This document shows positions 1 through 64,000 of a stretch of DNA of 64,000 nt, one piece after another. Position numbers and translations under genes: made by a program. The stretch is from an uncultured Bdellovibrionales bacterium (GTDB lineage Bacteria > Patescibacteriota > Minisyncoccia > Moranbacterales > UBA1568). The DNA lies in NCBI GenBank assembly GCA_964543815.1, contig CAZIZG010000004.1, positions 5,438-69,437 on the forward strand, read 5' to 3'. How positions within the stretch are numbered: position 1 is the first letter of the stretch; each line of letters starts with the position of its first letter. Below the pieces are notes generated by a model. That model was not told the DNA's origin and searched no databases. It saw only the letters and a list, made by a program, of their open reading frames with translations.

Positions 1-539
1 ACAATAATCTCATCTCCGATAGCGAGTTCTACTCCGGAGAGCGTGTACTGATGGCGAAAAATGAGGCAGGAGAGGAGACTCTCATCCTTACTATCCTTAA
101 TAGTGAAGTACACGACCCGCTCCCGCACATCGACACTCGACACCTCGCCCTGAATCCGCGCTGCCATCCCAGAAAGTTCGATATTGAGTCCATCCAAAAA
201 CTCACTGACCGAGATCGTCTTTTCCTCCGTTGGTGCTAATATTTCGTCCGGGGTACCCACGAGTGACTGAAAAAAAGCATCATTTTCACTTTTTTCTGGT
301 CTTGCCATTTCTGTCGTAACCAGACCACCGTTCTCAGCAATAATTCGCAAAAGAACCGCTCCGTATTTCCCAAACTTGGCCTCTTTGATGCCTTTAACCT
401 GGAGCATCTCTTCTTTCGTTCGTGGTAACGCGCCCACTAACGCTTCCAAAGTAGCATTGGACAGCACCCGATATTGCTCCACTCCTTCGATGCGTGCCTG
501 ATGATTACGCCAATTCCGAAGTTCATTCAAAAGAGACAT
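1..539 (-). CDS. Partial CDS running off the 5' edge. N-terminal HRDC-like domain, then an OB-fold resembling the N-terminus of exodeoxyribonuclease VII large subunit (XseA).
   Basis: Manual reverse-complement translation from ATG at 539-537. It reads MSLLNELRNWRNHQARIEGVEQYRVLSNATLEALVGALPRTKEEMLQVKGIKEAKFGKYGAVLLRII (HRDC pattern), then ...ISVSEFLDGLNIELSGMAARIQGEVSSVDVRERVVYFTIKDSKDESLLSCLIFRHQYTL (XseA-N OB-fold pattern). Absent from the ORF track because it is truncated by the window edge. Confidence 0.5.
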   Translation of the reverse strand, partial: MSLLNELRNWRNHQARIEGVEQYRVLSNATLEALVGALPRTKEEMLQVKGIKEAKFGKYGAVLLRIIAENGGLVTTEMARPEKSENDAFFQSLVGTPDEILAPTEEKTISVSEFLDGLNIELSGMAARIQGEVSSVDVRERVVYFTIKDSKDESLLSCLIFRHQYTLSGVELAIGDEII

Positions 540-826
540 TTACCCTGTGTAATAAGATTTAAGTCGATTGCGCAAAAACATCTTTCCCCTGTACGATTTC
601 AAGTACTTTTCTCGATGTGTTGCATCTTTCTGATTTAGACACGCCTCGTAATATATTAACTCAAGTGGCCTCCTTTCCTTTGTTGATTCTACTAATCCTT
701 TCTGATGTAGCTTAAATCTTAATCGCAAATTATTCGTGTATCCAGTATACATGTTTCCATCTGTTTTACTTTGCAGTATATAAGTATAGAACATACTATA
801 TAATTTGCGATATTACACAGGGTGGA
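539..826. mobile_element. Candidate miniature TIR-bounded unit carrying the GIY-YIG gene. Termini are TTTACCCTGTGTAAT (539-553) and ATTACACAGGGTGG (812-825).
   Basis: Perfect 12-nt inverted repeats bracket the 84-aa ORF. The same motif recurs at 4318-4330, 4440-4454 and 47593-47607. Confidence 0.35.
540..794 (-). CDS. Small stand-alone GIY-YIG nuclease (COG2827/YhbQ-like)
   Basis: 84 aa. Has YTYILQS...GNMYTGYTNNLRLRFKLH ... RPLELIYYEA...REKYLK, the canonical GIY-YIG motif pattern. Its stop codon abuts the ATG of the upstream HRDC/XseA-like gene. Confidence 0.8.
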   Translation of the reverse strand: MFYTYILQSKTDGNMYTGYTNNLRLRFKLHQKGLVESTKERRPLELIYYEACLNQKDATHREKYLKSYRGKMFLRNRLKSYYTG

Positions 827-827
827 A

Positions 828-3800
828 CTATCGTCCTTGGTTATAGAGCGCAGCAACCTCAGCAGCCGAAAAGGCTCGATTGTAAGTTCGCACCTCATCC
901 AATTGTCCACTGAAATACTGCCCATCCGCTGAAGATGCTATATAATCAATCGTTGTGTTCCCAGACTGAGCCACATCGGAAAAAAGACGCGTGGCTGAAC
1001 CGCCATCCACATACAAATCAACTTTGTTACTACTGTTCCTAGTCACTACCATATGGTGCCAGGCATTGACAGCCGCCGGCGCAACCGTGTTATCACTCGA
1101 GCCCCCACCAATAACCCGGATAAAGTAGTTTCCACTCACCAACCCATATTTTATATAAATCCCGCCCGTTGTATCCCCCCCAAGCATTATACCCGTTTGG
1201 GAGTTATTCGATGTTTTATACCACCAAGAATACGTGAATTCTCCAGTATATGTCGTATTCGTCACGTCAACATAGTCATTTGTTCCATCAAATGACAGGG
1301 CCTGACTAATCTTACCAATCGTCTTCGTTGGGCCATTGGTGAGCGTCCCAGTATTTCCTATCCCGCTCCGATCATAGGCTGTCGTCCCACTCATATCCTG
1401 ACCATTGAATGACCAGTAGCCTTTCAGACTGGTGTCGACTCCGGTAGGTGCGGTAAGGCGGTAGAGTCGAGAGATTTCATCACTAGAAAGACCTCGACTA
1501 TACACTCTTACGTCATCAACTGAACCAGGGAAATACTGAGAAGCAGAGCGAAGAGCCCCAACAGAGACACGATCAAAAGTTGTCGTCCCTAGAGTTGTAG
1601 TTGAACTCGCCTGCAAGACCCCATCAATATAGAATTTATGATCTCCAGCTGAGCTACTGACTCCTATGGCATGATGCCAGGTATTATCATTCAAACTACT
1701 CGATGTCGAACACATTGATGCCGAATTAAACTGACCATCATCTCTCACAATATACTTTACTTTTCCTCCCCCACAAGGATCAACACTCGAAGTAAACTGA
1801 AGTACTGCTAATGGATCACCAGAAGAAGCGTTTCCTACATTCACTACTGTTCGATAGCTATCAGTTGCATTAGAAGTCTTAAACCAGGCACTAACAGTCA
1901 GAGGAAATCTCGTTACCGTAGCCGCAGCAGTTGATATATGATCATCCGTCCCATCAAACGTCACAGCACTCCCGATTTGCCCTGTCGTCCAGGTCGGACC
2001 ATTGGTGAGCGTCCCGGTGTTACCATTCGTAGATACGTCGGTGGCACTGGTTCCACTCCCATTATCAAGTGGCCAATAGCCAGCAAGACCGCTATCGAGG
2101 CGGCCGGTCCCTTGAGGCTGAGAAACGCTCGAATTAGTCTTGTCATCAGCCCCAGCGTCATAAAGACCCTTCACTTCAGCCGCAGAAAGAGCTCGATTGT
2201 ACAATCGCCCCTCATCAAGAAGACCGGAGAAATCCCAGTTATTGCCATTTCCTCCAAAAGTAAAAGCGGAGCTCGATGACTGAATAGTGGAGACGGTGGC
2301 TGTCCCCTGATACAGTACCGTACCGTCAAGATAGAGCTTCATTCCATTTGACCCTGTCGTTCCGTCCCACGTCGCCATGAGATAATGCCACTGATTATCA
2401 AGAAGGGGTGTAGCACTCCCGGAAATAACATTGGCTGTTGTCCCATTGGAGGTCTGAAAATAGACGGCGCTCGAAAGAATGCCAATCTCATACACCTTGT
2501 TTGCAGAAAGATCAAAACATTTGTCACTTGATCCTATCGCCTTACTCATAATACAGCTATCAGTATCGCTGGTTTTAATCCATACCCCCATACTGATAGC
2601 TCCAGTGATATCAAGAGTATTGGCATCTGCGACCGTCACATAGTCATCTGTCCCATCAAACGAGAGGGCTTGACCCACTTTCCCAGTTACTTTCGTTGGA
2701 CTATTGGTAAGTGTCCCTGTGTTCTTCGCCCCAGAGCGATCGTAAGCCGTTGTTCCTGAAACATCCTGGCCATTGAATGACCAGTATCCTTTGAGTCCCG
2801 TATCGACTCCAGTAGGTGAGGTAAGCCGATAGAGCTGCGCCACTTCATCAGCGGAGAGAATACGGTTATAAAATCGTACTTCGTCTAAAGTGACATCTCC
2901 ATACAAATCTGGCGAACCACCTCCATTTCTGGCACCCATGATGGCGCTATTGATAGTCAGTCCAGTATTGGGGGTGGTCGTGGTACCACTCCCCGCAAAT
3001 ACTCCATCAATATAAAAGGTCATGAGATTGGCAGCTCCTGAAACCGCCGTTACCATATGCCAGTTGGTATCAGTAATAGTGGTTGTAGAAGTAATATCAA
3101 CAAACCCGGTACCAGTAACCCGAAAGATACAGTGGACCTTATTATCAGTTCCCATGTAGAAAAACAGCCCCTCTTCCTGAACAGAAGCATCCCGCTCCCA
3201 AAATATATAATCCACCTCTCCGGAAGCATCACGTTTCACCCAGGCAGATATGCTCATATTAGCCTGTGGTTTAATGGCAGCCGTTGGGGAGATGGTGATG
3301 TAATCATTGGTGCCATCAAAGGTCACTCCGCTCCCTATCTGCCCTGTGGCCCATGTCGGGCCATTGGTGAGAGTACCATTACTCCCGTTGGTCGAGGCAT
3401 CAGCCGCGCTCGTCCCGGTATTCTCATCAAGCTTCCAGTAGCCCGCCAGTCCTGAGTCAAGGCGACCGGTTCCTTGGGGCTGCAGGATGCTACTGTTCGT
3501 TTTGTCACTTTGACCAAGATTATAGAGAGACTGAATTTGAGCAGCCGTGAGGGCAGTATTATAGACACGGACCTCATCAATAGCTGCGTTTACATTGCGC
3601 TGTCCACCAGTATCATCACCCACGACAAAACTGTCACTATTAGAAACAGAACCGCTAGTAGCAGTCATCGAAGTATTGAAAACGCCATCGATATAGAGAT
3701 AGGTAGTACTCCCCGAACGGAGTCCTACATAATGATGCCACTGATTATCATTGGCTGTTGCTAGAGTAGCAGTGAGGTCATAGTCTGTCGTCCCATTACC

Positions 3801-4316
3801 AATAGCAAAAAGCATTTGATTAGCACTGGAATAACGAAAACCATAGCCAGCAGTGTTCGGGGCGTTCACATTCTTTTTCCCTACAGGAATATTAACCGAA
3901 CTCCCCTGTGATGAATACCCACTCCCTTTCATCCAGAACCCGACCGAAAAATCACCGGAACCGAAATCGAGCGTTCCACCTCCTGGATCACCCATCGTCA
4001 CATAAGCATCAGCATCAGAGCCACCGGGAAAGAAGTTAAGGGCCTGACCAACCTGGCCTTTGACCTTTGCCGGGCCATTAGTGAGTGTCCCGTTGTTCCC
4101 CGAGCCACTTCGATCATAGGCGGTAGTACCAGAAATATCATCTCCGTTAAATGACCAGAGACCAACCAGGCCATTCGTCACCATGTCGTTTTGAGACTGA
4201 TTGAGGGTGCTGCCATACACTTTGAAATACCAATAGGCACCAGCAAAAACGGCCAGTATTAAAACTATTCCAATCCATTGGAACATTCTGGCTTTAGTTG
4301 TTGAGTAGTTTGGCAT
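828..4316 (-). CDS. Giant membrane-anchored secreted protein with four tandem LamG / concanavalin-A-like lectin domains
   Basis: 1162 aa with an N-terminal TM helix (IGIVLILAVFAGAYWYF). Four ~230-aa repeats each end in the LamG signature LDEVRVYNRALSAAEV / LDEGRLYNRALSAAEV / LDEVRTYNRAFSAAEV. The DNA-level repeats are about 80% identical. The gene is flanked on both sides by the ATTACACAGGGT motif. Confidence 0.7.
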   Translation of the reverse strand: MPNYSTTKARMFQWIGIVLILAVFAGAYWYFKVYGSTLNQSQNDMVTNGLVGLWSFNGDDISGTTAYDRSGSGNNGTLTNGPAKVKGQVGQALNFFPGGSDADAYVTMGDPGGGTLDFGSGDFSVGFWMKGSGYSSQGSSVNIPVGKKNVNAPNTAGYGFRYSSANQMLFAIGNGTTDYDLTATLATANDNQWHHYVGLRSGSTTYLYIDGVFNTSMTATSGSVSNSDSFVVGDDTGGQRNVNAAIDEVRVYNTALTAAQIQSLYNLGQSDKTNSSILQPQGTGRLDSGLAGYWKLDENTGTSAADASTNGSNGTLTNGPTWATGQIGSGVTFDGTNDYITISPTAAIKPQANMSISAWVKRDASGEVDYIFWERDASVQEEGLFFYMGTDNKVHCIFRVTGTGFVDITSTTTITDTNWHMVTAVSGAANLMTFYIDGVFAGSGTTTTPNTGLTINSAIMGARNGGGSPDLYGDVTLDEVRFYNRILSADEVAQLYRLTSPTGVDTGLKGYWSFNGQDVSGTTAYDRSGAKNTGTLTNSPTKVTGKVGQALSFDGTDDYVTVADANTLDITGAISMGVWIKTSDTDSCIMSKAIGSSDKCFDLSANKVYEIGILSSAVYFQTSNGTTANVISGSATPLLDNQWHYLMATWDGTTGSNGMKLYLDGTVLYQGTATVSTIQSSSSAFTFGGNGNNWDFSGLLDEGRLYNRALSAAEVKGLYDAGADDKTNSSVSQPQGTGRLDSGLAGYWPLDNGSGTSATDVSTNGNTGTLTNGPTWTTGQIGSAVTFDGTDDHISTAAATVTRFPLTVSAWFKTSNATDSYRTVVNVGNASSGDPLAVLQFTSSVDPCGGGKVKYIVRDDGQFNSASMCSTSSSLNDNTWHHAIGVSSSAGDHKFYIDGVLQASSTTTLGTTTFDRVSVGALRSASQYFPGSVDDVRVYSRGLSSDEISRLYRLTAPTGVDTSLKGYWSFNGQDMSGTTAYDRSGIGNTGTLTNGPTKTIGKISQALSFDGTNDYVDVTNTTYTGEFTYSWWYKTSNNSQTGIMLGGDTTGGIYIKYGLVSGNYFIRVIGGGSSDNTVAPAAVNAWHHMVVTRNSSNKVDLYVDGGSATRLFSDVAQSGNTTIDYIASSADGQYFSGQLDEVRTYNRAFSAAEVAALYNQGR

Positions 4317-4317
4317 T

Positions 4318-4454
4318 CACCCTGTGTAATTCATGATTGAAATAATTTCAATCATGAATAAAATTATTTCCCTACGACCTCTTCATTTTACCATTTTTTT
4401 CCCTAGGATACACCGGGCACACATATGATACATTTTGCAATTACACAGGGTAAA
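4318..4454. repeat. ORF-less 135-bp unit bounded by the same inverted motif (CACCCTGTGTAAT ... ATTACACAGGGTAAA), with an internal 27-bp perfect palindrome at 4331-4357
   Basis: Termini match the GIY-YIG unit termini. The internal palindrome is tcatgattgaaataatttcaatcatga. No ORF. MITE-like derivative or regulatory module. Confidence 0.35.
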
Positions 4455-4460
4455 TAAAAA

Positions 4461-4493
4461 ACAGAGTTCTGCCTGAGGCAGAACTCTGTTTTA
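4461..4493. terminator. Rho-independent terminator hairpin downstream of the DsbA-like gene
   Basis: acagagttctgcc-tgag-ggcagaactctgt followed by TTTT, and A-rich on the other side (bidirectional). Confidence 0.6.
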
Positions 4494-4510
4494 TGCCCTA
4501 AAAAACCCTC

Positions 4511-5341
4511 TTATTTGAGATACTTCTCGATTGTCAGCTTGAAACCATCGATAGACTGAGCCCCAACTACCCGTTCACCGGTTACCGTCCCGTTACTCTC
4601 GAGCTTACCAATAACAAAACTCGGAGTACCAGAAATACCTGCTTTGCCGCCGTCAGCGATGTCCTTCTGAATTTCCTCCTTCACAGCGTCAGTAGCCGAG
4701 CACGTTGCAACCGTCTTGGCATTAGCTCCTACTTTCCCAATGAGCTCATCAAGCTTCCCTGCTACGAGACCTTTGCCGTTAGTCTGAGTATTCTCATACA
4801 ATGCCTTAGCAAAAGCAAAGTAGGCAGTATCACCCTTCTCCTTTCTCACACATTCAGCCGTTGCTGCCTCGATCGTAGCGTTCGGATCGTGAAATGAGAG
4901 CGGAAAATCACGGAAAACCACAATAGCCTTCCCGGTATCGACATAGTTTTTCACCAAAGCATCAAAGGTATCAGCATGAAACTTTTTACAGAAAGGACAT
5001 TCATAGTCGCTATACTCCACGATAGCCACTTTGGCTTTCTTCTTATCTCCGAGGACGGGATCATCATCAATAGAGGTGACAGCACTCGTATCCTGATTAC
5101 CCGGCGCTGCCTGCTGAGTTCCCTGAGCAGTACCCGTTCCTTTCGTAGCTCCCTGAGGAGAGAGCGTCAGGATAGAACCCGCAATGATAAGACTCCCTAA
5201 AAGGACCGCTCCGGCTACCAAAAGTGCCTCCTTCAGTAATTTCTTTTCACAGGCACCACACTTTCCACATTTCTGACATGCGGAACCATCAGCAACTGGC
5301 ACGACTGACTCTTCCTTTGTCGGCAAAACTTCATTTTCCAT
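4511..5341 (-). CDS. DsbA-family thiol:disulfide oxidoreductase, membrane-anchored, with a Cys-rich cytoplasmic N-terminus
   Basis: KVAIVEYSDYECPFCKKFH thioredoxin-fold active site. Has an N-terminal CQKCGKCGAC cluster, then a TM helix. Confidence 0.8.
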   Translation of the reverse strand: MENEVLPTKEESVVPVADGSACQKCGKCGACEKKLLKEALLVAGAVLLGSLIIAGSILTLSPQGATKGTGTAQGTQQAAPGNQDTSAVTSIDDDPVLGDKKKAKVAIVEYSDYECPFCKKFHADTFDALVKNYVDTGKAIVVFRDFPLSFHDPNATIEAATAECVRKEKGDTAYFAFAKALYENTQTNGKGLVAGKLDELIGKVGANAKTVATCSATDAVKEEIQKDIADGGKAGISGTPSFVIGKLESNGTVTGERVVGAQSIDGFKLTIEKYLK

Positions 5342-5397
5342 AGTCGTTACTTCTCAACGATTTAACTGCTCCAGTGTACCATAAAATGACGCCTCCC

Positions 5398-6111
5398 TCA
5401 AAGAGTCTTTGTCTCTTGAGACTGGCGAGAGAGATTATAGTCACGATAGCTCTTGGCTACAGCATCAATACCTCGCTTGAGGGGTGGCAAAAAATTCTGC
5501 CAAGCTAAAAGCTTGAGACTTATATACGCAAAAGTGATCAGAGCTGCTTGTATGAGAGCCAGAGGAGATATTCCTCGTTGAATGGAGAAATGATGAATGA
5601 GCACAAGCGGCAACACTACATATACCATCCGATGAAGACGCTTCCAGTTAATACCTCCCAAACTCCGCTGAGCCCAAACATTTGAAGTCAAAAGAAGAGG
5701 TAACGTAATACCATACGCTACCAATCCCAAGAAATACGGAATACTCTCCCCTGAAAGGCCAGTTTCTTGAAAAAGCGCCGTGATAGACCCGGCCCAGTCA
5801 GGATCAATGAAATACCCCAGTCCATGGACAGTGGCAAGGTATCCCATCATAATTCCCATCTCCCGCCGTAAAGCCATCAGCTGGAGCAATATTCTCGTCC
5901 GAAGAATTTTCGAGACTGGACTGAGAAACAATACTCCTAACAGCATAAGCTCAGCCGCGCTCCCAAAATTCCGACGTAATTCAGGAAAGAGCAATCCGAA
6001 CAATGCCAGATGAGCCACCACAAGCAATGTCCTTTTTATGAGAAGAAAGTGGGTTGCAAGTAAACTACTCGCCCAATCATGGAGTCGATATAACGGAAAA
6101 AGGTAGGTCAT
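5398..6111 (-). CDS. Ferric-reductase-like transmembrane domain protein (MsrQ/YedZ-like heme-binding membrane subunit)
   Basis: Six predicted TMs. Conserved His-bearing helices (ALRREMGIMMGYLATVHGLGYF; WKRLHRMVYVVLPLVLIHH). No Cys, so not VKOR-like. Confidence 0.45.
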   Translation of the reverse strand: MTYLFPLYRLHDWASSLLATHFLLIKRTLLVVAHLALFGLLFPELRRNFGSAAELMLLGVLFLSPVSKILRTRILLQLMALRREMGIMMGYLATVHGLGYFIDPDWAGSITALFQETGLSGESIPYFLGLVAYGITLPLLLTSNVWAQRSLGGINWKRLHRMVYVVLPLVLIHHFSIQRGISPLALIQAALITFAYISLKLLAWQNFLPPLKRGIDAVAKSYRDYNLSRQSQETKTL

Positions 6112-6324
6112 ACTCTGTATTTAATGAGAAAAAAAGAAATACATGCCCGTCAAAATAACAACGTGCATGAACGCCAGCCCTATTACTATCACAAGCGTTT
6201 TATCCATGATTCAAGAACAAGGGTATTATTTTTTATCATAGCGAAGAAACAAAGGAATGGGAAGAATTCCCCTTAGAAAAGGAGATGAAATGTGGTATCC
6301 TGAGGATACATTCGAAACACAAAC

Positions 6325-7629
6325 ATGAGCGATCCGATTATCGTCGTTGACAAGCTGCGCATCATCTACAATCAGGGGAAATCCAATGAAACCCGCGCGC
6401 TTGAAGAAACGAATTTAAGCATTTACCCGCAGGAATACGTCATTATTTTCGGCCCTTCCGGCTGTGGTAAGTCGACACTCCTCTATTCAATCTCCGGCCT
6501 ACAGTCGCCTACCTATGGTGATGTGCTTATTTCTGGCACTTCCATTGCCAAGATGACTCGCCGAGAGGAGCTAGAACTGCACCAAACAAAAATTGGTATG
6601 GTGTTTCAGGCCTTTTATCTCATTTCTTCACTCGATATCCTCGATAATGTCTGTTTACCTAAAGTCTTCCGGGGAGAAGCACCAAGTGAACGTAAACAAG
6701 TAGGCATCCAGCTCCTTCGTCGGTTTGGCATCGTCGAGCAAGCCGATAAATTTCCCAATCAACTCTCCGGTGGTCAAAAGCAGCGCGTCGCTATCGCTCG
6801 CTCGCTCGTGAACAATCCAGAAATTATTCTGGCTGATGAGCCAGTAGGAAACCTCGACAGTGAGAGCGCCGAGAACGTGCTCAAAATCCTGAAAGAGCTC
6901 AACACGGTCGACAAAAAAACGATCATCATGGTGACCCATAACCCAGAGCATCTCATTTATGCTGATCGGGTTATCCATATGAAGGATGGTCGGGTCATCA
7001 AAGAGGAAGTTTTCAAGGAAAAACGACCGATTGAGGCTAAGAAAAAACCAGAAGAGATTGATAGTCCCGAATCGAGTGAGCTCAAAATGCTCATGGCCTC
7101 GTTTAAAAGCCTCCTGCCTCAACAGGTTGATGTTCTCCTGGTGCCTTTCAAGGCCAAACAGCTTCTCTCACATCTCCTATCAGAACTTTCAGAAGAGCAG
7201 GTTAGCATGGCCGAAGCCTTCCTCAAGGAACTCCTGTTTAAAAATATTGATACCAACATTTTCAAGGAGCGCCTCGACCTCGATCTTGACGAAGGTGGTG
7301 CCGGCTGGAATCGTCTCCGAGCCGATTCCTTTGCAGCTCGCACCCAAACTATTCTTGATCAGTCTCAAAAACTTAAGGCCTCTCCCGAAACTGGTGCTGT
7401 TACACTTCAGGAATATCTCACTGAGCATTTCCACCTCAAATTAAGCGAGGAACAAAAACTTCGTCTCCAAGCAACGCTTAAACTCCGACTAGAAAGTAAA
7501 ATTGGCCAACTCGAGATGCAGCGCCGACTCGATACCCGTATCACAGAAAATGGGGTTGGTCTTCACAAGGGTACTGCTGAAAAAATGGTCCGGGAGATTG
7601 AAATTATCATGCTCCTCAAATACAGCTAA
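6325..7629 (+). CDS. ABC transporter ATP-binding protein (MacB/LolD/FtsE-type) with a ~200-aa C-terminal extension
   Basis: Walker A GPSGCGKST, signature LSGGQKQRVAIARSL, Walker B ILADEPVGNLD. The C-terminal 200 aa is coiled-coil-rich and has no recognisable domain. Confidence 0.85.
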   Translation: MSDPIIVVDKLRIIYNQGKSNETRALEETNLSIYPQEYVIIFGPSGCGKSTLLYSISGLQSPTYGDVLISGTSIAKMTRREELELHQTKIGMVFQAFYLISSLDILDNVCLPKVFRGEAPSERKQVGIQLLRRFGIVEQADKFPNQLSGGQKQRVAIARSLVNNPEIILADEPVGNLDSESAENVLKILKELNTVDKKTIIMVTHNPEHLIYADRVIHMKDGRVIKEEVFKEKRPIEAKKKPEEIDSPESSELKMLMASFKSLLPQQVDVLLVPFKAKQLLSHLLSELSEEQVSMAEAFLKELLFKNIDTNIFKERLDLDLDEGGAGWNRLRADSFAARTQTILDQSQKLKASPETGAVTLQEYLTEHFHLKLSEEQKLRLQATLKLRLESKIGQLEMQRRLDTRITENGVGLHKGTAEKMVREIEIIMLLKYS

Positions 7630-7632
7630 ACT

Positions 7633-8826
7633 ATGCGCTTCCTTGATGTTCTCAAACTGTCCATACGTATGTTCAAGGCCCGTACCATGCGGACCCTCTT
7701 GACCATTCTTGGTATGTCAGTCGGTATCGCCGCCATCATTTTTCTCGTATCTCTTGGCTACGGACTACAGCGAACCCTTCTTCAAAAAATTACTACTTCC
7801 GATGCCTTAGTCACCCTTGATGTTACGCTCGGTAAAGCTGAAAATGTCGCTCTCGATAACGCCGTCGTCGACACACTTAAAACAGTCCGTGATGTTGTGG
7901 ATGTTATCCCAGTCCTCGAACTCTCTGGTCAGGGAAAGTTTGATAACATCACCCTTGATGTAAATACCGTGAGCTCCTCAGCTTCTCTCCTTAAATCAGA
8001 GGGAATCAAGATCACCTACGGTCGACTCTTTACCAAAGATGAAGCTAACAAAATCGTTATTACCAAAGCCGTGGCTCAGGTCTTTGGTACTGCTCCCGAA
8101 GAAATGCTTGGAAAAACCGTTTCACTTACCCTCTTTCAAAATGACGCCAGCGGTCAGGTCAGTCGTAAAAATTCTTTCACTCCCAAGGAAGCCTATCAAA
8201 TTGCCGGCATCGCTGATGGTGATGAAAACATCGTCTACCTCTCTCTTGATTCACTCGAAGGCTTTCCACTGACCAACTATACTAAATTAAAAGTAAAATG
8301 TGCTTCAACCAGTGTACTCGATCAGGTCCGACAAGAAATTGAACAAAAAGGATTTGCTGCCTCCTCTATTTCTGAAACCATCGATCAGGCTAATAAAGTC
8401 TTCAGCGCCATCCAAATTGTCCTCATGGTCTTCGGTATGATTGCCCTTGTTGTTTCAGCTATTGGTATGTTCAATACTATGACCATTGCCCTCCTCGAAC
8501 GTACTGAGGAAATCGGTATCATGAAGGCTATCGGCGCCTCTCGGGGCAGTATCTCTCTTATGTTCGTTATGGAATCCACTCTCATGGGCTTTCTCGGTGC
8601 CTTAGGTGGTGTTATCCTGGGCTTTCTTGAGGGACAGGTGCTCAATTTCTTCATCAATCTCATTGCCTCACGCTTCGGCGGTGAATCTGTCAGTCTCTTC
8701 TATAGTCCCCTCTGGTTCGTTATGACCGTCATCGCTTTTGGGGCTTTCGTCGGCTTTATGACCGGTGTCTTTCCGGCCCGTAAAGCCTCCAGCATCGATA
8801 CACTCGATGCCCTTCGGTATAAATAA
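7633..8826 (+). CDS. ABC transporter permease, FtsX/MacB-like
   Basis: N-terminal TM, a large extracytoplasmic domain, and a C-terminal 3-TM FtsX-like region. Sits 3 bp downstream of the ATPase gene. Confidence 0.75.
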   Translation: MRFLDVLKLSIRMFKARTMRTLLTILGMSVGIAAIIFLVSLGYGLQRTLLQKITTSDALVTLDVTLGKAENVALDNAVVDTLKTVRDVVDVIPVLELSGQGKFDNITLDVNTVSSSASLLKSEGIKITYGRLFTKDEANKIVITKAVAQVFGTAPEEMLGKTVSLTLFQNDASGQVSRKNSFTPKEAYQIAGIADGDENIVYLSLDSLEGFPLTNYTKLKVKCASTSVLDQVRQEIEQKGFAASSISETIDQANKVFSAIQIVLMVFGMIALVVSAIGMFNTMTIALLERTEEIGIMKAIGASRGSISLMFVMESTLMGFLGALGGVILGFLEGQVLNFFINLIASRFGGESVSLFYSPLWFVMTVIAFGAFVGFMTGVFPARKASSIDTLDALRYK

Positions 8827-8872
8827 AAGACTTCCCTGGGGAAGTCTTTTATACTTTTATGCTCCTTGCCAA

Positions 8873-10642
8873 CTAATACGTTGAGCGAAGGGCATTGATA
8901 ATGACTACTGCATCGATAACCTCCTGCAAGATAGCACCATCAAGCACCGGTATAAAACCCAAAAAGGCAGCCACCATCCCAAGCGATGAAAGTCCAATAC
9001 CGAGACCGATACTCTGCAAGGCCACCCGATAGGAACGACGCCCAATATGAATAGCGTCACGGATACTGGAAGCATCTTTCCCAAGCAGGGCCACATCGGC
9101 CGCTTCAATCGAAGCACTGTTTTCATTCCCAGAAAAAACAATCCCCACATCAGCCAAAGCAAGCGCTGGTGCATCATTTACTCCATCACCAATCATCCCG
9201 ACTAATTGTCCTTTTTCCTGATATCTTTTGAGGAGCGCTACTTTCTTATCCGGTGTTGATTCGGCGTAAATAGGGAGATGGAAAGCCCCTAGAATTCGCT
9301 CGGCATTATGTTTCTTATCCCCCGTCAGAATTCCAAAAAAATACCCTCTCTCGCGTAAATAATCAAAAACAGGAGAGACATCCCCCTTCAGTTGATCATC
9401 GAAAAAGAACCGGGCAATAGGCGTGCCCTCATGAGTCAAATCAACTGCCAATCCTTCGGTCACACCAGCGGACTTCACTATCCCATAATGGCTATCGTGA
9501 AGTATCCCGAAAATCCCTTCACCTAGCCGTTCCTCAACCTGCTCGGCTCGTGGCACCTCCGTATGACAACGCTCTCCTTGTGCCTGAACCAACGAACGAG
9601 CCAACGGATGGAAAGAGTGTCGTTCCAAGGCTGCTGCCATATCAAGTGCTTGCTCCTCATCAAGTCCTCGGTCTAGTAAAACTATTTTTTCAAGTTTCGG
9701 TTCGCCGAGCGTCAAAGTACCTGTCTTATCAAAGAAAAATACTTTCGTTTTTGCCAGAAGCTCAAGAGCATAGGGACTTTTGACAATAATATTTTTCCGA
9801 GCTGCTTTGTTGAGACCACCAATAAAACTCATCGGGGCCGCGATAAGAAGCGGACAAGGTGTCGCGATAACGAGTACCGCTAAAAATCGACTCCAATCAC
9901 CAAACCAGGCGTAGGCCCCAAAAGAGAGAGCAACAGCAAAAAGAGAGAACCAAACGTTGTATTTTTCGGCAAGGCGCGTCAAGGGAGATGGGTGTTTTTT
10001 CCCTTCTTCCACCAATCGCAGAATCTTGCGATAGCTTGAATGTTCGAAGTCCCCCTGAACGGAAAGCAGGAGTGTATCACCAACATTAATACTACCGCTT
10101 TTAAGTAACTGGTGCTCCCGTGCCAGTACTGGCTCCATTTCGCCCGTAATATTGGCCTCATTTAACAGAGCACGCTGGGAAAGAAGGTGCCCATCAAATG
10201 CTAAGAGTTCATTTGGTCGAATCACCAAAACATCATGAGTTTGCACGCTTTGCAACGGCACTTCCGTTTCGTTGTCTCCGTGGCGTAACAACACTGTTTT
10301 TGGCAAGGCTTCAAAAAGACTCCGAATCGTCTTTTCCGCTTGTTTTGTACCATAGTTTTCAAGGGCCGCGCTCACCGTCACCATAAAAGCAATTACTGCT
10401 CCAGAAAGCCATTCCTGTAAAACTAAGGCGGATACCAGGGTAAGAAGAGCCAGGTAATCAAGACTCCACTTTCCCACAGCAATCCGCTCATAAGACTCAA
10501 CCACTAAGCGCCAGAGGCCAATGAACATAACCACGACCGAAAGTACCGGGAGTGACCACGTAAAAGCTCCGACTATCAAAAAAAGGAGAGCGAGTGGCAG
10601 ACGAAACTCCCGACTAATAATAATGTCTCTGATGCCTACCAT
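8873..10642 (-). CDS. P1B-type heavy-metal P-type ATPase (TPCP-motif subgroup), lacking an N-terminal metal-binding domain
   Basis: DKTGTLT phosphorylation motif, GDGVNDAPAL hinge, TPCP in the TM region. 589 aa. Confidence 0.8.
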   Translation of the reverse strand: MVGIRDIIISREFRLPLALLFLIVGAFTWSLPVLSVVVMFIGLWRLVVESYERIAVGKWSLDYLALLTLVSALVLQEWLSGAVIAFMVTVSAALENYGTKQAEKTIRSLFEALPKTVLLRHGDNETEVPLQSVQTHDVLVIRPNELLAFDGHLLSQRALLNEANITGEMEPVLAREHQLLKSGSINVGDTLLLSVQGDFEHSSYRKILRLVEEGKKHPSPLTRLAEKYNVWFSLFAVALSFGAYAWFGDWSRFLAVLVIATPCPLLIAAPMSFIGGLNKAARKNIIVKSPYALELLAKTKVFFFDKTGTLTLGEPKLEKIVLLDRGLDEEQALDMAAALERHSFHPLARSLVQAQGERCHTEVPRAEQVEERLGEGIFGILHDSHYGIVKSAGVTEGLAVDLTHEGTPIARFFFDDQLKGDVSPVFDYLRERGYFFGILTGDKKHNAERILGAFHLPIYAESTPDKKVALLKRYQEKGQLVGMIGDGVNDAPALALADVGIVFSGNENSASIEAADVALLGKDASSIRDAIHIGRRSYRVALQSIGLGIGLSSLGMVAAFLGFIPVLDGAILQEVIDAVVIINALRSTY

Positions 10643-10671
10643 ACTGTTTGTTTTTATCCTACTCTCCCGGT

Positions 10672-12111
10672 TTAAGAAGATTCCTTATCGGTCTCGATAT
10701 CGCGTGATAACACTCTCCTTTCATGCCGACGGAGTTCCTGTTCATCCGCTCGTAATCGACTCTCTAAAATTTCAATTTCTCGTTCCTCGCGACGCAGCTG
10801 ACGAAGCAGCCAATACATCATCATCCCTAGCACACCAAAGGAAAAGAGGCTCCCCCCAACAACATAGAGCAGTGGACTTTCTAGAGTACTCACGCCATCC
10901 CTGAATTCTTCCCAAAACGTATCTCGTGCCTCTCCCTGATTCTGCCAAGTGTGACATTTGAAAACATAGGGAGCAGTGATACCCTCTGTCAAAAAAGCCG
11001 AGTGGGTTATATTTGTCTTCATAAAATGTGTCAGTGCCGTATCGCAGTGACGTTCAGTAAAGGCCTGAAGACCGGCACGGAAGGCCTGGCCATAGACTCC
11101 CTCCTCCGGCAAAATTCGCCCCTCAAGAGCCTGCTCTTTGACAATCTCAATGGGAAGAGCAAAAGCAAAATTATCACCAGCAGAACGGGACAGCTCGTCA
11201 GTTTGAAAGGAAATCATACCAAGCACCTCCCCCTCTTCATTGAACAATGGACCGCCACTTGACCCCTGAGAAACCTTGGCATCAGTCTGAAATATTTTGA
11301 GTTGGCCGTCTTCAGTTTCACGTATGGCACTTACTACTCCTCGCGTAAAGGTGGCAACGGATGGATTATTCTGATTAATTTCCGCTGTCGCTGGAAAACC
11401 GAAAATAAAAACCTTTTTACCCAATGAAAGATCAGCCGAAGAGCCCAGAGAAAGAGCTGGCAGATTTCTCTCCTCGATTTTTAAGAGAGCGACATCCCGT
11501 TCATCCACAAAAAATTGCTCATGCGATGCCACAACCTGAGCTGGAAAACCGGATTGCATAAGGTCACGCATCGAAACATCTTTTGCTCCAGGTCGTAGTA
11601 CCGCAATATCGTGATTGAGATCAAAAACACTGTGATCAATGATAAACTGGATAATCTCTCGTGAGAATCTTTTACCGTCTTGATCATCCAAAAATTGCTG
11701 CATTTCTTCTTCACTGAGCGATAATGCATTTTCATATATGGCCGAAAGGGCGCTTTCAGAGGCTAAGGAATTTTTAATCGTCACGAGCGAGACTACATGG
11801 GCATTGGTTGCGATATACCCATCAGCATGGATGATAAAGCCACTCCCAGTAAGGTATTCATCCACCGCCACATCAGAGAAACGATCAGGTATCACTACTA
11901 CCGATTTCTGTCTCAAGTCCACTTTGACCAAAGGAACACGCGCCGTTCCAGTAACATGTTCGGCAATGCGCACCACTGAAGGTTTAATCAAATCGGCCAA
12001 GGCATCTTCAGAAAGGATAGTGGCGGCGCTGACGATGCCCACACTACAAAAAGAAAAAATGATAGAAAAGATACTGAGCCCAACAAGACGAAAAAGAATC
12101 GGGTATGCCAT
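10672..12111 (-). CDS. Trypsin-like serine protease (HtrA/DegP S1C family) with a C-terminal TM anchor and charged coiled-coil tail
   Basis: GSGFIIHADGYIATNAHVV (His region) and GSSGGPLF (Ser region). N-terminal signal/TM. No obvious PDZ domain. C-terminal TM plus RREEREIEILESRLRADEQELRRHERR tail. Confidence 0.75.
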   Translation of the reverse strand: MAYPILFRLVGLSIFSIIFSFCSVGIVSAATILSEDALADLIKPSVVRIAEHVTGTARVPLVKVDLRQKSVVVIPDRFSDVAVDEYLTGSGFIIHADGYIATNAHVVSLVTIKNSLASESALSAIYENALSLSEEEMQQFLDDQDGKRFSREIIQFIIDHSVFDLNHDIAVLRPGAKDVSMRDLMQSGFPAQVVASHEQFFVDERDVALLKIEERNLPALSLGSSADLSLGKKVFIFGFPATAEINQNNPSVATFTRGVVSAIRETEDGQLKIFQTDAKVSQGSSGGPLFNEEGEVLGMISFQTDELSRSAGDNFAFALPIEIVKEQALEGRILPEEGVYGQAFRAGLQAFTERHCDTALTHFMKTNITHSAFLTEGITAPYVFKCHTWQNQGEARDTFWEEFRDGVSTLESPLLYVVGGSLFSFGVLGMMMYWLLRQLRREEREIEILESRLRADEQELRRHERRVLSRDIETDKESS

Positions 12112-12155
12112 AGTGGTTTTTTCCTATTGTAACACGTTTTTATGAATAATTTTCA

Positions 12156-12184
12156 TTGACATCAGTCTCATTTTCTGCTACCAT
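12156..12184 (+). promoter_or_regulatory. Sigma70-like promoter for the HlyD/RND operon
   Basis: TTGACA, then a 17-nt spacer, then TACCAT, about 30 nt upstream of ATG 12214. Confidence 0.4.
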
Positions 12185-12213
12185 GAGCAGATTACTTCTA
12201 TTTAAAATGCCCT

Positions 12214-13368
12214 ATGTTTAAGCAATTTTCAGACATATTTCACCGAATTATAACTCAACTTGCCCAGTACCCAGGGTTAAGTTTTTTCATTCTACTTGTT
12301 CTGCTTTTTGGTACCATCGCACTCGGACACCTTTGGCGCACACCCCAATCATTAAGCGAGGATGCCAAGCGAGAACCAAAGCAAACCGCTCTTTTCGATC
12401 TCTCCCAAAATACAGCTTTTGTTACCGTACCAGCCAAAGTTAAAAAAGAAAGCATCGTCCATCTGACCGCGCTGGTACCCGGCATTGTTTCCGGGATACT
12501 CACAAGCCCCGGCCGATCAGTCGTCTCCGGTCAAACCATCCTTACACTTACCAATGACTACCAAAGTGGGGGTGCCGAACTCAAAAAACAACTGGCTGCA
12601 CAAAGTGACGCCCTGACTCAGGAAATCGCAAGTATCGACAAACGAATTACCGCCCTTAAGGAGAAACAAACGAAGCATGATGATTCTCTTGATGATACCG
12701 ATGAGGCACTGGCCCTTGATCAACTCAAAAAAGAACGGGCCCTTCGAAAAAGCACCCTAGAGCAGAGTCAAACTTCACTTCAAATAAGCCAAACGAATGA
12801 TGCCGCCTACAAACCAAAGGTGTTCGTTAATGGCACCGTCGAAAGTATTCGTGTCAAACGTGGTGACTGGGTGATAGCCGGGCAAGTCCTCGCTACGATT
12901 ACCACTCCCAAAGGGGCCACTACTCTCGAGGCGCTCCTTGATAAAAATTCTGCCGAGCTCTTTGATCCGAGTGCTGAGACATCTGTCCAAATTGGCACAG
13001 AGAAATTCACACTTCGCCCAACATATTTTTCCCGAAGCGAGAACGAAAACGGGTTATTTTCAGTCCTCTTTACTCTCTCTGAAACCATGAGGACTAAACT
13101 CATTAATGGAGAATTTGTGACCATGGACCTGCCATTAAGAAAAAGCACCGAGAGTCTCGCTCTTGTGCCCATCGATGCTATTTTCCAGGATGACAGCCAT
13201 GCTTGGATACTGGTAGAGCATGATGGTGTAGCTGAAGCCAGGAATGTTTCCCTTGGAAATCTCCACGGCAGCTTCGCTGAAATCCTCGACGGAGTAGAAC
13301 GAAATAGCCGCATTATTCTCAATCGTTCTGTGCTAGCTGGAGATACTATTGTTCCAACAGCACTGTAA
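12214..13368 (+). CDS. Efflux periplasmic adaptor (HlyD/membrane fusion protein family)
   Basis: N-terminal TM, lipoyl-like segment, long coiled coil, C-terminal beta domain. Overlaps the RND gene start by 20 bp. Confidence 0.6.
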   Translation: MFKQFSDIFHRIITQLAQYPGLSFFILLVLLFGTIALGHLWRTPQSLSEDAKREPKQTALFDLSQNTAFVTVPAKVKKESIVHLTALVPGIVSGILTSPGRSVVSGQTILTLTNDYQSGGAELKKQLAAQSDALTQEIASIDKRITALKEKQTKHDDSLDDTDEALALDQLKKERALRKSTLEQSQTSLQISQTNDAAYKPKVFVNGTVESIRVKRGDWVIAGQVLATITTPKGATTLEALLDKNSAELFDPSAETSVQIGTEKFTLRPTYFSRSENENGLFSVLFTLSETMRTKLINGEFVTMDLPLRKSTESLALVPIDAIFQDDSHAWILVEHDGVAEARNVSLGNLHGSFAEILDGVERNSRIILNRSVLAGDTIVPTAL

Positions 13369-16300
13369 CCACAAAAACCCTCGTATGGAGAAAGAATCTT
13401 CCTTCCTCGATCGTCTTACCTTCGATCCAGCCCAGACCAGAACACTTATTGCTGCCTACTTTAGGAATGTTCGCACTATCATCCTGATTGTTCTTACGCT
13501 CACTCTGGCAGGCGGAGCTACTTTCTTCACTCTTCCCAGAGAGCTCAACCCCAATATTCAAATACCGATTGTTTTTGTCTCAATTCCTTTCCCTGGGGCT
13601 GGTCCAGAAGACGTCGAGCAGCTCGTTACTGTGCCAATCGAAGATGCTATAAACGGCCTTTCTGGCGTCAAAAAAGTCTCTTCTGTTTCACAGGAGAATA
13701 TTGCCACTCTGAACATTGAATTTGAATCTGGTGTCGACCCAGAAAAAGCCAAACGAGATGTTCAAGGTGCCCTTGACGGTGTTAATGATCTCCCAACTGA
13801 TACTCAAACACCAAAAGTACAAGTACTTGATTTTCAAAATCAACCAGTCATGAATTTTATTCTTACTGGCGATACTGATAGCGCCACCCTGACGCGCTTG
13901 GCCGATATCCTCGAAGACAGGTTGGAGGACCTTTCAGGAATTGAAAAAGTTACCGTATCATACCGTCAGCCCGAAGAAATTACCATTAGCCTTTCTCCTC
14001 AGGTACTCGCCGAACGCAACCTGAAACCCCTGGCAATAGGAAACAGCATCAATCAGGCAATCGCCAATCATCCCGCCGGAACAGTGAGTACGAGCGGTAC
14101 CTCCTATGCGCTCACCCAATCCACCACCGCCCAAAGCGTAGAGAATTTACGTCTGCTTCCCCTCATGCTTGGAAAGGATGTTGTCCCCCTCGGCAACATC
14201 GCTCACATCACCACAACGCCAGCCCATAATGCCCCCGAAGGCCTGTATGCAGACGCTACCACGCCTCCGATACGCGGCATTATGTTCTCTGTCTGGAAAA
14301 CTGATAACGCTGATACTGCTGATGCTGTCACAAGCATCAACCAAACCATAGAGAAACTTAAGAAAGAAATAGGTGTTTCGTTCATCTTTGAGCCTATTTT
14401 TGATGGCGCCAAAGAAATCAAGAAAAGCTTCGATCAGCTTTTTCATGATTTTGCCCTCACGCTCCTCCTGGTCTTTTCAGTGCTCTACACCTTCTTTGGT
14501 TTGCGCCAATCCATCATCGCTGCCCTTGCTATCCCTCTTACCTTCCTTGGTACGTTTCTTGTGATGAATGCTTCTGGTATTTCTATCAACTTCATCGCTC
14601 TCTTCTCGCTCCTCCTCGCCCTCGGTATACTTGTTGACAACGCCATCGTCATTATTTCAGCCATGGCAAGTTACGAGCGGACCAAAAAATTTACTCCCGA
14701 TCAAGTAGCTCTCCTCGTTTGGCGCGATTTTCGAGCGGTTATCTTCACGACTACCATTACCACCGTTTGGGCCTTTCTCCCCCTCCTCCTGGCAAGCGGC
14801 GTCATAGGCGAATTCATCAAGCCTATTCCTATCGTTGTATCATCTTCCTTGGCAATTTCTGCGGTCATTGCCCTGCTCATCGTTATCCCCCTCATGGCTA
14901 TGCTGCTCAAGGGAGCTTTCCCTCGTCGTGTCGTCCTTCTCGTTTATGCCCTCCTCTTTCTCGGTGGAGCTACCCTTCTCTTCGTACTTATACCGGTTGG
15001 ACCCCAAAAAACATTGCTCTTTCTCATCGCTCTGTTTATCCTTTTTCTCGTTGGTAAACTTTCCCGCTCTGTCCGCCAAAGATGGCACCAGTATGAAGCC
15101 TCGCACTTCGCTACTTTTTTCCGCTCCTTCCATAGACTGTCTGACAATGGCCTCTTTAATTTTGACCCTCTCGCCCATCGATACGAGCGATTCATTGCCG
15201 GAGTGCTTGGTTCCAGAAAAGCCCGTCGTAAAACCATTGCCCTCCTCATCGTGTTTTCCATCTTTTCTTATGCTCTAGTTCCATTGGGATATGTCGTAAA
15301 TGAATTTTTTCCCAAGGATAATAAAGACACGATTTTTATCAGCGTCGAGCTCCCTAAAAACACCTCCTTAAAACAGAGTACCGATGAAGCAAGAACGTTG
15401 CTTGATCAGTTGCGCTCATACAAAGAAGCCCGATTTGTCGTCGCGGAAATTGGAGCCGCCCCACCAACAAATAATTTTGTTACTGGTAAAGACTGGAACA
15501 ATCTCCTCTTTACGATGATGGTAAATGGAGCCAAAGAACGTTCGATGACCTCAAGCGAGATTGTCTCAGATCTCAATCATCTCTATGCTAATTATAATCG
15601 TGGTAAACTCGTAGCCAGTCAGCTCTCCGGTGGTCCACCAGCCGGTAGCGATATTGAGCTCAAGCTCCTTGGAAATGACTTACCTGCATTGCAGGCCTAT
15701 GGCAAACATATAAGTGCCTTCCTGGAAGAGCAGCCTGGTATTACCAATGTCTCGACTTCGATTACCTCTGGATCAAGTAAAATAACCTTTGAACCAAATC
15801 AAGAACTCTTGGCTCAAAATGGCGTAAGCGAGAACGATACTTCTTTTCTGCTACGGACATTAGGAAGCGGCTACACCATTAAAAATGATGCTCGATTGAA
15901 AGATGAAAAGTTTGATATTGTCCTTCGCTTCGGCGGTACTACTCATCTCGAACACCCTGAAAGCATCAGCGCAGTGACTATTCTCGGTACGCACGGCCTT
16001 ATGCCACTCTCTGCTCTCGGTACCTTCTCACTTGAGTCTAATCCTACCCTCATCACTCGAGAAGACGGTAAGCGAACCCTTTCCGTCTCCGCAGGAGTAG
16101 CCGATGGCTACTCCGTGAGCACCCTCAACGCGTCTTTGGAAAAATTTGCTGACACTCTGAATCTTCCCGATGGCTATCGGTGGAAAACTGGCGGCGTCAA
16201 CGACGAAAATAACAAATCCGTTCAGTCCATTCTCGAGGCTATGCTTCTCTCAGCTATTCTCATTTTTGGCACAATGGCCATTCAGTTCAATTCCTTTCGA

Positions 16301-16723
16301 AAGGCTCTCATTGTACTTCTGGTGGTACCCCTTGCTGTTTCTGGTGTCTTCATCATGTTCTCGCTCTTTGGCATCCCACTCTCATTCCCAGCTCTCATTG
16401 GTATCCTAGCTCTCTTCGGTATTGTCGTTAATAATTCCATCATTATGGTTGATAAGATTAACCGCAATATGGAAAGTGGTCTTCCTCTTACCCAGGCCAT
16501 CAGTGAAGGCGCAGCCAGCCGACTAGAACCAATCCTCCTCACCGCTATCACCACCATCGTTGGACTCATCCCGATTACTCTCTCCGATCCTATCTGGCAG
16601 GGTCTCGGCGGCGCGATTATTGCTGGCCTGACCTTTTCTGGTGTAGCTAAACTTTTCTTTATTCCAGTCATCTATCAAATCTGGTTTCAAGAAAATGAGC
16701 GGTCAGTAATTCCAAAAGCATAA
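13349..16723 (+). CDS. RND-family efflux permease (AcrB/HAE1-like)
   Basis: 1124 aa with 12 TMs and two large periplasmic loops, showing typical RND sequence patterns throughout. Confidence 0.85.
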   Translation: MFQQHCNHKNPRMEKESSFLDRLTFDPAQTRTLIAAYFRNVRTIILIVLTLTLAGGATFFTLPRELNPNIQIPIVFVSIPFPGAGPEDVEQLVTVPIEDAINGLSGVKKVSSVSQENIATLNIEFESGVDPEKAKRDVQGALDGVNDLPTDTQTPKVQVLDFQNQPVMNFILTGDTDSATLTRLADILEDRLEDLSGIEKVTVSYRQPEEITISLSPQVLAERNLKPLAIGNSINQAIANHPAGTVSTSGTSYALTQSTTAQSVENLRLLPLMLGKDVVPLGNIAHITTTPAHNAPEGLYADATTPPIRGIMFSVWKTDNADTADAVTSINQTIEKLKKEIGVSFIFEPIFDGAKEIKKSFDQLFHDFALTLLLVFSVLYTFFGLRQSIIAALAIPLTFLGTFLVMNASGISINFIALFSLLLALGILVDNAIVIISAMASYERTKKFTPDQVALLVWRDFRAVIFTTTITTVWAFLPLLLASGVIGEFIKPIPIVVSSSLAISAVIALLIVIPLMAMLLKGAFPRRVVLLVYALLFLGGATLLFVLIPVGPQKTLLFLIALFILFLVGKLSRSVRQRWHQYEASHFATFFRSFHRLSDNGLFNFDPLAHRYERFIAGVLGSRKARRKTIALLIVFSIFSYALVPLGYVVNEFFPKDNKDTIFISVELPKNTSLKQSTDEARTLLDQLRSYKEARFVVAEIGAAPPTNNFVTGKDWNNLLFTMMVNGAKERSMTSSEIVSDLNHLYANYNRGKLVASQLSGGPPAGSDIELKLLGNDLPALQAYGKHISAFLEEQPGITNVSTSITSGSSKITFEPNQELLAQNGVSENDTSFLLRTLGSGYTIKNDARLKDEKFDIVLRFGGTTHLEHPESISAVTILGTHGLMPLSALGTFSLESNPTLITREDGKRTLSVSAGVADGYSVSTLNASLEKFADTLNLPDGYRWKTGGVNDENNKSVQSILEAMLLSAILIFGTMAIQFNSFRKALIVLLVVPLAVSGVFIMFSLFGIPLSFPALIGILALFGIVVNNSIIMVDKINRNMESGLPLTQAISEGAASRLEPILLTAITTIVGLIPITLSDPIWQGLGGAIIAGLTFSGVAKLFFIPVIYQIWFQENERSVIPKA

Positions 16724-16751
16724 AAAATTCCCTCCTTCCGGAGGGTATTTT

Positions 16752-17471
16752 TTATTGCTCTTCTATTGTAACGCTCGTAACCGTTACCGGATTTACTGGA
16801 CTCGAATTTTCACCGCCCGGCTTCGTTGGCGCCGTAGCAATTTTGTCCACGGTATCGAGTCCCTCTATAACTTTACCAAAAATCACATAGTTTGGTGGCA
16901 ATGGATTATCTTTATGCATAATGAAAAACTGACTACCATTAGTATCAGGACCGGCATTGGCCATAGCAAGCGTACCGCGTTCATATTTCCCAGAAAATTT
17001 TTCGTCCTCAAATTTATAACCTGGACCACCCATCCCCGTCCCCTCTGGATCACCACCCTGAATCATAAAACCAGGAATCGTACGGTGGAATACGGTATTA
17101 TCGTAAAACTTTTCCTTGGCCAAAAAAACGAAATTATTAACCGTAATAGGTGTCTCTTTGGCATACAGCGACACTACTATAGTACCAAGTGAGGTCGTAA
17201 GAGTAGCTCGATACTCCTTACTTGGATTAATTGACATGACCGGTGGATACGTATACATTTTCTTGTTGGTTACAGGCTGATTAACTGACTTATTCTCATT
17301 CGCGGACGGTGGAGTTTTGGCTGCCAATTGACTTTCAGTAGCGGCCTTTTTCATTTCCGTAAAATCCAGACCATCCTCAACTGGCTTATCTTGACGTACC
17401 TCTGGAGTAGTGCAACCAGCCAAGAGCAAAGCCGCTGTCCCGAGCGCAAAAATTGAAATCTCTCTCTTCAT
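16752..17471 (-). CDS. Cyclophilin-type peptidyl-prolyl cis-trans isomerase, lipoprotein
   Basis: FHRTIPGFMIQGGDP...GTGMGGPGYKFEDE. N-terminal LLLAGCTTP lipobox. Confidence 0.9.
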   Translation of the reverse strand: MKREISIFALGTAALLLAGCTTPEVRQDKPVEDGLDFTEMKKAATESQLAAKTPPSANENKSVNQPVTNKKMYTYPPVMSINPSKEYRATLTTSLGTIVVSLYAKETPITVNNFVFLAKEKFYDNTVFHRTIPGFMIQGGDPEGTGMGGPGYKFEDEKFSGKYERGTLAMANAGPDTNGSQFFIMHKDNPLPPNYVIFGKVIEGLDTVDKIATAPTKPGGENSSPVNPVTVTSVTIEEQ

Positions 17472-17529
17472 AAAAAAATGATATGACTCTTCCTAGTATA
17501 CCCTAAAGATTATGTTTTTTCGAGAGAAA

Positions 17530-19278
17530 TCAGGAAAAGGTGAAGGCATACACCGCTACTCCAGGCGATACCAGGAGTTCAAGTGTATGTTCCCCAGAAG
17601 TTCCCTGTATCAATTCATAGAGGCGATCTTCATGAACCGTGACAACTCCCTCTCGCACATCAATACCAGAAATAGCTTTCTCAAGCGGTTTTCCATCCAT
17701 AACTATCTGAACCGTTCCAAGTCCAGTTGCTGGTGGTGCCATCACGAGAAAAACTTTTTTTCCCTGAAATCGAAGTTGTAATCGTGCCTTCTCTCCGGCG
17801 ATGGCTCGTTCTTGCTCCACTAACCACTCACCTCCAAAACCAAAAGTGTCGGACAGAAGCGCCTTTGGTAAGGTAAAGTGCTGTTTGGTACCTATCACCT
17901 GTTCGGATGAAGAAAAACGCTCCATACGTTTTGATCCGAGATATGTTTCCGGTGTTTGTGGTTCAGGGACCAGTCTATCCCCTGAGTGATTATCCGTCAC
18001 ATCCCCCTCTATTTCCTGCCCCGCCTCACCCAGGAGAAGTTGAATTGCTCGCTCCGTTTCCTCATACCCTCCTTCGCCAAAGTGATACTGCCGAACGTTC
18101 CCTGAAGCATCAATCAGATAGTGGGCTGGCCAGTATCGATTATGATAGGCCTGCCATGTTCCGTAGGAATTATCCTGAGCTACCGGATACGTAATCCCGT
18201 ATCGCACGAGGGCATCCGCCACATTGGCTGTTTTCTTCTCAAACTCAAACTCTGGAGTATGGACACCAATAATAACGAGTCCTTTGTCTTGATAGCGCTC
18301 ATACCATTGCGTAAGGTACGGCAGTGTCCGTACGCAATTGATACAGCTGTATGTCCAAAAATCAATGAGGACAACCTTGCCACGAAGTTCCCCAAGTGTG
18401 AGAGGTCGATCGATATTGAGCCAATTCATAATACCCGTAAACTCCGGGGCCATTCCATAGTTCTCTAGTACCGGCATTTGTTTTGATGGCACATCCGGCA
18501 CCTTAAACGGTGACTCTTGTGTCTCTTTCCGAAGGCTATCCAAGGCTTGAGTCACAATGCCATTTGTTTGAAAACGATCTAAAAACGTAATGCCATTTGC
18601 AGAACAAAACTCAGCAAAACGTACCTGAAGTTTCTGATCATAACCCGTATAAATAGCTAGAGCAGAAAATATCGTGAGAACCCCGAAAGCCTGTTGGATT
18701 CTTGTTGTATAGGGAGCAAAAATTCGTGTGCGTCGAAGCACCTGCTGACCAAGCACGGTCAAAATAAAGAGAGGTACCCCCACTCCCGAAACAAAAGCGA
18801 CCGTAACAAGAACCGTTGAGATACTCAGTGCTTGAGTCGCGGCCAACGTGGCTACTGTGGCCAGAATAGGTCCAGCACATGGCGACCAAATGATACCTAG
18901 AGCGAAGCCTGTTATTAACCCTCCCTTAAAGCCCGACTGCTTTCCTAGTATCTCGCCACCGAGATAAGAAAAGCGACTCACGAACGCCTCCAACATGATT
19001 CCTATCCCCGGTACTACCATGGTAACACCGAGTAAGCTTATGACAATAACCGCAAAGAGACGAAGCGTGTCTGGATCGATCGGGACAACACGAAGCAACG
19101 AAGAAAGCGCCAAGGTAAAAAAAGTAAAACTAGTAACAAGGCCCGCGACAATACCAATAGGCCGCCGCTCACCACCAGAAACCCCAACTGAAAGGATAAT
19201 AGGAAGAAGCGGCCAAATACAAGGAGCAAATATAGTTACGACACCAGATAAGAAAGCGAAGAGGATAAGTAGAATCAT
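17530..19278 (-). CDS. DipZ-like fusion: CcdA/DsbD-type transmembrane domain, plus a thioredoxin-like (redoxin) domain, plus a C-terminal beta domain
   Basis: N-terminal 240 aa is multi-TM with paired Cys (FAPCIWP, SPCAGP). Central FWTYSCINCVRTLPYL is a thioredoxin CxxC. Confidence 0.75.
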   Translation of the reverse strand: MILLILFAFLSGVVTIFAPCIWPLLPIILSVGVSGGERRPIGIVAGLVTSFTFFTLALSSLLRVVPIDPDTLRLFAVIVISLLGVTMVVPGIGIMLEAFVSRFSYLGGEILGKQSGFKGGLITGFALGIIWSPCAGPILATVATLAATQALSISTVLVTVAFVSGVGVPLFILTVLGQQVLRRTRIFAPYTTRIQQAFGVLTIFSALAIYTGYDQKLQVRFAEFCSANGITFLDRFQTNGIVTQALDSLRKETQESPFKVPDVPSKQMPVLENYGMAPEFTGIMNWLNIDRPLTLGELRGKVVLIDFWTYSCINCVRTLPYLTQWYERYQDKGLVIIGVHTPEFEFEKKTANVADALVRYGITYPVAQDNSYGTWQAYHNRYWPAHYLIDASGNVRQYHFGEGGYEETERAIQLLLGEAGQEIEGDVTDNHSGDRLVPEPQTPETYLGSKRMERFSSSEQVIGTKQHFTLPKALLSDTFGFGGEWLVEQERAIAGEKARLQLRFQGKKVFLVMAPPATGLGTVQIVMDGKPLEKAISGIDVREGVVTVHEDRLYELIQGTSGEHTLELLVSPGVAVYAFTFS

Positions 19279-19324
19279 AAAATGACGCTAAGGTTGTTAT
19301 CCTATTGTAACACGCCACATACCC

Positions 19325-19353
19325 TTGACTTTTCTCTTTTTTTGCGCTATAAT
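19325..19353 (+). promoter_or_regulatory. Near-perfect consensus sigma70 promoter (TTGACT-17-TATAAT)
   Basis: TTGACT at 19325-19330, a 17-nt spacer, TATAAT at 19348-19353. Confidence 0.5.
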
Positions 19354-19373
19354 GAATGTGTTGAGAAGTGAAA

Positions 19374-19410
19374 AACGGGTGAGGACGTCCACGTCTACAG
19401 CCCGTTTTTT
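19374..19410 (+). terminator. Attenuator-like hairpin plus T-run about 20 nt downstream of the consensus promoter
   Basis: acgggtgaggacgtccacgtctacagcccgt followed by TTTTTT. A second hairpin, gcccgccggagggacgggc, follows. Confidence 0.4.
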
Positions 19411-19490
19411 CTTTCTCAACCCCTCTTTTAACAAAGCCCGCCGGAGGGACGGGCAACATAAATACATACAGACGTATGGAGGAAGTAAAA

Positions 19491-19643
19491 ATGGAGACGC
19501 TTGAGTCTCAGGAGAGTGGTTGCACAACCTGTGCCCACACTGCCAAGGTAGCTCGAGAAAGCGAAGAAGTGGCTCTCGCCTTTCTGCTCGCTCTCATGCC
19601 GGTGATTACCCTCACCTTCTTCGGACAAGTCGGTCTCTTGTAA
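19491..19643 (+). CDS. Unannotated 50-aa CxxC membrane miniprotein
   Basis: Strong RBS GGAGGAAG 5 nt before ATG. Sequence METLESQESGCTTCAHTAKVARESEEVALAFLLALMPVITLTFFGQVGLL, with a C-terminal TM helix. A clean terminator follows. It is below the 60-aa cutoff of the ORF track. Confidence 0.45.
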   Translation: METLESQESGCTTCAHTAKVARESEEVALAFLLALMPVITLTFFGQVGLL

Positions 19644-19654
19644 GACCGAGTCCC

Positions 19655-19687
19655 CCGCCCCCAGCCTCCGGCTGGGGGTCTTTTTTA
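19655..19687 (+). terminator. Rho-independent terminator after the miniprotein gene
   Basis: cccccagcc-tccg-gctggggg followed by TTTTTT. Confidence 0.6.
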
Positions 19688-19708
19688 TCTTCCTAAAAAT
19701 AAAGGGGG

Positions 19709-20197
19709 CTATCTTTGTAAAATCTTTACTGCCAATCTTTTTTCAAGCAAATACAAATACAGCGTAAAAAGTATGAGTCCTTCCTTCAAAATCATCAGGG
19801 GAAACCATCGTTCAGTACCTACTGGATCAAGCACCGCCCAGCCCAATAGAACACAGAGGGTATACATTACTTCCCAGAACCACTGAGGTGAGTTCGCCCT
19901 TTCGAAGGTATAAGCAAAATTAAAAACAAGCAAGGCTCCGTAGGCAAGCAGGAGAAACCACCAAATTTCCTCCGGTATAAACACCTCGGCCTCTTGATAA
20001 GTAACAGCGGCTACCTCATCTATTCGTGGTCCATCAATCTCTGATATCCGAAGGGGTGTTAAGCGAGACAACGATATATCTGAAGAAAAAAAGAAAAGTG
20101 ACGCCCCTTCAATTAAAAGAAGACTCACTAGTAACAAAACGACACGAAAGCGTGTTAATAGGTGTCTACAGGTTTCCATAGGAGTAAGTATGTTCAA
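19709..20197 (-). CDS. Hypothetical membrane protein, co-operonic with the sortase
   Basis: 162 aa with several TM helices. Overlaps the sortase gene by 4 bp. Confidence 0.4.
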   Translation of the reverse strand: MNILTPMETCRHLLTRFRVVLLLVSLLLIEGASLFFFSSDISLSRLTPLRISEIDGPRIDEVAAVTYQEAEVFIPEEIWWFLLLAYGALLVFNFAYTFERANSPQWFWEVMYTLCVLLGWAVLDPVGTERWFPLMILKEGLILFTLYLYLLEKRLAVKILQR

Positions 20198-20913
20198 TAA
20201 TTTTCATTCTGTGCGGCGATAACCAAGAGTCTTTCAAGAGTCGTACCGGCTGGATAGCACGTCATGAGAGTAAGTGTTCTGCTATTCCTATTCCCTGAAA
20301 GATATTCCACTTGCTCGGGCTTCACCCTTTTCTTTTCAATGACATGATACGCTATTCTCTTTTTCTGATAAAAAACAACTATTTCATCCCCCTGTTGCAG
20401 TTTATCAATCAGATAGAAGAGGGCATTGTAACGATTGGCCTGAAATGCATCGATGCCCGAATGAGCAAAGAAAAAAACGTTTCCGAAATCACCAGGGCTG
20501 GCTGTTCCCTTTGCTTGGGCCACCCCTAAAGTAAGCGCTTGTTGATACTCAGATGGGTTGCGCCAATCAACATCTGGAATTACTACTGCATTGGCACCAA
20601 TCTTAGGAATTACTATCCCAAATTCCTCACTGACGGGTATAAGTACCTGGGACGAGTCAAGCTTCCGATCTTGCCGTTCCGTCTCTGTCATAACTTTCTT
20701 CCCTTCCTGTGAAGGAAGCAACTGATACTTTGCTTCTTCTTTCAAGACGGGGAAAAAATGCAAAAAGAGCAGAAAAACAGACACTACCACAAGGGCAATG
20801 CCTGTTTTTTCGATCCAAAAGCCACTGATACATTCACTACTCTGACTGGACATGCTTGTTGTGATAAGCGTGATATCCGATATACCCGACAAGACCGATA
20901 ATAAAAATTCCAA
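20194..20913 (-). CDS. Sortase-family transpeptidase
   Basis: TLMTCYP (TLxTC catalytic Cys motif). N-terminal TM. Overlaps the 3' end of the giant LPXTG ORF. Confidence 0.7.
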   Translation of the reverse strand: MEFLLSVLSGISDITLITTSMSSQSSECISGFWIEKTGIALVVVSVFLLFLHFFPVLKEEAKYQLLPSQEGKKVMTETERQDRKLDSSQVLIPVSEEFGIVIPKIGANAVVIPDVDWRNPSEYQQALTLGVAQAKGTASPGDFGNVFFFAHSGIDAFQANRYNALFYLIDKLQQGDEIVVFYQKKRIAYHVIEKKRVKPEQVEYLSGNRNSRTLTLMTCYPAGTTLERLLVIAAQNENY

Positions 20914-23900
20914 AAAGCAATCGCCACGGACGCGCTTTTAGATTATCCTGCAAACTGTCACCTTCTCCAGGAGTCTCGGTCGTATCACCCAGAACTGATT
21001 TCTGATTCAAGATAGCGTCTTCATTATCCTTTCCAGACTCCTGAACAGTGGCTACTCCTTCCACTTGGCCCTCAATCACAGCTCTGTCCTGAGAAACAGG
21101 GATAGCTCCTGATGATGCAGAGGCCTCCTGAAGCGTCACCGTGGTTGTTTTTTTCTTAATTATCGTATGAGTATCAACATTAACATCTTTATCCCCCACA
21201 AAACCCGAATCATTCCCGTTGACGGCCACTGCTCGCATAGCATAATACGCGTCATTGCTGCACCCCGGAGCAACCTCAACAAAGCCACCGTTTGTATTAG
21301 AACCAATGATTTGCTCATCCACCTTGGTCGCTGCATCAGCAATAAACGTCGTTTCAAAGGAACGATAGAGTTCAACTTTTACTGTCTTGCCACCGTCATC
21401 GGCCGTTGTAAACGTAATAACATTTTGGCAAGAGGCATCACTCCGCTGATAATGAGAGGGGACACCTGGTAACAAAGAGGCCAGTGTCAACGAGACGTGA
21501 TTGCTTTCAGCGGTCTCATTACCAAAACCAGAAGCACGTACCTTTACGTAAAACTCATACAATCCATCAGTAGGCATCACACTACTATCAATCTGACAAT
21601 CACCCGAGTTTCCTCCAAAACTTGATGGCAGCACCATTGAAACAAAAGGTGATACATCGCTATTCTTGTAGCACTCCACGGTGAGAGGCCGTCCCAAAAC
21701 ATCAAGTGTCACGAAACCTATCTTCTGTGTAGCAGAATCCACTACCAATTTTGGAGTTTCAATTTTCACAGAAAGTCCGGCCGCCTGCACTGTATGTGGT
21801 GAAAGTATCACTATCCCCAACAAAATAAGAACTGGTGTCATCATTTTCTTTCGACGCGATACATAGACAAGCATCAACCCAATGACGATGCCTAATACTG
21901 ATAAAAGAGGTGTATTGATACTCGCTCCCGTCATTGGTAATATCGTCGTTGCCCCAAGTACGTATTGTGTCTTTTTCTGTGTTTTTTCTACCTGCTTGTT
22001 TTCGTTATCCTCCGGTATCACTACTATCTGCTTATTCGGAAGAACAACGTTGACCTCTGTCCCAACAAAGGGGTCAGCCACGCTATTTGCTAGGATTGTC
22101 TCGGTATCAGCACTCCCCCTCGCAAAAGCCAAATCCCGATAGAGGCCAGCGTCTTGAGCATCACTAATCTTTGTTTTGTAAGTAAGAGTCTTTGTTTCAC
22201 CAGCAACCATATCACCCAAATCCCAAATTCCTGGCGAAGCATACTCATGGAGGAACGGTGCCCCTTCACCACTGCCTGGTACATAGACAAATCCCTCCGG
22301 TGGCAGATCTGTTACCGTCACATTGTCTACTGCTCCCTCCAAGGCTGTCACCTCAAGGGTATACGCCACTTCATTACCAGGAACCTCATCCCCAATACTA
22401 TTATTGAACTTACGGAGCTGCAGTCGTGGTACCCGCTCCTTCTCTCTTTTGACATTCCAGGCCACACAATAATACGTTGATGCATTTTCCGAGGCATCCA
22501 TGAAGTCATAGTTATCATAATTCACTACGTCTTTATGACAGTAGAATTCAGCAGAGACATCATCGCTATTGGGATCTTCCGAATTTTTACCGTAGGTAAA
22601 CGGGATATACTGATCACTCCAAATCTCCCGGACCCAAAGAAGCGGCGAACTCTTCAGATCAACATCAACACTCGCTTCACCACTCACACCAGTAGGTCCA
22701 AAGGTATGCCAGTCAGGACTGGCTGACTCACCGGTGTTATCACCAGGATTATCATTACTATAGTAAGCCCACTGAAATCGCCAATCCTCCTCAAAGCGGC
22801 ATCCTTCATGAGTATTTACCCAATCAGTAGCCGTTATTGCTGTCATATCCGGACCACCCAAGCCGTAGTTAGGTAAATCACTCTCGCTCTCACAAACAAT
22901 CTTGGTAGCTACAATGTGAGCAACCTGCTGATTCTTAAAAGTACACGTTACGGTTTCACCTGGGTTCAAATCAATGGCATTAGGCTTACTTCCATCACTA
23001 CAAAAAGCGCTTTCGAGCCTCCAGCCAGTCATCGGTAATTCCGTCACCGAGTACGTACCGGAGGTAAGGCTCCCCCTACTGTATTCTTCACCATCAGTCA
23101 GGGAAAATCCTCCTTCAGAGAAGTTCGTGCTAAAAGAAAATATCTGGTCACTCCCTGCCGGATCTGTTTGCTTTTTAACTATAATCTTCGCAGGCTTTTC
23201 AACATTCCACGCCACACAGTAATACGTTCCACCAGCAACCGGCCGATCAATCCAGTCCCAATTATCATAATTCACCACGTCTTTATGACAGTAGAATTCG
23301 GCCGTGACATTATCATTATTCGGTTCTTCCGGATTCTTACCATAAGTAAACGGGATGTAGTTTTCATCCCAGACTTCACGTAACCAGACTGGTCGCGTTG
23401 CATCACCCTCGAAACCAGCCAATGGCACAATGGTAGTACCACTGAAGACATGCCAATCGCCACTAGTCACACCCGTATTATCTCCAGGATTGGGTACGCC
23501 ATCATAACTCCACTCAAATTGCCAATCACGCTTTATATGGCAACCAGGGTGGGTCGCCACCCATAAACTCGCTGTTACTGCTGTCATATCCGGACCACCC
23601 AAGCCGTAGTTAGGTAAATCACTCTCGCTCTCACAAACAATCTTGGTAGCTACAATTTCAATCGGAGCATCATCATTGGTTATAACACAATAAGCATCAC
23701 CACCAGCCTGAAGCTGGCCTTCACAGCCCTTACTATAACTGGTTTCATATCCAAGAGCTGGCTCCTCTGTCACTCCGTACGATCCTGGCAATAAGACAAG
23801 ATCGCTAGTACCATCACTATCAAAAGCTGCAGCCTCTCCCTCATTCAACACATAAGAAAAGTCTTCTGGACGACCAGTGCCGCCATCATCATTTATCACT

Positions 23901-26110
23901 ACTTTAGTAATATGAAGCGTTCCTGGATTTGCAACAAGATGACAATCTTGAGAACAGGAGTATTGTCCACCCTCTACTCCCCCGTCACACTCCTCACTCT
24001 CTTGGTTCACCATATTATCCCCACAGTAAGGATCAGCTACTATTTTTGTATTGGTATAAGTACAAGTAATATTTTCTCCTGGCATTAGAGTAATATCCGC
24101 TGTAGCATTCGCTGGCATATCAAGAGAAACATTCGATGCAACACAGTTCATGTCCGAAAGTTCCCAGCCAGAAACCGCATTTTCCGTAAAGGAATACTGT
24201 CCCGGCAAGAGTGAGGAGAAACTTACGGTATTAGAAAGTCCATTTTCATTATCACCATCATCATCAAGCACAAAACTACTTATTTCAGTTCCTGTTGTTG
24301 TGAAAGAAAAATCCTGTACATCATTAGGTACGGCATTTTTCACAATAGTAATCGAGCCTCTCTTTACAGCATTACTGAAGGTGCAAACCGTAGCGCTATC
24401 AGCCACTACCCGTACCAAAGCCCCCGCTCCCTCTGGCAATAGAGTACAATTCGCCCCAGAAACCTCGGCGATGCTATACGATGCCAGACCAATTTCTGTG
24501 ATAGTGTGCTGCCCAGTCGGAACCGCACCAAAGTCTACTAACCCATTCGTATCAGCTGTAATAGGCGCATTGTTATCCAGCTGAAAACTCCATGCTGAGA
24601 GTGAGGAACCATCATCAACTATTTTCACTACTTTTAAACTTCCTGTCGCCACGCAGTTGTTATTCCACACAGCCTGACCGCCCGCATCCCAATTTTGACC
24701 AGGATAGTGAGTCTCCCCTACCACAAAGGCCGGGATAATATCCGCGCTATGCTCGGTAGCATGAGCACTACCCATCACTGAATCATCATCTACCTGTATC
24801 GATTCATAACCATTGGCAGCAGTATCCGGCGGAGTAGCATGACAAATAGTAATCGGCACGTGTTGTACCACCGGAGTAGCCACTACCTCAAAGGCATCAG
24901 AGAAAGTAGTAGGCCCGGTACAGCCAGAGGTACCGTATTCTTTCAGCTCCGCTGCCCAATGGGTAGAAACCGTGGCACTTCCTGGTAGAACATAAGTGGC
25001 TGAATATGTTGTCACTCCATCGCCTGGATTGAAACAACTGCTATTAGGAATAGAAAATGAGCTTCCTACTGGAGGATTAATAAAAATTTTATAAAACTTA
25101 CTATCATTGAGACCAGTCGCCTTTACGTAGACTGTATCTCCTGGCATATAGCTACTTTTATCAACAGAAAATGCCACATCGCCATACGTAGCCACAAACA
25201 AGGTAAAGTGATCCAGGTTTACACTTACCGCTGTATCATTTTTCTCTATATATCTATCAGAAACAGTGGCTGCGTGTTCAATATCAGTGGCATCTTCAGT
25301 ATATTTTACTCGAACATCCTTTTTTTCGCCTTTTGGAATAGGGAGAGTAAGCGTATAGGCAAACGTCCCATTCTCCATAGAAGAAGTGACTTCATAGGCC
25401 GTATGAGAAAACGCTCCAAGGAGAGCCACTTGTTCATCCGACAGTGTCACTGTTTCAATAGAGAGGGTTCCTGAATCATCTGGCAACTTAGTAAAAACTA
25501 CCGTTACTCCGTCATTTTGCGGAGCTACATACTTTTCATTGAGAATAACCTTATGCCTTGTTGTGGCTTTTTTTCCGTTCTGTTCCCAGATGGAGATGGA
25601 ATCGTCCTTCATTTTTATTGAGGGCCCCTCCTGTTCTGTTGTTTCAACCACACTCTCAGTTTTTGTGGCTGAAAAATCCGTCAGGGGCACTGGTTCGGCT
25701 GAGACCTGGTCAGTCTCATTCGATACTGACTCCTCTCCCGCCTCTTCAGCCAACTCTCCTCCCAACACTAAAGCAGCTGACGCCATTCCATCGGAATCAT
25801 TTAGCGAAGGCTCTGAAGTAACCACTTCGGTAGCGGAATGTTCGTCATTCTTTTTTATCTCTGTTTCTTTCTCAGTTTCATTTTTTTCAGAATCCAATTC
25901 TGTTCCTTGCTTGTCATCTGAAACTGCCATTACCTCTGATACTACCTCTTCATCAGCCGCCACCGCCACACTCTTACTCAAGGAAAAAGTTCCTGAAACA
26001 CCTGCCACACTTATCGGTTGTAACACCAGGGCGAATATTACCCCTAAATTTAATCCCCTCTCCAAAAGAACGCGTGCTCCTCGTTTCATACCTTTTCGGA
26101 ATATCCGCAT
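20837..26110 (-). CDS. Giant cell-surface protein with an internal canonical LPXTG sorting signal and a tandem-duplicated ~247-aa domain
   Basis: 1757 aa with an N-terminal signal/TM. At about nt 21850-21950 it reads LPMTGAS + hydrophobic stretch + SRRKK. This is followed in frame by MMTPVLILLGIVILSPHTVQAAG (signal-peptide-like), a ~330-aa domain and a C-terminal TM. Confidence 0.7.
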   Translation of the reverse strand: MRIFRKGMKRGARVLLERGLNLGVIFALVLQPISVAGVSGTFSLSKSVAVAADEEVVSEVMAVSDDKQGTELDSEKNETEKETEIKKNDEHSATEVVTSEPSLNDSDGMASAALVLGGELAEEAGEESVSNETDQVSAEPVPLTDFSATKTESVVETTEQEGPSIKMKDDSISIWEQNGKKATTRHKVILNEKYVAPQNDGVTVVFTKLPDDSGTLSIETVTLSDEQVALLGAFSHTAYEVTSSMENGTFAYTLTLPIPKGEKKDVRVKYTEDATDIEHAATVSDRYIEKNDTAVSVNLDHFTLFVATYGDVAFSVDKSSYMPGDTVYVKATGLNDSKFYKIFINPPVGSSFSIPNSSCFNPGDGVTTYSATYVLPGSATVSTHWAAELKEYGTSGCTGPTTFSDAFEVVATPVVQHVPITICHATPPDTAANGYESIQVDDDSVMGSAHATEHSADIIPAFVVGETHYPGQNWDAGGQAVWNNNCVATGSLKVVKIVDDGSSLSAWSFQLDNNAPITADTNGLVDFGAVPTGQHTITEIGLASYSIAEVSGANCTLLPEGAGALVRVVADSATVCTFSNAVKRGSITIVKNAVPNDVQDFSFTTTGTEISSFVLDDDGDNENGLSNTVSFSSLLPGQYSFTENAVSGWELSDMNCVASNVSLDMPANATADITLMPGENITCTYTNTKIVADPYCGDNMVNQESEECDGGVEGGQYSCSQDCHLVANPGTLHITKVVINDDGGTGRPEDFSYVLNEGEAAAFDSDGTSDLVLLPGSYGVTEEPALGYETSYSKGCEGQLQAGGDAYCVITNDDAPIEIVATKIVCESESDLPNYGLGGPDMTAVTASLWVATHPGCHIKRDWQFEWSYDGVPNPGDNTGVTSGDWHVFSGTTIVPLAGFEGDATRPVWLREVWDENYIPFTYGKNPEEPNNDNVTAEFYCHKDVVNYDNWDWIDRPVAGGTYYCVAWNVEKPAKIIVKKQTDPAGSDQIFSFSTNFSEGGFSLTDGEEYSRGSLTSGTYSVTELPMTGWRLESAFCSDGSKPNAIDLNPGETVTCTFKNQQVAHIVATKIVCESESDLPNYGLGGPDMTAITATDWVNTHEGCRFEEDWRFQWAYYSNDNPGDNTGESASPDWHTFGPTGVSGEASVDVDLKSSPLLWVREIWSDQYIPFTYGKNSEDPNSDDVSAEFYCHKDVVNYDNYDFMDASENASTYYCVAWNVKREKERVPRLQLRKFNNSIGDEVPGNEVAYTLEVTALEGAVDNVTVTDLPPEGFVYVPGSGEGAPFLHEYASPGIWDLGDMVAGETKTLTYKTKISDAQDAGLYRDLAFARGSADTETILANSVADPFVGTEVNVVLPNKQIVVIPEDNENKQVEKTQKKTQYVLGATTILPMTGASINTPLLSVLGIVIGLMLVYVSRRKKMMTPVLILLGIVILSPHTVQAAGLSVKIETPKLVVDSATQKIGFVTLDVLGRPLTVECYKNSDVSPFVSMVLPSSFGGNSGDCQIDSSVMPTDGLYEFYVKVRASGFGNETAESNHVSLTLASLLPGVPSHYQRSDASCQNVITFTTADDGGKTVKVELYRSFETTFIADAATKVDEQIIGSNTNGGFVEVAPGCSNDAYYAMRAVAVNGNDSGFVGDKDVNVDTHTIIKKKTTTVTLQEASASSGAIPVSQDRAVIEGQVEGVATVQESGKDNEDAILNQKSVLGDTTETPGEGDSLQDNLKARPWRLLFGIFIIGLVGYIGYHAYHNKHVQSE
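22180..23660. repeat. Tandem duplication (2 x ~741 bp) inside the giant surface-protein gene
   Basis: A 74-bp identical block occurs at 22842-22915 and 23583-23656. The protein repeats begin HIVATKIVCESESDLPNYGLGGPDMTA. Confidence 0.7.
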
Positions 26111-26326
26111 ACATGTTTACTAAAAATAAAGCGACAGGGCGGCATATTTTAAAAAATAATTTCTACACCAGCCATGAATGAGAAAGTAAAGTACTTTGTG
26201 AGCAGCTTTCATATCAGACTATTCCCCAGACTTTCTTCTGTCAAGTTATTTTTTCAACATATTTTTTAAACAATGTCAACAATAAGAAAAGCCACCCTTG
26301 GCGAGGGTGGCTTTATTTCCTGAACA

Positions 26327-28114
26327 CTACTTTTTTCTTCCAGCTTTCGTACGATCAGTCTCTGTTAACAACTGTTTACGCAAACGCACGGAGAGCGGTG
26401 TCACTTCAAGATATTCATCCACAAGCATAATCTCGAGTCCTCGCTCAATAGTCAACTCAATTGGTGGCACCAATTTGATAGCCTCATCGGCTCCTGAGGA
26501 CCGCATATTGCTCATGGCCTTACCTTTGATAGGATTCACTGCCATATCAGTACCCTTTGTTACATTTCCCACTACCATACCCTCGTAAACCTCGGTAGAA
26601 GGTGCGATATAGAGTAAACCTCGTTCCTGAAGGTTATTCAGAGAAAAAGCCAGGGCCTTGCCAGTTGCCATAGAAACCATGGAGCCCTCATCACGTTTCT
26701 TGATATCCCCAGCATACGGACGGAACCCAAGAACCCGAGAATAGAGTGTCCCCTCTCCTCTGGTATCAACCATAAATTCACCTCTATATCCAAGAAGTCC
26801 TCGGGTTGGCACTTCAAAAATAAGTCGGGTGTATCCACCTGAGCCCTCCTTCATTTCCATCATGATGCCCTTGCGCTTACCCATTTTCTCAATAACAGTG
26901 CCCGATACTTCCATAGGGCACTCAACCGTCACTTCTTCAAATGGCTCAGATTTGATACCTTCCACATCTTTAATAATAACTTGGGGTTGCGACACTTGCA
27001 CCTCATACCCCTCACGTCGCATATTTTCAAGTAAAATCGCTATGTGAAGCTCCCCCCGACCATACACTTTGTACGAACCATCAAAGAAATCAATTTTTAA
27101 TCCAACATTTATTTCCAACTCCTTTTCCAATCGCTCTCGGAGTTGTTTGTTGGTGACATATTTTCCTTCACGACCAGCAAAAGGTGAGTCATTCACCAAA
27201 AAATTAAGAGAAATAGTTGGCTCATCAATAGCAATCGCCGGCAAAAGCTCCTCGTCAACGAGAGTGCTGATAGTGTCACCAATTTCAATCGTTGGTAATC
27301 CAGCAATCATCGCAATATCTCCTGCCTGCACCTCTTCTGTCTCGACACGCTCCAAACCACGAAAAGTGAACAGCTTTACAATCCGACCCGTTTCGTTTTT
27401 CCCGGCACTGTTACGAATAAACACCGAATCATTGACTCGCAATTTCCCCTGATAGAGACGAGCCACGGCCAACCGACCAACAAAGTTATCATACCCGAGG
27501 TTAAACGGCTGAGCTCGCAAGGATAAATCAGTATTATGAAGTGCTGCCGGCACCCTCTCAAGGATAGTATCCAAAAGCGGCGACAAATCCTTTCCTTCAT
27601 CGGTCAGAGAAAGCTTGGCCACACCCTGCCGAGCAATAGCGTAAACCACCTTGAAATTCAACTGCTCATCACTTGCTCCCAAATCAAGAAAGAGTTCAAA
27701 TACCATTTCTTCAACAATTTCAGGACGAGCGGCTGGTTTATCAATTTTATTCAGTACCACAATTGGCTTCAGACCCAATTCGAGTGATTTCTTCAAAACA
27801 AAGCGGGTCTGCGGCATCGGTCCTTCCTGAGCATCTACCACCAAGACGACGCTATCAATTGAACGAAGAACTCGCTCTACTTCCGAACCAAAATCCGCGT
27901 GGCCAGGAGTATCAACGATGTTAATCTTCGTGTCTTTATAAAAAAGAGCGGCATTTTTGGCGTAAATAGTAATCCCTCGCTCTTGCTCCAGGGCGTTAGA
28001 ATCCATGGAAACGTTTTCTGCCGTCACCATACCTGTCTGACGCATCAAAGCATCAGTCAGTGTTGTTTTACCATGATCAACGTGAGCAATAATAGCAATA
28101 TTTCTAATTTCCAT
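26327..28114 (-). CDS. bipA: Translational GTPase BipA/TypA
   Basis: [28 protein letters not shown] ... DTPGHADF. 595 aa. Confidence 0.95.
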   Translation of the reverse strand: MEIRNIAIIAHVDHGKTTLTDALMRQTGMVTAENVSMDSNALEQERGITIYAKNAALFYKDTKINIVDTPGHADFGSEVERVLRSIDSVVLVVDAQEGPMPQTRFVLKKSLELGLKPIVVLNKIDKPAARPEIVEEMVFELFLDLGASDEQLNFKVVYAIARQGVAKLSLTDEGKDLSPLLDTILERVPAALHNTDLSLRAQPFNLGYDNFVGRLAVARLYQGKLRVNDSVFIRNSAGKNETGRIVKLFTFRGLERVETEEVQAGDIAMIAGLPTIEIGDTISTLVDEELLPAIAIDEPTISLNFLVNDSPFAGREGKYVTNKQLRERLEKELEINVGLKIDFFDGSYKVYGRGELHIAILLENMRREGYEVQVSQPQVIIKDVEGIKSEPFEEVTVECPMEVSGTVIEKMGKRKGIMMEMKEGSGGYTRLIFEVPTRGLLGYRGEFMVDTRGEGTLYSRVLGFRPYAGDIKKRDEGSMVSMATGKALAFSLNNLQERGLLYIAPSTEVYEGMVVGNVTKGTDMAVNPIKGKAMSNMRSSGADEAIKLVPPIELTIERGLEIMLVDEYLEVTPLSVRLRKQLLTETDRTKAGRKK

Positions 28115-28270
28115 AGCTTCTCTACAAAGATTGAATTACCTGAACTAAGGGAATCGAAAAAAGGCGCATCACGCCTTTTCCTTACCTAAACATCAGACAT
28201 GATTATACCTGAAACCTTCGTTTTTGACAAGTCGGATAAGTACCACCTCATCTAAGATGGATTCCCGCCT

Positions 28271-29653
28271 CTACCGACCGAGAAGATTCGTGCGATTGGC
28301 TCCAACTGTCAGTGCCTCTCGAACGTTCTTTTCTCCCCGGACAACACTATCTATCATATCAATAAATATGCCGTCCAAAGCCTCCGGATTGCCCTGATAC
28401 CAGTTTTTAGCAATAAGGTTACCGTAAGCAAAGGGGGCAAGCGTCACGTCATTCTGCTCTGCTGCAATCAAATCACGTCGAGCCGCTGGCTTATGCGTTA
28501 TGTCGAGATACTCCTTGGTTGGATCAGTTAATAATGGGAACTCCTTACTGGTACCAGAAAGTCCATTAATAAGAGTGACCGTCTTCTTTTGTCCATGAAG
28601 CGTGAGAAACTTGAGGAACTGCCAAGACTCAAACACTCGCAAATAATTCTGCTTCTCCGGGTTCGTTGGAGTACTCTGTGGCGTCTTATCCTTTGAAACA
28701 GCATACCCCCAGTAATTGGCTAAATTCACTGGAGCCTCCCTGTTAAACTGAGGCAACAACGCTACTCCAATATTCAGTTTGGCGTTCTTCTGTTTAATTG
28801 TTTCGTACTGCCAAGAGTAATTAACCATCATGGCGGCCGTTCCTTCATAAAACGCATCGATGGAATAATGCTGTCTTGCATTCCAGGTATACACTGGAGA
28901 TCCGATACGTGAAAATTGAGTATAGAACTCAAAAGCCTGCTGACTAGACTGGTCACCGAAATTTACCCGATCAGTCCCTGAGTCTTTCATCTGAGACCCC
29001 ATTTGCAGCATAAGCACTGTCAAAATATCAGAAGAACGATTGATATTTGTTCCTGTACCAAGGGCAATACCAGAACGGGTAATATTTCCGAATTGATCAA
29101 TAACGGTCAATCGCTTAACGTCATCAGCTACTTCCTCCCAGGTTTCTGGAGCCCGAGAAATACCCGCTGCATTAAACAGGTCCTTGTTATAATACAAGGC
29201 TAGGGAATCAACTGACGCTGGAATACCATAAATCTTGTTGTCAGTACCTATAAAATCAGTTGCGGCGACATCAGGCAACGCTCCTCGATATTCGCGCTCT
29301 GTAAGTAATACTTCTGGAGCCGGAGCGGTTTTATCCTCAAAGGGCGCTCGCCATGAATTACGAATCATGAAAATATCTGGCCCTTTGCCCGATGCGAACG
29401 CATTAATTAAATCCTCTTTGTATGTCTCTGGGGAAAGCTTTCGGTACTGAATATCCTTTACGTATGGGTTAATCTTTCGGTAGGCAGAAATAGCATTAGC
29501 GTAGGCGTCACTATCATCAAAAACACCCCAAATTTCCAGGGAAACCTGATACCCCTCTGGGGCCGAGCTTTTAAAGCCACAACCAGAGAGTCCTAAACCA
29601 CCCAAAAAAACAAACATCAGTAACCCTACTCGTTTAATCCACAAAGTCGACAT
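28271..29653 (-). CDS. Extracellular solute-binding protein (ABC family-1 type), lipoprotein, orphan
   Basis: LSGCGF lipobox. Family-1 SBP-like sequence. No cognate permease or ATPase adjacent. Confidence 0.55.
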   Translation of the reverse strand: MSTLWIKRVGLLMFVFLGGLGLSGCGFKSSAPEGYQVSLEIWGVFDDSDAYANAISAYRKINPYVKDIQYRKLSPETYKEDLINAFASGKGPDIFMIRNSWRAPFEDKTAPAPEVLLTEREYRGALPDVAATDFIGTDNKIYGIPASVDSLALYYNKDLFNAAGISRAPETWEEVADDVKRLTVIDQFGNITRSGIALGTGTNINRSSDILTVLMLQMGSQMKDSGTDRVNFGDQSSQQAFEFYTQFSRIGSPVYTWNARQHYSIDAFYEGTAAMMVNYSWQYETIKQKNAKLNIGVALLPQFNREAPVNLANYWGYAVSKDKTPQSTPTNPEKQNYLRVFESWQFLKFLTLHGQKKTVTLINGLSGTSKEFPLLTDPTKEYLDITHKPAARRDLIAAEQNDVTLAPFAYGNLIAKNWYQGNPEALDGIFIDMIDSVVRGEKNVREALTVGANRTNLLGR

Positions 29654-29662
29654 AATCAGGTA

Positions 29663-30208
29663 TTATTTTTTGACGATAAAGGCATAATGAAATCCGCCTA
29701 CGCTCAACTCACGATCAACCGTAAAGCCAGCAGTTCTGACAAGTGACTGAAGCTCAGTCTTGCTGACCCGTAGACTTTTTTCTGGGCCAACCAAGGCCTC
29801 CTCTGGACTCCATTCCATAATAAGTGCTGACCCACCCGGCTTCAACACTCTCCCTACTTCGCGAACGATAACATCTCGTTTCTGGTTTTGAAAAAGCATA
29901 TCTTTGAGAATAACCCAATCCACACTTCCATTGCCCAATCCTGATCCCTGTTCACGCTCCAGATTAACCCGTTTCGGGATAACATTAGTCATGCCGGCTG
30001 TTTTAGCATGACTTGCAACCGCCTCAAGTGCTGATGGCAAAACATCCAGAGCATACACCACGCCATCGCCACCTACTCGCCGAGCGCACTCAAAAGAAAA
30101 GTACCCAGAACCACAACCAAAATCAGCTACGGCATTACCAGGCAAAATACTGAGCTGACTCACGACAGCACCCGGATCAACAAAATTCAAATTTTGTACA
30201 GCACTCAT
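29663..30208 (-). CDS. Class I SAM-dependent methyltransferase
   Basis: VADFGCGSGYFS motif I. 181 aa. Confidence 0.8.
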   Translation of the reverse strand: MSAVQNLNFVDPGAVVSQLSILPGNAVADFGCGSGYFSFECARRVGGDGVVYALDVLPSALEAVASHAKTAGMTNVIPKRVNLEREQGSGLGNGSVDWVILKDMLFQNQKRDVIVREVGRVLKPGGSALIMEWSPEEALVGPEKSLRVSKTELQSLVRTAGFTVDRELSVGGFHYAFIVKK

Positions 30209-30296
30209 AGTGAAAAAGAAACTCTAAAAGTACTTCTAGTATACAATGAATGAAAAGAAAACTGAAGCATAATTTAATCAAACCAACACCACCATA

Positions 30297-31400
30297 TTAA
30301 TAGATACCTGGTAAAAATCGATACTTGACTCTCTTCATGTATGCCTGATATTCCAAATCTGTCGAAAGATGACGCTCCTCAGTCAGAGCACGGATATAAT
30401 AGATACCGCTCCACGCCATCAAACTAAGAATAGGTGCCAAGCCCAGAAGAAGATTATCGAATGGGATTATCCAAATAACTCCAATTTTTTGAGGTACTAA
30501 GTAAGTCAAAGAAGACAGGACCGCTGGCATACCCATAATCCACCAGGTCAGGTTCTTGCTTACGTAGGCTGGATGACGAACAACAGCATATACGCCACTG
30601 GAAACAACGCCTCGATTGGTCAAATTCGAAGCCTTCCAACCAAGAGCATAACTGGCAGAAACATAGAAGCCCATCAAAATGAGAGCCATCCCACCGGTCA
30701 GTAGATTCAAAGTGACATTCCCAAAATCACTGAAGTCACTACTATGCCAACCAAGAATAAGCTGGGTAATATCGTTGAACGGAGGATAACAGAGCAGAGC
30801 AGATAGCCATCCAAGGGCGGTAGCATCAACTGATCGTACTCGGTTACCAAGAGCATCCGACTCAACAATGTAACCCACAAAAAAATATCCCGTATCAACA
30901 AGCAATAACAAGCTCAGAAGAAAGGGGTAAAGGATTCCCAACAAAAATGAGGCCGTAAAAACTTCTCCGGAGAGCAAACTCGGCCAAAATGAGAAGACAT
31001 GCAGAGAGTTCTGCAGTAAAAACTTCAACATGATTGGTGTAAAGAAGAACTTGACGAAGAAGAGGAGGAGTGATGTGTGCTCTACTGACGTTAAATCCGG
31101 CTTAAGTGTTCCGGAAGCAAGGCTCTTGAAAATCTTAGTAAAGGCCACCAGTGTCACATAGGCTCGACTACGATAGAGAGCGCCCGGTGGTATTTTCACG
31201 ATGAGTAGTACCAACGTGAAGTATAAAAGAATGAAAATGAGGATTCCCAGCGGTGACAATCCATACGGCAATTGAATATCGAGGAGCGTTCGATAATACG
31301 GGAGTAAGGCGTAAGCCCCAATTGGCAAGCCATACAGAATCAAATACGCCCCAACCAAGAGGATTTTCTCTTCATAGATATGGATACGTAAAAATTTCAT
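30297..31400 (-). CDS. Membrane protein with a C-terminal ICMT/PEMT-family methyltransferase domain and an N-terminal multi-TM extension
   Basis: C-terminal RHPAYVSKNL...EERHLSTDLEYQAYMKRVKYRFLPGIY. N-terminal ~200 aa has 5-6 TMs. Confidence 0.55.
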   Translation of the reverse strand: MKFLRIHIYEEKILLVGAYLILYGLPIGAYALLPYYRTLLDIQLPYGLSPLGILIFILLYFTLVLLIVKIPPGALYRSRAYVTLVAFTKIFKSLASGTLKPDLTSVEHTSLLLFFVKFFFTPIMLKFLLQNSLHVFSFWPSLLSGEVFTASFLLGILYPFLLSLLLLVDTGYFFVGYIVESDALGNRVRSVDATALGWLSALLCYPPFNDITQLILGWHSSDFSDFGNVTLNLLTGGMALILMGFYVSASYALGWKASNLTNRGVVSSGVYAVVRHPAYVSKNLTWWIMGMPAVLSSLTYLVPQKIGVIWIIPFDNLLLGLAPILSLMAWSGIYYIRALTEERHLSTDLEYQAYMKRVKYRFLPGIY

Positions 31401-31500
31401 GTTGCGTGGTTAGATGATAGAAATTAAGTCATTTACTTAGCTTCAAACCTTGATTCAAGTGCCTTTTTCCTGTACAACAGAACAGTGTAGCATACTCTAC

Positions 31501-31589
31501 GGAAAGGTGGCCGAGTGGTTGAAGGCACCGCTCTCGAAAAGCGGCATACCCGAAAGGGTATCGAGAGTTCGAATCTCTCCCTTTCCGCA
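31501..31589 (+). tRNA. tRNA-Ser (anticodon CGA), class II with a long variable arm
   Basis: Acceptor GGAAAGG/CCTTTCC. Anticodon loop CTCGAAA. T-arm GAGAG-TTCGAAT-CTCTC. Followed by a terminator hairpin. Confidence 0.85.
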
Positions 31590-31641
31590 ACTAAAAAACA
31601 GAGTCGCGAGGCTCTGTTTTTATTCTAAAGATACATTGTTC

Positions 31642-32286
31642 TTAGCGACCAGGATAGGAAGTTGGCACCATACCCTTTACCTGATCCATCATTTTTTTAC
31701 TTTGTTCCATCATGGCACATTGATCCACAAACGTAATGTCCTTTGGTACCGCAAAGATAAGCGACATATCAGTCTCTACTGGCTCACATTTCACATTCTG
31801 TGCCTGATTCAGTGTTTGCTGATAATCTTCGGGTCGAGCTTCTCCCACGGGACTCTTCTCGGAAAATTCTGACTTTAGTCTCTCAAGACAGCCTTGGCTC
31901 ATCTTCATACCCTGAGTGCTTCCGCTCGTCCAAACATACTGCGTTTCACCATCAAAGAGAGCTTCTGTTTTTACGCTACTCACCATCGCCTCAGTCTTAA
32001 ATTTTTTCCCCGAAACGTACACGGTGGCATTCGTTCCTTCCTGCCCTGAAGAAGCACTATAGGTACACTGTAATGGACTGCCAAAACTCATGGCGTCCTT
32101 TAAAGAGGCAATCATCGACGGTTTCGCAGCATCGGGAGCGACATCGGTCACGGTATCAGTATTCATATCCGTCTTCACTTGGGACACTGCCAGATTCTCA
32201 TTCATATTTTTTCCAACGAACAAAAACCACACTCCCCCACCAACGAGTATAATCACTCCCAGGATAAGTATTGCTTTCATAGTCAA
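31642..32286 (-). CDS. Hypothetical secreted/membrane-anchored protein
   Basis: N-terminal TM, 214 aa, no recognisable domain. Confidence 0.4.
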   Translation of the reverse strand: MTMKAILILGVIILVGGGVWFLFVGKNMNENLAVSQVKTDMNTDTVTDVAPDAAKPSMIASLKDAMSFGSPLQCTYSASSGQEGTNATVYVSGKKFKTEAMVSSVKTEALFDGETQYVWTSGSTQGMKMSQGCLERLKSEFSEKSPVGEARPEDYQQTLNQAQNVKCEPVETDMSLIFAVPKDITFVDQCAMMEQSKKMMDQVKGMVPTSYPGR

Positions 32287-32426
32287 ACTATTTTACCAAT
32301 AACACCCGTAGCATAGCACCTTCCCTTGTATTTCTGAAGTCCGCATCTGTCAACTTTCCCCGAGCGAAACATATCAAAAATCCCTTTACAACAAGCCAAA
32401 AACGTGATACCGTAGCGAACAAAGCC

Positions 32427-32960
32427 TTGAGCCTCATCCTCATGTTTGGTTTTTTCCCAGAGCTCTCAATCTCAACCCTCCAAATAATGATTTTTTGTCT
32501 TATTGGAGCCATAATCTCTATTGGCGGACTCGTCGTCTTCCAGCTCTGGCGTCTCAGGAAAATCGAACATGCCTTAAAAATCTTTCTCTCGGGAAAAACC
32601 GGCAGAGATTTGGAACGCGTCCTCCTTGATCAAAGAGAGGAAGTAAAAGCACTTGATCAGGAAATTCAAGAATTGTTCGAAATTTCAAATCGCCTTAGAG
32701 AGCTTTGTCTCAAAAGTCTTCACAAGATAAGCATCGTCCGTTTTAACCCGTTCAAAGAAGTCGGTGGGAACCAGAGTTTCAGTGTCGTCCTCCTGGATGG
32801 TAAGAATTCCGGCATCATCCTTTCATCACTCCATACACGAGAGGGCACTCGAATTTATGCCAAACCCGTGCTCCATGGAGAGGCTGACGGGTTTCCTTTT
32901 ACTGAAGAGGAAAAACAGACTATCACTCAAGCCCTCAACGGCAAAAGCGGTGGCCGCTAA
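32427..32960 (+). CDS. Hypothetical protein with an N-terminal TM
   Basis: 177 aa, no recognisable domain. Confidence 0.4.
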   Translation: MSLILMFGFFPELSISTLQIMIFCLIGAIISIGGLVVFQLWRLRKIEHALKIFLSGKTGRDLERVLLDQREEVKALDQEIQELFEISNRLRELCLKSLHKISIVRFNPFKEVGGNQSFSVVLLDGKNSGIILSSLHTREGTRIYAKPVLHGEADGFPFTEEEKQTITQALNGKSGGR

Positions 32961-32995
32961 TCTCATCGACATAATACGCATCATCATACAACATC

Positions 32996-34768
32996 ATGAC
33001 TACCGAAACCCCTTCTCAAAAAATAAACCTCCCAACGTCAGTCACCGTCAAAAAACTGGCTGAATTATTACACGTTCCCGTTGCCTCGGTCATTACAGAG
33101 CTCATGAAAAATGGCATTTTAGCCACCATTAATGAGGAAATCGATTTTGATACCGCGAGTGTTATCGCTTCAGATTTGGGTATCGAGACAGCACTCGCCG
33201 AGGAGGAAATTCTCGAAGGACAGCTCACCCTGGAGGGACTAGACAAAATCCTTGCTGAGGAAAAAAACTCGGGAAAAAATCTTTCGCCGCGAGCCCCCAT
33301 CGTAACCATCCTTGGTCATGTCGACCATGGAAAAACGACTCTCCTCGATACCATTCGCAAGGCCAGTGTAGCTGCTGGCGAAGCCGGAGGAATCACGCAG
33401 CATATTAGCGCTTACCAGGCGAAGAAACACAAGGAAATTATTACCTTTATTGACACACCTGGTCATGAGGCCTTCTCTGCCATGAGAAAGCGTGGTCTTT
33501 CCATAGCTGATATTGCTATTTTGGTCGTAGCGGCTGATGACGGCGTCCGACCACAAACAAAGGAAGTAATCGAATACCTGAAGGAGCACAAGCTCCCTGT
33601 TATTGTTGCTATCAACAAAATTGACAAACCAGAGGCCAAACCTGAGCGCGTGAAGCAAGAACTGGCCGAACATGGCATTCTTTTTGAGGAATGGGGTGGA
33701 GATACCATGTGTACAGAAATTAGCGCCAAAAGCAACATTAATATCGATAAGCTCCTGGATAACATCCTGCTTTTGGCTGAAGTGGAAGACTTTCGAGCAG
33801 ACCAGAAACGGGATGGTTTTGCCGTCATTCTGGAATCACACCTCGATCCGCAGAAAGGTCCGGTAGCAACTGCTCTAGTACGTACCGGGACGCTCAAGGT
33901 TGGACAAGATGTAGTAGCCGGTAGCGCTTTTGGTCGCATTCGACGCATTGAAGACTGGGGTGGTAAGAGCCTGACACAGGCCGGACCATCCATGCCAGCC
34001 ACCATCTACGGCTTTAACACCACCCCGCATACCAATGATGTCGTTCAAGTGGTCGGTGGGAAAAGCGTTGCTCGCTTGCGCTCCAAGGAAGCCCTGCTTA
34101 AAGATAGTGGCAAGAACAAGAATAATAAAATCCAGAGTGAGGACGAAAAAGAAATGAAAAGACTGCCCATCGTTCTCAAAGCTGATGTCCAGGGCTCACT
34201 TGAGGCCATTGAACAAATTCTTTCAACCATTGAGTCCCCTGAGGTTATACTTGAAATTGTTGACTCTGGTGTGGGAAGCATTACTGAATCAGATGTTCGA
34301 ACTGCTGAAAACTCCGGGGCGCTCCTCGTGGGTTTCAACAGTGACCCAACCTCTGTTGCCAAACGCCTAGCAGAAACCAGCAAAGTTGAGATTGTTACCT
34401 ATAACATCATTTATAAGTTGGTAGACTCCCTCAAGGAACGCTTAACTGCCCTCCTTCCTCCTGAAACTGTTCGTACTGACTCCGGCCGGCTTTCGGTTTT
34501 GGCTATTTTTAAAACCGGAAAACACGATATGATTGTCGGAGGTCGCGTCTCCGAAGGTAAACTCCTCCGAGGCTCACTCATTGAAATCAAACGCGGCGAC
34601 GAAATTGTCGGGCAGGGAAAAATGCAAAATCTCCAACAAAACAAACAAAATGCCGACGAAGTCGGACAAGGTAACGAGTGTGGGGTTGTTTTTGAAGGTC
34701 AAACAAAAATCCAAGTTGGTGATACCCTCATCTGCTACAAGGAAGAGCTGAAAAAGCGCGTTCTGTAA
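32996..34768 (+). CDS. infB: Translation initiation factor IF-2 (short form)
   Basis: [27 protein letters not shown]. 590 aa. Confidence 0.95.
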
Positions 34769-34796
34769 CACCCTTCCGGGCCACCATTGATTTTTC

Positions 34797-36317
34797 TTGT
34801 TTTTTCAACGTATCGCCATGCATGCCAAGATTCCACTGCCTGTTTTGAACATACTCGAAACCTTGCAAAAGGCTGATTTTGAAGCATACATTGTTGGCGG
34901 ATGCGTCCGAGACCTTATCCTCAATCGTTCACCCAAAGATTGGGATATCACCACAAATGCCGTACCGGAGGCTATTTTAAAGCTTTTTCCTGATAGCTTT
35001 TATGAAAATGAATTTGGTACCGTCGGGGTCAAGGTACCACGTTTTCTCAAAGCTACCTCTCTCGAATACGATACCGACGTTATTGAAGTAACAACCTATC
35101 GGACTGAATCTGACTATAATGATAAACGTCATCCCCAGACAATTCGTTTCAGCACTTCGCTTCATGAAGATTTAGCCCGTCGTGACTTTACGATGAACGC
35201 CCTAGCCTATGGCAAGGACAGAAGTGGTCAATGGACACTCGTTGACCTCTTTGAGGGTCAAAAACATATCACGGAAAAAGTTATCTGCGCCGTAGGTAAT
35301 CCAGCCGAGCGTTTCCGAGAAGATGCTCTGCGCCTCATGCGGGCCGTGCGCTTCCAAGCAGAACTCCGACAACCGGAATCAAACATCCTCAAATACGATT
35401 GGCACATCGATTCAGCTAGCTTTGAAGCCATCCAGTTATTGGCTGATAATATCAAGCATGTTTCACAGGAACGAATTCGCGATGAATTTTCAAGGATACT
35501 CCTCTCAGCTAGTCCAGCCCACGGCATACAAACACTTCATGACACCGGACTGCTGCGAACAATTATGCCAGAACTCGAACTCGGAATTGGTGTAACGCAA
35601 AACCTACACCATATCTACACTGTCTGGGAGCACAATCTTCGTGCTCTTGCCACCTGTCCATCAGAAAAACTCTCGGTTCGTCTGGCCTGCCTTCTTCATG
35701 ACATAGGAAAACCACATACCAAGCGGGGTGAAGGGTACCACGCAACTTTTTACAACCACGATCATGTGGGTGCTCGTCTCACTCGAGATATTCTCACTCG
35801 CCTGCGCTATCCAAAAGAAATCGTGACCCACGCTACTCTACTCGTTGATAATCATCTCTTCTATTACAACGTCGGTGAAGTAACAGAAGCATCGGTTCGC
35901 CGTCTTATTAAACGGGTCGGGCTTGAAAACATGGACGACTTGATGGCTGTGCGAATTGGTGATAGACTGGGCTCCGGCGTACCTAAAGGTAAACCTTATA
36001 AGCTTCGGCATCTGGAATACATGATTGAAAAAGTTTCCCGAGATCCGATTTCTGTCAAAATGCTGGCCATACGGGGCGATGATTTAATGAAGGAACTCAG
36101 CCTCCCCGCCTCACCAAAAATTGGTGCGCTTCTCGAAGTTCTTCTTGGCTTCGTAATTGATGATCCCAAAGAAAATACTCGCGAATCACTCATAAAAAAA
36201 GCCGAAGCACTGGCACATCATGACCTGGGGCAACTGAGGAAACTAGCATCTGAAAAGATTGCTGAGTCTCGACAAGAAGCCGACGCTGCCATAAAAAAAC
36301 GATACTGGGTAGAGTAA
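34797..36317 (+). CDS. cca: CCA-adding tRNA nucleotidyltransferase with an HD domain
   Basis: GGCVRDLIL polymerase-beta head. HD motif LLHDIGK. Confidence 0.85.
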   Translation: MFFQRIAMHAKIPLPVLNILETLQKADFEAYIVGGCVRDLILNRSPKDWDITTNAVPEAILKLFPDSFYENEFGTVGVKVPRFLKATSLEYDTDVIEVTTYRTESDYNDKRHPQTIRFSTSLHEDLARRDFTMNALAYGKDRSGQWTLVDLFEGQKHITEKVICAVGNPAERFREDALRLMRAVRFQAELRQPESNILKYDWHIDSASFEAIQLLADNIKHVSQERIRDEFSRILLSASPAHGIQTLHDTGLLRTIMPELELGIGVTQNLHHIYTVWEHNLRALATCPSEKLSVRLACLLHDIGKPHTKRGEGYHATFYNHDHVGARLTRDILTRLRYPKEIVTHATLLVDNHLFYYNVGEVTEASVRRLIKRVGLENMDDLMAVRIGDRLGSGVPKGKPYKLRHLEYMIEKVSRDPISVKMLAIRGDDLMKELSLPASPKIGALLEVLLGFVIDDPKENTRESLIKKAEALAHHDLGQLRKLASEKIAESRQEADAAIKKRYWVE

Positions 36318-36328
36318 AGAGTGGCTTT

Positions 36329-36401
36329 CGGAGTGTGGTATAGTGGCATTACGTGCGCTTCGGGTGCGTATAACCCGGGTTCGATTCCCGGCACTCCGAC
36401 A
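36329..36401 (+). tRNA. tRNA-Pro (anticodon CGG)
   Basis: Acceptor CGGAGTG/CACTCCG. U8, A14, GG18-19. Anticodon loop TTCGGGT. T-arm CCGGG-TTCGATT-CCCGG. Confidence 0.8.
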
Positions 36402-36712
36402 TGAAAATTCATATTGAGGCTATTTCCGAGAATCCTGTTTCGCTCCTCCGCAGAGCTGGGTATGTATTTCAACACCAGGAGGGAGGCGAGATGAGTTTTG
36501 TGCGTGTTTTTGGACAATCAGGCTATCCACGCTTCCACTGCTACACACGATTGGAAGGGTTATCACTGAGCATTAATCTCCACCTTGATCAAAAAAAGCA
36601 CACTTACGGTGATCATACTCGCCATCATGGCGAGTATGAGGATAGTAGTCCAGTCAAAGAAGAAAGAGACCGACTTATTCGATGTTTCGGCAACCAAGCA
36701 AGAAAAGTATAG
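36401..36712 (+). CDS. Small hypothetical ORF sandwiched between tRNA-Pro and tRNA-Leu
   Basis: 103 aa, His-rich, no recognisable domain. The ATG overlaps the tRNA 3' end, so it may be spurious. Confidence 0.3.
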   Translation: MKIHIEAISENPVSLLRRAGYVFQHQEGGEMSFVRVFGQSGYPRFHCYTRLEGLSLSINLHLDQKKHTYGDHTRHHGEYEDSSPVKEERDRLIRCFGNQARKV

Positions 36713-36722
36713 CTAAAAAAGC

Positions 36723-36807
36723 GCTGTGGTGGTGGAATGGTAGACACACTAGCCTTAGGAGCTAGCGGGGGCAACCCCATGAGAGTTCGAGTCTCTCCCA
36801 CAGCACC
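36723..36807 (+). tRNA. tRNA-Leu (anticodon TAG), class II
   Basis: Acceptor GCTGTGG/CCACAGC. Anticodon loop CTTAGGA. Long variable arm. T-arm GAGAG-TTCGAGT-CTCTC. Terminator at 36819-36858. Confidence 0.85.
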
Positions 36808-36862
36808 TATTCATACTAAAACACCTTCTGATGTATTCAGAAGGTGTTTTTATTCTCATTCA

Positions 36863-39748
36863 CTAGTCATTCCGACGCCGAAAACTGCCCGGTAGAGTTG
36901 CCTGCTCTGGCAACAAGACAAAAAGAATATTAGCTGTAAACAGAATGAGGATAACGGCCAATACTATCCGGAAAGAAAACATAACAGAAGCGGGGATATA
37001 GGAGGCGATAGCAGCCAGGTATTTCTTCATTCCTGGCAGTGTTCCTTGGGCAAATCCAGATTCTTTCAACTCTACTTGGATAGTGGCTGAAAAGTGAATT
37101 TCCGGAGAATCCAACTGGGAAATACTCCATATGTCACTGAGGGCTTTCCGGGTCTCTTGTGGTTGCGATACCGACGCCTGGAGGGCAATATTATAGACAT
37201 CCGGAGCTGTCTTGAGTGCTGAAAAAGAAATAGCTCCGCCGGGAACGCTTCCTGATTCAGCTACGATAGAGCCATCAACTGTCCATTGTCGTACTGATGC
37301 GTCTTTAAGGAAATCAGGCATGAACGCGCTCTGAAAAGAAAAGGTTTCACCGGAATACCCTTGAAAAACGGTATCGCTATATTCTGGACATACTCCCTGT
37401 GGACAATTCGTTGGATCAGCTCCACCGATATCCTTATATTGTCCCAGAAGCTTAGCCCACGCATTAGCATCACGTGACTTTATTGAAAGCTCTGGCTTCA
37501 CCACATGAAAACTCCGGGACAGCGTAACAATCTTATCTGACTTTGTAGCCGACGATAAATCATTCGCCGTAAGCGTCACTGTATAGGTATCTCCCACATC
37601 CCCGGTCACCGGAAAGAAATTGACTCCGTTTGGCTTATCATCCTCACAGTCAGGCGAAACAGCGGCCTTAGTACAAGTAAGTGGCTTTCCATTTATCGTC
37701 CACTTGAAATCACTCAGTCCCGTCGGATCAACAGAAAGACCAATAATCTCATTCTTAATCACCCGACAAGAAGACTTATCGAGATTATTCGGATCAGTTG
37801 GATCAGTAGCGTTACCCTGACAAATCTTCCCCGTTGGCGACTTATCATAAATAACCCGCATGAGGGATCCTACCGGTACTGCCTGTACTTTATAAGCAGT
37901 AATCTTCTGTTTGGTAGAAGTAAATTTCACAATGACATCACTCTTCCCTTTACGGACAACTCCCGAAGAAAAGCTCTCAGTAGCCGAGGCTGTAAATTTC
38001 ATGTACCCTACTCCTCCTGTGAGATAGCTCGAAAGCTGCTTACCGCCAAAGGTTTTAGTCGGATCGTTTGGCATATCCAGCTTTACTCGCAGTGTATCAA
38101 GCGCAATCCCCTTCGTTCCACCCACCAGATTTTTTGATTTCAAATCGCTCGTAACGCTCTTGGCGATAAGCGACCCACCGTCATCAATAAATTGAGGATT
38201 ATTACTGAGTTTCACATCCCAATCAAACAGGATATCACTCAAGCTACGTGAGGCATTAGAGAGACTGGCTTGAGCGGCGATAGTATCACCTGATTCATCC
38301 GTTGATTCATCGTTATTCGGATTATCAGGCGTAGCCGAAACACTCACATCCAAATTTGTTGCCTGCCCACCCTGAGTCGGATCAACCAGATTACGCTCGA
38401 TACATTTATTAAGATCCATCTGAGCAGTCAGGATATTCACATCATATCCCTTGATCTTTTTCGTTACGGCACCAGTGCTCTTAGCGAGCGAAATTGGACA
38501 GTCATTTTTAGAAAACGCCCACATAATCATCGACGATGAATCATCATACTTGGTATTAATCATGGAGGTTCCCTCAATAACCACTCCCACCTGATCGCCA
38601 ACGCCGTAGTTCCAGGTCAGATTATTCTGTCCCAATCCGACGACATTGGCTTCATCTTTATTGCCATTATCAGCCGTGTCAGGATCCTTGGGATTCGTAC
38701 CCCACTTTTCTTCTTCACCCTGATTAAAAGTTCCGTCACCCGTTGTAAATCCGGATGCATTCGGAAAAAGATGCCGACACGCCAGCGTCTGAGTGGAAGC
38801 CCCAGAGCACACGGTCAGTGCTGTACCACACGTGGTATTACTGGTTGGATCTGCCAAGCAACGCGGCTCTCCAACGTAACATTTTGGACCAGTGGAAGAA
38901 CACGTAGGAAGACCAGACACACGACAAACCGTTGAGTTTACAAAATCAAAAGGAGCGGTTGAAGTGGTAGTGCTGGTTTCAGTAGAATCACCAGTTACCG
39001 GATCAGTATTACCTGTAGTAGTGGTGGTGCTCGTCTGATCGTTTGGATCAATCGTCACGTCACCTTCAAGACATACCGGTTCAGTTCCAGAAGGACAAGT
39101 AAAATCTGTGGTATCAGCACTCCCGTCAAGCAACTCATAGTTCTTCCCAGACGCGGGATCGTTGACGTAGCAATGATCCGGAGCGCCTGTTTTATTATCA
39201 CCACCAAAACGCGCTTTATATCCGTCATCATCCGCATCTGTCGCATACGAGACCCCTGTTTTATCAAAACCGTTTTGAGCCAAAATCGTCATGGCCTCAA
39301 TTTTCCAATCTTCAATGGTAATTTTTGAATCATTATCTCGGTCACACAAAGATCGTACTGTAGCACTCGGAGAACTACTCAATCCACACTGGGCATGCTT
39401 GATATACCAGGTGTAGTACAATTGGTTTTCCTTATTGGAAAAATACATAGGAAAAGCTTTGGCTGAAAGTTTTTCCCCAGGCTTTGGATCACTGGGACTA
39501 AAAAAAAGTGTCACCTGAGGTGTTGGCCGCTTGTTATCAGCCACATTGAGACTTTCCCCCTGATTCTGAATACTCCCTGTATCCATATGGTAACGTTTTT
39601 CCATATCAGAAAACATCGACGTGGCCGAAGGAAGCTTAGGGCCACTAAACAGACCAGCACTGACTGGGAGGATATTTCCGACAAAAAGCTGTGTTATTAA
39701 CACGACACTTGAGAAACGAACTATATTTTTTCGAAAAGAAACACTCAT
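36863..39748 (-). CDS. Large secreted protein with a Thr-rich linker and a C-terminal TM anchor; begins the co-directional T4SS-like cluster
   Basis: 961 aa. N-terminal signal peptide, Thr/Ser-rich low-complexity stretch, C-terminal hydrophobic helix. Confidence 0.5.
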   Translation of the reverse strand: MSVSFRKNIVRFSSVVLITQLFVGNILPVSAGLFSGPKLPSATSMFSDMEKRYHMDTGSIQNQGESLNVADNKRPTPQVTLFFSPSDPKPGEKLSAKAFPMYFSNKENQLYYTWYIKHAQCGLSSSPSATVRSLCDRDNDSKITIEDWKIEAMTILAQNGFDKTGVSYATDADDDGYKARFGGDNKTGAPDHCYVNDPASGKNYELLDGSADTTDFTCPSGTEPVCLEGDVTIDPNDQTSTTTTTGNTDPVTGDSTETSTTTSTAPFDFVNSTVCRVSGLPTCSSTGPKCYVGEPRCLADPTSNTTCGTALTVCSGASTQTLACRHLFPNASGFTTGDGTFNQGEEEKWGTNPKDPDTADNGNKDEANVVGLGQNNLTWNYGVGDQVGVVIEGTSMINTKYDDSSSMIMWAFSKNDCPISLAKSTGAVTKKIKGYDVNILTAQMDLNKCIERNLVDPTQGGQATNLDVSVSATPDNPNNDESTDESGDTIAAQASLSNASRSLSDILFDWDVKLSNNPQFIDDGGSLIAKSVTSDLKSKNLVGGTKGIALDTLRVKLDMPNDPTKTFGGKQLSSYLTGGVGYMKFTASATESFSSGVVRKGKSDVIVKFTSTKQKITAYKVQAVPVGSLMRVIYDKSPTGKICQGNATDPTDPNNLDKSSCRVIKNEIIGLSVDPTGLSDFKWTINGKPLTCTKAAVSPDCEDDKPNGVNFFPVTGDVGDTYTVTLTANDLSSATKSDKIVTLSRSFHVVKPELSIKSRDANAWAKLLGQYKDIGGADPTNCPQGVCPEYSDTVFQGYSGETFSFQSAFMPDFLKDASVRQWTVDGSIVAESGSVPGGAISFSALKTAPDVYNIALQASVSQPQETRKALSDIWSISQLDSPEIHFSATIQVELKESGFAQGTLPGMKKYLAAIASYIPASVMFSFRIVLAVILILFTANILFVLLPEQATLPGSFRRRND

Positions 39749-39758
39749 ACAAATAAAA

Positions 39759-40412
39759 TCAATGTAATACGAGACGAAACATATCTATAAGAAAGTAAAA
39801 AAACCAACTCGCCCCCCAAGCGTACCACAACGATCCCGAATAATACACTATGAGACCCGAAAAAAGAGAGAATATGAGAGCGGGCACTCGCTGCCAAGAG
39901 AGATCATCAGCCAAAAAGAGAAGTCCAACGAAAAGGAATGCCTGAATAAAAACAGCAACCAATCCAAAGGAACTTAGCCACAGACGCTGCACGAGTCCTC
40001 GAAAAAAGACTTCATACAACAAAGCCATAAAAGGAACAAGGAGCGCTTCATACAAGAGAAACCACAAAAAATTTGACTGGATGGTATACGAAAGCGTATA
40101 GCCGGTACCAAAACTCGTGTATCGGTCCAGTGCAAAAATGATAGCCAGCGCTACTGATACCGAGATGATACTAAAAAACATGCCAGGAAATATCCTTCCC
40201 GTTTGCCAGCCAATATTTTTTAAAGGTTCCTTCAGTATTATTTTACAATATAACATTGGAACTACCAAGAAGAAGGTAAGACTCACCAAAAAAGTCTGAA
40301 ACACCGGATTCACCTTATCACTTTGACTAAAAAGACCAAGGAAGAGAACCGTAAATACTACCAAGAGTCCGGTAATAAGAAAACGTTTATCAAGCGATAT
40401 TCTCTCATTCAT
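39759..40412 (-). CDS. CPBP-family (CAAX-protease-like) intramembrane protein
   Basis: Multi-TM. LLYEVFFRG resembles the EExxxR motif. Low certainty. Confidence 0.4.
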   Translation of the reverse strand: MNERISLDKRFLITGLLVVFTVLFLGLFSQSDKVNPVFQTFLVSLTFFLVVPMLYCKIILKEPLKNIGWQTGRIFPGMFFSIISVSVALAIIFALDRYTSFGTGYTLSYTIQSNFLWFLLYEALLVPFMALLYEVFFRGLVQRLWLSSFGLVAVFIQAFLFVGLLFLADDLSWQRVPALIFSLFSGLIVYYSGSLWYAWGASWFFYFLIDMFRLVLH

Positions 40413-40416
40413 AGTT

Positions 40417-40980
40417 TTAGGCTACTTTCTCTGCGGGTGTATTAGAGTATTGAGCATCATTAACAGCTTCTGCTGCCTCCTCAGCCATCATAGCCTGCTG
40501 TGCCATCTGAGCCTGAAAACGATAGGCTTCGGCCTGCCGATTGGCATTATCTTTCTTTTGCTCTTCCCAGAGACGCTTCTGTTCTTTCTTTGCCGCTGAC
40601 TTCGCCATAACATAGAGCGCAATAACAGTCAGGGTTTCTATTGGGAGAAAATTCAGACCAAATCCAATAGCTTCCAAAAGAGAAAGAAAGAGGAGCACCA
40701 GGCTGCGAGCAATCTGATTATTCTGCTTCCCTCCAGATTTATCAAACATCGTCATGAGAATCCAGATAAGAAAACTGAAGCACAGCGTTATGACCGTTCC
40801 TATTCCTGGTAACGAACCCACTCCTACCAAATCAAGTAGATCTTTAAGGAGCGCAACTAATGCCAGCCCTAAATACAGCATAAAAGAAGGCTTCACAGCG
40901 GTAAAGCTTGCTGTTTTGCCACTGGTTGCCTTGTTGTAGGCACTCACGAGCATTCGTGCCTGTGGTGGGAGTACCGCCAT
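40417..40980 (-). CDS. Hypothetical membrane protein (3-4 TMs plus C-terminal coiled coil) in the T4SS-like cluster
   Basis: 187 aa. Hydropathy pattern only. Confidence 0.4.
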   Translation of the reverse strand: MAVLPPQARMLVSAYNKATSGKTASFTAVKPSFMLYLGLALVALLKDLLDLVGVGSLPGIGTVITLCFSFLIWILMTMFDKSGGKQNNQIARSLVLLFLSLLEAIGFGLNFLPIETLTVIALYVMAKSAAKKEQKRLWEEQKKDNANRQAEAYRFQAQMAQQAMMAEEAAEAVNDAQYSNTPAEKVA

Positions 40981-40997
40981 ACCAATACCCTACTAGT

Positions 40998-43187
40998 TTA
41001 GTTGCCCGAATCAAAATCTTTCTTTGCTTCTTCAATTTCCAATAACTGACGTGGATCCGAGGTAATAATCTGATCTTCACTATAGGAAGCAATGACTTTG
41101 ATAGCGGCATGCTTTGTCCCGGCAAAGAAAATCCCTTCACCGACATTGCTTTCCAAAAGAAGAAACTTCTCATGATCGGTCAGAAAAAATGTCTCCGCTA
41201 CCAAATCGATAGACGAGGGCGATTGACGAAGAAGCAATTGAAGCGACGAGTTGGTAATAATTGGCTTCCCATAGCGTGAAGACATAAAATCCCCAATATC
41301 CTGAGTAATAGTCGTCAGCCCAGTAAAGTACTTACGGCAGCGTTTAGCAATACCAAAAAGGAAAGCGGCAGCGTCTTCATGTTGCATCATTACCCAGGCC
41401 TCATCCACCACAATCACCCGTTTCTTCATATGGGTACGAATCTCATTCCAAATGAACTGAAGAATAATGTACATAGCGATTGGGCGCAATTCTTCTTCCA
41501 GATCACGAATGTTAAATACTACTAACTGATTCTCCATCTCAATGTTGGTTTGTTTATCAAGAAATCCCCCAAAAATACCCTCCGTGTAACGTTCCAGGCG
41601 AGCTGAGAGCGATTCCGCACCATCCATATTCTGTAAAACAGCGTACAAATCTGACATGGTCGGAAAAGAAGTACTCGTCAATTGAGAAAAATCACTAACA
41701 CCCGTAATATCCCGAATAGCATACGTTTCACGTATAGCCCGATCCAATATAGAATCTTCTTCCGGAGTAACTGATCCGAGCATGAGATGAAGCAAACCAA
41801 TCAGGTTGGCAATGGTGTTACGAAACAATCCTTCTGTATCCTCATCTTCCACTTGTTTAGGCAAATCAAAAGGATTCAAATGTACATTAGAATTGAGTGA
41901 CACCTTGAGAAAGGTGCCGCCGACGGCCTCACAGAGGTGTTTATATTCATTTTCAGGATCGAGAATGATAACACTCGAATTAAACATCATGGCCCGCAGG
42001 ACCTCAAGTTTGACGGTATAACTCTTACCAGCACCAGACTTAGCAAACACTACCATGTTGGCATTCTCCATTTTGAATCGATCAAAAAGAATCAAGCTGT
42101 TATTGTGCCGATTGATGCCGTAGAGCACCCCTTGATTAGATGACAGATCAGAAGAAACAAACGGGAAAGTGGTCGACAACGGCTCAGTGTTCAAGTTATT
42201 CCCGACGTCAAGCACGTCCATAGCAAGCGGCCGAGTCGCTGCAAATCCCTGATCCATCCGAAGGATAGCAGCTTTTGTATACACAAGCTGCGCTTCAAGA
42301 ATAGATTCAATTGACCGACACTTATCATTCAAATCGGCATCATCTTTGCCATATACCGTCATGTAAAGACCAGCCCGGAAAAATTTTTCCGTTCCTTGCT
42401 GCAGTTTGTCCCGCAAACTTTCAATGTCAGTAAGAGCAGTTTCAAGCATGGGATCGCGGATTTTACCGTCCTCTGTTTCAATATGGATTTGTGACTGTAC
42501 CTGCGTCGCCGACTTACGTAAATTCTTCATTATCTCCGCCGTATCAATCGGATGGATAAAAAGGGCAATATCCATGCTGAAATCAATGTTGATAATCGGC
42601 GAAAACCAGTTCGTCGAGAGATACCGGGGATACGCAACCACAAAATAGGTCCGAGCCAGTACCCCGCCAATACGCATACTATTGGAATTGACCTGAATAG
42701 CCGGAGGAGCAATAAGATCACGCAGGGTGGCGATGCCCTGACGATACAGAGCTTCAGCCTCCTTGGTATTTTCGTTCCGACCAGAAAGAGTCAGGCCGGC
42801 TGATGACTGTGGCACAGCCTGCGGTGGCATTAGCACGGATACCTCAGACACGATTGGCTCCGACGTAACATCTACTACTGGCTCTTCCGTTACTATTGGT
42901 TTCGGAATCACGGGCTCATCCGCTCCACTCCGGAAAGTCTCCTCTTGATGAGCTGGAAGCGAAGTTTCATCTTTTTCCCCCTCCTCCTTGGACACTGGTG
43001 CCATCGAAACCGTTTCCGCTCCAAAGGTAATAGGTGGCTGAGTTATCTCTTCCTTCTTCTCTGCTTCTAAAACAACCACGGGCTGTTCTTCCTTGATTTC
43101 TTCAGGGGGAAGTGGCGTAGAGATAATGACCGGTGACTGCCCATTCAGGAGTGGTCCTTTGTTGTCTCGAAATACGATGCGATCCAT
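40998..43187 (-). CDS. VirB4/TrbE-family T4SS ATPase (ATPase domains), with an N-terminal Pro/Glu-rich low-complexity region
   Basis: Walker A FAKSGAGKSYTVK, DPENEY, Walker B VIVVDEAWVM. Confidence 0.85.
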   Translation of the reverse strand: MDRIVFRDNKGPLLNGQSPVIISTPLPPEEIKEEQPVVVLEAEKKEEITQPPITFGAETVSMAPVSKEEGEKDETSLPAHQEETFRSGADEPVIPKPIVTEEPVVDVTSEPIVSEVSVLMPPQAVPQSSAGLTLSGRNENTKEAEALYRQGIATLRDLIAPPAIQVNSNSMRIGGVLARTYFVVAYPRYLSTNWFSPIINIDFSMDIALFIHPIDTAEIMKNLRKSATQVQSQIHIETEDGKIRDPMLETALTDIESLRDKLQQGTEKFFRAGLYMTVYGKDDADLNDKCRSIESILEAQLVYTKAAILRMDQGFAATRPLAMDVLDVGNNLNTEPLSTTFPFVSSDLSSNQGVLYGINRHNNSLILFDRFKMENANMVVFAKSGAGKSYTVKLEVLRAMMFNSSVIILDPENEYKHLCEAVGGTFLKVSLNSNVHLNPFDLPKQVEDEDTEGLFRNTIANLIGLLHLMLGSVTPEEDSILDRAIRETYAIRDITGVSDFSQLTSTSFPTMSDLYAVLQNMDGAESLSARLERYTEGIFGGFLDKQTNIEMENQLVVFNIRDLEEELRPIAMYIILQFIWNEIRTHMKKRVIVVDEAWVMMQHEDAAAFLFGIAKRCRKYFTGLTTITQDIGDFMSSRYGKPIITNSSLQLLLRQSPSSIDLVAETFFLTDHEKFLLLESNVGEGIFFAGTKHAAIKVIASYSEDQIITSDPRQLLEIEEAKKDFDSGN

Positions 43188-43197
43188 GATGCTGTAA

Positions 43198-43878
43198 TTA
43201 GGCGAGTTCTATTTTGCTCACGTCTTTCATTACCGTCGAGGTAAAGAGCGACGGGTTGTAGCTATTATAAAGCAATTCGATAATTTCCTCTGTATTAAGT
43301 TGGGTCACCTTGACTCCAGCTCCCGACATAGCTGCCGCAATATGATCCACCCGTTGGAGTAATTGGCTTTTGTAAGTTTCAAATAACCCACTCTTCATGG
43401 AACTCGCTTGTTTAGGACGGAATATACCGAGTAGCTTATCGAGTAGTCCACTCGCTTGATCTTCCACGGGTGAAAATGGCACTACAATATAAAAATACTT
43501 CGACATGATATTGGAAACCTCACTCAAATTCTTGATGAAATTCTTGTACTCACTAATCTGAAACCGGAGAAGTTCATTCATCTGCTGCTTTTCTTCCTCT
43601 GCGAGCAACTCGACGTAAGGACCGATATTGAAACGCCTTGATTGAATGACAATTTGAACTGGAAAATCAAGCGAATTAAGAAAAGCTTGATACTGAGCAA
43701 TAATAGCATCCTGCTCCTGACTTGATTTGAGGTCGAAATTAATAGAGGAAACCAAAAGTACAGCCCGGAGCGCTCCACTTTTAAGCACCATCACGCCGTC
43801 ACGCATCTCCTCCACATCAACATACTTTTGGGTACTTGATGCACTCACTCCCGGCTTTTTAGCTTTCAATAATTCCAT
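43198..43878 (-). CDS. Stand-alone VirB4 N-terminal-domain-like protein (CagE/TrbE/VirB N-domain pattern)
   Basis: DGVMVLKSGALRAVLLVSSINFDLKSSQEQDAIIAQYQAFLNSLDFPVQIVIQSRR matches the VirB4 N-domain pattern. Sits 11 bp upstream of the ATPase ORF, in a different frame. Confidence 0.5.
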   Translation of the reverse strand: MELLKAKKPGVSASSTQKYVDVEEMRDGVMVLKSGALRAVLLVSSINFDLKSSQEQDAIIAQYQAFLNSLDFPVQIVIQSRRFNIGPYVELLAEEEKQQMNELLRFQISEYKNFIKNLSEVSNIMSKYFYIVVPFSPVEDQASGLLDKLLGIFRPKQASSMKSGLFETYKSQLLQRVDHIAAAMSGAGVKVTQLNTEEIIELLYNSYNPSLFTSTVMKDVSKIELA

Positions 43879-43910
43879 AGATTCACGCTACTGAAGTTAC
43901 CACCTTCCTT

Positions 43911-44309
43911 CTAACGTTGATCAATTAACCGGGCTAATTCTGCCAACTTCTCACGCGTCAACTCCTTTTCCATTGGCGCTTGGACTTGGGTCTTTTGATT
44001 CGTTGGTGCTTTAACCGTAGGAAGAACCGCAACCGGACGTTCCCAAACCGCTACCTTGGGACGGAAAACGAACAACGTTGCACTTCCGAGAAAAGTAGTC
44101 ATCGGGAGACCACTCGGCTGGTAGAAAGCCATCGCGCAGAAAATAAGCACAACTGGAATAGCGATAATAATCGAAAGCGATGTATCAAAAATACTAAATA
44201 CGACAAGTAGTACACCAGCCATACCAATCATCCAGAGGAGTTGTTTCCAGGTTAGAGGACCGACAATTTTGTCCTCAACATCAATAAATTGTGGGACGGA
44301 AAACATCAT
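43911..44309 (-). CDS. VirB3/PrgI-like small two-TM protein
   Basis: 132 aa with two adjacent TM helices, positioned directly upstream of VirB4 as in T4SS operons. Confidence 0.4.
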   Translation of the reverse strand: MMFSVPQFIDVEDKIVGPLTWKQLLWMIGMAGVLLVVFSIFDTSLSIIIAIPVVLIFCAMAFYQPSGLPMTTFLGSATLFVFRPKVAVWERPVAVLPTVKAPTNQKTQVQAPMEKELTREKLAELARLIDQR

Positions 44310-44312
44310 ACA

Positions 44313-45341
44313 CTATTCTTTACCGAGACTGACTGGACGAATACGAAAAGGATTAGCCTTAGGAGCAGCAGCTGGGACCGAAGTTGGCATTTGAGGCTTT
44401 GGAGTTACTGGAGCAACCGGAACGTTCCCTAGAGCTGGATTTTTCTCGGCTGGAAAAACATGTTTCGAGGTAAACGAAAGGGCACCTCCTGATTTTTCGC
44501 CGCCCGCCATCCCACCCTTCCCAAAATTAAAAGCTGCGTTAGAAAGCGACTGAGAAGCTGCCGCAGACTGTAGCTGTGACCCTTCACGAGGCATTTCAAA
44601 ACGAGGAAAGATAATCTCACTTCGTTCCGTGTCTATATCAAGCGGATAATTCTCTTCAATCGACTTCAGGACCAGATTGACTCGCTCACGCTCTTCGGAT
44701 GAAAGACGTTTGCCATTTTCCGATCGAAACAAAAAGTTTCCCCGCTGCACGCTGTCATGATGACCAATACCAAGTTCGTCTCGGTAGTACTTAATCCAGT
44801 ACAGGAGTGATGGGCGCACCGGCTCGGACTGTGACTTTACCGAGATACGTTCCTGAGTAATTTGTTGACTACCCAATTGTTCATACTTAGAAAGAGCTTG
44901 GAGTAGTGGCAATTTGACCAGTACTGGCGCTTTCTGTGGTTCGACCGGAACCTCCTCTACTTTTGGTTTTGGTTTAATAGTCAAAATTTCATTTTGGATA
45001 AATTGCACAATTTCTTTGGCCTTATTGTCATTATCATTGTTTGTAGCAAGCGATTTTTTTAAGCTCACTTCAGCATCAGAAACGGAAATTTCGCCAAAAA
45101 ATATTTTTCGAATATGAAGACTCACCGCTCCAACAACTGGTTCAGATAATCCAAATTTTTTTTGTAGTTCGAAAATCTTTAAAGGAATCTGTTCATCCGT
45201 AATAGTGTCCTGAAGCTTTTGTGAAGTAGTGTAAAATTTTTTCCAAACATCTTGATTTTCTTCATGCGACATAGGCCTGTTCTCACCAGTAGAGGGAACA
45301 AGCATAGGAAAATAAACAATTTTTTTTATCTGAGAATCCAT
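44313..45341 (-). CDS. Hypothetical protein in the T4SS-like cluster
   Basis: 342 aa, no TM, Pro-rich C-terminus. Confidence 0.4.
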   Translation of the reverse strand: MDSQIKKIVYFPMLVPSTGENRPMSHEENQDVWKKFYTTSQKLQDTITDEQIPLKIFELQKKFGLSEPVVGAVSLHIRKIFFGEISVSDAEVSLKKSLATNNDNDNKAKEIVQFIQNEILTIKPKPKVEEVPVEPQKAPVLVKLPLLQALSKYEQLGSQQITQERISVKSQSEPVRPSLLYWIKYYRDELGIGHHDSVQRGNFLFRSENGKRLSSEERERVNLVLKSIEENYPLDIDTERSEIIFPRFEMPREGSQLQSAAASQSLSNAAFNFGKGGMAGGEKSGGALSFTSKHVFPAEKNPALGNVPVAPVTPKPQMPTSVPAAAPKANPFRIRPVSLGKE

Positions 45342-45349
45342 AATAACAG

Positions 45350-47452
45350 CTACAATACAGAAGCCACATTACCCTTCGCTTGTTTTTTAATCTCCTGATA
45401 CCTCTGAGGATTTGATTGTTGTAGATCCTGAACAACACTAATAGCAACCGGCGCATAAGGAGAACTCGTAAAGAGCGAAGATTGGTCAGCTATTTCGCCT
45501 ACCTTCATATTATTAAGTATGTTCTGAATTATAGCCTTTTCTTGTTGCTGACTCACTGGCCCAGCCGATCGAGCTTCGTTAATCTGATGATCAACAATGA
45601 GAGCAGCCCCTCCTTCTTTCTTTATCTTGTACTCAAGTGCCCCTCGAAGACTTGCATGCCGTGGATCATTCGGGTTCGACATAGCTGGGGTGCTCAGTAC
45701 TGACGCATAGTCAGCGGCCGAACCTGAAAAGGCAGAATCATCCAATTTGGAAATTAAATCGTTGATTGCCTTCTCATTATTACCGAGTGAACTAATTACT
45801 GATTGTAAGTTTTGCAAACCAGACTTAGCCGGCATGGTTCCAGTGGCTGGCGTAGCAGCGATAATCTTCTTATCAGCCTTGCTTATTATTTCCAGTGCCT
45901 TCTCATCATAAGTTGGGTCTGGAATAGTGCGTAGACCAGTAGCCGGATCAACCTTCTTCAAGGCATCAAGGGCCCTGGTCAAATCTTCCATGCTTTGAAT
46001 ACCATTGTCCATGTTTGCCAAGGAACCAGCACCCGAAATACGCATGATGTCATCTGTCGATTTGAGCCGATCAAGCGCATCTGTTCGACTAATCTTATTC
46101 TCTTTATCCTTAGCCATCTGTTCATGAATTTGTTTATCTTTGAACTTCTGTAGCTCGGATTTCTGAGCTTTCTTAGCGCCCCCTACCATGCCGGTCGGAG
46201 TAGCAATTCCCTTTGCAGCACCTTTGCCCCAAGATTCGAAGGTACTTGGGCTGGCGAAAAATCGCCCAACTTTACTCGTTTCAAAACGTGACGTCGCTCC
46301 CTTACTAACACCACTCGCGAACTTCCTTCCAGGATACGTAAGTCCTGCGGCACTCTTTCTTCCAAACCACTTAATAAATTTTTGACCCTGACCAGTGACA
46401 GCACCGGCACCCATGATAGAAAAGGAGGTGGCCAATCCGATAGCCATCCACAGCATAACGATTGGAATCGTGAACATAGCCATGGAACTAATAAAGCCCG
46501 CTGTCTCTGGTGTGCCGTTTTGGATACCATACTTCAAGAATTGTGCCTGCGTATTATCTTTCGCAATCTCGGCAAAAAACTGGGTAGCAATATAAAGCAT
46601 GAGCATCGCCGCTGGCCCAAAGAGGCTGTATTGCCAGAGTTTTTCCCACCACATATTGCCATACTTTTCCATCCCGGGAATAACCGAGGCAGCAAACCCT
46701 ACTGAAGCAAAAATAAGGAGAATGATAAGGGCAGCCAAACGCACAACAAAAAGCACTGCGAGTACCAGAAGTGAAATGGAAAAAATAAAGAGAAAAACAA
46801 TAGCCATCAGTATTTGTGAAACACCAATTTGACTGAACTTAACCTCACTAATGCCCACATCGGAACCAGGTATAAGTATGCCCTGGATTCGTGAGGCACT
46901 TAGAACAGTACCTAAGTAGGAATCTTTACCAGAAACCGTACCAATTTGGTTCACAAAATAGTACATTGGAACATTGGTCATATCAATAATGACCCGAGTC
47001 AAAGGAAAGCTAAAGTTTACAAAAAGGGCTGCGAGCACAATAGAGAGGAGGGTTTTTTTGTAGTCCTTAGCTACCTGAAAAACGATGGTGAAGGCAGTGT
47101 AGAGCAACGTGAGAATGAAGAAGAGGTTGAAGAAATCCCGAATGAACTTCCACATGACATACACACTATTCCTATTGAGCAGTCCATCATTGCCGGAAAT
47201 GTAATTTGGATCAATAGCCCATCCAAAAAGCGTTACAGCAACAGATGCGAACCATCCAAACATGGTAAAAATACCATAGAGCAATCCTTTAAAAACATTA
47301 CTCACAGAATCGACTACTGCATCTGTCGCAAAGCCCCAAAAACCATCAGCATGAACTGCAGGTGGTGCAAGAAAAAAGATACTTGAAGAAAAAACAAACA
47401 GTGCCAAGACAAAAACTATCCCCTTTTGTTTTTTGTTTTTTGGAGAAAACAT
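45350..47452 (-). CDS. VirB6/TrbL-like polytopic membrane protein with a long soluble C-terminal extension
   Basis: Signal peptide, then ~8 TMs over 330 aa, then a 350-aa soluble tail. Confidence 0.5.
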   Translation of the reverse strand: MFSPKNKKQKGIVFVLALFVFSSSIFFLAPPAVHADGFWGFATDAVVDSVSNVFKGLLYGIFTMFGWFASVAVTLFGWAIDPNYISGNDGLLNRNSVYVMWKFIRDFFNLFFILTLLYTAFTIVFQVAKDYKKTLLSIVLAALFVNFSFPLTRVIIDMTNVPMYYFVNQIGTVSGKDSYLGTVLSASRIQGILIPGSDVGISEVKFSQIGVSQILMAIVFLFIFSISLLVLAVLFVVRLAALIILLIFASVGFAASVIPGMEKYGNMWWEKLWQYSLFGPAAMLMLYIATQFFAEIAKDNTQAQFLKYGIQNGTPETAGFISSMAMFTIPIVMLWMAIGLATSFSIMGAGAVTGQGQKFIKWFGRKSAAGLTYPGRKFASGVSKGATSRFETSKVGRFFASPSTFESWGKGAAKGIATPTGMVGGAKKAQKSELQKFKDKQIHEQMAKDKENKISRTDALDRLKSTDDIMRISGAGSLANMDNGIQSMEDLTRALDALKKVDPATGLRTIPDPTYDEKALEIISKADKKIIAATPATGTMPAKSGLQNLQSVISSLGNNEKAINDLISKLDDSAFSGSAADYASVLSTPAMSNPNDPRHASLRGALEYKIKKEGGAALIVDHQINEARSAGPVSQQQEKAIIQNILNNMKVGEIADQSSLFTSSPYAPVAISVVQDLQQSNPQRYQEIKKQAKGNVASVL

Positions 47453-47592
47453 ACGTTACACGAGAGAGAAGCCCGTAATCAAAGACTCAATCATGAACGA
47501 AAAAAATCTGTTTCGTTCGCGCGTATTATACCACAAGAAATCGGAAATATAAAAACCCTGCGTAATTTCGCGAAGCAGATTGGCTCTGCCAG

Positions 47593-47607
47593 ATTACACA
47601 GGGTAAA
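47593..47607 (+). repeat. Solo copy of the ATTACACAGGGTAAA motif
   Basis: Exact 15-mer, identical to 4440-4454 and to the reverse complement of 539-553. Confidence 0.5.
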
Positions 47608-47642
47608 GATTCTATTTCATTGATATTCTTGTGATTCTGAAG

Positions 47643-48734
47643 CTAGTAAATGTAGCCCTTGATAACTCGGCTCGATCCAGAGAGGGTACGAGAACTCTTT
47701 TTTCCCCAACCCACATAATTCATCTCAGAAACCGTAATCATGCCGTTACTCACTTTCTCTACCAAAGCCACATGACCGTAGTAGCGATTTTCTGTAGTCA
47801 CCACCATGGCACCCACCGCTGGCGTTCGGCCGGTTCGATATCCCATCGCTTTGGCATTATAGAGCCAGGCACCAGCATTGCCACTCCATGGAACGTACCG
47901 CTTCTGAGCTACATACCAAGTACAGTAACCATAAGGAAACCGATGTCCCGTTCCTGCTTTGCCATCAAGTTTACGAAAACCGGAAGAAATATCAGTCGCC
48001 GTCCCTCCTGTCGAGGTAGCATACTGGCGCCGTTCCAAGCCACCGTCAGTAGCTGGCTTAGGCACCTCATCCTTCTTACCATCAGGAATGATGATGAGTT
48101 CCCCAACTTGTAATTCACCATTAGCCGGTAACTCATTAAAAGAAATGATTTTTTCCTTATTTGCCTTGTATTTGGCAGCAATTGAATCAATCGTATCACC
48201 CGATTTGACGGCATAGGACAGTCCAGCCACCGGCAAAATAAAGATTTGATCGCCCGGTTTAATCTGATCAACGTTATCCAAATCATTCGCCCACAGAATC
48301 GTGTTGACAGTAATACCATTTTGGGCCGCGATGCCACTAACCGTGTCACCCGATTTGACCGTATAAATCTTAACGCCTCCGTCTTCTTCGGGATCCTTGG
48401 CAATAGAAGAGCCAGCCTGTGAAGAAAGCATAATCTGGCCTTCAAGGGCACTGCTCTGCATATCAAAAAGCGAAATATCATCCTTTTGCTCCGGATCAAC
48501 CACGCTTGCCACGCTTCCCAAGGGCACCAGAGACAAATTTTCTTTTTTGCTCACTTGGGCCGCGATGCGATGCTTCGTGGTCGGAGTACTTTCAGCAGAA
48601 GCATTTGTTCCGTTTACATAGCCGAAAAGAAGACTCTCTGAATCCTTGCCTTGGGTAAAGTTGCTCACGGAAACCAGGAGAGCGCTTGAAGTGACGATTG
48701 AAAAGGCTGAGTAGCTCCGAAACAGCCGGACCAC
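47643..48734 (-). CDS. Secreted peptidoglycan hydrolase: 2 x LysM plus a C-terminal CHAP/NlpC-P60 amidase (VirB1-like role)
   Basis: YTVKSGDTVSGIAAQNGITVNTILWAN and YAVKSGDTIDSIAAKYKANKEKIISFN. C-terminal GYCTWYVAQKR ... GHVALVEKV. N-terminal signal/TM. Confidence 0.8.
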   Translation of the reverse strand: MVRLFRSYSAFSIVTSSALLVSVSNFTQGKDSESLLFGYVNGTNASAESTPTTKHRIAAQVSKKENLSLVPLGSVASVVDPEQKDDISLFDMQSSALEGQIMLSSQAGSSIAKDPEEDGGVKIYTVKSGDTVSGIAAQNGITVNTILWANDLDNVDQIKPGDQIFILPVAGLSYAVKSGDTIDSIAAKYKANKEKIISFNELPANGELQVGELIIIPDGKKDEVPKPATDGGLERRQYATSTGGTATDISSGFRKLDGKAGTGHRFPYGYCTWYVAQKRYVPWSGNAGAWLYNAKAMGYRTGRTPAVGAMVVTTENRYYGHVALVEKVSNGMITVSEMNYVGWGKKSSRTLSGSSRVIKGYIY

Positions 48735-49210
48735 ACGATAGCCAGAAATTTCTTTGATGAAATGGAGGAAGCGAGTTTGGAGACGATGGATGCGCGTATG
48801 TAAGACACGAAAAGAGGCTATACGACCTCCTTTTTCCTGTCCAATAAGAACGCCCCGCCAGAATTGACGAGCCTGTTTACCTATGGCAGAAAAGAAAAGC
48901 TTAGTACGAATAAAACCATTGCCTTTCGATTGATAAAAGGGCTGAGAACGAAATTTTCGTACCTTCCGAAAACAGCGCTCATCACCACTTTTACCCTAAT
49001 TTTTACAAAGGTCAGTATAGCTTTTGATAGGGCTTCCGTCAAGCAAAAAATAGCCTGTTTTCTAAAATATTGCTTTATTTAAAGCATTTTTTTAGTGTAT
49101 AACTCTAGCCATATTTGGATGATTTCAATGCCCAGAGCCAGTACCTGTTTTCTCTGTCCCATCTCCGACCCATGATACAATACACTTGTTTATATCCACC
49201 AAAGCGCATG

Positions 49211-50164
49211 ACCCCCTTCGAAAAACCAAACCATCCTGTTGAAATTCTGGCGAAGCGTTTTCTTGAACATTTGGAAATTGAGCTTTCCCGATCACCCCGC
49301 ACCCTCGAAAGCTATGGCCGAGTCCTTCGAGCTTTTTTCACTTGGGGTACCATTGTCACACCATCGGATATCACTTCTGAAGTAGTGCGTGAATACCGTA
49401 TCCACCTCAACCGTCAGGTGAACCGCCGGGGAGACCGGCTGAAAAAAAATACTCAATCCTACCACGCTATTGTACTTCGTACCTTTCTCAAGTATCTCGC
49501 CAAACAGGATGTGGCCGTTCTCCCAGCCGAAAAAATCGAAGTAGGGAAGGCTGAAGACCGTCAAATTGACTTCTTAGAATACGATGAGGTACGTCACCTC
49601 ATCGAGTCAAGTACTGGCAAAAACCCGAGGAATCTCAGAGATCAAGCTATACTTGAACTTCTTTTCTCATCTGGACTACGCGTCTCTGAGCTTGTTTCTC
49701 TTGATCGCCAACACCTCAATCTTGAAAAAGAAGAGTTCAGCGTTCGGGGTAAGGGTAGAAAATTACGTATCGTTTTCATTTCTCCGGAAGCAAAGAAGGC
49801 GCTCGAACGCTACCTCGCAGTACGTTCAGACGTTGATCCAGCTCTTTTTATCGCCTATCCCAAAAAAGGCCTAGTAAATACTCAGGCCGGTAAACGTGAC
49901 ACTCTTCGACTCACTCCTCGTAGTATTGCCCGCATTGTGAAATACTATGCCACCAAAGCCGGTATCATAAAGGATGTTCATCCGCACACTCTACGCCACA
50001 GCTTCGCTACAGATCTCCTGGTCAATGGCGCGGACATTAGAAGCGTCCAGGCCATGCTTGGTCATGCTTCCATTACTACTACTCAAATCTATACTCATAT
50101 CACCAACGAACGGCTCAAGGAAGTACACCGATCATTCCACGCTAAAAGAAAAAAGAAGTCCTAG
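49211..50164 (+). CDS. Tyrosine site-specific recombinase, XerC/XerD-like
   Basis: HTLRHSFATDLLVNGADIRSVQAMLGHASITTTQIYTH. The ORF track starts at 49115; the start is more plausibly the M of MTPFEKP. Confidence 0.8.
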   Translation, partial: TPFEKPNHPVEILAKRFLEHLEIELSRSPRTLESYGRVLRAFFTWGTIVTPSDITSEVVREYRIHLNRQVNRRGDRLKKNTQSYHAIVLRTFLKYLAKQDVAVLPAEKIEVGKAEDRQIDFLEYDEVRHLIESSTGKNPRNLRDQAILELLFSSGLRVSELVSLDRQHLNLEKEEFSVRGKGRKLRIVFISPEAKKALERYLAVRSDVDPALFIAYPKKGLVNTQAGKRDTLRLTPRSIARIVKYYATKAGIIKDVHPHTLRHSFATDLLVNGADIRSVQAMLGHASITTTQIYTHITNERLKEVHRSFHAKRKKKS

Positions 50165-50178
50165 GACTTCTTTTTAAT

Positions 50179-52431
50179 TTAAAGTTTTTTGAGGGGCGCT
50201 ACCCCCAGCATCATTTTTTTAACACCAGACCGTTTAAAGGCGATCGTGGCAAGAGTTCCCGAAAGAGACACAATGAGTCCGCCGCCAAACTGCGGATGCT
50301 CAACCATATCACCTGGCCGCACATCCCCTAGAGTAAGTGGCTTTATTTCTTCGTTATTCCCACTGCTTTCAGTTCGTTTCAATGCCTCTTTGAGAGATCC
50401 GACCTTTTTGGTAGCAACGGGAAACGTATGAAATGATTGTCGGAAGTGCCGCTTACCCATCATCCCAGAACGTTTCAGCTCCCGTTCTTCGATAAGATGA
50501 TTCGGTATCTCCGTGAGAAATCGTGACGGTGGGTTGACCTGAGTCGAACCAAAAATGGTGCGCTGTTCGGTATAAAGGAGATAAACACGTTCTTTGGCTC
50601 GGGTAAGGCCAACATACATGAGACGGCGCTCTTCTTCCATCTCTGCTGGTGAAAGAGCACTGCGGGAATGCGGAAAAACGCCCTCTTCCAGACCAAGGAT
50701 GAAAACAACAGGAAATTCCAACCCCTTGGCGCTGTGCACTGTCATCACATGGACAGCATCGCTTTCTCGATGAATTTCATCCGTATCAGAAGAAAGTGCC
50801 ACTTCTTCCAAAAATCGTTCCAGTGCCTGATCAAGAGACGATTCCTGATACTTTTGTGCCACCGAAAGAAGCTCTCGGACGTTTTCTTGACGAACTTCTC
50901 CCTCGCTCGTTCCATCAGCCAGGTTTTCAAAATATCCACTTTCCCGGGTCAGGATATCAAGAAGTTCGGGTAATTTCATATCAGTCCGAGCTTCCATCAT
51001 TGATCGTGTCTTGAGGAAAATATCAGCAAACTGCTGGATTGATTTAATCTTTCCGTCCCGAAGCTCACTCTCGCTGTTTAAAGCATAGGCTGCTTCCATT
51101 ACACTCATGTCCCGAGAGCGAGCAAAATCAATCCAACGATTGAGTGTCGCCTGACCAATTCCTCTTTTTGGTTCATTGACAATGCGCTCTAAAGCCAGTA
51201 CGTCTTTGGGATTTTGAAATAAACGCACATAGGCAATGACATCCTTTATTTCCTTACGTTGATAAAATTTGAGTCCCCCGACGATACGATAATTAATCGA
51301 GAAGCGCAGAAACATTTCCTCTACCATGCGCGACTGGGCATTCGTTCGATAGAGCACCGCAAAGTTACTCGCCGTTCGTCCCTGTCGCAGTCCTTCTTGA
51401 ATCACTTCTGCGACGAAACGTGCTTCGGCCTCCTCATCCTCGGCCGGACAGAGCGTGATGAGGTCTCCAGCTTTGGTTTCTGTCCAAAGTTTTTTATGCC
51501 GTTGATTCTTATTTTTTTCAATTACTCCATGGGCAGCATCAAGAATAACCTGGGTAGAGCGGTAGTTCTGATCAAGCACAATAACAGCCGCTTCCGGATA
51601 ATCCTTCTCAAAATTCAAAATATTGCGAATATCTGCTTGCCGCCAACCATAGATAGACTGATAATCATCACCGATGACAAAAATATTACCGTGCTTCGAG
51701 GCCAGCTGATGAATAAGGGTGTATTGGAGTGAATTGGTATCTTGATACTCATCTACCATAATGTACTGAAAAAGTGTTTGATACTTCTCGAGAGCATCCG
51801 GGTAATCATGGAAAAGTTTAACGGTAAGACGAATCATGTCGTCAAAATCCAAAGAGTTGGTATTTTTAAGTTCTTTCTGATAGCGCTCGTAGACTTTGGC
51901 GGCCAACTCTTCATAGTAACTCCCTGTCTGAAGCAAATACTGGTCGGGTTCCATTTGTGCATTCTTGGCTCGGGAGATAGCTTCGAGAAGCGAACGAGGC
52001 CGAATCTGGTCCGGGTCCATCTCGAGCTCCTTCATGGCTTTTTTGACTATAGACTGCTGATCCTGATCATCGATAATATTGAAATTACGACCGTACCCCA
52101 ATATCTCAATCTCACGACGCAATATCTTGGCACAAATGTTGTGAAAAGTTCCAATATGAGGTGGCAACACGAGTGCTCCATACTCAGCTGCTTCACTCTC
52201 TTGGAGTAGACGCTCGATACGTTCTCGCATCTCCTGGGCGGCCTTATTAGTAAAAGTAACGGCCAGTATCCGTTCTGGGTTGACCCGTTTCTCCTCAATG
52301 AGATAGGCAATACGATGTGTTAAGGTCTTGGTTTTGCCTGAGCCAGCTCCGGCCAATATCAAAACTGCCCCCTCCGTTTGAAGTACGGCTCGCCGCTGTT
52401 CTGAGTTCAGCCCTTTTTCCCAAAATTTCAT
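50179..52431 (-). CDS. UvrD/PcrA-family ATP-dependent DNA helicase
   Basis: AGAGSGKTKTLTHRIAYLI Walker A. 750 aa. Confidence 0.9.
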   Translation of the reverse strand: MKFWEKGLNSEQRRAVLQTEGAVLILAGAGSGKTKTLTHRIAYLIEEKRVNPERILAVTFTNKAAQEMRERIERLLQESEAAEYGALVLPPHIGTFHNICAKILRREIEILGYGRNFNIIDDQDQQSIVKKAMKELEMDPDQIRPRSLLEAISRAKNAQMEPDQYLLQTGSYYEELAAKVYERYQKELKNTNSLDFDDMIRLTVKLFHDYPDALEKYQTLFQYIMVDEYQDTNSLQYTLIHQLASKHGNIFVIGDDYQSIYGWRQADIRNILNFEKDYPEAAVIVLDQNYRSTQVILDAAHGVIEKNKNQRHKKLWTETKAGDLITLCPAEDEEAEARFVAEVIQEGLRQGRTASNFAVLYRTNAQSRMVEEMFLRFSINYRIVGGLKFYQRKEIKDVIAYVRLFQNPKDVLALERIVNEPKRGIGQATLNRWIDFARSRDMSVMEAAYALNSESELRDGKIKSIQQFADIFLKTRSMMEARTDMKLPELLDILTRESGYFENLADGTSEGEVRQENVRELLSVAQKYQESSLDQALERFLEEVALSSDTDEIHRESDAVHVMTVHSAKGLEFPVVFILGLEEGVFPHSRSALSPAEMEEERRLMYVGLTRAKERVYLLYTEQRTIFGSTQVNPPSRFLTEIPNHLIEERELKRSGMMGKRHFRQSFHTFPVATKKVGSLKEALKRTESSGNNEEIKPLTLGDVRPGDMVEHPQFGGGLIVSLSGTLATIAFKRSGVKKMMLGVAPLKKL

Positions 52432-52503
52432 AGACGTTTCATCATTTTAGCATATTGAGTAACAACCCTCTAGACTCGGAGAAAATGTGTTAGAATACCT
52501 CGT

Positions 52504-54141
52504 ATGAAAGCCTTCTTGCTTAGTTTCATACGTCGTATCGAAGCGTCACCATTGACGTTGGTTTCGTTTACCATTAGTTTCCTCGCTCTCATTCTTGCAC
52601 GACTCACCGTAGAGAGTGCCCTAGGATTTTTTACTGAACGCACTTTCTTTTTTCTCTTCTTTGAACTCACTCATACCCTTCTCTTTTTTCTGTGTTCCTT
52701 TTTGATTATTATCCCCATTGTCCGCTATGCCGGGGCGGATAATCTCAAACAAGCCTGCAATGTACTTCTTTTTGGTTTTCTCATTATTTTGACACCCCCG
52801 ATTATTGATACCTATATTTTTCGTGACAGCACCTTCTGGAGCTTCTATGAATTTGATGGTCTCAACGGATTAATAATTCGCTTCTTTACTCTCTTTGGGG
52901 ATACACCAGATATTGGCATCACCTATGGCGTACGGATTGAAGTAGTTTTTGTGACTCTTGCTTTGTCGCTTTATGCCATTCTCAAGACAAAAAAAATGAC
53001 TCGGGCTTTGGCAGTGGCCTTTCTCACTTACCTTGCCCTCTTTATTCTTGGTACCTTTCCTTCATGGGTTACGCTCTTCACACTCTCATTTGAAAAGGGC
53101 CTCATGGCCATCCGTGATACCGATGTCGCCGCCCTCTTTCTTACTCCGAAGCAGGTTCTGGGTCGAGATTTATCTGATTTTCGCAGCGTTCTCAACTTTA
53201 AAATGAGCCTCGTCTACGGATTACTCTCTAGTTTTTTGGTGTCGCTGTATCTCTGGAAACATCTTCCTCGTCACCTACGGGCTTTAGCCTACAATGCCCG
53301 CGTACCACAACTTTGTTATCATGCTGGACTTCTCTTTTTAGGCATGATTTTGTCAGTTATTTTTTCGAATGGACATATCAGATTTGAACTCTTTGATATT
53401 CTTGGCATTTCACTCTTACTTATTGCTGTCGAATGTGCCTGGATAGCCTCAGTCATCGCTAATGACCTCTATGATACAGTTATTGATTCTGTTACCAATC
53501 CACATCGTCCCCTCATTGAAGCAACCATCCCACCAGAAACGTATCGGTGGTATGGATTCTTTTTCTTTGGCGCCTCACTCCTCCTTGCTGGAATTATCAG
53601 TTTTGGAGCACTCCTTCTCCTTCTTGCCTATCAAGCGCTCGCCTGGCTCTACTCCGCCCCACCACTTCGTCTCAAACAATATCCCGGATTAGCAACACTT
53701 ATTGCGGCCTGTGCCGGCATCCTTATTTTAGTTACGGGGTTTGTTTCAGTTGGGCTCACTCGTGACATCACAGCTCTGCCACTCCCCCTTCTTACCTATC
53801 TTTTTTTTGCCTATTTCCTAGCCATCCCCATTAAGGACTTTAAGGATATCGCTGGAGATAAAAAAGATGGGGTACACACCATCCCAGTTCTCTTAGGAGA
53901 ATCCTTCGGTAAACATGTCATCGGCAGCTGCCTCTTTCTTCTCTTTGCTGGAAGTCCGTTAGTACTTCATGCTCCCTCTCTTTTTCTGCCGGCACTTTTT
54001 TTTGGTAGCCTCGCTTTTCTAGCGCTTGAAAAAGGCACTGCTCAAGAAGTTGATTTTTTTGCCTACCGAAAACTTCCCGGTATTATTCTTGGCATTACGA
54101 CCTTATATGGACTCTGTATTTCCCTGGTTCTTCTAGGCTAA
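52504..54141 (+). CDS. UbiA-family prenyltransferase with a ~270-aa N-terminal multi-TM extension
   Basis: NDLYDTVIDSVTNPHRPL and DFKDIAGDKKDGVHT motifs in the C-terminal half. Confidence 0.65.
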   Translation: MKAFLLSFIRRIEASPLTLVSFTISFLALILARLTVESALGFFTERTFFFLFFELTHTLLFFLCSFLIIIPIVRYAGADNLKQACNVLLFGFLIILTPPIIDTYIFRDSTFWSFYEFDGLNGLIIRFFTLFGDTPDIGITYGVRIEVVFVTLALSLYAILKTKKMTRALAVAFLTYLALFILGTFPSWVTLFTLSFEKGLMAIRDTDVAALFLTPKQVLGRDLSDFRSVLNFKMSLVYGLLSSFLVSLYLWKHLPRHLRALAYNARVPQLCYHAGLLFLGMILSVIFSNGHIRFELFDILGISLLLIAVECAWIASVIANDLYDTVIDSVTNPHRPLIEATIPPETYRWYGFFFFGASLLLAGIISFGALLLLLAYQALAWLYSAPPLRLKQYPGLATLIAACAGILILVTGFVSVGLTRDITALPLPLLTYLFFAYFLAIPIKDFKDIAGDKKDGVHTIPVLLGESFGKHVIGSCLFLLFAGSPLVLHAPSLFLPALFFGSLAFLALEKGTAQEVDFFAYRKLPGIILGITTLYGLCISLVLLG

Positions 54142-54957
54142 ATCCTGTTCCTTTTTATTCCATACATCAACGAGTCGCTCCCAATCATCAACAGAAAGAG
54201 CCTGAGCCCGAATATCTGCTCGTAAACCAGCGGACCGTAGGCACTCTTCAACCAGAGGACGCGAGAGGGAGAAACTCGTCGCAAGGTTGTTAGCTAATGT
54301 CTTCCGACGAGCCGCGAATCCCACCCGAACCAACCGAAAAAATCTGCGATCGTTTTCCAAATTATATACCCTCTTCGGATACAGGGTGATGATGGCGCTG
54401 TCCACATTAGGCACTGGATCAAAAGCGGTCCTAGGAACAAATAGCCTCTTTTCAACCTGAGCATAGTACTGCGCCATAACAGAAAGGAGGCTCATGGCTC
54501 CCGGCTTGGCAGCAAGCCGCTCTGCCACTTCATCCTGCACCATCAGGGTCAGTGAGTGAGGTTGTGTCCGAAGTGAAAGTAACGTCCGAATAATGGGGGC
54601 GGTTATATAATACGGTATATTGGCAATAATTTTGTACGGCTGCACGACAAACCCGGATGATTCTAAAATCTCTTCTATATTGATACGAAGAATGTCCCCC
54701 GCCAAAATGGTTACTCTTTTTGAATCAACAAACTGACTCTGTAGTCGGGCCGCCAGATCTTGGTCAATTTCAATAGCCAGTAATCGCTTCACTCGACTCG
54801 CCAGCTTCATAGTAAGAGCTCCGGTACCGGGACCAATTTCAAAGACCCAGTCAGTTGGGGTTACCTCTGCCACAAAAAAGATTTCATCAATAACTGATTC
54901 GTCTTTGAGAAAATTCTGGCCTAAGTGTTTTTTCGCTACCACTTTTTTCATACGCAC
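54133..54957 (-). CDS. rsmA: 16S rRNA dimethyladenosine transferase RsmA/KsgA
   Basis: HLGQNFL ... EIGPGTGALT. Confidence 0.9.
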   Translation of the reverse strand: MRMKKVVAKKHLGQNFLKDESVIDEIFFVAEVTPTDWVFEIGPGTGALTMKLASRVKRLLAIEIDQDLAARLQSQFVDSKRVTILAGDILRINIEEILESSGFVVQPYKIIANIPYYITAPIIRTLLSLRTQPHSLTLMVQDEVAERLAAKPGAMSLLSVMAQYYAQVEKRLFVPRTAFDPVPNVDSAIITLYPKRVYNLENDRRFFRLVRVGFAARRKTLANNLATSFSLSRPLVEECLRSAGLRADIRAQALSVDDWERLVDVWNKKEQDLA

Positions 54958-54959
54958 TC

Positions 54960-55925
54960 CTAGTTAACAATTTCCTCCATTTTCACAGATATTACTCCGG
55001 CACCCGGAGAGGCAATTTTAGCAAAAGCCACTTTGTCGAGATCAATGATTCGACCAGGCACAAATGGTCCTCGATCATTAATAACTACAATAACACTCTT
55101 TCCATTCTCCAAGTTGGTCACTTTAACATAACTTCCTTTCGGAAGCCAGGGGTTAGCAGCGGCTAATGTCCCCGTAAAAGCGTACCATGACGCTGCACCC
55201 GTATGACTTTTCCCGAGTTTTACAAAAGTGCCCTGAGTAACAATCTCCGGGACTGGCTCCTTTATTCGTTCGCTTCCCACTAATTTTCGATTTACCTCTT
55301 TCCCATCATGAGTACTCACCCGATACGTTAACCGATCTATACCCTTCTCTCCCTTCTGAGTCACTATAGTTTTACGCCAGGAAAGCTCATTATCTTCAAT
55401 TGTTTTCTTTTCAAAAGGAATCGTTTTTTCCATCGCTTGTTCTTCTACAACCACCCGCGTCACAGTAATTTCCTGGCCCTGAAAAGAAAAGTCTTCACGA
55501 TTTGGTTTAACGATATCATCATCATCAAGTGAGATGCCAGCTTCAGTAAGTGCCTCCGCAACAGAAACTCCTAACACTGAGAGCTTTTTTGACCCACCAT
55601 CCATATGAACCGTAACATCATGTACCCGCCTAACTATAATCGTCATCCCAGAAGTCAACCGCGTACGAATATCCGGAAAAACTGTTTCCTGTTCTTTGAG
55701 GGGAAATTTATTTTTATTTAAAAATTCCCCGACAGTACCTTCGGCCACATCATCAAAAATAACGGGAAATCCATTTTCCAGTACCACAATTCTTTTGGGC
55801 ACCCCAGCAAAATAATCAGGCTTTTCTTGAAAGAAAAAGAAGCTCCCACCGGTACTAAGTAGGAGAATCATCATAATTGGCACTATTCTTCGTATTTTCA
55901 ATTTTATCAACCGTTTACGCCACAT
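54960..55925 (-). CDS. Membrane-anchored G5 domain plus RlpA-like double-psi beta-barrel (3D) protein
   Basis: G5-like EKTIPFEKKTIEDNELSWRKTIVTQKGEKG. C-terminal AASWYAFTGTLAAANPWLPKGSYVKVTNLENGKSVIVVINDRGPF. Confidence 0.7.
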   Translation of the reverse strand: MWRKRLIKLKIRRIVPIMMILLLSTGGSFFFFQEKPDYFAGVPKRIVVLENGFPVIFDDVAEGTVGEFLNKNKFPLKEQETVFPDIRTRLTSGMTIIVRRVHDVTVHMDGGSKKLSVLGVSVAEALTEAGISLDDDDIVKPNREDFSFQGQEITVTRVVVEEQAMEKTIPFEKKTIEDNELSWRKTIVTQKGEKGIDRLTYRVSTHDGKEVNRKLVGSERIKEPVPEIVTQGTFVKLGKSHTGAASWYAFTGTLAAANPWLPKGSYVKVTNLENGKSVIVVINDRGPFVPGRIIDLDKVAFAKIASPGAGVISVKMEEIVN

Positions 55926-55930
55926 GATAA

Positions 55931-57499
55931 CTATTCCTTAAAGCGATATTGGAGCGCCTCAGCAATGTGTGATATACGTATGTCCTGCGCGCCCTCCAAA
56001 TCAGCAATGGTACGGGCTACTTTGAGTATCCGCATATACCCACGTGCAGACAAACGAAGCCTACTGACAGCTTCTCGTAGCATGGTTCGTGAGGCCTCAT
56101 CAAGAACACAGACGTCCTTAACCACCTGACTCCCCATCTCAGCATTGGTATAAAATTTTTTTTCTGCAAATCGCTCTTTTTGCCTTGCTCGCGCCTGTTC
56201 CACCCGAGTCCGGATAACCCGACTTGATTCACCTAATACTCCCCCTTGATCCAATTTTTCAATCTTAAGGCGAGGCACTTCAACATGAAGATCAATCCGA
56301 TCCATAATTGGCCCCGAAATCTTGAGTCGATAACGATTTGCTTGGGAAGGAGCACAAGCGCAAACCCGCTCCGGATCACCAGCATATCCACACGGACACG
56401 GATTCATCGCTGCTACCAACATAAACCGTGCTGGGAAACGAAGCGACCCCTTGGCCCGAGATACCGTTACCTGCCCATCCTCAAGCGGCTGACGTAAATT
56501 TTCCAAAACTGCCCGCGAAAATTCCGCAAACTCATCAAGGAAAAGAACTCCTCGATGAGCCAAACTGATCTCACCAGGGCGAGGATAAGTTCCACCACCA
56601 ACCAATGAAACAGCACTTGCTGTGTGGTGTGGTGCTCGAAATGGACGCTTCGTTACCAACACATCTCCACGAGAGAGTTTTCCAGCAACGGAAAAAATCT
56701 TTGTTACTTCAAGACTCTCCGCGAAATCAAGCTTGGGTAAAATAGTAGGCAGCGTCTGAGCGAGTAACGTCTTACCACTTCCGGGAGGGCCAACAAAGAG
56801 GATATTGTGTCCACCAGCGGCAGCAATCTCGAGGGCGCGCTTGGCATGCTCCTGCCCCCGTACGTAGGCCATATCTGTTTCCTCTTCCAAGTTCTCGGTA
56901 TCGTCTGGTTGATACACAAAGGGCGTAATGGACGTCTCGCCCCGTAAGTGTCCAATAAGCCGAAAGAGATTTGAAACGGGAAACACCGTAATGCCAGTCA
57001 CGAGCGCCGCCTCTTTAGCATTTTCTTCTGGGACATAAATCTCGGTAAATCCTGATTCCTGCGCAAAAAGAGTAATCGGTAATACCCCCTGAATACGCCT
57101 CACCATACCATCAAGTGCTAATTCACCAACAAACAACTTCTTTTCAACCGAGAATGAGAGCTGCTTTGTAGCCAAGAGAAAACCAAGCGCCATGGGCAGA
57201 TCGTAGATGGGAGTATTTTTTGGTAAATCAGCTGGAGCCAAATTGACCGTAATCCGCCCACTTTGGTGCGGCGGCTTAAACCCGCTATTCTTCAATGCAG
57301 CACTTACCCGATCACGTGATTCTTTGATGGCTGTATCGGGTAAACCGACCAAAGTGAACGCATGGAGACCCTGAGGCAACACATCCACTTCAACTTCGAC
57401 GAGGACGCTTTCAAGACCAACGGTGGCGGCAGAATAAACTTTTGCGGACATACATCCGGCCATTACGAGGGATTTCAGATTTTTCGTATCCCCCTCCAT
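55931..57499 (-). CDS. comM: YifB/ComM Mg-chelatase-like AAA+ ATPase
   Basis: ILFVGPPGSGKTLLAQTLP, GVLFLDEFAEF. The true start is probably near 57451. Confidence 0.9.
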   Translation of the reverse strand: MEGDTKNLKSLVMAGCMSAKVYSAATVGLESVLVEVEVDVLPQGLHAFTLVGLPDTAIKESRDRVSAALKNSGFKPPHQSGRITVNLAPADLPKNTPIYDLPMALGFLLATKQLSFSVEKKLFVGELALDGMVRRIQGVLPITLFAQESGFTEIYVPEENAKEAALVTGITVFPVSNLFRLIGHLRGETSITPFVYQPDDTENLEEETDMAYVRGQEHAKRALEIAAAGGHNILFVGPPGSGKTLLAQTLPTILPKLDFAESLEVTKIFSVAGKLSRGDVLVTKRPFRAPHHTASAVSLVGGGTYPRPGEISLAHRGVLFLDEFAEFSRAVLENLRQPLEDGQVTVSRAKGSLRFPARFMLVAAMNPCPCGYAGDPERVCACAPSQANRYRLKISGPIMDRIDLHVEVPRLKIEKLDQGGVLGESSRVIRTRVEQARARQKERFAEKKFYTNAEMGSQVVKDVCVLDEASRTMLREAVSRLRLSARGYMRILKVARTIADLEGAQDIRISHIAEALQYRFKE

Positions 57500-57996
57500 C
57501 CTAAAAATACCACACTTACGGTCAAGAGAACATCAGCTACATTAAAAGAAGGAAAGGGCCCAAAAGAGAGGTAGTCAAAGATGCATCCAAAAGAGAGACG
57601 TTCCACAAAATTACCCCCCCCTGCAGCAAGAAGCAAAAGCCAAAAAAAACTACTCATCATATCAGTTTCTTGCCACCAGCAAACCAGAAAAAAGCTGCTC
57701 GCCATAAGAAATCCCACTGTGAGGAGAGAAAAGGGGAGAGGCCAGCCAAAGGGACCGGCTTCATTACAGATTCCTACCAATGAAAAAGCACTCCTGGCAA
57801 AGAATGCTATGCCCTGGAGCGACAAAATAAAAGAGGCCACGTATACTGACCCAAAAAGGACCTTCCGTAGCCTCATACAGATTAAATTAGAGTGCGGTAC
57901 GAGCCGCTGGATACACACTGAGACGATCGAATGAAATAGCTTCACCAGTCGTTTCACAGACACCATAGGTGCCAGCTTCCATTTTTGCAAGAGCAT
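57475..57996 (-). CDS. lspA: Lipoprotein signal peptidase II
   Basis: GGGNFVERLSFG ... FPSFNVADVLLTV. The real start is likely the internal Met near 57876; this avoids overlap with the dksA-like gene. Confidence 0.75.
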   Translation of the reverse strand: MLLQKWKLAPMVSVKRLVKLFHSIVSVCIQRLVPHSNLICMRLRKVLFGSVYVASFILSLQGIAFFARSAFSLVGICNEAGPFGWPLPFSLLTVGFLMASSFFLVCWWQETDMMSSFFWLLLLAAGGGNFVERLSFGCIFDYLSFGPFPSFNVADVLLTVSVVFLGWRGIRKI

Positions 57997-58228
57997 CTAT
58001 CACATCTTTGAGTTGCCCCTCCAGGTTCTGTTCCAAGCCAAGGTTATCCACGTATTCTTCAACTTCAGAGGCATTTTCATCTGGATCTGTGCCCATATCT
58101 TCAATTCGAGTCTCGTAGTTTCCCGAACCCTGAGCATCAGCAAAACGAGAAAGTTCACTCTCCAAACGAACTTTTTCCTCCAGGAGCTTCTCTTTCAGCT
58201 GGGCGAGCATCTCTGTATCAAGTGCCAT
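57887..58228 (-). CDS. DksA/TraR-family protein with a degenerate zinc finger
   Basis: GTYGVCETTGEAISFDRLSVYPAARTAL matches the family C-terminal pattern but has a single Cys. Confidence 0.6.
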   Translation of the reverse strand: MALDTEMLAQLKEKLLEEKVRLESELSRFADAQGSGNYETRIEDMGTDPDENASEVEEYVDNLGLEQNLEGQLKDVIDALAKMEAGTYGVCETTGEAISFDRLSVYPAARTAL

Positions 58229-58290
58229 AGTGTTTCATTTCAAAAGTTACCCTACTTACTTACTCATTATAGCAAAGGCAGTAGGTCTGT

Positions 58291-58680
58291 CTAGAAGAAA
58301 ATATGCTCCAAATGCCGAATAGAGGCTTTTTTTAGCTTAACATCGTAGAGGAGAGCAATGGCGTCAAAATGGTATGGGCTTGATTCATACCTATTCTCCC
58401 TTAAATAGCACTGGGCAATCCTATCCAGCTTACGAAGCTTTTCTCGCGTAATATTTACTTCTGGTAAAACATCGCTCGTCCCCTTCTCAAGACGACTCTT
58501 CACCTCAACAAAAATAATCTCTTTCCCTCTTTTAGCTACGATATCAATTTCTCCCAATCGTCGTCCCAGACTGTTGCAATAATTCACAGCCAAAATCTGG
58601 TACCCTTTATCTTTAAGGTAACGACACCCTATTTCTTCGCCCAATACCCCAAGTTCCGAGGTATTATGATAGGTTCCCAT
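58291..58680 (-). CDS. yraN: YraN-family (UPF0102) endonuclease
   Basis: GEIDIVAKRGKEIIFVEVKSR. Confidence 0.85.
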   Translation of the reverse strand: MGTYHNTSELGVLGEEIGCRYLKDKGYQILAVNYCNSLGRRLGEIDIVAKRGKEIIFVEVKSRLEKGTSDVLPEVNITREKLRKLDRIAQCYLRENRYESSPYHFDAIALLYDVKLKKASIRHLEHIFF

Positions 58681-59395
58681 GTCTCAAACATAGGCCAAAA
58701 TATTGAAATTGACAACAAAAAAACACCCTACTGGGAGTCCTAAACGAGAGAATGCGCTATGTTGGTGTCCCGGCGTACTGCCGGCCAAAAAATAAATTCT
58801 TGCCTGTACGCCGGAACGTTGCATGTGCCAACAGATAAGTAGGCTTCTTCGCTCGACGGGTGAGCAGAGCGAGAGCAGTCCATTTCAAATCTGTATTTTG
58901 TGCAGATGCATTATTTCGCGATGATCCTAACGTTTTCATCACTTCTCCCTTCACCGTTCTCTGGCACGAAGCCTTTTGATTTTTTTGAAAGAACTTGTTT
59001 TTCTGTTTCTTTTTGTTTTTCTCCTGCGTGTATTATTTTTCAGGAGTTTTTTGTTTTTGTTTGAGTCTCCGTGTTAGGACGGAGCGGTTGTGGTACATTG
59101 CCACAACTCTTGAACAGTGAAAGAATCCCCTTCACAATTAGGGGGAAATTGTGATTGGGAACTCTTTCACCGTTCATTACGGTTAAAGGAAGCTAGTTGT
59201 CAAAGAAATTTCAACGTCACAAGTCAATTATAGCAGAAAAATAAGGTCGAGTCAATAAAAAACAGATAAGAATCGCACAGGAGAAGCATTTTGTTACTCG
59301 TATTCAAAAATTTTTTCGTCACAAGAAAAAAAATGAGAAAAAAATAAGTAATTTACTTTCTTTTATTACAAAAAATTTGGCTTTTTTAAGCTACG

Positions 59396-60430
59396 TTACT
59401 GCCTCTTATCCAAAATAGCACGCAGTGTATCTTTACTTGTTCCAATAAACCAATTCTTGTCTCTAATGGCATAGTCAAATGAGGTATTTTGAGCAGCATC
59501 AATATTCACAAAACGAACTGGCTGCGTATTGTAGACACCGGAACGGAATGAAGCATCTTTTGGAACATTTAGTGCATCAAAAAATATGTTTCGAAATGCA
59601 TACGGAAGGAATCCATCCTTTGAAAGATACGCTACTCCATCCGTAGTAATAGTTAACCCTAACCCTAGGGTTATTTTTCCCTGGTCATTATAGAGAAAGA
59701 GCGAGAAAGATTCGCCAATGGTAGCCAAAAAATCAGGCTTGAGATCAAGATTCATAAGGTAGGCAAAGCGACTAAACGCCAGCGGATTATTATTCTTATC
59801 GGTCAACAAAAATTCCACTGGAGTACCAATATTTGATTGGTAAATCCGATCTATCGGCTGTTTGAGTACCTCTCGAAAGAGAGCTGGGGTGATTGATTCC
59901 GTATCAAGTGAAAGATAGTTAGGAGAAACAAGGGAGTAAGGTGGATCTTGAGGCTTTTCTGGTGTAATTTGCGGTACCACCTGAACTTCAACCACCGGAG
60001 TCACCACCTCTATTTTTTCAGGTAAACGAAAGAAAAACCACCACACCACACCACTCGTAAACAGTAAAGCAACAACACCAATGCCACCAAAAAGATACCA
60101 CTTCTTGGTCATTTCAGTCTTTTTAGCCTGAGGATTAGCTTCAAAAAGAGGTTTTAGTTCAGGGGCAGCTGGTGGTGTCCAATTCGGCGCCAAGGAGACC
60201 GAAGCCTCAGGAAGTTCTTCGATAGTTGCTGCGCCACTCTCTTCGAGAAATGGGCTGCTACTTCGCTGTGGCAAAGAAGTTTCCGCTTCAGATTTCTTTG
60301 ACACTGACTCGGGTACGTCTAACCGACCCATCGTCGTTACGGCCTGCCGTACTTCCTCAGGAATATCAGAAACGCCTTCGGTTGGTATTTGACCCTTGCG
60401 TGAAAAAAAAGAAGACAGACTCATACACAA
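59396..60430 (-). CDS. Hypothetical single-pass membrane protein
   Basis: 344 aa with a central TM helix (WYLFGGIGVVALLFTSGVVWWFFF). Confidence 0.4.
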   Translation of the reverse strand: MCMSLSSFFSRKGQIPTEGVSDIPEEVRQAVTTMGRLDVPESVSKKSEAETSLPQRSSSPFLEESGAATIEELPEASVSLAPNWTPPAAPELKPLFEANPQAKKTEMTKKWYLFGGIGVVALLFTSGVVWWFFFRLPEKIEVVTPVVEVQVVPQITPEKPQDPPYSLVSPNYLSLDTESITPALFREVLKQPIDRIYQSNIGTPVEFLLTDKNNNPLAFSRFAYLMNLDLKPDFLATIGESFSLFLYNDQGKITLGLGLTITTDGVAYLSKDGFLPYAFRNIFFDALNVPKDASFRSGVYNTQPVRFVNIDAAQNTSFDYAIRDKNWFIGTSKDTLRAILDKRQ

Positions 60431-60495
60431 AAAACATAAGAGAGACGAACTCGTCTCTCTTAGTATACTAGAGATTGAATAATTTCGGTAGACAG

Positions 60496-62616
60496 TTATG
60501 CCTGCCCCTGCTCCATTCTACGCTTGGCCATTTTATGAGAGAGATTGATTCTTCCCTGGGCATCAATTTCCTTCACAATGACCGGAATAACATCTCCTAC
60601 CTTCGCTACATCCTCTACCCGCTCCACTCGCTCATCCGAAAATTCTGAGATGTGTACCAGGCCTTCTTGATTTGGTAGCACCTCTACAAAAGCACCGAAG
60701 TTCATCAGTCGTGTTACCCGACCCTGAAAGAGCTCGCCAGCTACTACTTCACGTGTGATATTTCGCACCCATTCAACGGCCTTTTTAGCACTCATTTCAT
60801 CAATTGAGGTAATAAAGACTGATCCATCATCTTCGATATCAATAGAAACCCCTGTCTCATCGATAATCTGATTGATCATCTTGCCACCAGGACCGATAAC
60901 ATCACGAATCTTCTCTGGATTGATATGGAGAGTGATGATACGCGGAGCATACGGCGACATAGTCTTTCGCACTTCTGGCATCACTTCAAGCATCTTGCCC
61001 ATAATAAACATCCGTCCCTCTTTGGCCTGAGCAATCGCCACCGAAAGCATATCAGGAGTCAAACCATCGATTTTTACATCCATTTGCATGGCGGTAATAC
61101 CCTCTTTAGTACCGGCCACCTTAAAATCCATATCACCGTAATGATCCTCGAGTCCCTGTATGTCCGAAAGGACTTTGTAAGCCCCATTCTTGCCAGTAAT
61201 AACACCCATAGCGATACCAGCCACTGGCTTCTTAATAGGCACACCCGCATCCATAAGAGAAAGAGTTGAGCCACAAGTAGAAGCCATGGAGGATGAACCA
61301 TTTGATTCGAGCACCTCTGAAACAAGCAGAATAGTATATGGGAACTCTTCCTTGCTTGGTAGCACTGGTATGAGTGCCTTCTCTGCGAGCGCCCCGTGAC
61401 CAACCTCTCGACGACCAGGCCCACGCATCGGCCTTACCTCTCCTACGGAATAGGGAGGAAAATTGTAGAAATGCATGTAACGCTTCTTTTCGTCTGTTTC
61501 CATGGTATCAACCACCATTTCATCACCAGGAGCACCAAGCGTTGTCACTGTAAGAGCCTGGGTTTCACCCCGGGTAAAAACACCTGTGCCGTGGGTTCGT
61601 GGCAACACGCCTACCTTACACCAGATGGGACGAATTTCAGTAAGCTTACGACCATCAGGTCGCGCTTCCTTATCCAAGATATTATGATGAACTGCCTCAT
61701 CAGCTACTTCATCCGTAATAAGTGATAGAAGTTCCGAGAGATTCTTCTGCTCTGGATATTTTTCTCCTGCATAAGCAGCAATACTGGCGTTAATTTCGGC
61801 TGTCTTCGCCTCCATCGCTTGCTTTGGGAGAAGGTAGAGGGCCTCTGCCAAGCCGGATCCTTCGGCAAACTGTCGGATATCGGCTTCAAACTCCTCTGAA
61901 CCACGAAGAACGGCGGCAGCTCGTTTCTCTTTACCTGCCTCTTTGCGAATATCCTCTATAAAAGAAGCAATTTTCTGAATGGCTTCAAATCCAAAATGAA
62001 ATGCTTCGGTCATTTTTTCTTCCGTAATCTCCTGTGCCCCTGCTTCAATCATGTTAATTTTTTCTTTGGTACCCGAAAGAAGCAAGTCGAGAGCACTTAC
62101 CTTACGCTCCTCACTTACTGGATTCAAAATAAAGCTTCCATCCGCAGCCATACCAACCCGCACCGCACCAATTGGTCCATTCCAAGGAATATCAGAAAGG
62201 GTCAGCGCCGCTGAAGCGCCAATCATCGCCACGAGATCCGGGTCATTCTCACCATCGATGGACAATGTCGTCACTACTACCTGCACTTCATTGCGCATAC
62301 GACTGTCGAATAATGGTCGTACCGTACGATCCACCGCCCGACCTGAAAGAACGGCATCATCAGATGGCCGACCCTCACGCTTGATGAAGCGTGAACCCTT
62401 GATCTTTCCCGCAGCATAGTAGCGCTCTTCGTAATCCACCATCAATGGGAAATAGCCCGTAATTTTGGACATTTCCTTACTCATGACTGCTGTCGCAAGG
62501 ACCACTGTATCGCCATACCGGGCCGTCACGGCGCCACTCGCCTGCTTGGCAAACACACCCGTCTCAATAACGAGCTCTCGCCCCCCTAATTGGAGGGACC
62601 ATTTCTTTCCTTCCAT
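60496..62616 (-). CDS. pnp: Polyribonucleotide nucleotidyltransferase (PNPase)
   Basis: Two RNase PH domains, KH, and a C-terminal S1. The ORF track extends to 62706; the likely start is MEGKKW at about 62616. Confidence 0.95.
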   Translation of the reverse strand: MEGKKWSLQLGGRELVIETGVFAKQASGAVTARYGDTVVLATAVMSKEMSKITGYFPLMVDYEERYYAAGKIKGSRFIKREGRPSDDAVLSGRAVDRTVRPLFDSRMRNEVQVVVTTLSIDGENDPDLVAMIGASAALTLSDIPWNGPIGAVRVGMAADGSFILNPVSEERKVSALDLLLSGTKEKINMIEAGAQEITEEKMTEAFHFGFEAIQKIASFIEDIRKEAGKEKRAAAVLRGSEEFEADIRQFAEGSGLAEALYLLPKQAMEAKTAEINASIAAYAGEKYPEQKNLSELLSLITDEVADEAVHHNILDKEARPDGRKLTEIRPIWCKVGVLPRTHGTGVFTRGETQALTVTTLGAPGDEMVVDTMETDEKKRYMHFYNFPPYSVGEVRPMRGPGRREVGHGALAEKALIPVLPSKEEFPYTILLVSEVLESNGSSSMASTCGSTLSLMDAGVPIKKPVAGIAMGVITGKNGAYKVLSDIQGLEDHYGDMDFKVAGTKEGITAMQMDVKIDGLTPDMLSVAIAQAKEGRMFIMGKMLEVMPEVRKTMSPYAPRIITLHINPEKIRDVIGPGGKMINQIIDETGVSIDIEDDGSVFITSIDEMSAKKAVEWVRNITREVVAGELFQGRVTRLMNFGAFVEVLPNQEGLVHISEFSDERVERVEDVAKVGDVIPVIVKEIDAQGRINLSHKMAKRRMEQGQA

Positions 62617-62812
62617 AGACTCTTGGTCCGGAAGGCAAGCTAACAAACACGCGGCTGGGGCCCAGGGCCACACTCGTGTACTTATTAACCGGTACCTGCC
62701 GGACAAAACAATGATTAAGGACCACCCCCACTCTAGCCTCCTTTTACCCTCTTTGTCAAAGAAAATCCCACCTTTATCAGAAGAAAAAAGGTGGGATTTT
62801 TCACATCTGGCT

Positions 62813-63310
62813 TTAAATCAAGTATTTTTTCTTATCATCTGAGAGATTGGTAAAATCATCCGCTTGTTCAATAAGCTTCGCTGAGGCTGATTCAGCAAAA
62901 GCCACTACCTCCACTCGACACCCGTAGGTATTTTGAAGATACTCAACAAGCGAGATATAATCACCATCTCCCGAAACAATGACAATCACGTCCAGCTTGG
63001 GAGCCATTTTGATAGCGTCAATCGCTATACCGACGTCCCAATCTCCTTTTTTGGAGCCGTCATGAAAAATTTGGAGGTCCTTGGTCTTTACCTCATAACC
63101 ACTCTTCCCGAGGGCCTCGAAGAATTTATCTTCGGTTGCTTCCACCGTCTTGATACCATAAGCTAAAGCGCGGATAACTTTTCGGTCACCCACAGCCGAA
63201 AGAAGTACATTTTTAAAATTCACCTTCTTGCTATAGAGCACGCGGGCACTATAGTACATGTTTTGAATATCAACGAAAACCCCTACTCGCTGTTCGGCAA
63301 ATTTGGCCAT
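62813..63310 (-). CDS. NYN-domain (LabA/DUF88-like) protein between rpsO and pnp
   Basis: VGVFVDIQNMYYS ... LDVIVIVSGDGDY. The likely start is MAKFAEQ, downstream of the rpsO terminator hairpin. Confidence 0.75.
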   Translation of the reverse strand: MAKFAEQRVGVFVDIQNMYYSARVLYSKKVNFKNVLLSAVGDRKVIRALAYGIKTVEATEDKFFEALGKSGYEVKTKDLQIFHDGSKKGDWDVGIAIDAIKMAPKLDVIVIVSGDGDYISLVEYLQNTYGCRVEVVAFAESASAKLIEQADDFTNLSDDKKKYLI

Positions 63311-63362
63311 ACTCTTTATAAAAATTGCTGCTGGTTTAAAATCTTCCAAAAAACAAAGGGGC

Positions 63363-63626
63363 CTAGAGCCCCAGTGTTTTGACAAGTGTCTTGTGTGATT
63401 TCTCGTTAGTCTTCTCCAAATACGAGAGCAGTTTCTTGCGCTTTGACACCATTTTCAAGAGTCCGCGCCGTGAGTGAAAATCCTTCTTGTTCTTTTTGAG
63501 GTGCGTCGTTAAACGCTTGATTTCTTCCGTAAACTTGGCCACCTGGTACTCTGGGGAGCCCGTGTCCTTATCGTGCCGCTTTACCGGTGCCGTCACCTTC
63601 TCCTTTTGCTTGTGCGTCAGTGCCAT
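63363..63626 (-). CDS. rpsO: Ribosomal protein S15
   Basis: MALTHKQKEKV...DTGSPEYQVAKFTEEIKRLTTHLKKNKKDFHSRRGLLKMVSKRKKLL. The ORF track start (63725) is too far upstream. Confidence 0.9.
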   Translation of the reverse strand: MALTHKQKEKVTAPVKRHDKDTGSPEYQVAKFTEEIKRLTTHLKKNKKDFHSRRGLLKMVSKRKKLLSYLEKTNEKSHKTLVKTLGL

Positions 63627-63798
63627 AGCATTGTCAGCAAGATACTCGTCCACTCTCTCAAGTGAACCAACATCTGCTCGTGATAAATAATAACAAAAAC
63701 ACAATAGCACAACTTGATAATTCACGCAATCTCAATCTTGACAAAGTTGATTACTACCTGGTTGAATTACAACATCCGCAAGGAGCCAAGGAGGCAAC

Positions 63799-64000
63799 AT
63801 GATACAGGCAACTACTAAGCTTCCGATAGGGATATTCCCTGTCCTCACTCGATGGAATGAGATCATGGGGGGCTACGAGGACGAGCGATCAAGCGACATC
63901 ACATTCCAGGATCCAATCACGGGAGAGCACAGGGTCACGGCAGTTGTCATTCTCTCTGGGCCAGCAAACCCGCTGGATAAGCCCGGGATGCGTGCGCAGA
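63799..64000 (+). CDS. Partial CDS running off the 3' edge
   Basis: Perfect RBS AAGGAGG 5 nt before ATG at 63799. Open to the window end. GC-rich. Confidence 0.5.
   Translation, partial: MIQATTKLPIGIFPVLTRWNEIMGGYEDERSSDITFQDPITGEHRVTAVVILSGPANPLDKPGMRAQ

Follow-up and report, generated by a model that had tools for sequence, protein, structure and literature searches.

Single-domain GIY-YIG proteins of the Ssn type bind and cut a cognate hairpin repeat solely in its single-stranded DNA form, and copies of that repeat lie on either side of their genes (Chenal et al. 2025, Nat Commun, PMC11893778), a 'repeat-gene-repeat' layout whose likeness to insertion sequences (IS) was remarked upon by the authors (PMC11893778). 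The element family described here, found in a stretch of 64,000 nucleotides (the window), resembles these Ssn/NTS/SRM systems in that it combines a single-domain GIY-YIG protein of about 90 amino acids, a cognate repeat at the 5′ and 3′ sides of the gene (in the window and at most homologous loci), further gene-less repeat copies spread through intergenic DNA, and co-evolution of repeat variant and gene; the architecture of the repeat differs. Two other known systems are similar in part. In REP/REPIN sequences with RAYT (TnpA-REP), one gene likewise lies between inverted short palindromic repeats that also spread as gene-less doublets, and probable recognition of single-stranded DNA hairpins, lack of target duplication and possible domestication are shared features, but the RAYT enzyme is a Y1 HUH transposase, and REPs have a GTAG head and are present in hundreds of copies; membership in REP/RAYT was rejected because the protein here is a GIY-YIG protein with no HUH Y1 transposase, the architecture alone being similar. 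The 'peel and paste' elements of the IS200/IS605 group also lack terminal duplication, have a short conserved flanking target and depend on folded single-stranded DNA, as is inferred for the present family; they differ in that each IS200/IS605 end has subterminal hairpins, whereas the ends here pair together, and in that their enzyme is the Y1 transposase TnpA, with or without TnpB.

The sequence ATTACACAGGGT is the sole 12-mer with five copies in the window, where exactly five were counted against 0 expected, and none appeared in 100 dinucleotide-preserving shuffles of the window, which bears out the claim of the first-pass annotation that five copies exceed chance. Exact matches to ATTACACAGGGTR lie at 541–553(−), 812–824(+), 4318–4330(−), 4440–4452(+) and 47593–47605(+); the copies first listed are real, with three of the five positions about 2 nt off. 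The fifth copy, originally taken for a solo end, has an inverted partner 26 nt away, ATTACGCAGGGT, which carries one mismatch and is located at 47555–47566(−), so that the six copies form three pairs of identical relative orientation, namely pair A (541–824), pair B (4318–4452) and pair C (47555–47605), all with the geometry ACCCTGTGTAAT...ATTACACAGGGT, and no ORF lies between the arms of pairs B and C (Table 1). Copies 2 and 3 were correctly placed beside the stop and the start of the LamG gene, but they are not a pair around that gene: they are ends of two separate elements, since a related species (L104) has pair B without the GIY-YIG element.

Table 1. Positions of the three elements and their parts in the 64-kb window.
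Feature	Position	Strand	Remarks
Right (3′) arm, element A	538–553	−	core ATTACACAGGGT (553–542) plus outer AAAT
GIY-YIG nuclease gene, Ssn-like/UPF0213-like	540–794	−	single-domain, 84 aa
Left (5′) arm, element A	812–827	−	ACCCTGTGTAAT at 823–812, preceded by TTCC
Element B, ORF-less	4314–4456	−	135 bp between arm ends 4318 and 4452; arms 4319–4330 and 4440–4451
Palindrome of element B	4331–4357		27 nt (13-bp hairpin), adjoins one arm
Extended −10 box TGGTAAAAT in element B	4385–4393	−	consensus match; conserved in L104
Element C, ORF-less	47551–47608		50-bp core at 47555–47604

Element A carries the nuclease gene between copies 1 and 2, as had been proposed. Its right arm corresponds to the last four codons and the first stop base of that gene and encodes Y-Y-T-G-stop (TAT TAC ACA GGG TAA within copy 1), in agreement with the initial observation that the final codons lie inside the motif, and the outer part of the same arm is also overlapped by the start codon (539) of the following gene, which encodes XseA with an HRDC domain. 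The motif thereby provides the codons of a conserved C-terminus, Y-x-T-G-stop, which takes the form LKSY[LYF]TG across a protein family with 5823 matches at 73–87% identity. The left arm lies 0–3 nt past the LamG stop (828), with 17 nt between it and the GIY-YIG ATG further downstream; no obvious promoter was identified between this arm and the ATG, so that read-through from LamG is likely.

The 84-aa protein consists of a Pfam GIY-YIG domain (residues 1–70) and no other domain; Y3, Y5, Y16, Y19, R26, H30 and E62 are invariant across 30 homologs, and its structure is predicted with a pLDDT of 92. The nearest solved fold is the UPF0213 protein BH0048 (37% identity), a group that also includes YazA and YhbQ, followed by Slx1 (TM 0.66, rmsd 1.6 Å) and then by I-TevI and UvrC, and the nuclease profile matches UPF0213 proteins in the PDB as well. 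The structure specificity of Slx1 for branched DNA would suit a stem or three-way-junction substrate, but Slx1 depends on Slx4 and on a RING domain and has no sequence specificity, and UPF0213 genes are not known to have repeats beside them. A closer link to the Ssn systems is provided by WP_014249537 of Azospirillum lipoferum, whose gene is flanked by four matches to the published SRM pattern (canonical NTS repeats) and which aligns with the nuclease at 34% identity over 68 aa in BLASTP (pairwise E = 6e-13) and with a probability of 96.8% in hhalign (E = 2e-10). By analogy with the homologous Ssn nucleases, the motif is probably the recognition site of the nuclease, as the first-pass annotation had suggested as an alternative. 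The repeat itself is unrelated in sequence to SRM: the consensus HGTCWY..YYVSBRH..WNVSBRG..RNCYNB, which matched both the NTS control and the Azospirillum repeats, had 0 matches in the window, a match at one of 79 loci and 0 among the 124 ORF-less elements in the matches listed. Furthermore, each flank here is a half stem, the two halves of which pair across the gene, whereas NTS is a self-contained hairpin; the 3′ half stem is the gene's own last codons; the gene-less copies consist of arms that close one or two additional hairpins (a three-way junction), in contrast to the single hairpins of Ssn systems; the C-terminus reads KSYLTG in place of KKWNRxWKxxLIE...; and the hosts are Patescibacteria, with a low copy number.

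The ORF-less element B is the 135-bp unit with an internal 27-nt palindrome that had been described between copies 3 and 4. On the minus strand, its right arm is followed by a single A and then by the ATG of the LamG gene (1162 aa). In the ortholog of this element in the related species L104 (2251–2383), the arms are identical at 24 of 24 positions and the interior at 78%; the hairpin shows a compensatory change relative to the palindrome of element B (CATGA/TCATG to CAGGA/TCCTG), and a double change has occurred at arm position 4, the base beside the 12-mer, where the flank pair went from T.G to C.A in situ. Judged by its sequence, the conserved box TGGTAAAAT is probably the LamG promoter, in which case the distal arm would lie upstream of the transcript. 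As element B is old and conserved, domestication fits better than activity, and the element appears to have been co-opted locally to supply the LamG gene with its promoter and 5′ leader. Element C is located between a CHAP/LysM gene and the promoter of a VirB6-like gene, directly upstream of a −35/−10 pair and with a T-run following on the gene strand, and appears to have been co-opted at this terminator/promoter junction. Its arms, ACCCTGCGTAAT (47555–47566, one mismatch) and ATTACACAGGGT (47593–47604), enclose an interior (47567–47592) that contains GCGAAGC and a GCAGA..TCTGC hairpin, and a covariance model built only from the elements of other metagenomes matches it with E = 8.6e-6.

These positions call to mind a host regulatory box, that is, an operator for a transcription factor or a promoter element of the lineage, set at a constant spacing ahead of start codons: in two copies the order is motif + R + A + ATG, element C immediately precedes promoter elements, and a promoter lies inside element B. 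Such a box, also raised in the first-pass annotation, is nevertheless highly implausible, because the motif is coding in copy 1, travels with a gene family common to several phyla within homology boundaries that run from arm to arm, and is missing at the orthologous genes of related species; in addition, ORF-less copies in other genomes are not adjacent to start codons, and other genes in the window use TGnTAnAAT promoters without the motif. The element is neither a promoter box nor, as discussed below, a classical TIR transposon with MITEs.

The family is very common in Patescibacteria, the window itself being Moranbacteria-like, and was also found in some MAGs labelled Desulfobacterales and Bacteroidales/Flavobacteriales. 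The ~285-bp nuclease mini-gene and its gene-less structured counterparts are common, with 70–89% identity, to many lineages of CPR and to some phyla outside it. At 67 of 79 homologous GTDB loci, the final 12 nt of the gene recur in inverted form (≤1 mismatch allowed) 13–30 nt ahead of the ATG. Covariation links the variable codon of the 3′ arm to the 5′ arm (T-A 49, G-C 12, C-G 9); the tree shows at least 12 changes, and doubly compensated variants are present at two loci (L059 and L096). The full arm comprises 16 nt, 5′-ATTY-ACCCTGTGTAAT ... ATTACACAGGGT-RAAT-3′, of which 12 form the core. Position 4 is systematically non-identical between the arms (C.A 34, T.G 19 and Watson-Crick 8, of 70), and the corresponding counts in ORF-less copies are 72 vs 18; this rule can reflect either a required wobble or an asymmetric TTC|AAA target that serves in either orientation. 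Among the gene-carrying copies, 46% lie flush against the start codon of a gene that runs in the same direction.

ORF-less copies were recovered from at least 120 metagenome stretches, which gave 124 elements among the matches listed, every one with a unique interior. They measure 40–68 bp and consist of the arms plus one or two covarying hairpins, with two inner hairpins in ~90 of the 124 elements among the matches listed. In these copies, 96% of cells are paired, compared with 75% in shuffles and 36–50% when slid; double changes are seen at 14 of 14 inner pairs, and folding z-scores range from −5 to −10. About 24 such copies occur in 1.1 Mb of related GTDB loci (~1 per 40–50 kb), and the window holds three elements in 64 kb. 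These interiors contradict the earlier view that the ORF-less units are deletion derivatives, since they consist of unrelated hairpins, rich in GC, that compensatory changes have preserved. The hairpin loops are mostly triloops (TTT/AAA/TTC/GAA), and GCGAAGC, a hallmark of very stable DNA mini-hairpins, is frequent. Such DNA-type triloops and the strand-distinguishing C.A/T.G position are indirect hints that the nuclease may bind and cut its repeat solely in single-stranded form, and on one of the two strands.

An RNA reading of the conserved stem is also possible. If so, the arms would pair in the transcript, either between the 5′ leader and the 3′ end of the GIY-YIG message or within a stand-alone three-way-junction RNA, and would control the stability, processing or translation of flanking genes. 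The strong compensatory covariation is consistent with this explanation, as are the 11 of 70 elements in which a 5′ G faces a 3′ T (a sense-strand G.U), the likely read-through into the GIY-YIG gene, the frequent contact with co-directional start codons and the T-run after element C. It is unlikely, however, given that the conserved extended −10 box between the arms of element B should leave only one arm in the LamG transcript, that the 3′ flank is generally RAA instead of a U-tract on both strands, that the ORF-less structure is equally good on either strand, and that triloops predominate and GCGAAGC is frequent. Moreover, no Rfam family matches: in a search of the window with Rfam 15 at the gathering threshold, only 3 tRNAs were detected, the hairpins drawing sub-threshold chance hits (FuFi-1, 23 bits; mir-1991, 25 bits), and RNA binding is absent in SsnA, a homolog of the nuclease (PMC11893778).

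Similarity in blastn between the window and ~90 unrelated loci is limited to 537/542–822/824, that is, from arm to arm, and the neighbouring genes and flanking sequence are entirely different from one insertion to the next. Three related species retain the LamG–XseA synteny without the GIY-YIG unit. The empty sites for which the first-pass annotation had proposed a comparison with related genomes exist for the elements of the window (L103–L106 and L107, the last of which lacks element C), and two copies that are 98.3% identical have different flanks in the same MAG (L053 and L055). The element is probably mobile or formerly mobile. Presence/absence polymorphism is found between species, but not among conspecific contigs, 18 of 18 of which have identical element occupancy, which gives no indication that the element still moves within the species. 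Target-site duplications were not detectable: among 98 elements examined at k = 2–5 and offsets 0–5, no direct-repeat signal was obtained, the sole combination over the cut-off giving 2 observed vs 0.2 expected.

The proposal of a TIR-bounded mobile unit stands as far as the inverted-repeat ends, the GIY-YIG gene and the ORF-less units are concerned. A classical cut-and-paste transposon with MITEs, in which the arms would be double-stranded transposase sites, the GIY-YIG protein cargo or an unusual transposase, and elements B and C internally deleted copies, accounts for the matching ends of the ORF-less units, the empty sites, the near-identical copies at two loci and the exact stop of homology at the arms. 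It is quite unlikely, as it does not accord with the absence of target-site duplications, with a sole ORF that encodes no DDE, serine, tyrosine or HUH domain, with interiors that are independent hairpins kept by covariation, or with arms that differ beside the 12-mer. The Correia elements of Neisseria, which are MITEs, are likewise short intergenic units with inverted ends, some copies of which give neighbours promoters or processing sites, as element B seems to; they differ in their 26-bp TIRs, TA duplication, homologous interiors and lack of a linked nuclease gene.

Insertion without duplication between conserved ATTY and RAAT flanks, often directly 5′ of start codons, could also be the work of a free-standing homing endonuclease that cuts double-stranded DNA at an empty TTC|AAA-type site before start codons, with the gene copied by repair and the arms left as remnants of the recognition site. 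The GIY-YIG fold is related to I-TevI, and the C.A/T.G rule would suit one asymmetric target in both orientations. This explanation is very unlikely, because the protein has only 84 aa and no DNA-binding domain, the completely different flanks argue against a long conserved homing site, the structured ORF-less copies are left unexplained, and the flank pair of the orthologous element B changed in situ. Assignment to the I-TevI or Seg type of homing enzyme was rejected on account of the missing C-terminal DNA-binding domain, a TIGR01453 score of 16.5 bits against a cut-off of 56, and the absence of relatives in IMG/VR viral contigs.

The explanation that we favor, with a probability of roughly 0.7, is an Ssn-like nuclease with cognate split-arm repeats, in which the arms fold in single-stranded DNA and the nuclease recognizes the stem and cuts near its base. 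When the region becomes single-stranded during replication, transformation or conjugation, the arms would pair into a 12–16-bp stem, which in ORF-less copies would close a perfect three-way junction; the GIY-YIG protein would read this stem by sequence and shape and cut at or near its base, in the conserved TTY/RAA flanks. Cutting might then serve to duplicate or relocate the unit into fresh A/T-rich sites of the TTC|AAA type, with no target duplication, as a selfish element, or might be retained as a self-marking restriction or recombination system for single-stranded DNA, as in Neisseria. A bolder and more tentative interpretation, possible but not one that we would count on, is that the unit represents an unrecognized class of autonomous transposon whose sole protein is the 84-aa GIY-YIG nuclease: a folded single-stranded intermediate with paired arms would be cut at the stem base marked by the C.A/T.G non-Watson-Crick position and inserted without duplication at TTC|AAA-type sites, often directly 5′ of start codons, with the 40–68-bp three-way-junction elements as non-autonomous partners. 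The genomes of CPR/Patescibacteria are small and are held to be poor in mobile DNA.

If the system is of the Ssn type, the single-stranded DNA nucleases with sequence or structure specificity, which are of biotechnological interest, would gain a new recognition architecture that combines a split stem with three-way junctions and marks one strand by a wobble; the gene inside its own recognition stem would suggest a route by which nuclease and repeat spread; and a handle would be provided on the treatment of single-stranded DNA in organisms thought to depend on DNA uptake. For annotation, the element family accounts for an intergenic repeat that keeps recurring and for many assembly breaks, the latter being indicated by the many nuclease homologs that lie on contigs of < 2 kb.

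The motif ATTACACAGGGTR occurs exactly five times in the window, as the first-pass annotation had reported, and is the only 12-mer to reach five copies there; 100 shuffles of the window contained no copy at all. The fifth copy had been described there as solo; when mismatches were allowed, however, a sixth copy, ATTACGCAGGGT, was identified in inverted orientation to it, and the six copies form three pairs, all of which read ACCCTGTGTAAT ... ATTACACAGGGT. Pair A encloses an 84-aa GIY-YIG ORF whose final codons, TAT TAC ACA GGG TAA, are the motif itself, and the stop codon of the ORF directly adjoins the ATG of the gene encoding the exonuclease VII large subunit (XseA); this bracketing was also correctly described at first reading. 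The earlier finding is real and its structural interpretation largely right. Pairs B and C are ORF-less, and in pair B a single A separates the motif from the ATG of a gene encoding a 1162-aa LamG-domain protein. About 18 metagenome contigs carry this locus without a base difference at any of the four motif sites, and neither 18 conspecific contigs nor the approximately 5.5 kb lying left of the window yielded an extra copy. The form ATTACACAGGGTRRA has fewer than 14 specified bases, and about 1000–2000 chance matches are expected in a scan of the collection with a 14–15-mer.

Positions of the arm pairs and of other features discussed (L-numbers denote comparison loci outside the window)
Feature	Sequence	Position	Strand	Size
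Pair A	Window	541-824		interior 258 bp
Pair A, motif copies	Window	541-553; 812-824	-; +	
Pair B	Window	4318-4452		interior 109 bp
Pair B, motif copies	Window	4318-4330; 4440-4452	-; +	
Pair C	Window	47555-47605		interior 26 bp
Pair C, sixth copy (mismatched)	Window	47555-47566	-	
Pair C, fifth copy	Window	47593-47605	+	
GCGAAGC-type inner hairpin of element C	Window	47570-47576		
GIY-YIG ORF	Window	540-794	-	84 aa
XseA gene	Window, continuing in L001	3-539; 14803-16362	-	519 aa
Tyrosine recombinase gene	Window	49115-50164	+	
Genes almost without Shine-Dalgarno sequence (examples)	Window	10672-12111; 17530-19278; 50179-52431; 52504-54141		
ORF-less arm pair	L026	5163-5216		
GIY-YIG element	L026	5307-5590		
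Mini arm pair	L024	3860-3935		34 bp
Second small GIY-YIG gene	L022	5924-6190	-	88 aa
Decayed left arm-like sequence	L104	5975-6003		
Three ORF-less elements	L169	803-860; 1220-1277; 1672-1716		
Tandem or nested ORF-less copies	L084	13344-13425		
Several ORF-less elements	L054	3948-5667		
Ssn-type gene	L230 (plasmid AZO_p3)	255.3-255.9 kb		

XseA carries an N-terminal HRDC domain, and the names borne by its homologs assign the organism to the Moranbacteria (Patescibacteria). More than 100 Moranbacteria-like homologs share the HRDC-XseA fusion, after which comes a probable XseB of 66 aa. The CHAP/LysM-T4SS cluster (VirB6-, PrgI-, and TraC-like genes) is adjoined by a gene for a XerC/D-like tyrosine recombinase; since the relatives L107 and L108 also keep this neighborhood, the recombinase gene has no link with the arm elements.

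The 84-aa protein consists of a GIY-YIG domain alone according to Pfam. Of its 5823 database relatives, the best 120 share 73–100% identity with it, and the named ones among these 120 are mostly from CPR lineages. Conservation within the family includes the catalytic-type residues and a C-terminus reading LKSY[L/Y/F]TG. In four other genomes as well, the 3′-end of the gene recurs in inverted form ahead of it, and the two change together: the 3′- and 5′-arms, which are ATTACACAGGGT and ACCCTGTGTAAT in the window, are TATTTCACAGGGT and ACCCTGTGAAATA or TATTTAACAGGGT and ACCCTGTTAAATA elsewhere. A scan of GTDB using one genome per species yielded 538 confirmed stretches, from which 79 distinct loci were kept, and at 67 of these the last 12 nt recur inverted (at most one mismatch) 13–30 nt upstream of the ATG. 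The variable arm position pairs perfectly (T-A in 49, G-C in 12, and C-G in 9) and has changed at least 12 times on a tree, and doubly compensated variants (ATTTAATAGGAT/ATCCTATTAAAT and CCGGGT/GCCCGG) were also present. In L026, an ORF-less pair with the window's variant ATTACACAGGGT precedes, by about 90 bp, a GIY-YIG element with the variant ATTTCACAGGGT; thus, gene-less and gene-carrying copies need not agree locally. In L024, a mini arm pair (ACCCTGTGAAAT-9 nt-ATTTCACTAGGGT) inserted 2 nt past a GIY-YIG element's right arm abolishes the stop codon of the gene, the ORF continuing as ...YYTGFTL*; the end of one element here contains an arm variant that differs from its own. The CPR chromosome L022, labeled Saccharibacteria, contains a second, different small GIY-YIG gene with a weak T5orf172 match, 4 kb from the 84-aa gene and adjoining a type I R-M system and toxin-antitoxin genes.

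Conservation reaches four bases beyond the core on each side and then ends, with A-T-T-Y before ACCC and R-A-A-T after GGGT. The Y/R position beside the core is, as a rule, not Watson-Crick: of 70 elements, 34 have C.A and 19 have T.G, as against 7 with T.A and one with C.G, a count matched by none of 10,000 permutations. The C.A and T.G states interleave on the tree, having changed at least 30 times, and the same rule applies to 122 independent ORF-less copies (C.A/T.G in 72 vs. Watson-Crick in 18). An ATTC-arm is thus combined with an ATTT-arm in each element, so that the two strands can be told apart. A wobble-type pair may be required at this position, as a switch from T.G to C.A has occurred in situ in an orthologous element (element B vs. 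L104); it is also possible that an asymmetric target, TTC|AAA, is used in both orientations, in keeping with the frequent switching among close relatives.

The ORF-less element B has an orthologue at the same position in L104, in which the arms are identical at 24 of 24 bases and the interior is 78% identical, as against 70% in the LamG coding sequence beside it; the extended -10 sequence TGGTAAAAT is kept, and the 13-bp hairpin shows a compensatory change. This conservation argues that element B now probably constitutes the promoter and leader region of LamG. Element C abuts the -35 of the promoter of the following gene; it is missing in one relative and is replaced in another by a related hairpin, ACCCTGC...GCGCAGGGTTTTT. 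Short arm pairs of 39–103 bp recur in other genomes, and a metagenome scan for consensus arms spaced by 14–44 nt identified at least 120 stretches. The 124 elements among the matches listed are 40–68 bp long and every interior is different, yet in approximately 90 of them the arms directly enclose two hairpins, so that a perfect three-way junction results. The hairpin loops in these listed elements are mostly triloops (TTT, AAA, TTC, and GAA), and GCGAAGC or its complement forms an inner hairpin in 20 of the 124 and is also present in element C. The oligonucleotide d(GCGAAGC) forms a DNA mini-hairpin of exceptional stability, as would suit folding as ssDNA. In a model-based alignment, which was itself fitted to the model, 96% of the paired cells can pair, compared with 75% after shuffling and 36–50% after sliding, and in the same model-fitted alignment 14 of 14 inner-hairpin pairs have changed on both sides. 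A covariance model derived solely from foreign elements had element C as its single match in the window (E = 8.6e-6). The folding energies of the tested copies lie 5–10 sd below those of shuffled sequences, except in L054 (z = -2.3), and are alike on both strands. ORF-less elements are clustered in L169 (within 900 bp), in L084, in L054 (within 2 kb; a MAG labeled Desulfatiglandales), and in L119, L205, and L197.

The AlphaFold model of the 84-aa protein (pLDDT 92) most closely resembles UPF0213 BH0048, followed by Slx1 (TM 0.66, rmsd 1.6 Å), I-TevI, and UvrC. A search of the literature on GIY-YIG with TIR, MITE, REP, Patescibacteria, COG2827, or UPF0213 returned no description of this architecture, and the sole close precedent that it brought up is the Ssn proteins (Chenal et al., 2025; PMC11893778). 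These single-domain GIY-YIG enzymes, such as the 94-aa SsnA of N. meningitidis, bind their cognate hairpin repeat (NTS/SRM) and cut it on one strand, only as ssDNA, with no activity on dsDNA or RNA, and the repeat typically lies on both sides of the gene in an IS-like NTS-ssnA-NTS layout (PMC11893778). When plasmids were searched by tblastn for relatives of the window protein, a gene of Azospirillum lipoferum was identified. This gene is flanked by four canonical NTS-type repeats, CGTCATCCCCGCGAAGGCGGGGATCCAG, and its product is 34% identical to the window protein over 68 residues (hhalign probability 96.8%, E = 2e-10). Accompanied by two inverted pairs of NTS-like repeats, this Ssn-type gene is located between sufB and sufC of an otherwise standard suf operon. 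The SRM pattern as published, which recognizes the NTS and the Azospirillum repeats, was found nowhere in the window, at one of the 79 loci, and in none of the 124 listed ORF-less elements. As in Ssn systems, a small GIY-YIG gene is embedded in its cognate repeat and gene-less copies occur elsewhere; in contrast to them, the putative recognition stem is split into halves on either side of the gene, the distal half being coding, and in the gene-less copies the stem encloses one or two extra hairpins. The elements, which are common in Patescibacteria and undescribed as far as the searchable literature shows, are best filed as a variant of Ssn-type nuclease/repeat systems with a different repeat design. 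From sequence and homology, we infer that the arms would pair in single-stranded DNA and that the resulting stem would be the substrate of the GIY-YIG nuclease. The relationship to ssDNA-only enzymes, the DNA-type triloops, a fold that is symmetric on both strands, and the conserved non-Watson-Crick position marking the strands all argue for such a substrate, and the internal promoter of element B counts against an RNA containing both arms.

The promoter or regulatory box proposed as an alternative was not borne out. As a leaderless promoter (TACACA as -10 and GGG as discriminator), the motif would have A at -7, and the family consensus TTAACA is worse; this possibility was dropped. The genes of the window start almost without Shine-Dalgarno sequences, and their extended -10 boxes (TGnTAnAAT) lie only 8–35 nt before the ATG, which suggests that this Moranbacteria-like host uses very short leaders or leaderless mRNAs. 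A translation signal was rejected because the genome essentially lacks Shine-Dalgarno sequences and has short leaders, GGGTG is too near the ATG, and ORF-less copies elsewhere are not beside starts. A DNA-uptake or Chi-like sequence would require a higher density, and the copies are paired and strictly intergenic or terminal. Intrinsic termination is contradicted by the family 3′-flank, which is RAA on both strands; a T-run is present in element C only and was not called by a terminator scan. Rfam gave no matches at gathering thresholds, only sub-threshold chance hairpin matches.

The classical TIR/MITE reading failed in that no target-site duplication was detected in the flanks, and carriage by phage was rejected, as IMG/VR viral contigs contained neither GIY-YIG relatives nor arm pairs. 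By blastn, the window is similar to approximately 90 loci of other genomes only from 537/542 to 822/824, that is, from arm to arm, in wholly different gene neighborhoods. Three related species (XseA 75–82% identical) keep the gene order DsbA-LamG-XseA-XseB-POR with a LamG-XseA gap of 7, 63, or 159 bp that lacks the GIY-YIG gene. Identical occupancy without polymorphism had been named as evidence against a mobile unit; presence/absence polymorphism was indeed not found among the conspecific contigs, but the related species provide empty sites. At the empty site of L104, the XseA start is directly preceded by cCCCTGTGTAcacctATG, which looks like a left arm in decay and may be what is left of a GIY-YIG element that has been lost. 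One MAG contains two copies that are 98.3% identical with differing flanks. The system may be either still mobile or domesticated: the arm-to-arm homology across phyla, the empty sites, and this near-identical pair point to mobility, and the conservation of element B with its promoter and the absence of polymorphism within the species point to domestication of individual copies. Of the gene-carrying copies, 46% are positioned 0–10 nt before a co-directional start codon, whereas ORF-less copies are not, which suggests that the only surviving insertions are those that preserve expression of the downstream gene via read-through or translational coupling.

Follow-up and report, generated by a model that had tools for sequence, protein, structure and literature searches.

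Ssn proteins are single-domain GIY-YIG nucleases which are specific for hairpins in single-stranded DNA (ssDNA), and their genes are flanked by their own hairpin repeats (Chenal et al., 2025, Nat Commun, PMC11893778). The locus presented here lies in a 64-kb window, i.e., the whole stretch of DNA that was analysed, and probably consists of two adjacent things: an ordinary five-domain LamG gene and a hairpin-forming selfish GIY-YIG element, to which LamG is a neighbor and not the cargo. Ssn/SRM is the closest known system to this element. Both share a small single-domain GIY-YIG protein of roughly 90 aa (84 aa here, 94 aa in SsnA), a gene enclosed in an inverted repeat of which ORF-less hairpin copies exist elsewhere in the genome (the window holds three pairs), a hairpin sequence that varies between genomes together with the protein, and copies beside a surface-protein gene in an IS or REP/RAYT-like arrangement. 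However, there is no complete hairpin on each side; a single stem is split into two halves that frame the ORF, and its 3' half consists of the last codons. Furthermore, a second stem (P3) lies within the coding sequence and the element abuts host start codons. The published SRM pattern HGTCWYN(0-2)YYVSBRHN(0-5)WNVSBRGN(0-2)RNCYNB is unmatched: the window contains no match, and of the 4 matches in 548 kb around 80 homologous loci none was within 300 nt of the gene. Judged by its sequence, the element thus appears to be Ssn/hairpin-repeat-like but of another layout, with the nuclease gene within the hairpin and docked on start codons.

Other systems share part of these features. REP/RAYT (TnpA-REP) and IS200/IS605 employ HUH/Y1 transposases, and both are taken up in the Ssn study as well. 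As in these systems, the nuclease gene lies between inverted palindromic repeats which are also found alone in intergenic DNA, target-site duplications are lacking and single-strand hairpins are the likely substrate, while the GIY-YIG fold and arms that overlap coding sequence set the element apart. Correia elements, bacterial MITEs of Neisseria, come with a TA duplication and a DDE transposase partner. The ORF-less copies resemble them in size (about 50–135 bp), in their terminal inverted repeats, in their position just upstream of genes and in that they can hold promoter-like sequence, but they derive from a GIY-YIG gene that lost the loop of one stem, and they lack both TA duplication and DDE transposase partner. 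Free-standing GIY-YIG homing endonucleases such as T4 Seg/Mob and I-TevI possess a separate DNA-binding domain besides the GIY-YIG core. Core, patchy presence and the habit of selfish genes to be wedged between host genes are shared, whereas the protein found here consists of nothing but the catalytic domain, and a conserved hairpin surrounds its gene.

The LamG Gene and Its Product

The LamG gene (828–4316, minus strand) is a genuine and ordinary gene, and its product belongs to a known kind of protein. The 1162-aa ORF stated in an earlier note on this DNA is real and has an ATG start; its product comprises an N-terminal anchor and five Laminin_G_3 domains. The membrane anchor claimed there was found as well: in a Kyte-Doolittle scan, the sole strongly hydrophobic segment is the N-terminal signal-anchor (4218–4286, minus strand; codons 11–33, maximum at aa 9–33). 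The LamG/ConA-like assignment held when the repeats were checked individually against Pfam. Laminin_G_3 (PF13385) matches the whole protein in five stretches (E = 5.9e-120), and each domain scored singly reaches 84.4–95.9 bits with profile positions 1–151 covered, compared to a gathering cut-off of 27.6 bits, so by profile score all five are members of PF13385.

Where four domains had been claimed, both the Pfam stretches and the '..DEVRxYNRxLS..' endings (aa 247, 478, 701, 934, and 1140) count five. They follow the order A-B-A-B-A on the minus strand: domain 1 of type A (3504–4187, aa 44–271, 95.9 bits), domain 2 of type B (2814–3467, aa 284–501, 89.7 bits), domain 3 of type A (2142–2813, aa 502–725, 84.5 bits), domain 4 of type B (1446–2105, aa 738–957, 91.6 bits) and domain 5 of type A (831–1445, aa 958–1162, 84.4 bits). 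The DNA identity of the repeats, previously given as about 80%, was measured at 46–54% (codon-threaded), and the best ungapped stretches within the gene reach 68–72% over 120–150 nt. These stretches are spaced by 1368/1374 nt, which is a two-domain unit, and Tandem Repeats Finder detected no array in the gene. At the protein level, the domains are 33–49% identical to each other (49% between domains 3 and 5, 48% between domains 4 and 2). Since they are that divergent, and since an identical 1162-aa protein was obtained from 16 independent contigs (MEGAHIT, SPAdes, and Logan; many samples), the domain amplification is not recent, contrary to what had been proposed. The A-B-A-B-A order rather goes back, most likely, to an old duplication of the two-domain unit. 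Short-read assemblies could in principle deliver a wrong number of repeats. However, with about 50% DNA identity the repeats are too divergent for collapse and three kinds of assembly agree on the product, so the probability of such an artifact is negligible.

More than 1255 homologues of the LamG protein were found, and the few with a source name are mostly termed 'LamG domain-containing protein [Candidatus Moraniibacteriota/Moranbacteria]'. Going by these names, the gene belongs to a genome of Patescibacteria, probably of Moranbacteria. Full-length homologues are 36–53% identical. Like the LamG proteins (PF13385) of Moranbacteria and Patescibacteria, the protein consists of an N-terminal anchor followed by tandem Laminin_G_3 domains, and nothing essential differs; five domains are found here, while relatives comprise 1, 4, 5, 6, or 7. 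The one solved structure to which a sequence match links it is the S-layer domain protein 4qvs (E = 3.5e-8). With one anchor and five predicted concanavalin-A-like/LamG beta-sandwich domains it is presumably a cell-surface protein, and its role is most likely the binding of sugars or surface molecules, i.e., adhesion. LamG-like similarity was also detected to TafC of haloarchaeal Tat-fimbriae (NF052521, PMC11821415) with 151.7 bits in five stretches. This score is far under the equivalog cut-off of 410 and the assignment was rejected; TafC is archaeal and Tat-dependent, whereas nothing in the LamG protein points to a Tat motif. In Patescibacteria, surface proteins with several LamG domains are commonplace, and thus the LamG protein by itself adds little.

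A Motif in Three Inverted Pairs

The motif ATTACACAGGGT occurs in 6 copies in the 64-kb window if one mismatch is allowed, while 0.22 are expected. One copy is located 4 nt past the LamG stop codon (812–823) and another 2 nt ahead of the start codon (4319–4330), so the geometry of the bracket described in the earlier note is correct. However, these copies 2 and 3 do not pair with each other. The six copies form three inverted pairs, none of which spans LamG: the partner of copy 2 is copy 1 and that of copy 3 is copy 4, at distances of 107–256 nt, and copies 2 and 3 face outward (ATTACACAGGGT...ACCCTGTGTAAT), which is the reverse of all three true pairs. Pair 1 holds an 84-aa GIY-YIG gene, pair 2 a decayed ORF-less copy, and pair 3 is a 50-nt hairpin at 47.6 kb. 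The motif is the closing-stem arm of a small selfish element built on a GIY-YIG nuclease gene and not a bracket of LamG. For annotation this is a warning that a short inverted motif at the edge of a gene may be the footprint of such an element and not a regulatory site of the adjoining gene.

No target-site duplication was found at the element flanks (GTTCC/AAATG and TTATTT/GAATG), and no transposase for a LamG cassette; the sole protein encoded by the element is the GIY-YIG domain. A cut-and-paste TIR transposon or MITE was consequently rejected, as inverted ends are present but the flanks are not duplicated and nothing besides the GIY-YIG domain is encoded. Rfam 15 at gathering score gave tRNAs only in the window, and a permissive scan of positions 400–4600 yielded FuFi-1 at 23 bits compared to a cut-off of 59.6.

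The intact element (542–823, minus strand) is delimited by a 13-nt perfect inverted repeat. It sits before the HRDC-exonuclease VII large subunit gene xseA and therefore directly after the LamG stop codon. The 5' part of xseA occupies positions 1–539 (minus strand, ATG at 537–539), while the full gene with its Pfam assignment is found in locus L001. In the closing stem P1, the 5' arm (812–823) faces a 3' arm (542–553) which comprises the last codons YYTG of the nuclease gene plus the first base of its stop codon, and this stop codon runs straight into the xseA start (TAAATG). The single-domain gene (540–794, minus strand) encodes 84 aa and belongs to PF01541 (E = 1.4e-15; 57.7 bits compared to a gathering score of 22.6, residues 1–70 covered). 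Y5, Y16, R26, H30, E62, and N76 are invariant in the homologue alignment, and we take them to be the GIY-YIG catalytic positions at I-TevI-like spacing. Among solved structures, UPF0213 proteins come closest, though with no better than E = 5.6e-5, and no homologue was found in the viral contigs searched. Two further stems were found on the same strand. P2 (722–811), a 12-nt perfect inverted repeat, pairs 800–811 in the 5' UTR with 722–733 (codons 21–24) and is kept in the 84-aa subfamily only. P3 (554–720) pairs 711–720 (codons 25–28) with 554–563, adjoining the 3' arm. Together, P1 and P3 would place the whole nuclease gene inside a hairpin or three-way junction of one strand.

The solo, i.e., ORF-less, element (4319–4451, minus strand) is positioned directly 5' of the LamG ATG. 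It was recognized by its inverted pair (5' arm 4440–4451, 3' arm 4319–4330) and by comparison with the intact element and the solos of L102 and L116, all three solos aligning to the former as copies minus the P3 loop. Its interior of 107 nt is a decayed 5' part of the GIY-YIG gene, and the ssDNA fold has a z-score of -4.3. A perfect 15-bp palindrome (4329–4359) abuts the 3' arm at the position of P3 with its loop deleted. On the other side, the solo begins a few nt past the T-run of the intrinsic terminator (4458–4492, minus strand) of the DsbA-like gene upstream of LamG (4511–5341). The solo stands where L096 has the GGAGGT Shine-Dalgarno of LamG; the 11 readable nt ahead of the L096 ATG contain no arm. 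It may now influence LamG expression.

Conservation of the Element and Its Sites

Of 69 homologous GIY-YIG loci, which come from many phyla, 50 have a 5' UTR and last codons that form a perfect inverted repeat of 10 nt or more. Among loci selected for having such a repeat, 11 of the 14 pairs of P1 show changes on both sides, and 98% of cells are Watson-Crick with very few inner wobbles. P3 was found in 45/51 loci, compared to 3/51 in the control. De novo, RNAalifold predicted both P1 and P3, with 12 of 19 pairs compensatory. G.U outnumbers A.C in these pairs (43 vs. 17), an excess that points to the sense strand and does not tell RNA and ssDNA apart. A host ORF starts between -4 and +10 nt from the GIY-YIG stop at 51% of the loci, while this holds for 16% of control ORFs (p = 2e-8), and a 4-nt overlap of stop and downstream start was observed at 30% (control 4.5%). 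In 17 of 46 loci, the local arm was found again within 4 kb, in several cases as ORF-less inverted pairs with loops of 15–120 nt.

The LamG-xseA site occurs in several states. In the window it is filled by the intact element, in L096 just a remnant of the 3' arm is present, L095 shows a single arm that belongs to another class, and in L097, L098, and L099 the site is empty. LamG directly adjoins xseA at a junction without motif in L097 and L098, while L099 has the order DsbA-LamG-xseA with the motif at neither end. In the more distant relatives L100–L105, L110, and L113, DsbA adjoins xseA and LamG is absent. Other elements were found at the 5' ends of LamG genes (L013, L088, L091) or after a LamG gene (L074). 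Between L013 and L014, the element is present in one and lacking in the other. Within the source population no presence/absence variation was seen, as all contigs reaching the junctions carry all copies.

Mode of Spread and Alternative Explanations

The favored reading of a selfish element beside LamG builds on the observed anatomy, covariation, filled, empty, and remnant sites and start-codon position. Copies would land directly ahead of host start codons, in many cases so that stop and start overlap, and later decay to ORF-less hairpins which retain their arms. Accordingly, the window would hold one intact copy ahead of xseA, one decayed copy ahead of LamG and, at 47.6 kb, a hairpin of minimal form. 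By analogy to the Ssn nucleases, the encoded protein may recognise its own hairpin in ssDNA and thereby cause spread or maintenance of the copies; both the strand and the type of nucleic acid that it would act on are putative. The earlier idea of LamG as a target is partly right. Members of the element family are located directly ahead of start codons, in this window ahead of those of LamG and xseA, and LamG is possibly a preferred insertion site.

The idea of LamG as cargo, in contrast, did not hold. A composite transposon or cassette with LamG between copies 2 and 3 is very improbable, even though motif copies lie 2–4 nt from both LamG ends and DsbA stands next to xseA where LamG is absent. 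The two copies face outward and stem from two separate elements, each with its own partner nearby, neither transposase nor target duplication was found, and L097–L099 keep LamG without motif copies at readable junctions, while a cargo should always be bounded. The same relatives argue against a bracket of the Neisseria type, in which an ssDNA nuclease would cut incoming or replicating strands at hairpins flanking LamG and so modulate recombination, transformation or diversification. For such a role speak that NTS hairpins of Neisseria cluster near membrane and host-interaction genes and that an NTS-gene-NTS arrangement alters transformation rates (PMC11893778), that in 64 kb a single surface-protein gene, LamG, is flanked by two of the three pairs, and that LamG-associated elements recur in L013, L088, L091, and L074. 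However, L097–L099 hold LamG in the same place without hairpin at the readable junctions, the start-codon-proximal position of the element can account for the association, and LamG paralogues are so abundant in these genomes that adjacency may be chance. We thus regard this bracket as unlikely.

Control of LamG expression by the motif, which had been proposed as well, is doubtful as an explanation of the pair before LamG, be it by supply of a promoter or 5' UTR or by an RNA hairpin which would mask the start codon of read-through transcripts. In its favor, the solo replaces the Shine-Dalgarno found in L096; moreover, the arms extend to a 24-nt pair, 83% complementary, over the first LamG codons. 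The solo contains promoter-like sites (TTTACC-18-TATCAT), but such matches are no more frequent than in shuffles (9 vs. 7.4). Its TGGTAAAAT block, conserved in the solos of L102 and L116, can be read as extended -10, yet decayed GIY-YIG codons (D-G-K-W-Y) account for it. Since the motif elsewhere encloses a nuclease gene and a hairpin, regulation would be at most a secondary use. Acting at the RNA level, the stems might serve for cutting (e.g., by RNase III, as happens to intervening sequences of 23S rRNA that bear an ORF) or for translation coupling, with the nuclease gene as a stable resident. The G.U excess on the sense strand would fit, as would a 5' arm at the ribosome-binding region and a 3' arm at the stop codon beside the following start, and L014 carries a 23S_rRNA_IVP ORF at the site equivalent to the GIY-YIG gene of L013. 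However, no inverted repeat surrounds this IVP ORF, RNA stems compared across phyla do not usually come as close to pure Watson-Crick pairing as P1 with its few inner wobbles, DNA mobility is indicated by filled, empty, and remnant sites together with multi-copy spread, and Ssn proteins do not bind RNA (PMC11893778). An RNA-level element is therefore quite improbable.

Going beyond the selfish element as such, one might tentatively speculate about an undescribed hairpin-guided element, a possibility that we do not consider the probable case: a catalytic-only GIY-YIG gene would lie within its own recognition structure (P1 plus internal stem), dock at host start codons, supply stop, start and possibly promoter signals, leave behind ORF-less hairpins open to mobilisation in trans and recurrently remodel the 5' ends of LamG genes in Moranbacteria. 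In any case, the motif is more informative than the LamG protein, as it connects these genomes with the Ssn/hairpin-repeat systems described recently. If the 84-aa protein truly recognises its stem in ssDNA, the set of nuclease/hairpin specificity pairs would grow. This would further explain the numerous, patchy tiny GIY-YIG genes in genomes of candidate phyla and offer a mechanism for new 5' ends and expression signals in surface-protein genes of episymbionts.

The Hairpin at 47.6 kb

The third motif pair (47555–47604, minus strand) consists of a 12-bp stem with one G.T on the minus strand and a 26-nt loop, followed by TTTTTATATTT. A terminator scan reported none here, the loop of 26 nt being beyond the limits of the scanner, while the stem and the subsequent TTTTTATATTT are visible and the fold has a z-score of -3.5. 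On one side of the pair lies a LysM-CHAP gene, on the other the next promoter-like site.

Inverted Motif and GIY-YIG Element

The motif that flanks the LamG gene is real and non-random and belongs to a family of GIY-YIG hairpin elements. The LamG gene itself is a neighbor of such an element and perhaps a favored landing site. With at most one mismatch, ATTACACAGGGT occurs six times in the window, compared to 0.22 expected copies. These copies form three inverted pairs, each ACCCTGTGTAAT...ATTACACAGGGT: 542-553 with 812-823 (pair 1, 256 nt between the arms), 4319-4330 with 4440-4451 (pair 2, 107 nt), and 47555-47566 with 47593-47604 (pair 3, 26 nt). Pair 2 ends 2 nt short of the LamG ATG. In all three pairs the arms are essentially identical and the interiors unrelated, which would be expected if recognition in trans relies on the arms. 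A second arm class, CCCGTTAGAG, matched the window only at chance level, and a search for further hairpin families in the window left hairpins that resemble ordinary terminators.

Pair 1 contains an 84-aa ORF (540..794, minus strand) that encodes nothing beyond a GIY-YIG catalytic domain (PF01541, E=1.4e-15). The 3' arm of this intact element constitutes the last codons of the nuclease, TAT TAC ACA GGG TAA, and the ATG of the HRDC-exonuclease VII large subunit (xseA) follows directly after the stop. In the intact copy, the closing stem P1 (812-823/542-553) meets the inner stems P2 (800-811/722-733) and P3 (711-720/554-563) in a three-way junction that leaves one base unpaired, and one strand is able to fold around the nuclease gene (folding z-scores -3.5 to -5.4). 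NCBIfam has no model specific to the small nuclease and Rfam no family for the element. No homolog of the nuclease was found in viral contigs, and tblastn of the protein against plasmids gave only two weak, unannotated matches.

The GIY-YIG protein was further used for a scan with one genome per species, which yielded 80 loci, the best match being 89% identical; the loci belong to Patescibacteria, Omnitrophota, Planctomycetota, Desulfobacterota, Bacteroidota, and others. Of the 69 usable loci, 50 possess a perfect inverted repeat (10 nt or longer) that links the few nt upstream of the ATG with the last codons. Among loci chosen for having a repeat, P1 displays both-sided changes at 11 of 14 stem positions, with 98% of the cells paired. 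P3, formed by codons ~24-28 and the 10-16 nt that immediately precede the 3' arm, was detected in 45 of 51 loci against 3 of 51 for a control region, and its sequences differ between the 84-aa and 86-aa subfamilies. From 48 whole elements aligned with plain MAFFT, RNAalifold predicted P1 and P3 unguided, with compensatory changes in 12 of 19 pairs. As judged from the aligned elements, stem pairing is evidently kept up by compensatory change. Within the predicted stems, G.U exceeds A.C by 43 to 17, which is suggestive of the sense strand as the folded species. Inside P1, G.T and A.C mismatches (3 vs. 2) are too few to compare, and its near-perfect Watson-Crick pairing looks more DNA-like than RNA-like.

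The contigs with the closest LamG homologs, L013 and L014, likewise carry small GIY-YIG genes inside inverted repeats, CCCGTTAGAGTCA and ATCCCGTTAGAGCCA, which are one compensatory change apart and both unlike the window motif. Apart from these genes, which lie at different positions, the two contigs are syntenic. Immediately before the LamG homolog, L013 has a small GIY-YIG gene (7736-7996) and L014 an 81-aa 23S_rRNA_IVP (four-helix-bundle) ORF (7584-7829), around which no convincing inverted repeats were found. Another locus, L028, is a whole 563-bp contig of the isolate genome Desulfoferrobacter suflitae that consists of a GIY-YIG element followed by a partial hairpin, which suggests a multi-copy repeat that breaks assemblies.

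Start Codons and the LamG-xseA Locus

In 35 of 69 loci a host ORF starts within -4 to +10 nt of the GIY-YIG stop, compared to 16% of control ORFs taken from these loci (odds ratio 5.2, p=2e-8), and the 4-nt ATGA/GTGA overlap reaches 30% versus 4.5% in the control ORFs. Orthologous loci were retrieved through xseA and compared at the LamG-xseA junction, which in the window is occupied by the intact element. Locus L096 has the left flank TAGTTCCAC in common with the window, and only ATTATACAGGGT is left before the xseA ATG. In L095 (120-150) a solitary 5'-arm-like TCCCGTTAGAG of another element class provides the LamG stop codon, with neither a nuclease gene nor a 3' arm before xseA. At the junction of L097, L098, and L099, the LamG stop is followed after 4-7 nt by the xseA ATG, with no arm there. 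At the opposite end of the gene, GGAGGTAGCCT precedes the LamG ATG in L096, and in the window this Shine-Dalgarno region is replaced by the 3' arm of an ORF-less, solo copy. These comparisons show that copies come and go at start-codon-proximal sites. LamG is a later arrival at the DsbA-xseA locus, because more distant relatives possess DsbA, a terminator, a promoter-like site, and xseA, with LamG absent.

The earlier note proposed that the LamG gene, bracketed by motif copies 2 and 3, might be cargo of the element. Both gene ends are indeed touched by arms (812-823 and 4319-4330), but these belong to two different pairs, and they face outward, unlike those of every real pair. Since L099 has LamG without any motif, cargo between copies 2 and 3 is ruled out. 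Nor does the motif qualify as a Shine-Dalgarno sequence or as the -10 element of a leaderless mRNA, as the ATG is only 2 nt away and half of the copies point away from start codons. A sigma-54 or simple operator reading was rejected as well, given the lack of a consensus and the variable spacing of 26-256 nt.

The solo copy before LamG (4319..4451, minus strand) has kept the 5' UTR of the element (TTGCAAA...CATATGT) along with the N-terminal coding part in decayed form, the 'YTG-stop-ATG' end, and, in place of P3, a perfect palindrome. It can be aligned to solos preceding xseA in L102, L103, and L116, which are evident GIY-YIG pseudogenes minus exactly the P3 loop. Of 46 related loci, 17 have further copies of the local arm sequence within 4 kb, in several cases as inverted pairs with 15-120-nt loops. 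Presumably, the nuclease recognizes its own folded structure in ssDNA, leading to copying or retention of the element, and the decayed copy may now provide LamG with promoter-like and start-site sequence. The promoter scan gave no more matches than chance. The solo arms extend (4308-4331 with 4439-4462) to 24 nt of 83% complementarity over the first three LamG codons, and a read-through transcript could hide the LamG start codon via these extended arms. In L013 (7640-8060) and L088/L091 (3910-4300), the element interrupts the LamG leader, which is duplicated: the first leader ORF, e.g., MSDYIFTRSRIFQWMGIILALGIIALPR, is truncated by a TAG of the 5' arm, and downstream of the 3' arm there is another leader that is complete.

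Relation to the Ssn/SRM System

The closest known system to the window element is Ssn/SRM. Single-domain GIY-YIG proteins of the CDD family cd10448 (Ssn) were shown to be site-specific ssDNA nucleases that bind a hairpin repeat (NTS/SRM), and ssn genes usually have such hairpins as flanks (Chenal et al., 2025; PMC11893778). The Neisseria hairpins are clustered around membrane-protein genes and modulate transformation, and the arrangement NTS-ssnA-NTS was likened to IS and REP/RAYT units (Chenal et al., 2025; PMC11893778). The window element is best described as probably working like an Ssn/SRM unit with a different layout, of which we found no description in the literature searched. We call it Ssn/SRM-like and at most a putative member, because matches to the published degenerate SRM pattern are absent both from the window and from the surroundings of the 80 homologous genes, and the nearest solved relatives of the 84-aa nuclease are, weakly, UPF0213 proteins. 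Genuine NTS-like hairpins occur elsewhere in one CPR contig, L081. Its Portnoybacteria PriA-like gene (1867-4011, minus strand) contains apparently in-frame true NTS/SRM-type hairpins CGTCATCCCGCGCTTGACGCGGGATCCAG, e.g., at 2098-2126, with a GIY-YIG gene of the 84-aa nuclease's family at a distance of ~1.9 kb.

LamG Protein and Other Genes of the Window

The LamG protein is unremarkable, a predicted surface protein with five LamG domains whose gene was assembled correctly. Its gene is an uninterrupted ORF of 1162 codons with an ATG start (828..4316, minus strand), and the product matches Laminin_G_3 (Pfam PF13385, concanavalin A-like lectin/glucanase superfamily) with E=5.9e-120 over five stretches. 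The LamG/ConA-like assignment made beforehand held in a per-repeat Pfam check, as each of five ~205-228-aa segments covers the full 151-position profile with 84-96 bits (cut-off 27.6). However, the count of four domains has to be corrected to five, with '..DEVRxYNRxLS..' endings at aa 247, 478, 701, 934, and 1140. Since residues ~11-33 form the only strongly hydrophobic segment, an N-terminal anchor with the remainder of the protein outside the membrane would be a reasonable picture. The fimbrial TafC model of NCBIfam scores 151.7 bits, far under its cut-off of 410, and the nearest solved chain by sequence is the S-layer-domain protein 4qvs (E=3.5e-8).

The domains fall into two types (1, 3, 5 vs. 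2, 4), in agreement with the best DNA repeats of the gene, which are spaced 1368/1374 nt, a two-domain unit. Recent domain amplification, as suggested in the earlier note from repeats of about 80% nucleotide identity, is not borne out for this gene: the repeats are old, with pairwise identities of 33-49% at the protein level and of 46-54% when the DNA is aligned codon-threaded. Ungapped DNA stretches reach at best 68-72% over 120-150 nt, and Tandem Repeats Finder reported no array in the gene. Collapsed repeats had been considered as an assembly artifact, but it is very unlikely that the assembly collapsed or expanded them, because 16 contigs, obtained from several samples with three assembly pipelines, encode the identical 1162-aa product.

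Among the candidates scored, at least 1255 LamG homologs were obtained at E<=1e-10; few are source-named, mostly as 'LamG domain-containing protein' of Candidatus Moraniibacteriota/Moranbacteria. The homologs group around lengths of 920, 1160, 1390, and 1630 aa, and their repeat number varies, with Pfam counts of 4, 5, 6, and 7 domains in examples. The syntenic orthologue (DsbA-LamG-xseA) at L099:2276-3079 comprises 268 aa and one LamG domain, compared to five in the window and L096. Unlike in the window gene, recent amplification does occur within the family, since two LamG paralogs of one Moranbacteria genome (L088/L091) possess two-domain units that are 92-94% identical in DNA. Both paralogs (L088:3827-8166 and L091:3827-8096) lie on the Moranbacteria contig CAVZUR010000004.1 and are 93% identical in DNA over a stretch that begins 174 nt upstream of a GIY-YIG element and runs through >4 kb of LamG. 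Within each gene, ~0.93-kb stretches recur about every 1.38 kb, the two-domain period.

A second very large predicted surface protein (20837-26110, minus strand; 1757 aa) contains SpaA-like prealbumin-fold and DUF11 domains, and no motif copy adjoins its gene. The third hairpin is located at the upstream edge of a minus-strand gene run (39759-47452) that encodes a TraG/VirB4-like P-loop ATPase (40998..43187) alongside large proteins that have no Pfam match, and may represent a cluster for type IV secretion or a conjugation-like process. In the exonuclease VII large subunit (1-539, minus strand, and L001:13778-15337), an HRDC domain is fused to the N-terminus, and this unusual arrangement is also conserved among the retrieved relatives.

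Follow-up and report, generated by a model that had tools for sequence, protein, structure and literature searches.

Within the window, by which we mean the whole stretch of 64,000 nucleotides that was analysed, a gene for a miniprotein of 55 amino acids is located on the plus strand between a promoter with a structured leader and an intrinsic terminator, and it diverges from a DipZ-like gene on the minus strand (Table 1). The probable extended -10 element of the DipZ-like gene, which lies back to back with the promoter of the miniprotein gene, was not listed by the promoter scan because its -35 element is poor.

Table 1. Coordinates of the features at the miniprotein locus, given in positions of the window.
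Feature	Position	Strand	Basis or remark
DipZ-like gene, divergent: DsbD_TM + thioredoxin-like + Thioredoxin_10	17530..19278	-	Pfam matches
Extended -10 element TGTTACAAT of the DipZ-like gene (probable)	19304..19312	-	read from sequence
Sigma-70-type promoter TTGACT-17-TATAAT	19325..19353	+	11/12 matches
Leader hairpin 1 (61 nt)	19360..19420	+	-32 kcal/mol; covariance model R1, 85.7 bits
CGGGUG core of the leader (GGGUG is the invariant part)	19376..19381	+	46/46 aligned leaders
U-tract, T6 C TTT, directly after the G-C core stem	19405..19414	+	conserved in 47/50 leaders
CCCCUCUUUUAACAA, resembling the anti-Shine-Dalgarno sequence and boxA	19421..19435	+	conserved only in the clade of the window
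Leader hairpin 2, GCCCG-CCGGAGGGA-CGGGC	19436..19454	+	-12.1 kcal/mol; pair probabilities ~1.0
A/C-rich translation initiation region, no Shine-Dalgarno	19455..19475	+	AAACAAACAUACA-type stretch
Miniprotein gene, 55 aa, MEEVKMETLESQESGCTTCAHTAKVARESEEVALAFLLALMPVITLTFFGQVGLL	19476..19643	+	family conservation, codon pattern
Intrinsic terminator of the miniprotein gene	19657..19686	+	10-pair stem, 8 G-C, loop of 3, then CTTTTTT

The promoter had been proposed in a preliminary description of this DNA and is found again by the present scan. Five sites with 11 of 12 matches are seen in the window where 1.3 are expected, and the match is therefore not decisive by itself; judged from the sequences, it is the conservation of the promoter and not its match score that decides. 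In a survey of 51 species-level genome loci and other contigs, all homologous loci whose upstream DNA is long enough carry TTGAC-N17-TAyAmT 108-214 nt ahead of the ATG, and none of the 50 distinct leaders departs from a spacer of 17 nt. At the other end of the gene, the textbook terminator of the same description is confirmed, with a stem at 19657-19679 in which 8 of 10 pairs are G-C and which is followed by T6, and a hairpin with a T-run is found 3' of the stop codon in every homologous locus examined.

The small open reading frame itself is real, and the SGCTTCAH sequence followed by a hydrophobic helix is present as described, with the stop codon at 19641-19643. What has to be revised is the start. 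The product of 50 amino acids that had been described corresponds to an alternative in-frame start at 19492, whereas the conserved start is the ATG at 19476; in many homologues this upstream ATG is the sole start available, and the first ATG alone is conserved. The GGAGG at 19478-19482, which had been taken for a strong ribosome binding site, falls inside codons 1-3 of the 55-aa frame and is not conserved. In nearly all loci the first ATG is preceded by an A/C-rich AAACAAACAUACA-type stretch that contains no match to a Shine-Dalgarno sequence. The two overlapping antisense reading frames mentioned earlier are also present (76 and 66 aa). However, when the last 21 codons are compared in 44 distinct DNA versions, 21 of 21 third positions vary as against one second position, a pattern which indicates that the plus-strand frame is coding and that the antisense frames are artefacts.

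The miniprotein family and its genomic neighbours

The gene had been regarded as unannotated, which proved incorrect: an identical product of 55 amino acids is on record, and its relatives are listed as hypothetical protein in metagenome-assembled genomes of Candidatus Moranbacteria/Moraniibacteriota. A word-indexed search collects the family in 132 clusters at 90% identity; at 50% identity, a profile search run against 1.84 billion representatives gives 79 clusters in Moraniibacteriota/Patescibacteria, whose members are 45-112 amino acids long, save for one upstream-extended call. Neither Pfam nor NCBIfam has a model that matches the miniprotein at threshold, a sequence search of the PDB finds no relative, and none is found in viral contigs.

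In 42 aligned sequences of the Moraniibacteriota type, C16, C19 and the C-terminal helix AFLLALxP..TFFGQVGLL-stop are invariant, and the invariant C-terminal part comprises 21 residues. With respect to conservation among relatives, which had been suggested as a check, the miniprotein is thus kept and the CxxC is kept only in part, considering that it is absent in several distant members (P0145, P0152, P0181, P0191-P0193 and P0197). The distant members retain the helix, and several have no cysteine whatever. AlphaFold2 predicts, with a mean pLDDT of 71, one continuous helix that spans residues 17-54 and has the CxxC in its N-terminal cap. On the pattern of its conservation, the miniprotein is under strong purifying selection, and the locus as a whole is a genuine small membrane-protein gene with its own promoter, terminator-shaped leader and terminator.

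The neighbours of the miniprotein loci include peptidyl-prolyl isomerases, DsbD-family genes, sortase and others. Upstream DNA of 2.5 kb or more is available for 41 species loci. In 17 of these a gene of the DsbD/CcdA family lies upstream within that distance, in each case on the divergent strand, and no DsbD-family gene is nearby in the other 24; a cyclophilin gene is nearby in 31. The DsbD-family genes are of four architectures, namely DipZ-like, CcdA alone, HMA-DsbD_2-cupredoxin, and DipZ with thioredoxin and a membrane protein. As in the CcdA/DsbD-thioredoxin systems (DipZ, ScsB-type), a CxxC protein is here encoded beside a fusion of DsbD_TM and thioredoxin; the miniprotein differs in being a single helix with no thioredoxin fold, in having cysteines that are not family-wide, and in lacking this neighbour at most of its loci. 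The co-location is suggestive of a partnership for the Cys-bearing Moraniibacteriota subfamily. Across the whole family, a CxxC of the redox type that would mark a thiol partner of CcdA/DsbD is not maintained, and the distant members have other neighbours, are in several cases cysteine-free and still keep the leader. The link between the miniprotein and DipZ may be mere inherited synteny.

Structure and conservation of the leader hairpin

Transcription is predicted from the position of the promoter to start at about 19360, and hairpin 1 begins at this position, approximately 6-7 nt past the -10 element. The hairpin consists of an outer stem (GUUGAGAAG/UUUCUCAAC), an A-rich/U-rich stem, a CGGG/CCCG core and a variable inner hairpin. 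The hairpin with T6 that had been described earlier is there (inner stem 19374-19404, T6 19405-19410), and it forms part of this longer hairpin of 61 nt. The region 19360-19700 folds with a z-score of -7.2 relative to shuffled sequence. Each of the 50 distinct leaders has the promoter and, 5-8 nt past the -10 element, a hairpin of 50-79 nt (median dG -28 kcal/mol), and at least six U are present in the 9 nt past the core stem in 47 of them. The polarity of the arms is constant, the purine-rich arm being 5' and the U-rich arm 3'.

Covariation is detected at two depths. In the closest clade, 95% of the cells of hairpin 1 are paired, both partners have changed in four pairs, and none of 500 shuffles scores as high as the observed sequences. 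When all 46 distinct leaders are taken together, the paired fraction of cells is 94% and compensatory changes occur in 15 of 25 pairs, in an alignment that was fitted to the covariance model and therefore leans towards the structure. In these 46 leaders G-U pairs are frequent and U-G pairs are rare, from which it follows that the selected structure is that of the plus-strand RNA. The covariance model R1, which was built from the clade alignment and a structure written by hand, gives one strong plus-strand match per locus, always at the position of the leader, and a single match in the 64-kb window; its score on the plus strand exceeds that on the minus strand by 30-40 bits. MAFFT with RNAalifold returns 0 pairs when all leaders are taken together, because the inner hairpins differ in length. 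GGGTG is invariant in the 46 aligned leaders, while the inner hairpin is wholly different between clades. The constraint on the leader is, as the alignment presents it, sequence-specific, with GGGUG fixed while the inner hairpin is replaced.

The leader is co-inherited with the miniprotein gene, even where synteny and cysteines are lost. At four distant loci (L068, L070, L078 and L079) the promoter, the ACGGGUG hairpin and the U-tract are all kept, and the neighbouring genes are unrelated: an ABC transporter with iPGM, UvrD with UbiA, infC-rpmI-rplT, and recA. Some of these four family members have no cysteines. The leaders of L070 and L079 are minimal, with a stem of 4-5 bp and a hexaloop, and in L068 the pairing register of GGGUG is shifted. 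In a fifth distant family member the promoter and a hairpin are present and GGGUG is absent.

With its G+C-rich CGGG/CCCG core directly followed by U6CUUU, hairpin 1 has the form of an intrinsic terminator. It escaped a simple terminator scan because an internal loop and the inner hairpin break up the stem. RNA 3' ends would be expected at its U-tract, as far as the sequence is a guide. Two features concern the RNA that passes this point. The outer stem, which is located 3' of the U-tract, nevertheless covaries, which indicates that the read-through transcript is also under selection; and no second plus-strand promoter was detected by the promoter scan between hairpin 1 and the miniprotein frame, so that the mRNA must read through the hairpin.

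Other readings of the element were tried and rejected. A leader peptide would require the 4-codon mini-frame GTG AAA AAC GGG TGA in hairpin 1, whose frame and stop are not kept in other clades. For a DNA operator, the spacing of the CGGG-CCCG half-sites varies, and on the opposite strand the G-U pairs would be mismatched. As a terminator of a convergent minus-strand operon, the hairpin scores much lower on that strand and has no conserved U-tract there. Rfam 15 gives no plus-strand match on the leader at E values up to 10; at the gathering score only tRNAs are found in the window, and nothing is found in 13 diverse related loci. The chance matches are anti-hemB on the 3' terminator, with 27 bits against a cut-off of 49.5, and miRNA-like matches on the minus strand. 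A metagenome scan for the promoter with ACGGGTG and CCGTTTT gives four matches, with about four expected by chance, and none is followed by a miniprotein.

Between hairpin 1 and the translation initiation region lie two elements of narrower distribution. CCCCUCUUUUAACAA, which had no other occurrence among the loci searched, resembles the boxA of E. coli rrn, GCUCUUUAACAA, and is complementary to the GGAGGG that hairpin 2 carries in its loop. The stem of hairpin 2 covaries within the clade of the window (GCCYG/CRGGC, GUCUG/CAGAC and ACCUG/CAGGU, the stems being counted directly); RNAalifold returned no structure on this region, and outside the clade hairpin 2 is absent. Read on the minus strand, hairpin 2 also fits the terminator pattern.

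The leader had been described as attenuator-like, with two mutually exclusive hairpins. A second hairpin is indeed present, but the two are not mutually exclusive, as both hairpins form with pair probabilities of ~1.0 and the alternative fold of the leader reaches only -21.6 as against -46.4 kcal/mol, a cost of 25 kcal/mol. What stands is a terminator-shaped and strongly selected leader; what does not stand is the classical attenuator, because hairpin 1 starts at the predicted +1 with no upstream antiterminator sequence, and because hairpin 2 is located downstream, coexists with hairpin 1 and is confined to one clade.

Occurrence of the leader before other envelope genes

A pattern search of approximately 640 kb of related DNA identified a second set of CGGGUG...CCCG-U-tract hairpins, each located directly after its own promoter; several of them are also matched, weakly, by the R1 model. 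The genes that follow encode proteins of ~190-220 amino acids with an N-terminal membrane anchor and a domain containing VGIAKKESNWGK and four invariant cysteines. The sole hint about the family of these PGH-like proteins is a weak match to Glucosaminidase (E = 0.02). The leader is present in 17 of 17 PGH-like genes with upstream DNA, in all cases followed by a U-tract, and in the leader of one of them (L038) the C-G pair adjoining GGGUG is changed to U-A. The leader is also carried by CAP-domain (PF00188) genes at two loci (L031 and L062), and at a third (L021) a CAP gene is located downstream of a glucosaminidase-like gene.

In the ~640 kb searched, the leader is thus found before three envelope gene families only. 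That it is common to genes for exported and envelope proteins argues for a regulatory role rather than for a stability element private to one gene, and the leader appears to mark a small regulon of envelope proteins. The window has no PGH-like gene, no CAP-domain gene and no second copy of the motif. A neighbouring gene product of 162 amino acids was considered as a PGH-like relative and rejected: few of its residues line up with the conserved domain, and the alignment of 10 sequences has only 7 invariant columns.

Candidate functions of the leader and the miniprotein

In the reading that we favour, with a probability of about one half, hairpin 1 is a 5' attenuator that several genes have in common and that depends on a factor, and it also caps the 5' end of the mRNA, within a transcription unit of one gene. 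The near-consensus promoter would start transcription at ~19360, and the first 61 nt would fold into hairpin 1, whose inner part, the CGGG/CCCG core with the U-tract, would act in the manner of an intrinsic terminator, so that by default many transcripts would end at ~19405-19412. Considering that hairpin 1 begins at the predicted start and that hairpin 2 is clade-specific, any control must act on hairpin 1 itself. The level of read-through could be set by a factor acting in trans, which would recognise CGGGUG on the 5' arm as it emerges and prevent or promote the folding of the terminator; this factor is more likely to be a protein than a small molecule. The analysis yielded no candidate for the regulator or for a ligand. 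In the read-through RNA the outer stem would close, and the fully paired 5' end would protect the short mRNA, which would be translated from the ATG at 19476 in its A/C-rich context, without a Shine-Dalgarno sequence.

Protein-dependent attenuators such as LicT/SacY-RAT, PyrR and ANTAR, where a factor attaches to the 5' arm of a terminator as this arm emerges, provide one precedent. The likeness consists in a leader terminator, a short sequence-specific element over the 5' arm and several genes in the regulon, whereas the known recognition motifs are absent here and no cognate regulator gene was found nearby. The other precedent is the HMP-PP (thiS motif) riboswitch, an aptamer embedded in a terminator in the 5' leader (PMC6478431). 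Both leaders contain otherwise classic intrinsic terminator hairpins with unusually conserved nucleotides and are attached to a restricted set of genes. They have no similarity in sequence or in Rfam model. Conservation falls here on the top of the 5' arm (CGGGUG) and not on the loop, and neither a pseudoknot nor an alternative P1 stem can be discerned; the hairpin begins where transcription is predicted to start, and a protein may act as the sensor. These two concepts are the closest to the leader, as the TorE/NapE family is the closest to the protein.

The leaders of ompA, ermC and aprE, in turn, are 5'-terminal stem-loops that stabilise bacterial mRNAs, and they raise an alternative which we consider unlikely, though it deserves serious weight: hairpin 1 may only be a stabiliser of a short, highly expressed mRNA, the U-tract being the complement of a purine-rich initial transcribed sequence, with little or no termination or regulation. 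Stabilisation of bacterial mRNAs by 5'-terminal stem-loops is well established, and the likeness is close, with a hairpin from the (here predicted) +1 that leaves no 5' overhang, a fully paired 5' end, a short mRNA, and an outer stem downstream of the U-tract that covaries. The conserved nucleotides are few, and the hairpin may be a generic stability element that favours a G-C clamp. However, the known stabilising leaders need neither a U-tract nor an invariant sequence common to unrelated genes, and stabilisation would leave unexplained both the invariant GGGUG and the U-rich arm that is always 3' in three unrelated gene families and across clades with unrelated inner hairpins. Rather improbable is a riboswitch for a small molecule or ion, in which an aptamer embedded in the terminator would switch on envelope genes as in the HMP-PP (thiS) case. 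The case made for the thiS motif, namely that the nucleotides of a terminator are conserved beyond the needs of termination and that the gene set is restricted (PMC6478431), applies here as well, but only ~10 nucleotides are conserved, the minimal versions at L070 and L079 offer little more than their short stem and hexaloop, the clades were found to have neither a pseudoknot nor an alternative pairing conserved among them, and no Rfam model matches.

A strong promoter that leads directly into a terminator-shaped hairpin could also be taken to mean that the short terminated RNA is the main product, as an sRNA or a protein sponge, and that the miniprotein arises from leak-through only. This is very doubtful: such an RNA would be paired over almost its whole length and would offer no seed region, the occurrence of one element ahead of three different coding genes fits a cis role, and the miniprotein, which has no promoter of its own other than the one before the leader, is under strong purifying selection. 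The combination of a small hydrophobic peptide and a structured 5' UTR recalls, finally, type I toxin-antitoxin modules and bacteriocin or RiPP precursors, a peptide precursor having been one suggestion of the preliminary description; for this gene we regard both as hardly to be expected. In and after the reading frame no conserved minus-strand promoter for an antisense RNA was found in 58 loci, 48 having none and the rest having one at non-conserved positions. The position of the gene is stable, it is mostly single-copy, its helix is invariant across 79 clusters, and PADLOC gives no match for the miniprotein. No modification, protease or export genes are nearby, and the 21 C-terminal residues, which form the transmembrane helix, are invariant and not a variable core.

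Gene regulation in the Patescibacteria (candidate phyla radiation, CPR) is almost unknown, because these bacteria are largely uncultured and have few recognisable regulators. The leader is a previously undescribed terminator-shaped hairpin and probably a new regulatory RNA. Conserved over deep divergence and common to three unrelated envelope genes, it would be among the first lineage-specific regulatory RNAs for Patescibacteria, and with ~60 nt and an invariant hexamer it offers a compact, testable element. More tentatively, and with somewhat less confidence than we place in the attenuator itself, we propose that the CGGGUG hairpin-terminator represents a new CPR-specific class of cis-regulatory leader that senses a protein or ligand and switches on an envelope regulon, which would comprise the tail-anchored miniprotein as its most widely conserved member, the Cys-rich glucosaminidase-like enzyme and the CAP-domain proteins.

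The product of the read-through mRNA would be a protein of 55 amino acids with one long helix, the C-terminal half of which (AFLLALMPVITLTFFGQVGLL) would serve as membrane anchor and place the CxxC, at the N-terminal cap, near the membrane surface. Such a protein probably serves a membrane protein as a small accessory subunit, much as do TorE/NapE, small membrane proteins (PF06796) that act as accessory 'crutches' for a membrane partner (PMC6134056). These proteins share with the miniprotein a length of ~55 amino acids and one transmembrane helix in the C-terminal half after a conserved Glu; the miniprotein differs in that no Nap/Tor genes are nearby, a CxxC is present and the family is restricted to Patescibacteria. 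In Moraniibacteriota the partner may be the neighbouring thiol or metal proteins of the CcdA/DsbD type. Considering its 79 clusters at 50% identity, its invariant C-terminal helix and the lack of a Pfam model, the family is a candidate for a conserved accessory subunit of an unknown membrane complex. NapE (PF06796) itself matches 26 of 42 members weakly and below threshold, the best E value being 0.0019; the score of 14.4 bits compares with a Pfam cut-off of 25.

Other genes behind the leader

The leader arrangement of the miniprotein gene (promoter, hairpin with CGGGUG, U-tract) is also located 5' of the gene for a membrane-anchored protein of ~190-220 amino acids. The leader is present in all glucosaminidase-like genes for which upstream DNA is available (17/17), and those listed in the table are located ~1 kb 3' of the miniprotein gene. 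Four invariant cysteines and the motif VGIAKKESNWGK characterize the encoded protein, whose only family likeness is a weak one to Glucosaminidase. The CGGGUG leader also precedes genes for secreted proteins with a CAP/SCP domain (PF00188); in L021 the glucosaminidase-like gene comes first and the CAP gene after it, and the CAP gene of L059 lacks the leader.

On a metagenome contig (L072), TTGACT-17-TATAAT followed by ACGGGUG-UAAAG-CCCGUUUU is located 5' of an unrelated gene; about four matches of this type are expected by chance.

Features of the leader, the miniprotein gene and their surroundings
Feature	Location	Strand
Segment between hairpins 1 and 2	window 19421-19435	
Its same-place counterparts	L017-L024, L026, L030, L061, L064	
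Hairpin around miniprotein stop codon	window 19632-19647	
162-aa membrane protein gene	window 19709-20197	-
Second promoter and structured RNA	window 58960-59255	-
Leader of glucosaminidase-like gene	L011:6100-6260	-
Same	L014:5930-6110	-
Same, further loci	L024, L029, L030, L034, L038, L039, L049, L060, L066	
CGGGUG leader of CAP gene	L031:5437-5516	-
Same	L062:4440-4600	-
Leader-like pattern	L072:5258-5322	-
HMA + DsbD_2 + Cupredoxin_1 fusion gene	L013:3477-4865	
Same	L050:2949-4310	
Duplicate miniprotein genes, one 30-kb contig	L062/L063	
Duplicate miniprotein genes, each pair within one MAG	L055/L056; L045/L047	

Structured elements of the RNA

The two hairpins are separated by CCCUCUUUAACAA(A), which resembles boxA of rrn and lambda (GCUCUUUAACAA, CGCUCUUA); as in a nut site, a small G-C hairpin directly follows the boxA-like stretch. 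The same nucleotides are complementary to GGAGGG within the hairpin 2 loop and could form a pseudoknot or a Shine-Dalgarno decoy. In minus-strand orientation, the segment provides a weak U-tract 3' of hairpin 2.

Around the miniprotein stop codon a small hairpin, GGUCUCUUGUAAGACC, is found, and pairing across the stop recurs in similar form in L005, L007 and L008. Some genomes contain the miniprotein gene in duplicate; the copies are identical, and each is preceded by its own leader.

Elsewhere in the window, a second TTGACT-17-TATAAT promoter (11/12 matches) is followed by ~270 nt of untranslated RNA with a very stable fold (z = -7.4) and no match in Rfam, and then by small ORFs.

Neighbouring genes and labels of the relatives

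In two loci the slot of the DipZ-like gene is filled by a fusion protein of ~455-465 amino acids (HMA, DsbD_2 and Cupredoxin_1), which hints at a link to metal (copper) instead of one to thiols alone. The 162-aa multi-pass membrane protein, without a family match in Pfam, NCBIfam or PADLOC, is encoded in the operon of the giant SpaA-like surface protein, where its gene and that for the sortase share 4 nt. No dedicated terminator is obvious for the 162-aa gene, so that transcription may continue past its end and enter the miniprotein gene in the antisense direction.

Many of the closest relatives (L017-L022, L029, L035 and others) are TPA MAGs deposited as 'uncultured Bdellovibrionales', a label that is probably wrong, since gene content and named relatives indicate Moraniibacteriota.
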